Source: Candidatus Nanohaloarchaea archaeon (lineage in GTDB: Archaea > Nanohalarchaeota > Nanosalinia > Nanosalinales > Nanosalinaceae). Taken from it: a DNA stretch of 21,428 bases. The notes beneath the pieces are model-generated. The model was not told the origin of the DNA. It saw only the letters and a list, made by a program, of their open reading frames with translations, and did not search any database. The translations under genes were made by a program, and so were the position numbers. The DNA lies in the NCBI GenBank assembly GCA_046497485.1, contig JAWOFP010000010.1, positions 1 to 21,428 on the forward strand, read 5' to 3'. Positions 1 through 21,428 of the stretch are shown here, one piece after another (the first letter of the stretch is position 1; each line of letters opens with the position of its first letter).

Positions 1-152
1 TGGATCCATATGATTTCTTTGAATCAATTATAGAATCAGGTGAGGCTCTTAGAAAATTTTGCAGTAAGATTGATTCTCAATCCTCTACGATTCCAAATAT
101 AGTTGAACTGTTAGAAAAACTTAACCAAGGTAAAGAGGAATATGAAAACTAA
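1..152 (+). CDS. 3' end of a hypothetical protein (partial, runs off the window start)
   Basis: Frame 3 is open from base 3 (DPYDFFESIIESGEALRKF...GKEEYEN) to TAA at 150-152, overlapping the next ATG at 142. Confidence 0.6.
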   Translation, partial: DPYDFFESIIESGEALRKFCSKIDSQSSTIPNIVELLEKLNQGKEEYEN

Positions 153-915
153 CTCTCCTTCTGAAGCAGAAGTAATTATTCAGAAGCTTCCTTCTGACAT
201 GGGCATTCATAGGAATCCACGGAAAGGAACTCTAGATGCTCCTGAAAAGATCTTGGAAGGCCTTGAATTTGACAGGAGTGTGCTTGTGGAAGAAGTCTTT
301 CCTGATGAGTTTGACTTGGAGGAAACTCATGATAGAATATATGAGAATACTTTAGAATTGGCAGATTTTGATAGGCCTATAGTTTCTCTTGGAGGCGATC
401 ATTCGGTCTCCTATCCAGTTTTTAAGGCCTTGAAGCAGCAAAATCCTGGCATGAAATTAGTTTGGCTTGATGCACATCTTGATATCAAGGAGAAAGTCGA
501 TGGCCATGTCTCTCATGATGTGGTTGTCCGCCAACTAGTCGAGGAAGGCCTGTTTGAACCTGAGGAGATTTATTTTGTTGGAATTACTGAGATTGATCAC
601 GATGAGGAAGGATTTCTCGAAGAGCATGATTTCAATTTTTACAGGCCTGAAGAGTTAGATGATTTTATAGCAGAGTTTGAAGGTATGTCATATCTTTCCA
701 TCGATATAGATGTTCTACAGGAAGAGCTGGCGCCTGGCACAGGATACCCGGATGGTAAACTTGATCTACAGCAGGTTTTAGAAGTTGTTGAAGCGGTCGA
801 ACCCGTACACGCTGACATCGTTGAGGTTGCACCATGTCTAGACCATAAAGGGAAGACAGTCGAGGCCTCAAGGAAGGTTTTGGAGAGAATTATTCCCAAT
901 ACTAGCCAAGACTGA
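142..915 (+). CDS. Ureohydrolase (arginase/agmatinase family)
   Basis: Mn-binding motifs LGGDHSVS, WLDAHLD, SIDIDVL..APGTG, DIVEVAP. Confidence 0.9.
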   Translation: MKTNSPSEAEVIIQKLPSDMGIHRNPRKGTLDAPEKILEGLEFDRSVLVEEVFPDEFDLEETHDRIYENTLELADFDRPIVSLGGDHSVSYPVFKALKQQNPGMKLVWLDAHLDIKEKVDGHVSHDVVVRQLVEEGLFEPEEIYFVGITEIDHDEEGFLEEHDFNFYRPEELDDFIAEFEGMSYLSIDIDVLQEELAPGTGYPDGKLDLQQVLEVVEAVEPVHADIVEVAPCLDHKGKTVEASRKVLERIIPNTSQD

Positions 916-1507
916 ATTTTTCAATTATTTTGAATTCCGGTTTTTCAGTGTCTTTATCCTTAACTAAATATAACTCATTGATTCTTTGATTAGAGATTTC
1001 GAAATCATGGAGAATTTCTTCTATTTCCCGGTTAATTTTGCCTTCTTTCGCATTTTGGTTAAATCTAGATAATGTAAGATGGGGTAAATAATCCTGACCT
1101 TCGTGCTCTAAGTACTGGAATTTATTGTTTAGAGAAATGTTTGCGTCTCGTATCTGTTTAGAGCCACATTCCAAAAATATTACTTCTGGAAAAATGTTTA
1201 GTTCTCCATAATTTACCGTAAATGGCTTGATATCGTCTATAGAATTTTTTACATCTTCAAAATCTGGTTTGCCGTTTCTAAATAATTTTACAGTAATGTG
1301 GAGAAATTCCGGTCTATATACTTCTAGACCTTCAATATTTTCCAGACTCCCCAAAACTTCTTTCAGTTCACGGTTTTTCTTTGGCAATGCTATCAGATAA
1401 TAGAGTTCTTTTTCTTTTGACCACCAAGTTTCTAGAGAATTAATTTTGATGAGGTCTATTTCATCCCTTCTGTTCCAGTTTTGCTTAAATTCTTTATCTA
1501 GTTCCAT
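902..1507 (-). CDS. 2H phosphoesterase (2'-5' RNA ligase / RNA 2',3'-cyclic phosphodiesterase family)
   Basis: Two HxT/S-hydrophobic motifs, LHITV and PHLTL, at typical spacing. Confidence 0.8.
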   Translation of the reverse strand: MELDKEFKQNWNRRDEIDLIKINSLETWWSKEKELYYLIALPKKNRELKEVLGSLENIEGLEVYRPEFLHITVKLFRNGKPDFEDVKNSIDDIKPFTVNYGELNIFPEVIFLECGSKQIRDANISLNNKFQYLEHEGQDYLPHLTLSRFNQNAKEGKINREIEEILHDFEISNQRINELYLVKDKDTEKPEFKIIEKFSLG

Positions 1508-1511
1508 AATT

Positions 1512-2066
1512 TCACAACTTTTTATTTAACAGCCTAAAGGCCTCTGTTGCATCTTCCTCATTTATTATCAGGTGTGAATCTTCTCTGCAGGAGATCAGTT
1601 CTGTGATGTTAATATCTCGAGCTGCAAATAAAGAACAAATATAGGCCATTACTCCGGGAGTTTCTTCCAGGTTTTCAGGGCTTTTGAGACTGATAATAAT
1701 TTGATCTTCTATTTCTTCTCCTTTACAGGCCTTGCTTTGTTTTACTATGTTTGTCCATCCGTTTTCTGTTTTTGCATTTAGATAAGCTTTTTGTTTTTCC
1801 TCTGATTTACATGCCTTGAATCCGCTTTTCAACTCTATACTTGTCTCTCCCAGTACATTTGTAATTTTTTCCTGCCTCTTTTTTCTCTGAGATTTGAGCT
1901 CTTCTTGATATCGTCTCAAAGCTATTTTTATGGCCTCAAAACCGCCCTCTATCTCTGGTTCAATCTTCCTAGCAAGAGCAGAATAGTTTACTATATCTTC
2001 TGATAGTGCATGCTGGATGTAAGGCCTGTCTTCTACAAAGTCTTCAACCTGTTCACGTACAGACAT
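1512..2066 (-). CDS. ACT-domain protein, putative amino-acid-responsive regulator
   Basis: N-terminal helical VNYSALARKI segment; C-terminal ACT signature ETPGVMAYICSLFAARDINITELISC. Confidence 0.8.
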   Translation of the reverse strand: MSVREQVEDFVEDRPYIQHALSEDIVNYSALARKIEPEIEGGFEAIKIALRRYQEELKSQRKKRQEKITNVLGETSIELKSGFKACKSEEKQKAYLNAKTENGWTNIVKQSKACKGEEIEDQIIISLKSPENLEETPGVMAYICSLFAARDINITELISCREDSHLIINEEDATEAFRLLNKKL

Positions 2067-2082
2067 ATTTTACTTATATAGT

Positions 2083-2124
2083 ACAAAAGTTAAGTATTTT
2101 GTTATAGATGTAACTAAATCTATA
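2083..2124. promoter_or_regulatory. Two adjacent inverted repeats in a divergent promoter region (candidate operators)
   Basis: ACAAAA-N8-TTTTGT (2083-2102) is immediately followed by TATAGAT-N8-ATCTATA (2103-2124). Confidence 0.4.
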
Positions 2125-2147
2125 TGTATGCTGGAGATCAAATAACT

Positions 2148-2329
2148 ATGACACAAGGTGCACAACCAATGACAACTACTTCAACTATTGGTGGATATGA
2201 AAGACAGTCAAAATCTGAAAAACACTCAAATTAAAGGTGGATGCGAAAGACTCTCACCTCTCTGAGCTTCTGGACAAGAAACTAGATATTCCTGGTATAA
2301 CTCAGGCCTCGAAAGGAGGTGCAATATAA
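2148..2329 (+). other. Short leader ORF, possibly one ~60 aa gene split by a -1 frameshift
   Basis: ATG 2148 (GGAGA upstream; alternative ATG 2124) reads MTQGAQPMTTTSTIGGYERQSKSEKHSN* to 2234. The -1 frame is open 2219-2329 (KTLKLKVDAKDSHLSELLDKKLDIPGITQASKGGAI*) and ends in a TAATG overlap with the next gene. Confidence 0.4.
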
Positions 2330-3111
2330 TGGATTTAAAGCCTAAATACCAGGAAACCGTCGACGATTACCAGCCATTCGTCCTATGTCCAGAGGAAAAT
2401 CTGGATAATCTGGGAGATGAATTTCTTGGTCAGCAAGTTGAACATTTCGACAGTTATGGAGAGCACGCAGAACAGCTAACTGAAATCCTACTTGATCTAG
2501 ATGGAAAGGCCTACGATGGTCTGCCAATGGATAACTGGATATCTGTAGACGGATGTCAAGAAACATGCGGTATAATAGGATTTGGAACTTACAACGCGGA
2601 GGATCCTGCGGTTTCAGACCTGGATATTCCTCAAGACTATGAAGGTATAATCCCTATCTCTGAGTTTGCTGGAGGATTCAAGCCAGGAAATGAGTTTGTC
2701 GTCAATACTTTAAGCGTCGCAGACAAGCAAGAAGGCCTAGGTGCTCCGACAGCAGCACTTGCCTCAGAAGTAGTTCCAGGAGATGAATGGTATGCAGTAT
2801 CTCAATACGATAATCCTGCGCCAATAATCTACAGCAAGCTAGGCGATATGGACCTCCTTGAGGCCTCAGTGCCAGGTCATTCAAAGCCTGAGGAAAGCTT
2901 CAAGTTTGGCTTAACTGTTGAAGATGAATCGGTTGAGCAGATGCTGAAAGGCGGTGTAGCGGAAGCCGAGCCTGATATGGTCATCGGAATTGATGATGAA
3001 GAGAAGAAACAGCATTTACACCAGACTGATAAAGAGTACAAGATTCTTCCTCCAGGGTCAGTAGAAGTGGACGGAGAGCTTAAACTTGCGTTAACGGAGG
3101 TGAAAAATTAA
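2329..3111 (+). CDS. Hypothetical protein with probable GNAT-like acyltransferase fold
   Basis: SD GGAGGTG at 2315-2321; acidic 260 aa ORF; LSVADKQEGLG resembles GNAT motif A and DNPAPIIYSKLG resembles motif B; TAATG coupling to the next gene. Confidence 0.6.
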   Translation: MDLKPKYQETVDDYQPFVLCPEENLDNLGDEFLGQQVEHFDSYGEHAEQLTEILLDLDGKAYDGLPMDNWISVDGCQETCGIIGFGTYNAEDPAVSDLDIPQDYEGIIPISEFAGGFKPGNEFVVNTLSVADKQEGLGAPTAALASEVVPGDEWYAVSQYDNPAPIIYSKLGDMDLLEASVPGHSKPEESFKFGLTVEDESVEQMLKGGVAEAEPDMVIGIDDEEKKQHLHQTDKEYKILPPGSVEVDGELKLALTEVKN

Positions 3112-4160
3112 TGGTAACCTCTATGCTCAAAGACCTAATTCAAATTAATTCAGTAAGCGGGAAAGAAGAAGAAATCATAGAATATATCTACAGCTATGCA
3201 GAAGAGAAAAATTTTAATCCTCAGAAAATAGGGAGGAACGTGATTTTCAGCTTGGGAGATGGTGAAAAAAAGCTGATCTTAAACTCTCATATAGATACAG
3301 TTGAGGCCTCGGGAGACTGGGAAGTTGATCCGTTTGAAGCTGTAGAAAAAGATGGCAAGATCTATGGTTTAGGCAGCTCAGATAACAAGGGATCTGCGGC
3401 AGCAATGCTTAAAGCAGCTGAGAAAATAAAAGAATCAAATCTGGATAAAGAAGTAATTTTCACCTTTGTAGAAAGAGAAGAGCTTGATGGTTCTGGAACT
3501 AAAAAAGTGATAGATTGGCTCAAAGAAAACAAAGAGCTGGAAAAGTCCGCGGCAGTAATCGGAGAGCCAACAGGCTTAGAGAAAGTCTTGGAAGGATGCA
3601 AAGGTACATCATGGATAAAATTAACAACGAAGATGGAAGGCGGTCACGCATCTAAAGATTTGGAAAACCCGATCGAAGCAGTCTACAAAGTGCTGGAACA
3701 GTTCCAAGATAAGATGGAAAAATTTAATGAGCCTAAACCTAAAATTGAATTGACAAGCATAAAAGCGGGCGACAGCATAAATAAAATCCCTTCAAAAACT
3801 GTGGCAAAGTTCGATATTCGAACAGTTCCAGAGTTCACAGCTGAAGATGTAAAAGAGACCCTTGAAGAGATCACTGAAGGCCTAGAAGCAGAATCGGGTT
3901 TTGAATTCGCTGAGCAACCTTGCCCAGCTTCAAACAGCAAAGATTCTAATATAGTTAATTTTGTGAAGGAAAAAACGGATGCAGGTTCTGAGTTCGCTAA
4001 AGCTGCTAATGATTCATGCTTCTTCACAGAAAATAAAATTAATGCTGCAGTGATTGGACCAGGGCAGGAAGAAACAATTCACAAGCCTGATGAATACATA
4101 GAAAAATCCAAACTAAAGAAAGGCGTTAAAGTTTACAAGGAGATTGCTGAGACCTGGTGA
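3111..4160 (+). CDS. M20 family metallo-deacylase (ArgE/DapE-like)
   Basis: NSHIDTV, YGLGSSDNKG, EREE, VIGEPT, GGHAS, GPG..IHKPDEY motifs. Confidence 0.9.
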   Translation: MVTSMLKDLIQINSVSGKEEEIIEYIYSYAEEKNFNPQKIGRNVIFSLGDGEKKLILNSHIDTVEASGDWEVDPFEAVEKDGKIYGLGSSDNKGSAAAMLKAAEKIKESNLDKEVIFTFVEREELDGSGTKKVIDWLKENKELEKSAAVIGEPTGLEKVLEGCKGTSWIKLTTKMEGGHASKDLENPIEAVYKVLEQFQDKMEKFNEPKPKIELTSIKAGDSINKIPSKTVAKFDIRTVPEFTAEDVKETLEEITEGLEAESGFEFAEQPCPASNSKDSNIVNFVKEKTDAGSEFAKAANDSCFFTENKINAAVIGPGQEETIHKPDEYIEKSKLKKGVKVYKEIAETW

Positions 4161-4163
4161 TTA

Positions 4164-4296
4164 GAGTTCGTAGCTCAGCCTGGACAGAGCACTCGGCTTC
4201 TAAACCTCAAGTCTCTAGAAGAGACGGGGGCTGAGAAGATCTCTGATCTTCGAGAAGGATACCGAGTCGTCGAGGGTTCAAATCCCTCCGAACTCG
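4164..4296 (+). tRNA. tRNA-Arg(UCU) with 58-nt intron (approx. 4203-4260, position 37/38)
   Basis: Acceptor GAGTTCG/CGAACTC, D arm GCTC/GAGC, anticodon stem CTCGG/CCGAG with spliced loop CT-TCT-AA, T arm GAGGG-TTCAAAT-CCCTC, discriminator G. Confidence 0.92.
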
Positions 4297-4298
4297 TA

Positions 4299-4373
4299 AG
4301 GTCTGTAGCTCAGCTGGGACAGAGCAGATGGCTACGAACCATCAGGTCCTGGGTTCAAATCCCAGCAGGCCTG
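4299..4373 (+). tRNA. tRNA-Arg(ACG)
   Basis: Acceptor AGGTCTG/CAGGCCT, D arm GCTC/GAGC, anticodon stem GATGG/CCATC with loop CT-ACG-AA (anticodon 4334-4336), T arm CTGGG-TTCAAAT-CCCAG. Confidence 0.92.
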
Positions 4374-4411
4374 AAAATAAGTTTAAAACAACAAAGGAGG
4401 AAAAACTCAAC

Positions 4412-6034
4412 ATGACTAAAATAAAAAGCACACTTGCGGAGCTTGTCGAAGAACAAATAGGAATAGAAGTAACTGAAAACGATATTGAGAGGGCTGACAG
4501 GCACGCAGACTTCGCATATCCATGCATGGCTGCAAGCTCAGAACTTGGAAAAAGTCCGAGAGATATAGCTGAAGACCTATCCAACAACATTGAAGATGAT
4601 ATAATTGAATCGATGGAAGTAGCAGGCCCAGGATACCTAAACTTTCATTTAGATAGAGAAAAATACGCGGAAAAAATCGATGAAGAGTTAAGTTCTGAGG
4701 CTTTCGGAGTCAAACAAAAAGATGATAAAGTATTGGTAGAGTTCTCGTGTCCTAATCTGGCTAAGCCTATGCATATTGGTCATTTAAGGAATAATTTTTT
4801 AGGGGATTCTCTTCAGAGAATCATGCGTTTTGTCGGTCATGATGTGACTTCAGAAAACTATATTGGTGACTGGGGTACTAAGCACGGCCAGGTTATCTAT
4901 GCCTTCAAGAAATGGGGTTCGATGGAAGAATTTGAAGAAGATCCTATGGGCCATATGTATGAACTTTATGTTAAGCTCCATGATAAGGCCTCTGAGGAAG
5001 ATAAGCGTAAGTCTCGTGAATGGTCCAAAAAAATTGAAGAAGGAGACGAAGAAGCAGTTGAACTTTGGGAGATGTTCAGAGAGGCTACTATAGAGCATAA
5101 TGAAAGCGAGTATGAGAGAATGGGGATCAGTTTTGACCGTGTCACGGGAGAATCTGTAGTAGCAGAGGAAGCACAAGGAATAATTGAAGAAGGCCTTGAA
5201 AAAGGGATATTTCAGGAAGATGAAGATGGAAGTATCTATGTAGAGTTTGAGAAAGAAGAACTTCCTTCAACTGTGGTTAAGCGTGATGATGGATCTACAC
5301 TCTACCTTTCTAGAGATGTTGCAAATATCAGGAAGCGTGAACGCGAAGGATTTGATCAGAATCTTTACATCGTCGCAAATGAGCAGGATCTGCACTTCCA
5401 ACAGCTTTTCGCAATCGCTGAAAGATTTGGGATAGAGATCCACAGCGAGCACATATCTTATGGGATGCTTCATCTTCAAGACGGTTCGATATCATCAAGC
5501 AAAGGAAACATCATAACATTTGGAGAAGTAATGGATGAGGCAGTAGAAAAGGCCTCGGAAATAGAAGGTAGAGATATAGATAATGATGAAGCAGTAGGGC
5601 TTGGAGCATTAAAATACGCAAATCTATCAGTTTCCAGACCTAAAGACATTAGTTTCAGCTGGGAGCAAGTTCTCAGCTTTGAAGGAGATTCCGGTCCATA
5701 TCTTCAGTACTCGAACGTCCGAGCTAAAAGCATCTTGAGAGATGCCTCAAATTCAGGAAGTTTCGATGGAGAATTCAATGATCAGGAATATGAATTGTTG
5801 AAGAAGTTAGCAGAGTTCCCGGAAAAGGTTGAAGCTGCAGCTGAGCAGAGAGAACCTGCTAAGATCGCCAATTATCTTTCAACTCTATCTGAGGAGTTCA
5901 ATAGCTTCTACCATGAATGTGAAGTCCTAGGTTCAGAAGAGGAAGAGAAAAGGTTGAAACTGGTTGAACTATTTGTAGACGTCAGCGATCAAGGCCTGGA
6001 GTTGTTAGGAATTGAATCGTTGGATGAGATGTGA
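4412..6034 (+). CDS. argS: Arginine--tRNA ligase
   Basis: VAGPGYLNF, VEFSCPNLAKPMHIGHLRN (HIGH), NYIGDWG, FEGDSGPYLQY and DALR-type C-terminus. Start moved to ATG 4412 (AGGAGG at 4395-4400) because the longer ORF overlaps the tRNA. Confidence 0.97.
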   Translation: MTKIKSTLAELVEEQIGIEVTENDIERADRHADFAYPCMAASSELGKSPRDIAEDLSNNIEDDIIESMEVAGPGYLNFHLDREKYAEKIDEELSSEAFGVKQKDDKVLVEFSCPNLAKPMHIGHLRNNFLGDSLQRIMRFVGHDVTSENYIGDWGTKHGQVIYAFKKWGSMEEFEEDPMGHMYELYVKLHDKASEEDKRKSREWSKKIEEGDEEAVELWEMFREATIEHNESEYERMGISFDRVTGESVVAEEAQGIIEEGLEKGIFQEDEDGSIYVEFEKEELPSTVVKRDDGSTLYLSRDVANIRKREREGFDQNLYIVANEQDLHFQQLFAIAERFGIEIHSEHISYGMLHLQDGSISSSKGNIITFGEVMDEAVEKASEIEGRDIDNDEAVGLGALKYANLSVSRPKDISFSWEQVLSFEGDSGPYLQYSNVRAKSILRDASNSGSFDGEFNDQEYELLKKLAEFPEKVEAAAEQREPAKIANYLSTLSEEFNSFYHECEVLGSEEEEKRLKLVELFVDVSDQGLELLGIESLDEM

Positions 6035-6080
6035 CAGTAAATAAAAGAAATGGTTTCCAAATAATGAATGTGAACTAACA

Positions 6081-6287
6081 ATGGGGGAGCAGGATAACTA
6101 CTGGATAATCGAAATTTACAACGATGAGACCGTCAATGTCTCAGTTATGAGCGAAGAGGAAGCCCAGGCAACTCGAAAGATCAATGATGACTTCGAGGAC
6201 TGGCAGATGGCGCCTGTAGAAGAGGCCTCAGAAGAAGAAATGATCGAAAGAGCTGAGGATAAAGGCTACGAGCACGATCCTTGGTAG
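6081..6287 (+). CDS. Small acidic hypothetical protein
   Basis: 68 aa, D/E-rich like the rest of the proteome, fills the gap after argS. Confidence 0.75.
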   Translation: MGEQDNYWIIEIYNDETVNVSVMSEEEAQATRKINDDFEDWQMAPVEEASEEEMIERAEDKGYEHDPW

Positions 6288-6298
6288 ATTTAAGCTGA

Positions 6299-6583
6299 TT
6301 AAACCGTTCTTATATCTTCAAAATTATCTTGAGATCCTGATACATATCTTTTTCTAGGATAAAATCCTGTCTTGTCAATTACCTCTCCAAGAATAGTTTC
6401 AGAAGGCCCAAAAGGATGATTAACATCTCTAAAGGTTAGATCAATTCTGTAAAAATTCAGGTCAGCTGAGCCAAGTTCATAAGAATCAACTTCCTCGAGG
6501 TCTTCTACTCTGGAATCATTAATTATGTTTATCTTCTCAAATCCGTATTCAGTCACCAACGATTTGAAGATATCGCGATCCAT
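6299..6583 (-). CDS. Hypothetical protein
   Basis: 94 aa acidic ORF directly downstream of tRNA-Phe, no competing ORF. Confidence 0.6.
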   Translation of the reverse strand: MDRDIFKSLVTEYGFEKINIINDSRVEDLEEVDSYELGSADLNFYRIDLTFRDVNHPFGPSETILGEVIDKTGFYPRKRYVSGSQDNFEDIRTV

Positions 6584-6604
6584 AGAACTCAGCCATTAAA
6601 TTTA

Positions 6605-6678
6605 TGGCCGAACCCGGATTTGAACCGGGGACAACTCCATCTTCAGTGAAGCGCTCTCCCAGGCTGAGCTATTCGGCC
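6605..6678 (-). tRNA. tRNA-Phe(GAA)
   Basis: Reverse complement folds GGCCGAA/TTCGGCC, anticodon arm CTTCA-CTGAAGA-TGGAG, T arm CCCGG-TTCAAAT-CCGGG. Confidence 0.95.
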
Positions 6679-6776
6679 TATTAGTGGTATTTTGTAGCTT
6701 TTCTATATGATGCTGTGAACGCGGTTTCGTATGAAAGGATTGATAGGTGACATTTAAGAATGAACTCCTAGCTCTT

Positions 6777-7319
6777 CTAGAAGCTTCTTCTGACTATAGC
6801 TGTACCTGTCTGGTGAGGGGCTCTGTCTTCTTGGAAAACTTTTGGATTGGCAGCGGGATCTGCGATCATATCTTCATTTAGTCCAACCCATGCGTGACCG
6901 TCTTGGCGGCCTTCTTCTATGCTGCCGGATTTATATTTTGCGTTGAGGCTTAGTTCATCGTAAAGTAGTTTTAGTGCTGCTGCTCTTTCTCTGCATGTTC
7001 CTGCGGCTGTGTTTTCCCAAGCGCCGTCTAGCACTTTTGAGATTGAGACTTTTGAACCTTTTTTCTGGGCTTTTCGCCTTTTTTGGTCTAGGGATTCTGG
7101 ATCTAGGCCTTTTTCTTCGGCTAGGTCGTATATGTGAGGTATTTTTTCTTCTATGAATTCTGCTGCGGCTTCTTCGATTGCAGCATCGGATTCGTAATCT
7201 AGAAATTCGTTGTAGAGTTCTTCGGCGCTTTCGTCTATTTTTAGGCTATAATGGCCTTCTAAGGTGTCTCCGACCTGTAGATCTACGCCTCCATATCTTG
7301 GTTCGCTCCTGACAACCAT
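6777..7319 (-). CDS. Transglutaminase-like superfamily protein
   Basis: Cys-His-Asp triad context: GTCRERAAAL, GHAWV, IADP. Confidence 0.75.
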   Translation of the reverse strand: MVVRSEPRYGGVDLQVGDTLEGHYSLKIDESAEELYNEFLDYESDAAIEEAAAEFIEEKIPHIYDLAEEKGLDPESLDQKRRKAQKKGSKVSISKVLDGAWENTAAGTCRERAAALKLLYDELSLNAKYKSGSIEEGRQDGHAWVGLNEDMIADPAANPKVFQEDRAPHQTGTAIVRRSF

Positions 7320-7422
7320 ATGTTACTTATCAGTAATAACTATTATATATAGATCCACTATTGTAATAATGTATATACATTAATTCGGAGAACTCATAAG
7401 CTTTGCTCAGTCAAGAAAGAAT

Positions 7423-8427
7423 ATGGGGGATCAAAAAGATACAAAAGAGCATGTAATACCAGGAACAGAGGAAGGTCATAAAGGCGAGACTGTTAGAGGA
7501 TATGACTTCAGGGGCGACTTTAACCTGGAGGATATGTTGGAGGCCTATGGAACAACGGGTTTTCAGGCCTCACACTTGAAAGAAGCAATTGACTTGGTCA
7601 AGGAGATGCAGGATGAAGATGCCAAGATTTTCTTAACGTTCACCTCAAATATTATTAGTTCAGGCCTCAGAGAAGCAATTGCATATCTTGTTAGAGAGGA
7701 CTATATTGATGTTGTGATTACTTCTTCAGGTAGCCATACAGAGGATGTTATTAAAACTGCCAAGCCTTTCAAAATGGGTGAGTGGGACGCTGATGAAGCA
7801 GAGCTGCGTGAAAGAGGAATTAATAGACTAGGCAATATCTATGTAGAATCCGATAACTATGTCTGGCTTGAGTCCTGGCTGAATAATGAGTTTTTCCCGG
7901 ACTTTTTTGATGAGGCGAAGATGCGTTCCCCTACTGAAGTAGCCCGAGAGATAGGTAAATCGGTTGGGGAAGATGAAGAATTAGATCATGAGGACTCTTT
8001 TCTCTACTGGGCCTATGAAAATGATGTATCTGTCTACTGTCCAGCATTAATCGATGCAGAGATTGGCGATTACATGTTCTATTACCGTCAGGAACAGGAC
8101 TCAGAAATCGGAATTGAGATACTTGATGACTGGGACAAGTTAATCCATGAAGCGATAGAGGCAGAGAAGACGGGTATTATCGCGGTAGGAGACGGTGTTC
8201 CGAAGCATCAAGCAATCATGTCGAACCTTTTTAGAGGCGGAACTGATTATGCAGTGTATATCTCGACAGGTATGGAGGGTGACGGAAGTCTAAGTGGTGC
8301 ACCACCTAAGGAAGCTGTTTCATGGGGTAAAATTAAGCAGAAGGCCAGAAATTATACTCAGGTAGAGGCTGAGGCAACTCTTGTCTTTCCTATGATTGTG
8401 GCAGAGGGTTTCAAGAATTATAATTGA
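7423..8427 (+). CDS. dys: Deoxyhypusine synthase
   Basis: TGFQAS, TSNIISSGLRE, INRLGN, GVPKH, DGSLSGAPPKEAVSWGKI (catalytic Lys), EATLVFP. Confidence 0.96.
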   Translation: MGDQKDTKEHVIPGTEEGHKGETVRGYDFRGDFNLEDMLEAYGTTGFQASHLKEAIDLVKEMQDEDAKIFLTFTSNIISSGLREAIAYLVREDYIDVVITSSGSHTEDVIKTAKPFKMGEWDADEAELRERGINRLGNIYVESDNYVWLESWLNNEFFPDFFDEAKMRSPTEVAREIGKSVGEDEELDHEDSFLYWAYENDVSVYCPALIDAEIGDYMFYYRQEQDSEIGIEILDDWDKLIHEAIEAEKTGIIAVGDGVPKHQAIMSNLFRGGTDYAVYISTGMEGDGSLSGAPPKEAVSWGKIKQKARNYTQVEAEATLVFPMIVAEGFKNYN

Positions 8428-8666
8428 TTTTTTATACCAATTAACTTAAGTAGAGCTGCTTAAATGAAATTTACTTTGAAATTTGAACTTTATTTCAAAT
8501 TTTATTGTACTATAGCACCAATGTAACTGGAAAATAGTTACTAGCCACTTTATAAGGTTTCTTAATCGTTATACGGGTTACAGGCGGCCTAAAACTTGTT
8601 TTCAAATTTTTGGGCTTTCTGTAATTCAAAATCGAACTAAGCAAGTTCAGAGGTGAGCAATTAAAG

Positions 8667-8864
8667 ATGGAATTTTCAATTTCAAAGATGAAAGAAGTAA
8701 TTGGCACTCAGACAGATAAAAGAGTCTCGAAAGAGGCGGCACAAGAGCTCAGTTCAGATTTAGAGACTAAAGGAAAAGAGATAACTGAAAAGGCTCTAAA
8801 TATTGCTGAGGAAAAGGGAAGGGTTACAGTTAGAGCAGAAGACATCAGAGAAGCTCTTGACTAA
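8667..8864 (+). CDS. Archaeal histone (single fold, variant)
   Basis: Colinear with HMf-type histones: RVS at 19-21, GRxTVxAEDI at 51-60; SD GAGGTGA upstream. Confidence 0.9.
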   Translation: MEFSISKMKEVIGTQTDKRVSKEAAQELSSDLETKGKEITEKALNIAEEKGRVTVRAEDIREALD

Positions 8865-8923
8865 GGCCTAAAACCTCTGTTACTTCTTTTTTACATGTTA
8901 TAAAAATTAAAAAATTTAAGATG

Positions 8924-9172
8924 CTAAATTCTGTTATTGTTTTTCTGGGTCTCAGAATACCACTCATTTGGTACTAGGCCTGCAATCACCAGTACTGCTC
9001 CTAATGCTATTCCTGCTAGGCTTACTGAGGACACAATGTTCCAGTCCGTATTTTCTCCTTGGAGAACTCCTTCAACGCCTTCACTGAGACCTTGCTGATC
9101 CTCGGCATATGTAAAGCCGAATATACTTAATACAAGAATTATTGCGCCCGCAACTAAGATGGCTTCGTTCAT
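8924..9172 (-). CDS. Small membrane protein with two hydrophobic helices
   Basis: AILVAGAIILVLSIFGF and VSLAGIALGAVLVIAGLV; TTATAAAT box about 25 nt upstream of the ATG. Confidence 0.75.
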   Translation of the reverse strand: MNEAILVAGAIILVLSIFGFTYAEDQQGLSEGVEGVLQGENTDWNIVSSVSLAGIALGAVLVIAGLVPNEWYSETQKNNNRI

Positions 9173-9261
9173 ATACTAGACTTTCTATTCCATTTATAAG
9201 GCCTTTATTTCAGATAAAAATCTATTTTATATTACAATAATAGTGAATTTGAACTAATTTA

Positions 9262-9348
9262 CTGGCGGAAAAAGCTGAAACGCCCAGACCAGGGTGAGTT
9301 CGAGATGTGAAACACGCTCGGCAACCTGAAACGCCGAGTCAACTTCAC
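9262..9348. ncRNA. Candidate structured non-coding RNA of unknown class
   Basis: GC-rich island in an AT-rich spacer; one hairpin plus a three-way junction; CTGAAACGCC repeated at 9275 and 9326. Confidence 0.5.
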
Positions 9349-9359
9349 ATTTATGTAAT

Positions 9360-9448
9360 CGCCCAGGGCAGGGCTCGAACCTGCGACCACCACGTATCTG
9401 TTATTAGATATTAACAGCGTGGCGCTCTACCTGCTGAGCTACCTGGGC
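9360..9448 (-). tRNA. tRNA-Asn(GUU) with 16-nt intron (9396-9411)
   Basis: GCCCAGG/CCTGGGC acceptor, CCACG/CGTGG anticodon stem, loop CT-GTT-A^A; CTGT pairs with intron ACAG as the central helix of the splice motif. Confidence 0.95.
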
Positions 9449-9487
9449 TATATGAATAAATACAGTGATGAGATTTTTAAACTAAAC

Positions 9488-10717
9488 CTATACAAGTTGG
9501 GAGAGCCGCGTCACTGAAAGAGGAACATACAGTTCATCTTCGTGAAGGCCTCCATGAAATCCTTCCTGCTCATACTCTTCTAAGTCATACCAGTAGGCCT
9601 TTTTCCCGTTAGGTATGATTAGTAAGTCGCCGGCTCGAGAATAAAAGTTTTCTCCAACTTCTCTGTCTCCGAACAGGCCTTCTTCAACTGCTTCTTCTGT
9701 CCTAAATATTTTTGCGTCAATATGTTCTTCTAGGAACTCTTTGAGTTCTTCTACTTCCCCTTCTTTGACATGTAGGAAGATTGATCTTGCTGATCCGCAA
9801 GGTGTTATAGGCCGTTCTCTACTTGTCTCAAGTTTCTCTTTGACTTCATCATATTTCATTAGGTCTATCTCTTCTGATTTCTTGATCTGGCCGTGGTCTG
9901 CTGAGAAAAGCACCAATGTTTTCTCTGCCTTTTCTTCATCTACTTTTCCGAGTTCTCTTTTCAGGCTGTCGGAGATTTCCTCTAACTGGATTTCTTCCTG
10001 TTCTGTGTTAGGTCCGTATTTGTGACAGGTTTTATCGATTAAATCGGTGTAGGCGTAAATGTACTTCTTTCCTGATTCCTGATTCAAAATTTCTCTGACA
10101 TTGAACGCCATCTCTCTAATATTTTTGTAAGGCCTAGTCTCTGTTTCTTCTCCAGAAATTAATTTTGTGTAGTTGGAATCAATGAGTTCTTCGTCCCCGA
10201 CGCCGAATGTTTTGATATCATTATTTTCTAGAATATGGTGGAATGGCTCTCCGTCAAACAGTATTCCTGGGTCTGCATCCTTTACAATATCCTGTACAGG
10301 GATCCAGTCTCTATCGACGAAAGGCAAAGTCTGAATAATCATATCTAGTTCTTCATAGTACATCTCCCATCCAAGCAATGAATGCTGAACTGGGTAGAGA
10401 CCTGTGTTTACAGAGGTTAAAGTTGCTGGAGTGGCTGAGGGATATACTGAAGTGATTTTATGGAGTTCGCCATTTTCCTCTGATTCTTTGAAAAGGCCTG
10501 AGTCAAATCTCTTCCACTGATTATATCCAAACGCATCAATAAATATCAGGACTACATTTTCGATATCCTTGTATTCTCTTACTTTCTCTAGATCTTCAAG
10601 ATTAGAGTTTACATCCAACAATTTACAGACTGTTCCAGGTATTTCTGCAATAGAGTTCCCGTATTGAGGTTTTGGCATACTATAGTCTCTCGTCTTGCTA
10701 CTTTTTACAGTTTTCAT
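9488..10717 (-). CDS. Alkaline phosphatase superfamily / type I phosphodiesterase-nucleotide pyrophosphatase
   Basis: IFIDAFG, SVYPSATP (Thr nucleophile), DKTCHKYGP, SADHGQ, GFHGGL. Start could also be ATG 10678. Confidence 0.9.
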   Translation of the reverse strand: MKTVKSSKTRDYSMPKPQYGNSIAEIPGTVCKLLDVNSNLEDLEKVREYKDIENVVLIFIDAFGYNQWKRFDSGLFKESEENGELHKITSVYPSATPATLTSVNTGLYPVQHSLLGWEMYYEELDMIIQTLPFVDRDWIPVQDIVKDADPGILFDGEPFHHILENNDIKTFGVGDEELIDSNYTKLISGEETETRPYKNIREMAFNVREILNQESGKKYIYAYTDLIDKTCHKYGPNTEQEEIQLEEISDSLKRELGKVDEEKAEKTLVLFSADHGQIKKSEEIDLMKYDEVKEKLETSRERPITPCGSARSIFLHVKEGEVEELKEFLEEHIDAKIFRTEEAVEEGLFGDREVGENFYSRAGDLLIIPNGKKAYWYDLEEYEQEGFHGGLHEDELYVPLSVTRLSQLV

Positions 10718-10759
10718 GAGTCGGACAATATTTATTTAGGCCTCTCAAATATTTTGTTA
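10718..10759. promoter_or_regulatory. Compact bidirectional promoter region
   Basis: 42 bp between divergent ATGs with two AT-rich boxes (TATTTATTT, AAATATTTT) flanking a central AGGCCT. Confidence 0.45.
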
Positions 10760-12355
10760 ATGGTTTTTTCGGCTCTGATTCCTATTGATTTCGGGATTAT
10801 TTTGGTTACTGCTTTTCTGCTTGCGGTAATTGCTTCTAGGACAGGCCAGCCTACAGTTATTGCTTATCTTATTACAGGTCTTGTTTTAGGCCCTGTATTT
10901 TTGGATATAGTCGAGGTTACCGAGTTTATAGAGCTTGTAGAGGAATTAGGTTTTCCAATGCTTTTGTTCCTTATAGGCCTTGAGATGAAGTTTGATGCTT
11001 TCAGAAGCATTCTATCTAAAGTTGGGAAGATTGCTGTGGTTCAGGTCATTACCCAGCAGTTGATGGCGTTTTCGGTCGCTTATTTCCTTGGATTCGGTCT
11101 TTTGAACTCGTTCTATATTTCTATGTGTACAATTTTCGGGGCGACTCCTATAGTTGTGAAGATGTTGACCGACAAGCATGAGACCTCTACAAGGGCAGGA
11201 AGAGTGGATATCGGGGTTTTGATACTTCAAGATATATTCATGGTCGTGGTCTTAGGCTTCCTGGCAGCAGGACAGATATCAGGAGCGACCGATTTAGTCT
11301 TGACGCTCGGAAGAATAATTTTTATGGGAGTTGCTTTGGGAGCAGTATCCTTCCTCGCATCTAAAACTATTGAAAGTAAGTTGCTAGGCGGCCTTTCAGA
11401 TAACAAGCATGCGTTCTTTATCCAAGGCCTAGCATGGGCATTTCTTTTCATAGCAATGGCTGATATTTTAGGATTATCTCTTGAGATAGGAGGATTCCTA
11501 GCCGGAATAAGCCTTGGACAGGTTCCTTACAGCATGGAATTGCAGGAAAAAGTCAGGCCTCTCACTAACCTGCTTCTGGCTGTTTTCTTTGCGGGTATAG
11601 GCCTTTCGCTTAATGCCTCAGAATTATTTGCTTACTGGAAAGAGGCTTTAATCGCTATCTCGATTCTTTCAAGCTCCGCATTCGTTGTCATGTACTTTTT
11701 GACTCGTTGGCAGGATTTCTCCACTGAGACCAGTTTCAAGTCCTCTATTAACCTGGTTATGATGTCAGAGTTTGGACTGGTTGCAGGAGCTGTAGCTGTA
11801 GATCAGGGATTGCTGACCGCAGGGATTTTAGGTTACATGACATTAATCAAGTTGATAACAAACGGCTATGCAGTATACCTGATTCAGTACAATGACAGAA
11901 TTTACAATTATTTCAAACCTTACTTAAATGTGGTTGGAGAGGAAGAGAAGGAACCAGATTCTGAAGACCATGCAGTTGTCTTTGGTAACTCTCGGCTTGA
12001 TGAAGTTGTCAGGCCTGTATTGGATGAAGTATTTGACGAAGTTGTTTTCGTTGAGGCGAATCCTCATGAGATGCGACAGCTCGAGGAAGAAGGAGAAGAG
12101 TTTGTTTTTGGAGATCCAAGGCATCCTGAGGTCAGAAGAGAGGCAGGAGTCAAAGACGCTTCAGCAGTCATCAGTTTGGAAGAAGACTTTGATCTAGATA
12201 ATGAGATGGCACAGAAGCTTGAGACAGTGTTTATAGCAGTTTCCGATGATGAAGAAGAGGCCGAGGAATTAATGAAAAACGGTGCAGAGCACGTGATACT
12301 TGAAGATAAAGCTGTTGAGAAAATTCTGAGGGAAAAACTGGGGGCAAAACTATGA
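10760..12355 (+). CDS. CPA2 cation:proton antiporter with C-terminal TrkA-N/KTN domain (KefB/KefC-like)
   Basis: AYLITGLVLGP, LLFLIGLE, ILQD motif, GGFLAG, MSEFGLV; soluble tail with VVFG and FGDP. Start set to ATG 10760 to avoid overlap with the divergent gene. Confidence 0.9.
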   Translation: MVFSALIPIDFGIILVTAFLLAVIASRTGQPTVIAYLITGLVLGPVFLDIVEVTEFIELVEELGFPMLLFLIGLEMKFDAFRSILSKVGKIAVVQVITQQLMAFSVAYFLGFGLLNSFYISMCTIFGATPIVVKMLTDKHETSTRAGRVDIGVLILQDIFMVVVLGFLAAGQISGATDLVLTLGRIIFMGVALGAVSFLASKTIESKLLGGLSDNKHAFFIQGLAWAFLFIAMADILGLSLEIGGFLAGISLGQVPYSMELQEKVRPLTNLLLAVFFAGIGLSLNASELFAYWKEALIAISILSSSAFVVMYFLTRWQDFSTETSFKSSINLVMMSEFGLVAGAVAVDQGLLTAGILGYMTLIKLITNGYAVYLIQYNDRIYNYFKPYLNVVGEEEKEPDSEDHAVVFGNSRLDEVVRPVLDEVFDEVVFVEANPHEMRQLEEEGEEFVFGDPRHPEVRREAGVKDASAVISLEEDFDLDNEMAQKLETVFIAVSDDEEEAEELMKNGAEHVILEDKAVEKILREKLGAKL

Positions 12356-13875
12356 TAATCAGTATATCGCTGGCATTGATGATAGCAGGAATCCTTCTCG
12401 TAATATTGAATCGGACAGATATTCCGGAAATACCTATATATCTCGGTTCAGGCCTAATGTTGAGTTTACTGGTTTCTCTGGCACAGTCTAGAGGTATTGT
12501 ATCACACGAGTTCATAGAAGCCGAAATAATGAGAGAGATTGCTTTACTGGGATTAAGTATACTGATTTTTTACAACACCTCAGGAATGCTGTTAGATCCT
12601 AAGAGATCTACCGCTATAGACTCCTTTAAGACCTCATTGTGGATGTCTATAGCCTCTTTCGCAGGAATAACAGGTATTTCGCTTTACTTTGGATTCGCCA
12701 GTCTAGAGTCGCTTTTATTTGGAGTTACAGGAGCTGTAGGCTCTACGTTACTGGACTCAGGGCTGGTAAAGGAAGAAGCCAGGAAAAACCATATCTATGG
12801 CTGGATCACTGAGGATATCAATTTCTACGATGATCTGTTTGGAATAGTAGTTCTTACATTGATTCTGGCCTCTGTCGGAGGCATAGTTCCTTTCACAGGA
12901 TTATTGGTTTCTCTAGTACTGATTCTATCAGCTCTCGTTCTAAGAGATTACTTCAGCAGTATAATAATGAAGATAACCGGCGGCGAAAATGAATTGGTAC
13001 TTCTATCAGGAATCGCCACACTAATATCTATCGTCTGGATTGCTGAAAGCACAGGTGTATCAGCACTAGCTGGAATCTATGCAGCAGGCCTTATACTTGT
13101 CAACACAGAACTTGGTTTCAGGGTTAGAGAAAGATTTACAGCAGTAAAAGACTTCTTCACAGCCTTATCATTTATCTCAATCGGTTACCTATTGACTCTA
13201 CCCGGTGTAAGGTATATTGGGGCTGTTACAGGCTTGGTCCTGTTCGCGTCCGTAATAAGGCCTATGTTCTCGACACAGATCCTAAGGCTTCAGGGATACG
13301 ATCTTAGAACCAGTTTTATGGCCAGTGTTCAGTCTTCTCAGATATCTGAGATAGTTGTAGTCGGGGCTTTGTTGCTTGCTCCTCTAACTGAGAGCCCGGT
13401 GTTTGAAACTGTAGCAATAGGATTTGCGACAACTACTTTGATAGCACATCTAGTTGAGGACAGAGAACAGTATATATTCGATAAAATCTTTTCACAGTAT
13501 GATCTAGACTCAGAAAAGAGCTATGTACCGAACGATATAGAGAACCATGTGATCCTGGCTGGTTACGACTGGAAAACCAAGGATCTGGAGAAAGTAGTGG
13601 ATAAAGATATTATTGTAGCTGATTACAGCTTGGAGAGAATCCAGGATGCTGAAGAGAAAGATCTTCCGCATGTATTGGCTGATCTTCACTCCGATGAGGC
13701 CTGGGAAAAACTTGAGGTTGAAAAGGCCTCCGTGATAGTATCGGCAATTGACGATTCTAAACTTGTTCATAAGATTGAAGGCTTTGATGTGGATGCTGAG
13801 AAAATAGTTCTTACCTCTGACTCTGATGAAGTTAGAGATGAGCTGAGAGAGATGCTTTCTGAGGCCTTAAAATAA
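12352..13875 (+). CDS. Second CPA2 cation:proton antiporter with TrkA-N domain
   Basis: ATGA overlap with the upstream paralog; many TM helices, FYDD motif, VKDFFTALSF, SQISE, NHVILAGY. Confidence 0.85.
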   Translation: MIISISLALMIAGILLVILNRTDIPEIPIYLGSGLMLSLLVSLAQSRGIVSHEFIEAEIMREIALLGLSILIFYNTSGMLLDPKRSTAIDSFKTSLWMSIASFAGITGISLYFGFASLESLLFGVTGAVGSTLLDSGLVKEEARKNHIYGWITEDINFYDDLFGIVVLTLILASVGGIVPFTGLLVSLVLILSALVLRDYFSSIIMKITGGENELVLLSGIATLISIVWIAESTGVSALAGIYAAGLILVNTELGFRVRERFTAVKDFFTALSFISIGYLLTLPGVRYIGAVTGLVLFASVIRPMFSTQILRLQGYDLRTSFMASVQSSQISEIVVVGALLLAPLTESPVFETVAIGFATTTLIAHLVEDREQYIFDKIFSQYDLDSEKSYVPNDIENHVILAGYDWKTKDLEKVVDKDIIVADYSLERIQDAEEKDLPHVLADLHSDEAWEKLEVEKASVIVSAIDDSKLVHKIEGFDVDAEKIVLTSDSDEVRDELREMLSEALK

Positions 13876-13902
13876 AAAAAGAAAGAGAAAAAGTTTTTTA
13901 GC
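13876..13902. terminator. Bidirectional oligo-T terminator region
   Basis: A-tracts followed by a T-tract between convergent stops give U-runs on both strands. Confidence 0.55.
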
Positions 13903-14592
13903 TTACATCTGTTCTTCTGCTTCATGTATTAGATACATGTCAAGGAATCCGTAGGCCTGTTTACAGAAGAAAGGCAGGATTACGAATGCTACGGATGTTT
14001 CGAATGCTCCGAAGATTCCCGGTCCTGCTGGGTAAATTGTCTCACTCAAATACCAAACTGTTGGGTAAAGTACGAAGAACACTGAGATGTATGCTGAAAG
14101 CGTTGTGTAGCTTCTTGCAAGCACATCAGAGGTTTCTTTCGCCATTTCTCTGAGCGGTCCCCAGACTAGGTAGAATACTCCTAGGAGTAAGGCGTTACCT
14201 ATCCAGTATGCATAGGTCATTCCTGACTCCTGTGAAATGATTCCTGTAATTACCAGCATGAACTGTAGACCCATCAATGCGCCTAATAAGTCCCATCTGG
14301 TTTCTCTACCGTGCATGGCCGTGAGGCCTAAAGCCAGCAGAATTAGCGGTGTAGAAATCATCCAATCCATGTACCATCCGAAGTTACTCAACGCTGTTCC
14401 GTTGAGGAAGTTCAGATACATGATTCCCGACCAAGTTACAATAAAGAAGTGTATAATCGGGAATTTTAGAGGTACATTTTTCCACCATACCTTCCTGAGA
14501 AACAGGTAAAGCAGACCGCTTAGAAAAGCGGTTGCGATGTAAGCCATCAAGTAAGGTGTGCTGCCAGAAGCAGCAATGGCTTCATATACCAT
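13903..14592 (-). CDS. Xenorhodopsin (light-driven inward H+ pump, Nanosalina type)
   Basis: 7 TM; helix C WYMDWMISTPL (W73, D76, S80, A87), H48, helix G LPFFCKQAYGFLD with retinal Lys, Pro replacing BR D212, and cytoplasmic Asp. Confidence 0.95.
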   Translation of the reverse strand: MVYEAIAASGSTPYLMAYIATAFLSGLLYLFLRKVWWKNVPLKFPIIHFFIVTWSGIMYLNFLNGTALSNFGWYMDWMISTPLILLALGLTAMHGRETRWDLLGALMGLQFMLVITGIISQESGMTYAYWIGNALLLGVFYLVWGPLREMAKETSDVLARSYTTLSAYISVFFVLYPTVWYLSETIYPAGPGIFGAFETSVAFVILPFFCKQAYGFLDMYLIHEAEEQM

Positions 14593-14743
14593 ATTATAAC
14601 CTGTTGTAAAGATTGTATATAATAATTATCATGATTAAGGTATAAGACCTGGAAATAAATTGATAAGAGAAATTAAAAGAGAAATAAAATATGTAATTTA
14701 GACTTATATGGGGTCTACAGCGTAAAACTAGATTAAACCTACT

Positions 14744-15874
14744 CTAATCTAGGAATGTTTCGTTCTCTATCTTCTCTGGCAGGTATTCGTTTGCCACGAA
14801 CTCTAGACTGTTGGCTGCTAAGGCCTGTTGCTCGACTCTGACTCCTTTGTCAAGCATGGTCTGTAACTGTTTCTGCCACTGCTCATCCTGCATCCACTCA
14901 TAATCCATGACGTCATGGATACGTTTGTAGTCCTTGGTAGGGCCTCCATTATCCTTACTTTTTCCTTTGAGTCCTTCTGTAACATGCTCCAAGTCATACT
15001 CATCAATGTCCTCCATTGTCATACCGATTAACTTGGCATCAGGAGTAGCCAATCGATCGGACTGGAAAGCAAGAGACATGGATCCAGATTTAAGCACGGA
15101 GTAAATGTAGTATCCCCAAGGGTCGCCGTCCGTAAACACATAGACGGGTAGGTCAAGTTCGTTATGCATCATGTTAATGAGTCTCCTAGCTCCACGAGCT
15201 GGCTGTCCTCCAGTACCGATAATAATTGCATTGTGCTCAGCGTGGAAATCTTCCTCGACCAGTCGGTTAACCATCGCAGATGTCTCGACCACAAGGATGA
15301 AATCTGCATTATTTTCCACAAACTCGAAATGGTCCACAATTGAGTTGATTGCCATACCTGAGCTTCCCATACTCATTCCGTCAATAATATCGCCTGAGTC
15401 TTCAATTTTGATTGGTCCGAACAGTCTTCCCTTCGGCTCTGCGAAAAGATGTAAATCTTCACGGATTGCGCCCGTAGCAGTCTCAATATCTACAACAACA
15501 TTGTTAGACTCATCCTGATCCTCAAATGTGTTCTCATCTAGGCCTGGTACTGTATGCTTCAACTGGTAGTAAACCTCTCTGATTGATGCGGTTCTACCTC
15601 CTTCCACAAGCTCCTTACACTTTGATGCGACCAGGGTAGTCTGCATGAACTTTCGGGCATGCGAGATGTTCAGGAACTTTCTTGTGGAGTAAGAGTCTCC
15701 AAGTTCAAGTCTTTCATCTTCTTCATCGTATTCAACGTTTGACTTGGATCTCACCTGTGTCTCAAAAGTTAGGTTTTCATCTTCTTCATCATTCAATTGT
15801 CTCAAGAGTTTCTTACCTAGATGCGTTAAGCGATCCAGGGTCTTCTCATCATTTGCTAGGTCTTTCTTTGGCAT
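14744..15874 (-). CDS. top6A: DNA topoisomerase VI subunit A
   Basis: SIREVYY (catalytic Tyr region), FEDQDES, TOPRIM VVE and TDGDPWG, VEQQAL. Confidence 0.97.
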   Translation of the reverse strand: MPKKDLANDEKTLDRLTHLGKKLLRQLNDEEDENLTFETQVRSKSNVEYDEEDERLELGDSYSTRKFLNISHARKFMQTTLVASKCKELVEGGRTASIREVYYQLKHTVPGLDENTFEDQDESNNVVVDIETATGAIREDLHLFAEPKGRLFGPIKIEDSGDIIDGMSMGSSGMAINSIVDHFEFVENNADFILVVETSAMVNRLVEEDFHAEHNAIIIGTGGQPARGARRLINMMHNELDLPVYVFTDGDPWGYYIYSVLKSGSMSLAFQSDRLATPDAKLIGMTMEDIDEYDLEHVTEGLKGKSKDNGGPTKDYKRIHDVMDYEWMQDEQWQKQLQTMLDKGVRVEQQALAANSLEFVANEYLPEKIENETFLD

Positions 15875-15885
15875 TTTTTAATCAC

Positions 15886-17481
15886 CTAAAGTTGCTCAGG
15901 GTTGTAGTCGGCTTCAACCATCGCCTGAATCTGGTTTTCAATTTCTTCAGCACTACCTTCTCCTGCAAGGCCTACAATAGCTGGCCCCATTTCTTTGGCA
16001 TAAGAGGTAAGCTGGCGCTTTTTCTTCTCTTGAATAGCTTTTCTCTCTTTCCTTCCGATGTATCTTCCAAGCTTTCTACCGGCTTCTTGAAGCGCTAACT
16101 TCATCTCTTTCCTGATAGGATCGTAGTTAGCTACAGCTTCCTTACCTTCAGATGTGAACGGAACCCAGACAGAAGCAATATGCACTAAAATATAAAGCGG
16201 GCCTTGAGGCCTGTTACCTGTCTGACTAATATTGTAGCGGTTCCAGGAAACATTTTCAATTGCTTTAGTTGTTACACATGAAGACTTTTTGTAAAGCAGC
16301 GGGACTTTGTTCGCATAACGGAGTTCTTCGAAGCTTCCTTCATCTTCAATATCTCCACCCCATGCAAGGCCTACTTCTATTTGGAAAGGATTTCCTTTGT
16401 AGACTGTAGGTTTACGGGTAATCGCAGTAGAGAATTCAGGATTTAACTCCTTTTTCAGGCCTTTCAATACTAGGTCTTCTCCAATCGGTGAAAGGCAGTC
16501 TGTTGGAGGGCTCTGAAGCTTCACATTCTGTGCTGCTTTAAGCAAGGTCTCTATCTCATCTTTATCTAAAGTGTTAGGCCTCCTACCTGTATCCATGTCC
16601 GCCTCATCGCAGATTTCTTCTGCTGAAGTTCTCCCAACTCGTGTGAATTCGTTCTGCAGGAATGACGTGATTGTTCTTGCTGAACTGTTTTCCACCATTC
16701 TCATCATAACTCCTAGCTCTACTCCATGAGGGTGAGGCTTGATCTCCTTAGGTTTCTTCGGTAGATCTCTGGAAACTCTTGGATATTCGATCTTGTTTCC
16801 GTCAGGCTCTCGCAGTACTACTCTGGCATACGGGTTCATAATTGCGGTATGCTTCAGGTAGTTCTTTACGGAGTGGTGTCCATGAGTGTATTTCGCCTCG
16901 ATATCCATCTCAATCGTTGTACCGTGATCAAAGTAGTAGTCTTTGTCTCCTGGGAACTCATCGCTTTCAGGATCGACTACTTCATCTTCTGTAATATTTG
17001 GCTCGTTTGTCTCTGTATCAATACTTACAACAAATTTGTGGCATGGCTCGCCTTCCTGTTTGGAGTAAACTGTTACAGGCTCTCCTGTAGTTAACTGTGC
17101 ATACATTGCGGATGCAGAGATTCCGATTCCCTGCTGTCCACGGCTCTGCTGCAGTTTGTGGAACTTTGAACCATAAAGTAATTTACCGAAAACCTTTGGA
17201 ATAGTCTCTCGGTCAAGGCCTATAGCGTTGTCCCTGATCTCGACTCGACACTTCTTATCTCCTATCTCATCTATCAGGACATGTATTTCCGGCAGAATTT
17301 CGTCTTCCTCGCATGCGTCCAGCGAGTTGTCGACTGCCTCTTTTACTACTGTTATTATTGATTTCTGTGCGTTTTCAAATCCGAGGAGATGCTTGTTCTT
17401 TTCGAAGAACTCTGCTACGGAGATCTCTCTGTGGTCTCCGCCTGCTTCTTCCTCTATTTCTTCTTCAATTCCGTTTGGCAT
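15886..17481 (-). CDS. top6B: DNA topoisomerase VI subunit B
   Basis: SVAEFFEKN, KEAVDNSLDA, SRGQQGIGIS GHKL motifs, RYANKVPLLY. Start likely ATG 17481 (AGGTGA upstream); GTG 17496 is the alternative. Confidence 0.97.
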   Translation of the reverse strand: MPNGIEEEIEEEAGGDHREISVAEFFEKNKHLLGFENAQKSIITVVKEAVDNSLDACEEDEILPEIHVLIDEIGDKKCRVEIRDNAIGLDRETIPKVFGKLLYGSKFHKLQQSRGQQGIGISASAMYAQLTTGEPVTVYSKQEGEPCHKFVVSIDTETNEPNITEDEVVDPESDEFPGDKDYYFDHGTTIEMDIEAKYTHGHHSVKNYLKHTAIMNPYARVVLREPDGNKIEYPRVSRDLPKKPKEIKPHPHGVELGVMMRMVENSSARTITSFLQNEFTRVGRTSAEEICDEADMDTGRRPNTLDKDEIETLLKAAQNVKLQSPPTDCLSPIGEDLVLKGLKKELNPEFSTAITRKPTVYKGNPFQIEVGLAWGGDIEDEGSFEELRYANKVPLLYKKSSCVTTKAIENVSWNRYNISQTGNRPQGPLYILVHIASVWVPFTSEGKEAVANYDPIRKEMKLALQEAGRKLGRYIGRKERKAIQEKKKRQLTSYAKEMGPAIVGLAGEGSAEEIENQIQAMVEADYNPEQL

Positions 17482-17492
17482 AGTATTTTTGT

Positions 17493-17996
17493 TCACCTTC
17501 TGATTCTGTCCTGGTTTTTCTCCAGGTAATTATAAGCTGTAGAGTGAGAGCTACCGTTCAAAAGCATTTTCACCGCTCCCTGAGCTACTTCAATATTCTG
17601 AATATGTCCGATAAAACCTACGGTCTTACCGTAAACCGATATTTGGACTTCGGTCATTTTCTCGATATGCTTCCGTGTCTCACCGTCACGGCCTATGACT
17701 CGTCCTTTCAAACGCTCCTGACCATTCTGGCGGTCATCAAACTTGCTGATATCTAAGTGATGAAAATCAAAGTCTTCCTGAACAAGTTTTAAGGCCTTAT
17801 CAGGGTTAAAACCTCTGCCTATAGCCTTGACAATTCTTTGAGCATCCATCTCGTCAAGAACATCACCTTCTACCTTGACATCGTTATCTTCGATAGTTAC
17901 TTCTGTACCTGTGTCTTCTTCGATACGGTCTTTGGTTTCTCCACCTTCACCGATAAGAACGCCTACGCGGTCTTCAGGAATACGGACTTCTCTCAC
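17493..17996 (-). CDS. KH-domain rRNA processing protein (Dim2/Pno1/Krr1 family)
   Basis: RVGVLIGEGG, AIGRGF, GRVIGRDG, SVYGKTV. Start likely GTG 17996 (TATAAAAA about 25 nt upstream); ORF track gives 18014. Confidence 0.93.
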   Translation of the reverse strand: MREVRIPEDRVGVLIGEGGETKDRIEEDTGTEVTIEDNDVKVEGDVLDEMDAQRIVKAIGRGFNPDKALKLVQEDFDFHHLDISKFDDRQNGQERLKGRVIGRDGETRKHIEKMTEVQISVYGKTVGFIGHIQNIEVAQGAVKMLLNGSSHSTAYNYLEKNQDRIRR

Positions 17997-18048
17997 AAAA
18001 AATAGTGGTCGCACAACCTTTTTATACCTTGGAACTGCCTTAGAGGCC

Positions 18049-18807
18049 TTAACGACCGGGTATTACAGAATTTAAAGCTTCCTCATGTGTCATATTTGCT
18101 CCTTGTTTCCTGAAGAAATTCACAATATTTTCCACATCCCTCTTCAAAAGTTCTCGGGCCTCAGGGTGTGATTCATGGACTCCTTGCGAAAAATCAATCC
18201 AAACTAACTGGTCTTCTTCAACTAAAATATTATACTCTGACAAATCGCCATGAACTAATTTCTCTTCTTCCCATAAGGCCTTCATATTTTCTAGTACCTG
18301 ATTTAGGGCTGCTTCAGGATTCTCAATATTTACTTCTTTCAACTTGGGATAGGCCTGTAAGTCCTCGCCGACAAACTCCATAACCAGTACATTTTCCTGC
18401 AAACCATAGACTTTAGGGCATCTAACAACATTGGAGGCCTTTTTCAAGTTCTTGAACTCTTTTTTCGCCCAAGCATCCACCACGCTTTTCCGGTCTTTCT
18501 TCACCCCTCTAAATCTTTTATCTCCACGGAGATACTGATGCATCTCTCTGAATGCTCCAGCACGCTTCATGTAGATCTTGACAACGGCTAGGCCTTCATC
18601 CGTCTCAGCCAATAAAATTGCGGATTCTTTCCCTGATTCAATTATTCCATGCATCCTGTTAATCAAATTCCTGTCAGCGGCCTTCAACAAGGCATCCATA
18701 GTGTCATCATCTAAGACGTTCTCAACTGCTTTCTGGGCCTCTGAAGAGTCGAACATACGGCGCTTCTTCTCCTTCCGTCGCGGATACATCTCGTCGTCTT
18801 CAACCAT
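18049..18807 (-). CDS. rio1: RIO1 family Ser/Thr kinase
   Basis: SGKES, VKIY, WAKKEFKNL, LVHGDLSEYNIL, IDFSQ; conserved context. Confidence 0.95.
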   Translation of the reverse strand: MVEDDEMYPRRKEKKRRMFDSSEAQKAVENVLDDDTMDALLKAADRNLINRMHGIIESGKESAILLAETDEGLAVVKIYMKRAGAFREMHQYLRGDKRFRGVKKDRKSVVDAWAKKEFKNLKKASNVVRCPKVYGLQENVLVMEFVGEDLQAYPKLKEVNIENPEAALNQVLENMKALWEEEKLVHGDLSEYNILVEEDQLVWIDFSQGVHESHPEARELLKRDVENIVNFFRKQGANMTHEEALNSVIPGR

Positions 18808-18884
18808 TATAGAATATAGTTTGAGGCCTCAGAGATTTAATCTTTGAAAATTCTGTCTAGAAATTAAGTATAGAAAAATAGGTT

Positions 18885-19199
18885 TTATAGGAACTCCTTG
18901 ATCTCGTCAAGGTAGTCTCTGTCTTCTAACCAGTCCTGCTGGGCCTGGCTGAAGCTCTCTATGATGTCTCCTTTCTCGTCTCCCTGAATATCCCAAGGAT
19001 CTACAAGTACAACTGAGTCTCTCTTAACCCAGAGGCCTCTCTTCTTTGATCCAGGGATGCGGCAGGTTCTCTCATTTCCGTCTGTGCAGTATACTTTGTA
19101 TTTTCCGCCGCCTACTTTACGCAGTACGATTCCCAGTACTTCATCTCCACTAGGTGTGCGTACACGCTTTATTTCCTGATCTTCATCGTCTTGAGCCAT
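18885..19199 (-). CDS. eif1a: Translation initiation factor aIF-1A
   Basis: VYCTDGNERTCRIPG, LWVKRDSVVLVDPWDIQGDEKGDI. Confidence 0.95.
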   Translation of the reverse strand: MAQDDEDQEIKRVRTPSGDEVLGIVLRKVGGGKYKVYCTDGNERTCRIPGSKKRGLWVKRDSVVLVDPWDIQGDEKGDIIESFSQAQQDWLEDRDYLDEIKEFL

Positions 19200-19259
19200 T
19201 ATATTATGTTATTGTTGATTGAAGTTTTTTAAACCGCTACAGTCATAAGTAGAATTTCA

Positions 19260-19931
19260 TTATAGCCTTACAGAAACCACATTTCTGTAGACTCGCTGAC
19301 CATCGTCTTCTCCCACGAGTTCGTAGCTTCTCTCAATATCAGGGTTGTAACTCTCTCTAAGCATTGAAAGAATCTTTTTGTTCATTTTCTCGGTCGATAG
19401 GTAGAAGTCTATTCCGCCGTCCCGCTGCTCCATATTGGATAAGAAGTCTGAACGGTTTCTATTAGTGAGCTCGGCGGCTTTATCAGTTATTTCATCCGCT
19501 ATGTCCTGAATATTTTCTCCTCTCAACTGGATCTTGGCTTTGTAGAATCCGCCTTGGAATCTTGAGCAGTCCGGGCACTGGTCCTCGGTCCATTCAACTT
19601 TGACATCTGCAAAATCCTTTAATTCTCCTTCAGAGATATGCAGTCTGACAAAGAACTCCTCTTCTTCCTCCCAGTATTGAAGCTCTAAATGATAATCCTC
19701 TGCAATATCCGAAAAGGCCTCTGCCAGTTGATCTTCTATGGTGTAGGCTTCTATCCATTCTCCTTTTTCTTTCATTCTGCCGCAGACAGAGCATGTCTCG
19801 ATCTCTATCTCTCGCGGAGTATCGACTAAATCATTTACATTTGTGAAACAGTCAGGACAGAGTTTTTTCTCATCTCCGTAAAGGCTGTCTGTCTCTTCAC
19901 CGCATCTCGGGCAGAATTTTGAAAGTTCCAT
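19260..19931 (-). CDS. NMD3-family ribosome-associated protein
   Basis: FCPRCG, four CxxC pairs, CPDCSRFQGGFYKAKIQLRG, GGIDFY, LVG...RVYR. Confidence 0.9.
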   Translation of the reverse strand: MELSKFCPRCGEETDSLYGDEKKLCPDCFTNVNDLVDTPREIEIETCSVCGRMKEKGEWIEAYTIEDQLAEAFSDIAEDYHLELQYWEEEEEFFVRLHISEGELKDFADVKVEWTEDQCPDCSRFQGGFYKAKIQLRGENIQDIADEITDKAAELTNRNRSDFLSNMEQRDGGIDFYLSTEKMNKKILSMLRESYNPDIERSYELVGEDDGQRVYRNVVSVRL

Positions 19932-19956
19932 AATTAATCCTTAGGTTTCAAATCTT

Positions 19957-20292
19957 TTAACTCAGATTAAGCTTATCTCCCTTTTCAAGGCCTAAATTCT
20001 CGAAACTTTCCAGCAAATACTGGTAACGTTTTTCAGGCCTGTAAAAAGCCCATGTTCTTGGGTTCCAGCCCCAAGGCATAGCTTTCTCCGTGTGAATTAA
20101 TTCTTTTTCCGAGTCAAAAAAGTAGAGGTAGAGCGGTACGGATAGTAGCACCATATCGATTTTTGCCTTTGTAGGCCTTGGGAACTTGAAAAGCATTTTA
20201 CCCTCATTTCTAAGGGATAGGCCCCAGGCCCGTTTCAGTAAGTTATCCGCCAATTCTACATTGAGTTCTTGGTCTTCTACTTTTATTTTCAT
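19957..20292 (-). CDS. DUF192 family protein
   Basis: VELAD..KRAWGL, MLFKF, PL..YFFD, YLLE, GD pattern. Confidence 0.8.
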   Translation of the reverse strand: MKIKVEDQELNVELADNLLKRAWGLSLRNEGKMLFKFPRPTKAKIDMVLLSVPLYLYFFDSEKELIHTEKAMPWGWNPRTWAFYRPEKRYQYLLESFENLGLEKGDKLNLS

Positions 20293-20765
20293 TCAGTTGA
20301 TGGCTCATCGTAGAAGCTAAATGCTTTTGCCAGTCTTGGAGTCCTGGTCAGGCCTTTTGTCAATCTTTCAAGTCTTGCAGCTCTGCTTAACTCTCCGCTT
20401 CCGGCAATCGCCGCTAGTCTTTCTGACCGAGTGGCTAAATGAATAGCATCTTGGCTGAGCTCTGCACTCCTAGTTATCACAAATATGGTGTCTAGGACTC
20501 TGAATAGGATGAATCCTGGCATTATCGCAATTATTTCCAGCCAGTACTTTTTGACAAAACCTTCCCATTCTGAGGCCCGTTTGAATTTGAACCCTAAGTC
20601 AACGACAAATATCGAAATAGCAGAGTAATCTGCTACAAGTATAGCTGTATGGTATTTATGGGCTAAATCTGGAAGAAATATCTCCATCAAAATTACAATT
20701 AAGATTACTATTAGAGCTGGACCTACAAGCCTATCAGTCCAGTCATGAAGTGTATCCCAGTCCAT
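20289..20765 (-). CDS. Membrane protein resembling an isolated voltage-sensor (ion transport S1-S4) domain
   Basis: S2-like IFVVDLGFKF, S3-like FVKKYWLEIIAIMP, RxxR series SRAARLERLTKGLTRTPRLAK; no pore motif. Confidence 0.6.
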   Translation of the reverse strand: MDWDTLHDWTDRLVGPALIVILIVILMEIFLPDLAHKYHTAILVADYSAISIFVVDLGFKFKRASEWEGFVKKYWLEIIAIMPGFILFRVLDTIFVITRSAELSQDAIHLATRSERLAAIAGSGELSRAARLERLTKGLTRTPRLAKAFSFYDEPSTE

Positions 20766-20887
20766 ATCAAAAATTGCTGAAGCTTAATTAAATATATTTG
20801 GCCGAATAAACTCGCTGAGCCAATGCTGAGTCCTCAAACACTATTTATAGAGAATCATGAGAGAAAAATTAAGAAATTTAGGCCTCG

Positions 20888-21163
20888 TTAAAAAGATTTC
20901 AGACTTCCCAAGTCGTCTCTTTCCTCAGTGTTGCCTTCTGTTGTCAACCATTTCTTATCATGGACTTTCAGTTTATCGCCCTCAGCCCATCTACCGTCAT
21001 CAAGATATGCGGTTCTGACATCCTTCCCTTTCCTGACATGTTTAAGGACTTTCTTCCGTTTCCTGATCTTTTCAGCCTTTTCCTGAAGGCCTTTACTCGT
21101 CTTTACTTTTGCTATCTGTCCGTCATCGTTCCGCCTCACATTTTTCACATAGTATTCTACCAT
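20888..21163 (-). CDS. DUF3892-like small basic protein
   Basis: YYVKNVRR.DGQI N-terminus and WLTTEGN..DDLGSL.F C-terminus resemble DUF3892. Confidence 0.65.
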   Translation of the reverse strand: MVEYYVKNVRRNDDGQIAKVKTSKGLQEKAEKIRKRKKVLKHVRKGKDVRTAYLDDGRWAEGDKLKVHDKKWLTTEGNTEERDDLGSLKSF

Positions 21164-21240
21164 AGTAATAGAAAGGCCTCAGAAGGGTATATGGTTATGT
21201 ACAGAAGAATAAAGCCGATAATTTAGAGATAACGCTTATT

Positions 21241-21312
21241 CGCCCGCACAGGGATTTGAACCCTGGATCTGCACCTCCGCAAGGTGCCGTCTTTCCACTA
21301 GACCATGCGGGC
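21241..21312 (-). tRNA. tRNA-Arg(GCG)
   Basis: GCCCGCA/TGCGGGC acceptor, GCACC-TTGCGGA-GGTGC anticodon arm, CAGGG-TTCAAAT-CCCTG T arm. Confidence 0.95.
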
Positions 21313-21407
21313 CTTACAAGTAGTTATTTTTGAGAAGGGTTTTAAATCCAGAATGGGCCCGGCTTTTATATACTCGGCGCGTTAAACCCGTTTTAAAGGT
21401 GAACAAA

Positions 21408-21428
21408 ATGGAATTAATCGAAAAGATC
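21408..21428 (+). CDS. 5' end of a CDS (partial, MELIEKI...)
   Basis: ATG preceded by AGGTGA SD and upstream TTTTATATA/TTTTAAA boxes. Confidence 0.55.

What the first reader, a model, noticed from the sequence alone, without database searches (positions are those of the whole stretch)
258..21179. AGGCCT palindrome about 20-fold over-represented: an archaeal HIP1-like signal
Seen: about 70 AGGCCT sites (one per ~300 bp, hand count) against about 3 expected at ~40% GC. They lie in genes on both strands, in different reading frames (GAA GGC CTT, GAG GCC TCA, AGG CCT), in intergenic DNA (8864, 9199, 10738, 18824, 20880, 21174) and in a tRNA stem. GGCC in other flanks is much rarer, so codon bias alone is unlikely. 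Established: prokaryotes usually avoid 6-bp palindromes; known exceptions are cyanobacterial HIP1 (linked to methylation) and DNA uptake sequences. Inference: a methylation/repair-driven ratchet, a chromatin-protein site, or a self/host DNA tag. I do not know whether this has been described for this lineage.
Basis: partly seen in the sequence, partly recalled or inferred. Interest (0 to 1): 0.82.

Follow-up and report, generated by a model that had tools for sequence, protein, structure and literature searches.

The report
Hyper-abundant self-spacing AGGCCT palindrome, no methylase
This tiny salt-loving symbiotic archaeon has written the six-letter palindrome AGGCCT into genes and spacers about twenty times more often than chance, even changing its proteins to do so, and the copies keep a distance from one another; the force behind it is unknown and does not look like the DNA-methylation mechanism proposed for the similar HIP1 word of cyanobacteria.

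Summary
The window has 71 AGGCCT sites against 5.3 expected. The whole 0.97-Mb genome has 3,249, which makes AGGCCT the commonest hexamer at 21 times expectation. Density is the same inside and outside ORFs. A shuffle that keeps amino acids and codon usage gives 397±20 against 2,882 observed. This scan has reported the same phenomenon before on other DNA, including this genome, always with the driver unidentified; I found no published description.

New here:
- Sites repel each other at short range. Pairs 6-20 bp apart are at 0.21-0.39 of expectation in three rich lineages, while other palindromic hexamers are at 1.2-1.8. Recovery has a length constant of about 27-58 bp.
- The methylation/repair ratchet is disfavoured. 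No C5-methylase HMM hit in 5 of 5 other rich genomes, no Vsr in G000, and transition neighbours are not specially depleted.
- Host peptides are 40-84% commoner in rich proteomes, while reversed control peptides are flat.
- Of 70 genomes of the phylum, 12 are rich and one is decaying, all in one family; one genus is polymorphic (2 of 6).
- 14 candidate driver genes all failed.

Best reading: a methylation-independent, protein-read DNA word installed about once per 50-100 bp. The mechanism is inferred.

The parts
258..21179 (.). Span holding all 71 AGGCCT sites of the window (one per about 300 bp). The smallest gap between neighbours is 24 bp (7541/7565); no gap is 20 bp or less.
   Evidence: One search gives the list of 71 sites, with 5.26 expected from shuffles. 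The gaps are read from that list. About 4.5 gaps of 20 bp or less would be expected for 70 gaps under a geometric distribution (my arithmetic).
4367..4372 (.). Site inside tRNA-Arg(ACG), 4299-4373: the 3' strand of the acceptor stem plus the discriminator base.
   Evidence: It is one of only 2 sites in the 29 tRNA genes of G000.
8864..8869 (.). Intergenic site between the deoxyhypusine synthase gene (7423-8427) and the next ORF.
9199..9204 (.). Intergenic site upstream of the PglZ/phosphodiesterase-like gene (9488-10717, minus strand).
18824..18829 (.). Intergenic site between the RIO1 kinase gene (18049-18807) and the aIF-1A gene (18885-19199).
20880..20885 (.). Intergenic site between ORFs 20289-20765 and 20888-21163.
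21174..21179 (.). Intergenic site between ORF 20888-21163 and tRNA-Arg(GCG), 21241-21312.
14744..17496 (-). Topoisomerase VI A and B genes. These housekeeping genes carry AGGCCT at the genome-typical density; Topo VI-B was used as the phylogenetic marker.
   Evidence: The G000 Topo VI locus has 15 sites in 4.6 kb, against 0 to 1 in the same locus of 11 poor relatives.

Best explanation
AGGCCT is a true highly iterated palindrome of one nanohaloarchaeal family. It is a DNA-level signal that is specific to this word.

Shown:
- The exact hexamer fills 64-77% of all positions where the encoded protein allows it.
- It fills spacers at the same density as genes.
- It has raised the frequency of the peptides that can host it.
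- It is kept in some lineages and decays at about the neutral rate in a sister that has lost the force.
- It is absent from integrated elements.
- It shows a word-specific local saturation: a second copy within about 10 bp of a first is installed no more often than chance, and the drive recovers with a length constant of about 30-60 bp, reaching a plateau by about 100 bp.

Inferred:
- The word is read on double-stranded DNA by a symmetric, probably dimeric, protein. It needs the GGCC core strictly and the outer A/T less strictly; the G022 lineage is laxer at the outer positions.
- Occupancy by this protein is what is favoured, whether by selection or by recognition-directed biased repair.
- The protein or the complex it nucleates covers some tens of base pairs, so a neighbouring copy brings nothing.
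- The process does not depend on a canonical chromosomal cytosine methylase or on Vsr-type repair.

Which protein this is, and whether the symbiont's chromosome, an extrachromosomal element or the host encodes it, is not known.
For: Reality and DNA-level nature:
- 71 sites against 5.3 expected.
- 3,249 sites, O/E 21.
- 3.35 per kb in ORFs and 3.23 per kb outside; all three frames used.
- 2,882 observed against 397±20 under the amino-acid- and codon-preserving shuffle; 64-77% of synonymous opportunities used.
- host peptides at 15.0, 16.0 and 12.2 per 1000 aa in G000, G010 and G022 against 8.7 in G024; reversed peptides at 8.3-8.6 in all four.

Local saturation:
- gaps of 20 bp or less number 35 against 211; CV 0.896 against 0.996±0.018.
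- fraction realised is 0.10, 0.31, 0.53, 0.60, 0.67 and 0.76 at nearest-site distances of 1-10, 11-20, 21-40, 41-60, 61-100 and 101-200 bp. Label permutation gives 97.7±7.0 against 22 observed.
- the same holds in G010 and G022.
- the other 61 palindromic hexamers pooled are at 1.2-1.8.
- length constants of 57.5, 48.9 and 26.8 bp.

Graded recognition: relative to the poor sister G024, outer one-off variants are up 2-19 fold, while all six inner one-off variants are at 0.80-0.89.

Not methylation or Vsr.

Maintained versus decaying: of 15 ancestral sites G003 keeps 12 and G004 keeps 4.

Other evidence:
- Elements sit at the composition expectation.
- Patchy distribution.
- Filling is largely independent of position: Mantel-Haenszel OR 2.2-3.6; sites are realised at 0.70 where the context is not conserved against 0.73 where it is.
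Against: No recognising protein was identified. 14 candidates drawn from an unbiased gene-content and similarity profile all fail on other rich/poor contrasts.

A plain steric footprint predicts a step, whereas the recovery is gradual.

Selection on about 3,000 weak sites needs a large effective population, which is doubtful for an obligate symbiont.

No helical or nucleosome-like periodicity in spacing survives a permutation null.

m5C cannot be excluded from sequence alone. An unrecognised methylase family or an enzyme supplied in trans would be invisible to my tests. The profile held only 68% of G010 and only ORFs of 80-100 aa or more.
Confidence: 0.45

Rival explanations
1. Methylation-coupled mismatch-repair ratchet (Elhai's model for HIPs; Dcm/Vsr-like). 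A cytosine methylase marks AGGCCT or GGCC, and a context-specific repair enzyme converts T:G mismatches back to, or towards, the word, so that sites accumulate.
For: HIPs of cyanobacteria co-occur with cognate methylases (PMC4390886, abstract read). G000 has a type II C5 methylase. In G004, which is losing the word, 9 of 11 single-step losses are C:G>T:A at the four central positions, against a background of 1006 transitions to 823 transversions.
Against: That methylase was found in no other rich genome. The C5 HMM hits 0 of 5 other rich genomes. PF01555 hits only G022, and that enzyme is a type III Mod. PF02384 gives HsdM-like enzymes in G005 and G022 only. No Vsr was found in G000. Transition neighbours (0.81, 0.89) are no more depleted than transversion neighbours (0.80-0.86) relative to the poor sister. 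The model does not predict the self-spacing.
Confidence: 0.15
2. Self-DNA tag acting through coverage. This would be an uptake signal (like USS/DUS) or a Chi-like 'stop degrading' signal that lets a DNA-scavenging symbiont favour or spare its own DNA. The word then spreads by biased uptake and recombination or by survival of tagged DNA.
For: Density is equal in genes and spacers. All mutational neighbours serve equally as precursors. Integrated elements lack the word. The distribution is patchy and quickly lost. A second nearby copy adds nothing.
Against: Realisation plateaus at about 0.75 beyond 100 bp and does not rise further with distance. Long gaps are hardly depleted: 82 gaps over 1 kb against 103 expected. 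So nothing acts on the kilobase scale of uptake or resection. Six bases give only about 10-20 fold discrimination (my arithmetic). Known uptake signals are 9-12 bp, non-palindromic and often paired (recalled). No co-varying surface or nuclease gene was found; the membrane OB-fold candidate failed.
Confidence: 0.2
3. The reader of the word is not encoded on the symbiont's chromosome. It would be a host enzyme or DNA-binding protein reaching the symbiont through the cell-cell bridge, or a plasmid or virus not binned with these genomes, so that presence of the trait follows the partner and not the gene content.
For: No chromosomal gene co-varies: 14 were tested after an unbiased profile (and the searches listed above). 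Congeneric genomes differ in the trait, with 2 of 6 rich in genus g2 and G003 differing from G004. A published consortium study proposes methylase exchange between a nanohaloarchaeon and its host (PMC11001535, abstract and passages read).
Against: There is no direct evidence. The same hexamer in four or more lineages would need the same foreign factor each time. The profile was incomplete (68% of G010; ORFs of 80-100 aa or more), so a chromosomal driver may simply have been missed.
Confidence: 0.15
4. By-product of codon usage, amino-acid usage or a general mutational context bias, with no word-specific process.
For: Markov-4 expectation nearly matches the count (O/E 1.09), because the pentamers are themselves inflated by the word.
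Against: The synonymous shuffle gives 397±20 against 2,882. Spacers have the same density. Flanks carry no information. Sister genomes of like GC have 97 against 2,478 sites. Reversed peptides are flat.
Confidence: 0.01

Closest known systems
HIP1 (GCGATCGC) and alternate highly iterated palindromes of cyanobacteria (Elhai 2015, PMC4390886, abstract and outline read; Xu et al. 2018, PMC5861425, passages read)
   Same: Both are short GC-rich exact palindromes, tens of fold over-represented, present in all frames and in non-coding DNA, and not explained by codon usage. Both are kept in some lineages and lost or replaced in others. In both, one-off variants at the outer positions are tolerated more than inner ones. 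The function is unknown in both.
   Different: This word has six bases instead of eight, occurs in another domain of life, and sits in a 1-Mb symbiont genome. No cognate methylase is found in 5 of 5 other rich genomes, whereas Elhai reports one whenever a HIP is frequent. It shows a short-range self-exclusion of tens of bp. In the passages I read, Xu et al. treat 10-90 kb periodicity and only impose an 8-bp minimum in their randomisations. I did not test kilobase-scale periodicity.
Dcm/Vsr very-short-patch repair of E. coli
   Same: It is a mechanism that can raise the frequency of a short palindromic word by directional repair.
   Different: Its signature is depletion of the T-for-C neighbour and a modest gain of the word. 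Here there is no methylase, no Vsr and no such depletion, and the gain is 21-fold.
DNA uptake sequences (USS of Pasteurellaceae, DUS of Neisseriaceae) and Chi sites
   Same: These are genome-wide over-represented words that mark self DNA. They occur in genes and spacers and are spread by a molecular drive, not by gene-level function.
   Different: They are longer, not palindromic, and either oriented (Chi) or often in inverted pairs (USS/DUS), at about one per kb or less. Here close pairs are avoided, and nothing acts beyond about 100 bp.

Membership tests
Highly iterated palindromes (HIP1 type) | Short GC-rich exact palindrome over-represented 15-fold or more genome-wide | tested here: met
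   O/E is 21.1 in G000, 19.5 in G010 and 12.2 in G022. Flanks carry no information.
Highly iterated palindromes (HIP1 type) | Present in coding DNA in all frames and in non-coding DNA, and not a by-product of codon or amino-acid usage | tested here: met
   3.35 against 3.23 per kb; 2,882 observed against 397±20.
Highly iterated palindromes (HIP1 type) | Sites conserved between related genomes more than background (Xu et al. 2018) | tested here: inconclusive
   In about 9 kb of orthologous DNA, G003 keeps 12 of 15 ancestral sites and G004 keeps 4 of 15. The sample is small, and no matched control word was scored.
Highly iterated palindromes (HIP1 type) | A DNA methyltransferase specific for the word, or for its core, present whenever the word is frequent (Elhai 2015) | tested here: not met
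   PF00145 hits 0 of 5 other rich genomes. PF01555 hits only G022, and that enzyme is a type III Mod. PF02384 gives HsdM-like enzymes in G005 and G022, with only weak hits in G010 and G002 and none in G003. The G000 methylase was found in no other rich genome. A novel or trans-supplied enzyme is not excluded.
Highly iterated palindromes (HIP1 type) | One-letter deviations biased to the first and last letters (Elhai 2015) | tested here: met
   Relative to the poor sister G024, outer variants are raised 2-19 fold and inner variants sit at 0.80-0.89. In raw O/E this is clear only in G022.
Highly iterated palindromes (HIP1 type) | Periodic distribution on the 10-90 kb scale (Xu et al. 2018) | not tested
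   G000 is in 66 contigs, and I did not run this analysis on G010 or G022.
Dcm/Vsr-type very-short-patch ratchet | Cognate C5 methylase, Vsr endonuclease, and depletion of the T-for-C neighbour words | tested here: not met
   methylase; Vsr, G000 only; AGGTCT 0.89 and AGGCTT 0.81 against 0.80-0.86 for transversion neighbours.
DNA uptake sequences (USS/DUS) | 9-12 bp non-palindromic word, frequently in close inverted pairs, with a dedicated receptor of the competence machinery | tested here: not met
   The word is a 6-bp palindrome. Close pairs are depleted to 0.21-0.39. No co-varying surface protein was found. Uptake itself cannot be tested with these tools.

The most novel reading that the evidence does not exclude
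AGGCCT is the docking word of a so far unknown, methylation-independent DNA-marking or chromatin system of one nanohaloarchaeal family. A symmetric protein, possibly supplied by the host or by an unbinned element, occupies the word and some tens of base pairs around it. Because the symbiont lives by taking material from a host whose DNA is poor in the word, the mark lets it tell its own chromosome from imported DNA. The system is strong enough to have rewritten thousands of codons and more than a thousand amino-acid positions, and it is gained or lost between species of one genus.
Probability: 0.15. Interest if true: 0.9.

Novelty: new variant of a known kind. Interest (0 to 1): 0.74.

Why it matters
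HIP1 has gone unexplained for about thirty years, and methylation is the only concrete model for it. Here the same kind of signal appears in another domain of life, in 1-Mb genomes. Sister species, and even congeners, either have it or lack it. No cognate methylase is visible. The signal also comes with a new quantitative constraint, self-exclusion over tens of base pairs, which any mechanism must explain.

This makes the question testable by comparative genomics on a handful of small genomes and by simple biochemistry on co-cultures. It also matters in practice. The word distorts codon usage, dipeptide frequencies and k-mer based binning, and it cleanly flags foreign DNA inside these genomes.

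Tried and rejected
1. **Candidate drivers.** Three filters produced the candidates.
- 38 G000 ORFs have a homologue in rich G022 but none in its poor sister G024.
- 16 G022 ORFs are shared with G000 and the held 68% of G010 but absent from G024.
- Further outliers are G000 proteins much closer to G022 than to G024.

14 candidates were tested on other genomes and all were rejected:
- C53 C5 methylase
- SAM methyltransferase
- Ogt
- ParB-like protein
- 146-aa unknown
- 215-aa unknown
- Toprim/DnaG-like protein
- membrane OB-fold protein
- AbrB
- coiled-coil protein
- Orc1/Cdc6 paralogue
- HxlR
- RHH-nucleotidyltransferase

The C53 methylase is counted here although it did not come from the profile. 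The untested rest of the lists are transporters, hydrolases, salvage enzymes and element genes.

2. **A 10-bp helical periodicity.** It appeared in an averaged spectrum but is not significant against label permutation: z is about 0 in G000 and G010, with one z = 3.1 in G022 among 57 tests.

3. **Population test.** Contigs of four public runs were laid on the window. Only 40 of about 2,967 variant places are listed. None lies in a site, with 0.8 expected, so the test has no power.

4. **Viral relatives of the D5-type primase-helicase element.** None was found.

5. **Specificity of the C53 methylase.** Its match to M.HaeIII covers only the catalytic half, so nothing can be said.

6. **Published methylome of a cultivated nanohaloarchaeon.** PMC11001535 and PMC10266531 (passages read) report only GDGcHC and called only m6A and m4C. 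I cannot say whether that strain is rich in AGGCCT.

7. **The G001 Topo VI locus.** It misaligned (46% identity) and was dropped from the site comparison.

8. **Gene-loss model.** 245 G024 ORFs are absent from G000, G022 and the held part of G010.

Full report
**Observation.** The window holds 71 exact AGGCCT sites, from 258 to 21179. 100 dinucleotide-preserving shuffles give 5.26±2.32, and none reaches 71. The window is contig C46 of a 967,558-bp, 66-contig genome with 41.5% GC. Genome-wide the word occurs 3,249 times, one per 298 bp. It is more than twice as common as the next hexamer. O/E is 21.1 by composition, 14.8 under Markov-1 and 2.3 under Markov-3. It accounts for 3,249 of all 4,608 GGCC, and positions outside the six letters carry at most 0.036 bit. 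The unit is therefore the bare hexamer.

**Not a coding artefact.** I called 977 ORFs of at least 100 aa with my own greedy caller, covering 88.7% of the genome. Site density is 3.35 per kb inside ORFs and 3.23 per kb outside, and the three frames hold 523, 977 and 1,382 sites. Shuffling synonymous codons within each gene keeps protein sequence and codon usage; it gives 397±20 sites (max 433 of 30) against 2,882 observed. Permuting codons gives 186±14. Of the 4,295 positions where the peptide allows the word (RP; [KEQ]A[FLSYCW]; xGL), 64-77% carry it.

**The proteins have been changed.** Peptides able to host the word occur at 15.0, 16.0 and 12.2 per 1000 aa in the rich genomes G000, G010 (first 760 kb) and G022, and at 8.7 in the poor G024. 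The same peptides in reversed order are flat at 8.3-8.6 in all four, and amino-acid composition is alike. RP, for example, is 2.36 against 1.17, while PR is 1.22 against 1.23. tRNA genes resist the word: 2 sites in 29 tRNAs of G000, one of them the window's tRNA-Arg acceptor stem, and none in the tRNAs found in G010 and G022.

**Distribution among relatives.** All 70 genomes of the phylum held in the collection were surveyed.
- Twelve genomes are rich, at about 1.7-4.8 sites per kb on rounded sizes: G000-G003 in genus g1, G010, G049 and G050 in g7, G022, G057 and G058 in g19, and G005 and G060 in g2.
- G004 in g1 is intermediate, with 762 sites in about 0.8 Mb.
- All others are near the count of the reversed control word.
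- All rich genomes belong to one family; 0 of 20 genomes of the four other families are rich.
- Genus g2 is polymorphic, with 2 of 6 rich.

On a Topo VI-B tree of 30 genomes the trait needs 4 changes, and starred branches force at least 3. None of 200 bootstrap trees allows a single change. Rich and poor genomes are sisters in three pairs: G022/G024 (support 100/95), G010/G018 (97/97) and G005/G023 (87/85). The tree rests on one protein. Eleven genomes lacked a usable locus and were left out.

**Gain, maintenance and decay.** In about 9 kb of orthologous DNA, G003 and G004 are 71-80% identical. G003 has 27 aligned sites; 2 are shared with G004 and 4 are G004-only. Fifteen sites are ancestral, meaning AGGCCT in G000 and in at least one of the pair. 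G003 keeps 12 of them and G004 keeps 4. Of 11 single-step losses, 9 are C:G>T:A spread over both cytosines, against a background of 1006 transitions to 823 transversions. G004 thus looks like a lineage that lost the force and is decaying roughly neutrally, while its sister still maintains the word. The sample is small.

At orthologous potential positions the three rich lineages agree only modestly. Mantel-Haenszel OR is 2.2-3.6, and joint occupancy is 0.49-0.61 against 0.45-0.58 under independence. Positions whose peptide context is not conserved are filled as often as conserved ones, 0.70 against 0.73. Filling is therefore largely independent of position.

**A new feature: local saturation.** Neighbouring sites avoid each other.
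- Gaps of 20 bp or less number 35 against 211 expected, gaps of 60 bp or less number 284 against 593, and the CV of gaps is 0.896 against 0.996±0.018 for random placement.
- With the set of synonymous-potential positions as the null, a position is realised in 10% of cases if another site lies within 10 bp. That bin includes overlapping, mutually exclusive positions. The figures are 31% at 11-20 bp, 53% at 21-40, 60% at 41-60, 67% at 61-100 and 76% at 101-200, with no further rise beyond.
- Permuting the realised labels gives 97.7±7.0 gaps of 20 bp or less within genes, against 22 observed.
- For non-overlapping pairs 6-10 bp apart, both are realised at 0.09, 0.37 and 0.22 of the independent expectation in G000, G010 and G022. 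The ratio reaches 1 at about 60-130 bp.
- The effect is specific to this word. The other 61 palindromic hexamers pooled are at 1.2-1.8 of expectation at 6-60 bp in all four genomes, while AGGCCT is at 0.21, 0.37 and 0.39 at 6-20 bp.
- An exponential recovery fits with length constants of 57.5, 48.9 and 26.8 bp.
- In the window itself no gap is below 24 bp.

The 10% realised next to an existing site equals the shuffle background of 397/4,295, or 9%. This looks like absence of the drive near an existing site, not a penalty on close pairs. A 10-bp periodicity suggested did not survive permutation.

**Against the methylation/repair ratchet.**
- G000 has one C5 methylase. It lies on contig C53 beside an AAA_5/McrB-like gene, in the contig with the lowest site density. 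It was found in no other rich genome, while C5 methylases occur in six poor ones.
- The C5 HMM hits 0 of 5 other rich genomes. Three of them are single-contig and 95-99% complete.
- PF01555 hits only G022, and that enzyme scores as a type III Mod.
- PF02384 gives HsdM-like enzymes in G005 and G022 only.
- Vsr was not found in G000.
- Compared with the poor sister G024, all six inner one-off words stand at 0.80-0.89, and transition neighbours are no lower than transversion neighbours. Outer one-off words are raised 2-19 fold, most in G022, where GGCC as a whole is at O/E 2.8.
- GGCC in other flanks stays below expectation in G000 (0.23-0.64) and more so in G024 (0.05-0.33).

The picture is of a reader that needs GGCC strictly and the outer A/T less so, with a lineage-specific stringency.

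- 38 G000 ORFs have a G022 homologue and no G024 homologue.
- 16 G022 ORFs are shared with G000 and the held part of G010 but absent from G024.
- None is a restriction or modification gene.
- A second filter looked for G000 proteins much closer to G022 than to its sister G024. It added an Orc1/Cdc6 paralogue, an HxlR regulator and an RHH-nucleotidyltransferase.

Fourteen candidates were tested on other rich/poor contrasts. Every one occurs in poor genomes or is missing from complete rich ones. The driver therefore remains unidentified. It may be a small ORF or an RNA, an allele of a universal protein, a gene in the unseen third of G010, or not chromosomal at all.

**Foreign DNA.** Integrated elements sit at the bare composition expectation.
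- G000 C59:7088-11337 carries a D5-type primase-helicase and has one site in 4.25 kb.
- A stretch of G022 at about 203-232 kb starts at a phage-type integrase. Its GC is host-like at 0.455-0.46, and it has 1-4 sites per 10 kb against a mean of 23.6.

The word thus marks long-resident chromosomal DNA and is neither sought nor avoided by elements.

**What it most likely is.** It is shown to be a real, word-specific, DNA-level signal that saturates locally and is independent of a canonical chromosomal methylase. I infer that a symmetric protein reads the word and that its occupancy, over some tens of base pairs, is what is favoured. The alternatives are a methylation ratchet through an unseen enzyme, a self-tag acting through uptake or protection, and a factor supplied by the host or by an element. 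I give their odds in the Rival explanations section. The plateau beyond 100 bp and the near-normal number of long gaps speak against any function that works on the kilobase scale.

**Literature and earlier notes.** These searches of the held library found no description of the phenomenon:
- AGGCCT with nanohaloarchae.
- 'Highly iterated palindrom' with archaea: 6 papers, which by their listed titles and abstracts concern cyanobacteria, argonautes or gene-transfer detection.
- nanohaloarchae with methylation and motif.
- AGGCCT with over-represented and palindrom.
- AGGCCT with archaea and genome.
- nanohaloarchae with palindrom (one hit checked concerned CRISPR only).

Subscription journals and supplements were not covered. 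Earlier notes of this scan describe the same phenomenon at least fourteen times, once on this same genome, and all leave the driver open. I re-tested their main claims here. The additions are the self-spacing, the family-HMM test for methylases, the neighbour-word test, the reversed-peptide control, the 70-genome survey with a polymorphic genus, and the negative driver screen.

Noticed in passing
G000 contig C53 (L001:98-2728; ORFs at C53:98-1264, 1322-2932, 2916-4274): A type II C5 cytosine methylase sits divergently beside an AAA_5/McrB-like ATPase and a 452-aa ORF. The island is found only in G000 among the 41 relatives searched, and this contig has the lowest AGGCCT density (1.83 per kb). 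It is probably a recently acquired defence island.
   Followed up: partly
G022:C1 about 203,000-232,000 (loci L055-L056): An integrated element of roughly 25-30 kb begins at a phage-type integrase (205092-206726). Its GC is host-like, but it has only 1-4 AGGCCT per 10 kb against a genome mean of 23.6. It also carries a second copy of a P-type ATPase.
   Followed up: partly
G024 whole genome (L098-L146): There is strong avoidance of short palindromes: ACGT O/E 0.14, CGCG 0.23, GGCC 0.33, GGGCCC 0.05. This suggests restriction pressure. A C5 methylase island lies at about 836-842 kb.
   Followed up: no
G014:C1:24802-29514; G005:C1:110484-112073; G026:C31:9527-11071: The Topo VI-B gene of G014 matches in three pieces within an open frame of about 1,570 aa, which probably means inteins. 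The G005 copy has an in-frame TAG and the G026 copy an in-frame TAA.
   Followed up: no
window 9489-10729, 6760-7453, 10679-14745: Contigs of close strains in other public runs skip three stretches: the PglZ/phosphodiesterase-like gene (X2, X6, X9), the 180-aa ORF 6777-7319 (X2, X6) and, in one X9 contig, the two Na+/H+ exchanger genes plus the rhodopsin gene. These are strain-level indels.
   Followed up: no
G000 C17:11966-12406: A 146-aa protein without Pfam family was found in only three of 41 genomes (G000, G003, G022), all of them AGGCCT-rich. It is absent from the rich, complete G005 and G010, so it is not the general driver.
   Followed up: partly
G000 C32:18762-20781, C50:5098-7841, C64:2622-5389: These are three further stretches of 2 kb or more without any AGGCCT, with GC 0.38-0.40. 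They are candidate recent acquisitions; the ORF C32:19679-20659 is closer to G024 than to G022.
   Followed up: no
G022 whole genome: Half-sites are enriched as well. AGGCCV and BGGCCT are each at O/E 3.2-3.6, and GGCC overall is at 2.8, unlike G000 and G010.
   Followed up: partly

Follow-up and report, generated by a model that had tools for sequence, protein, structure and literature searches.

The chromosome of a nanohaloarchaeon encodes an arginine tRNA whose anticodon, ACG, begins with A. The gene lies in the window, which is the whole stretch of 21,428 bases that was analysed. It is a genuine fifth arginine tRNA gene, of the clade's own architecture, in one metagenome-assembled genome. 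Arginine tRNAs with A34 are already known as such; what is new here is an A34 arginine tRNA in an archaeal chromosome without TadA. The original prediction held that archaea generally lack A34 tRNAs and the deaminase that modifies them, and three sources agree, stating that archaea have neither ANN tRNA genes nor a deaminase for A34 (PMC11066159, PMC8007984, PMC8266599). Set against those statements, the ACG gene is a clean counter-example to the stated absence of archaeal A34 tRNA genes. The explanation that accounts best for it, to which we give an even chance, is a lineage-specific spare tRNA that would be co-transcribed with the neighboring tRNA-Arg(UCU), charged with arginine, and used mainly to read CGU with an unmodified A34.

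The tRNA-Arg(ACG) gene and its locus

The window is the entire contig C46 of the metagenome-assembled genome G000. This genome is composed of 967,558 bases in 66 contigs, has a G+C content of 41.5%, and is rated 97% complete and 2% contaminated. Sequencing runs that match parts of the window are labelled as brine, salt-lake, and hypersaline-lake metagenomes, and none of them is recorded as RNA. ARAGORN, run in intron mode, makes 41 tRNA calls genome-wide, and acg is the sole anticodon among them that starts with A. One of these calls is a duplicate: contig C23 begins with the last 191 bases of C46, and because of this overlap the single tRNA-Arg(GCG) gene is listed twice. The arginine tRNAs found by ARAGORN are UCG and CCU on contig C17, and UCU, ACG, and GCG on C46. 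The ACG and GCG genes share a contig and therefore belong to one genome. The features of the window discussed below are as follows.

4130..4139, + strand: TATA-like box AGTTTACAAG, about 33 nt before tRNA-Arg(UCU); likely promoter of the tRNA pair
4164..4296, + strand: tRNA-Arg(UCU) with a 58-nt intron (about 4203-4260); Rfam, 51.2 bits; ARAGORN in intron mode
4297..4298, + strand: 2-nt spacer (TA) between the UCU and ACG tRNAs, too short for a separate promoter
4299..4373, + strand: tRNA-Arg(ACG), 75 nt, no intron, no encoded CCA; ARAGORN, Rfam
4334..4336, + strand: anticodon A34-C35-G36, followed by A37-A38; the clade's UCG and GCG tRNAs have G37
4380..4389, + strand: TATA-like box AGTTTAAAAC, with TTTAAAA 30 nt before the argS ATG; putative argS promoter of the leaderless type
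4412..6034, + strand: argS, arginyl-tRNA synthetase, 540 aa; Pfam tRNA-synt_1d (5.5e-65), DALR_1, Arg_tRNA_synt_N
6605..6678, - strand: tRNA-Phe(GAA), conserved downstream neighbor of argS; ARAGORN, Rfam
21241..21312, - strand: tRNA-Arg(GCG), 65.9 bits, loop UUGCGGA with G37; normal archaeal reader of CGU and CGC

The ACG tRNA has the intact cloverleaf that was first claimed for it. ARAGORN calls a tRNA-Arg(acg) at 4299-4373(+), and Rfam RF00005 scores 63.5 bits against a cut-off of 29 (E 6.4e-12), matching model positions 1-71 of 71 without truncation. The other four tRNAs of the window score 51.2-65.9 bits, a range that includes the ACG tRNA. Every stem pairs, and the canonical U8, A14, G18-G19, U54-U55-C56, and A58 are present. 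The acceptor stem is composed of seven pairs, including A1:U72 and one U4:G69 wobble, and is followed by the discriminator G73. The anticodon loop reads C32-U33-A34-C35-G36-A37-A38, with A34 at position 4334. Folded by minimum energy, the bare sequence does not form a cloverleaf, as is common for tRNA transcripts in silico.

The gene also has the anticodon of an arginine tRNA, for which the form is NCG or YCU, with C35 followed by G36 or U36; here it is A34-C35-G36. Recognition by ArgRS uses A20 of the D loop and a purine discriminator, as established in E. coli and yeast. The D loop of the ACG tRNA, AGCUGGGACA, has an A after G18-G19, and this A and the discriminator G73 are found as in the clade's UCG, UCU, and CCU tRNAs. 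Two positions are atypical. A37 stands beside G36, where the archaeal CGN-reading tRNAs compared here have G37, and the decoding efficiency of the ACG tRNA is therefore uncertain. The A1:U72 pair is unlike that of the other arginine tRNAs of the genome and is present in its tRNA-Gln and in one tRNA-Met(CAT) gene, which is presumably the initiator.

A normal tRNA-Arg(GCG) with G37 had been predicted alongside the ACG gene and is indeed on the same contig, at 21241-21312(-). It had also been asked whether the UCG and CCG isoacceptors are missing. The UCG gene is present on C17, and tRNA-Arg(CCG) was not found in the genome by ARAGORN in intron mode. Among 50 family genomes, a loop-plus-T-loop pattern for CCG gave 13 matches in 11 genomes, none of which is a CCG tRNA; the reversed-pattern control gave 9 matches, and intron-bearing CCG genes would escape the pattern. 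The normal arginine set of the family is GCG, UCG, UCU, and CCU. The ACG tRNA is therefore an addition to this set and replaces none of its members.

The genes nearby encode an arginase-family protein, an M20 peptidase, ArgRS, deoxyhypusine synthase, Topo VI A and B, RIO kinase, aIF-1A, and NMD3. Because ArgRS, deoxyhypusine synthase, both Topo VI subunits, RIO kinase, aIF-1A, and NMD3 surround it, the ACG tRNA is part of the core chromosome and not of a mobile element. Orthologs of argS occur in 49 of the 50 family genomes, G000 included. A tct tRNA, the conserved arginine tRNA neighbor of argS in this family, is found near it in 13 of 29 relatives' loci, and a gaa tRNA in 14 of 29. The limits of the intron in the UCU gene of G000 were taken from contigs of intron-less relatives, which join 4202 to 4261.

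Judged from the sequence, the UCU and ACG tRNAs would form one transcription unit and argS another. Co-transcription of the pair is suggested by the 2-nt spacer, the lack of a box belonging to the ACG gene, and the TATA-like box at -33 of the UCU gene. A strict box, [AG]TTT[AT][AC]A[AG], at -45..-22 precedes 7 of 38 tRNA genes in the genome compared with 1.4% of 5000 random sites, an enrichment of ~13-fold. No such box is found in the 50 nt before the ACG tRNA, which are the 3' exon of the UCU gene. The UCU promoter must be active, since AGA, the codon read by tRNA-Arg(UCU), makes up 56.6% of arginine codons. From the 3' end of the ACG tRNA to the argS ATG there are 38 nt, and the argS box sits within this gap. 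The TATA box of a leaderless archaeal mRNA lies 26-31 nt before the ATG. A TTTTGAA-type box is found at -26..-31 of the argS ATG in 24 of 29 relatives, and the box in G000 has matching spacing.

The argS reading frame is open through the ACG tRNA, and the long open reading frame that results would begin M-A-T, with ACG as its third codon. Twenty related ArgRS proteins from a set of 5.8 billion proteins cover at most 60% of a 70-residue query for this frame, and all five related ArgRS proteins whose sequences were inspected start at the true argS ATG.

Kinship and distribution

The body of the ACG tRNA is of the clade's arginine type. Its D arm is GTAGCTCAGC..GGACAGAGC, its variable loop is AGGTC, and its T arm is identical to those of the UCU tRNAs of L023 and L024. 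A tRNA native to this clade can be told by its D arm, variable loop, and T arm and by having no encoded CCA, and the ACG tRNA agrees in each of these. Its best matches are UCU and UCG tRNAs of the family, at 77-79% identity, the maximum of 79% referring to the tRNAs that ARAGORN found in G000 and in the loci used for comparison. Against the UCG, UCU, and CCU classes, the ACG tRNA reaches a median identity of 73-75% (at most 79%), compared with a median of 82% between UCG and UCU tRNAs and 84-87% within a class, which makes it an outlier. The UCU tRNA of G000 itself was left out of these medians because the ARAGORN intron call for that gene is wrong.

The D and T arms had been described as nearly matching those of the adjacent tRNA-Arg(UCU), and duplication with an anticodon shift, or transfer, had been proposed. 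The likeness holds in the D arm, where 16 of 18 positions agree, and in the T loop, where 7 of 7 do, and fails for the T stem (6 of 10). The D arm and T loop are common to all arginine tRNAs of the clade and are thus family traits. The acceptor and the anticodon stem differ, agreeing at 5 of 14 and 4 of 10 positions, only 50 of 75 positions are identical in register, and the stems of the ACG tRNA pair using different bases. A recent tandem copy of the UCU gene is rejected on these grounds. Import from bacteria is likewise rejected, on the type of the tRNA body; the unrelated tRNA-Arg(ACG) of the metagenome contig L065 is no closer (78%), has the D arm GGATTAGAGC, and carries an encoded CCA. 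The pattern of changes suggests that the gene has evolved on its own for a long time while its structure was constrained. It may stem from an old paralog that other lineages lost, from rapid divergence following a duplication, or from transfer out of an unsampled archaeon.

Searches for other ACG tRNAs returned few. BLAST of the ACG tRNA against 60 relatives gave 29 best loci, which hold arginine tRNAs with tcg, tct, cct, or ccg anticodons and no acg tRNA. No ACG tRNA was found at 29 syntenic argS loci of relatives. A pattern search for an NU-ACG-RA loop at tRNA distance from a T loop matched 12 of 70 genomes of the phylum, and only in G000 is the match such a tRNA; none was found in the other 69. 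Exact scans with the anticodon arm, leaving position 34 open, gave one tRNA-Arg(ACG) among metagenome contigs, that of L065, and no match among GTDB genome contigs. The same scan of viral contigs gave 19 loci with phage-type arrays, 4 of which have a tRNA-Arg(ACG). No whole-gene homolog was present among the matches to these three sets. A scan with the T arm and acceptor half gave 20 GTDB loci with Ile, Arg(CCG), Arg(GCG), Val, and other tRNAs. These were rejected as relatives, since they share only the generic GGGCCTG/CAGGCCC acceptor; the 12 of the 20 that were short enough for alignment are at most 76% identical to the ACG tRNA.

Outside this phylum, the loop pattern occurs in 14 of 329 genomes of the phylum of G058, and 6 of the 329 have a real tRNA-Arg(acg). 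All six genes lie within arrays that have 6-18 tRNAs per 3 kb and resemble those of viral contigs. A viral or mobile tRNA array was rejected as the setting of the G000 gene. Only two of the five tRNA genes in the 21.4-kb window, UCU and ACG, are adjacent, the flanks are housekeeping genes, and scans of viral contigs with either half of the ACG tRNA gave 0 matches.

A tRNA of the same length is found beyond the assembled genome. Contigs of four sequencing runs from four studies were aligned to positions 3900-4900, with a depth of 2.6-8.7 in the bin 4308-4341. A 222-nt contig (X1) spans 4261-4482 with 5 differences and no gap. A 1676-nt contig (X6) covers 3900-4779; it has 96 differences and 5 gaps, no gap falls within 4299-4373, and the contig represents a population about 11% diverged over 880 nt. 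A further contig (X7) matches exactly over 4364-4468. Since the X1 and X6 contigs span the gene without a gap in it, a tRNA-sized insert of equal length exists in at least two other populations. Other contigs of these runs diverge just past tRNA-Arg(UCU), with loose ends at 4287-4301, and are from relatives without the extra tRNA.

Decoding by the ACG tRNA and the alternatives

Arginine codons in 701 long open frames of the genome are AGA (56.6%), AGG (20.1%), CGT (8.0%), CGA (7.2%), CGG (4.9%), and CGC (3.1%). In argS, 8 of 24 arginine codons are CGN and 6 of those 8 are CGT, so CGT is the commonest CGN codon of that gene, as had been noted. This preference is not special to a genome with an ACG tRNA. 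The genome favors U over C at third positions elsewhere (CCT 49% and CCC 6%; ACT 35% and ACC 15%); the excess of CGT over CGC mirrors these pairs and thus reflects a general bias, which is also seen in relatives without an ACG tRNA. CGN codons make up 23% of arginine codons and CGT 8.0%, and the demand for the ACG tRNA is therefore small. The codon data neither demand nor rule out a dedicated CGU reader.

In the proposed mechanism, transcription would start at the promoter of tRNA-Arg(UCU), 2 nt upstream, and yield a two-tRNA precursor. RNase P and tRNase Z would release the ACG tRNA from this precursor, and CCA would then be added. The ArgRS encoded 38 nt downstream would charge it with arginine, as is suggested by C35, G36, the D-loop A after G18-G19, and G73, all of which are kept as in the clade's arginine tRNAs. 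The charged tRNA would mostly decode CGU, by pairing A34 with U, and might decode CGC weakly. When A34 is unmodified, U is its best partner and C a modest one (PMC11066159). A34 would be unmodified because the cell appears to have no A34 deaminase. The tRNA cannot miscode, since all four CGN codons stand for arginine. It is redundant with tRNA-Arg(GCG), and its benefit, if any, would therefore be an extra supply for CGU, the commonest CGN codon.

The same redundancy, with GCG and also with UCG, is what one would expect if the gene were a neutral passenger. Under this explanation, which we regard as unlikely but as a serious contender, a redundant arginine paralog drifted to the ACG anticodon, may still be transcribed, has no measurable role in translation, and is heading for loss. 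The drift would be harmless because the whole CGN box is arginine. Low CGN use fits, as do A37 and A1:U72, which are atypical for the clade's arginine tRNAs, and the presence of the gene in G000 only among 70 genomes of the phylum. The CGT preference of G000 is no stronger than that of some relatives without an ACG tRNA, in which CGT accounts for 16 of 24 CGN codons (G067) and 11 of 17 (G022). The structure of the gene speaks against a passenger. Decay would bring mismatches, yet the four stems are intact despite many two-sided changes relative to every paralog, and the covariance score equals that of essential tRNAs. A tRNA of the same length also persists in the X6 population, despite its divergence of about 11%.

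An error at base 4334 would do away with the A34 tRNA altogether. The A could have arisen in assembly or consensus calling, or could belong to a minority variant, with CCG, UCG, or GCG as the real anticodon, so that the gene would be an ordinary extra isoacceptor; we consider this improbable. The genome comes from a metagenome assembly, each run contains at most 0.40 of the window's sampled words, and a CCG tRNA, not found in G000, would fill the family's empty slot. Yet the pattern search of the 50 family genomes found no CCG tRNA either, and CCG is hence not the expected state, and a consensus error at exactly this base is improbable a priori. With A37 and with no paralog more than 79% identical to it, the tRNA is unusual whatever base occupies position 34. 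In the contigs of the four runs, no difference at 4334 is among the 40 differences listed, a further 135 lying outside this listing, which argues weakly for the base as read.

Conversion of A34 to inosine by an enzyme other than TadA would let the ACG tRNA read CGU, CGC, and CGA, like bacterial tRNA-Arg(ICG). The loop CUACGAA was correctly recognized from the start as bacterial in type, being identical to the loop in L065, L077, and L085, whose tRNA-Arg(ACG) genes are bacterial or phage-type. The enzyme is harder to find. TadA had been expected to be absent, and TadA-type PF14437 has no match in G000, whereas the same search was positive in 12 of 14 control genomes; with the genome 97% complete, the absence is likely real. 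PF02137 (ADAT1/ADAR-type) and PF18785 (Inv-AAD) have no match in it either. PF00383 matches two open frames, and a six-frame search for [HC][AS]E..PCxxC recovers those two and no more. Both are of the CAE type. The CAE motif is that of nucleoside cytidine deaminases, and TadA has HAE. The first frame matches NF004064 at 97.8 bits, above the cut-off of 74, and encodes an ordinary cytidine deaminase. The second, on contig C50, encodes a divergent 168-aa cytidine-deaminase-like protein (Pfam, 24.9 bits against a cut-off of 25) and is the sole candidate for an A34 deaminase among the frames found.

The check for CDA-fold deaminases thus gave two proteins, neither with positive evidence for A34 deamination. 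Both match models of cytidine deaminase best in NCBIfam, and in the PDB both match cytidine deaminases; the ordinary protein also matches blasticidin-S deaminase there. G063, G016, and G036, whose copy has one in-frame TAG, encode close orthologs of the divergent protein (62-85% identity), and an ACG tRNA was found in none of these genomes. Three sources report no I34 in archaea (PMC11066159, PMC8007984, PMC8266599). Modification to inosine is accordingly very doubtful; if true, it would mean that a bacterial-style ICG reader arose independently beside the archaeal GCG reader.

A role outside decoding, tied to the position before argS, is highly unlikely. The ACG tRNA ends 38 nt before the argS start and could serve as a processing signal, as a sensor of argS expression, or as an arginine donor for a transferase. 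Arginine tRNAs recur beside ArgRS genes in this family, with UCU preceding argS at 13 of 29 loci and UCG-UCU tandems following an ArgRS-like gene in G033 and G030. However, argS has its own TATA-like box, whose spacing matches that in 24 of 29 relatives; this implies that its transcript is leaderless and independent. The relatives manage without an ACG tRNA, and argS is not purged of CGN codons (8 of its 24 arginine codons).

Known A34 arginine tRNAs

The bacterial system of tRNA-Arg(ACG), converted to ICG by TadA, shares the loop CU-ACG-AA, with A37 and A38, with the G000 gene. The anticodon arm GAUGG/CCAUC with the CUACGAA loop is also found in the CCA-ended tRNA of L065, on a metagenome contig, and in the viral arrays L077, L085, and L090. 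The systems differ in that G000 has no TadA-type gene and in that its ACG tRNA has a nanohaloarchaeal arginine-type body and no encoded CCA. Most bacteria with tRNA-Arg(ACG) are said to lack tRNA-Arg(GCG) (PMC8007984), whereas in G000 the two coexist.

A closer functional parallel is found in the Mollicutes. Work by Yokobori et al. (2013, PMC3711424) describes a functional, non-deaminated tRNA-Arg(ACG) in this group. Like G000, these bacteria have an A34 arginine tRNA in a small genome without tRNA-Arg(CCG); theirs works with little or no deamination, as is proposed for that of G000, and all CGN codons still stand for arginine (PMC3711424). The histories differ. The tRNA of the Mollicutes is described there as the remnant of an ICG system after decay of tadA, whereas the ACG tRNA of G000 is a gain on top of a complete GCG and UCG set. 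In the nanohaloarchaeal lineage, neither an ACG tRNA (in the relatives searched) nor a TadA-type gene (in G000) was found.

Decoding by unmodified A34 is called "exceedingly rare" and has been studied with engineered tRNAs (PMC11066159). The ACG gene shows that a new isoacceptor can emerge safely inside a four-codon box. If expressed, it would be a rare natural case of decoding by unmodified A34, and the absence of ANN tRNAs from archaea would reflect efficiency or history and not an absolute bar. This significance is bounded by the single metagenome-assembled genome in which the gene is found and by a cell that seemingly does not need it.

The tRNA arrays of viral and archaeal contigs offer the remaining comparison. 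They too place ACG genes in DNA binned as archaeal, in the 6 of 329 genomes mentioned above, and in L090 and L102 the ACG gene directly follows a tRNA-Arg(UCU), as it does in G000; in L092 the two are about 100 nt apart. The arrays differ in their density of 6-18 tRNAs per 3 kb and in tRNA bodies unlike the arginine type of G000. A CCA is encoded in L102, one of the six archaeal cases, and in some viral ones, and the G000 gene has none. The six genes suggest that ACG tRNAs are not vanishingly rare in archaeal assemblies but occur there in virus-like arrays.

History of the arginyl-tRNA synthetase locus

The gene for arginyl-tRNA synthetase (ArgRS) begins 38 nt after tRNA-Arg(ACG), and its product is closer to that of other genera than to that of its own. 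ArgRS is 71-73% identical to homologs from other genera of the family Nanosalinaceae. Identity to genomes of the same genus is lower, at 64-65% for G001 and G002 and 41-43% for G003 and G004. The neighboring deoxyhypusine synthase has the same-genus genome G001 among its best matches, at 86% identity. Several genomes of the family also contain at least two types of ArgRS. Together, these comparisons suggest that argS was replaced, or that its locus underwent recombination.

The genes and the promoter-like element considered at this locus are as follows.

4380-4389: TATA-like box, TTTAAAA at -30 of the argS ATG
4412-6034, plus strand: argS, encoding ArgRS
7423-8424: deoxyhypusine synthase gene

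Among related ArgRS proteins from metagenomes, P0004 matches P0003, by eye, over about 100 residues at each end and P0002-type proteins in the middle. This mosaic would reflect either recombination between ArgRS types or a chimeric assembly.

In the 60 nt before argS in relatives (L036-L064), a TTTTGAA box is found 26-31 nt upstream of the ATG in 24 of 29 cases, and the TATA-like box is its counterpart in the window. This spacing points to leaderless argS transcripts.

Linkage of ArgRS genes to Arg tRNAs is found repeatedly in the family, in differing arrangements. At two loci, L007 (G033:C3:283-918) and L026 (G030:C97:4-342), tRNA-Arg(UCG) and then tRNA-Arg(UCU) form a tandem immediately downstream of the 3' end of an ArgRS-like gene.

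tRNA-Arg(ACG) in tRNA arrays of a second archaeal phylum

In a second archaeal phylum, tRNA-Arg(ACG) is encoded by 6 of 329 genomes (G142, G215, G219, G223, G225 and G315), at loci L092, L095, L097, L098, L099 and L102. All six genes lie within arrays in which 6-18 tRNA genes are packed into 3 kb, similar to the tRNA arrays on viral contigs L075, L077, L085 and L090. The arrays of this phylum may belong to proviruses or plasmids, or may be phage sequence that was mis-binned.

Cytidine-deaminase-like proteins of the source genome

The source genome encodes an ordinary cytidine deaminase, on contig C21, and a divergent deaminase-like protein.

Contig C50, about 5968-6471 (L067:1384-1887), minus strand: divergent cytidine-deaminase-like protein, 168 aa, with the motif CAE..PCGAC

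The divergent protein scores 24.9 bits in Pfam, just under the cut-off of 25. Of the 49 other family genomes, only G063, G016 and G036 have a close ortholog, and the one in G036 has one in-frame TAG.

Contig overlap and remaining genes

The last bases of the window's contig, C46 (21238-21428), are identical to positions 1-191 of contig C23, and the two contigs join at this 191-base overlap. A naive tRNA census therefore counts tRNA-Arg(GCG) twice.

13903-14592, minus strand: bacteriorhodopsin-family gene (Pfam 1.3e-38)

This gene, ordinary for a halophile, lies beside a pair of genes for Na+/H+ exchangers that carry TrkA-N domains.
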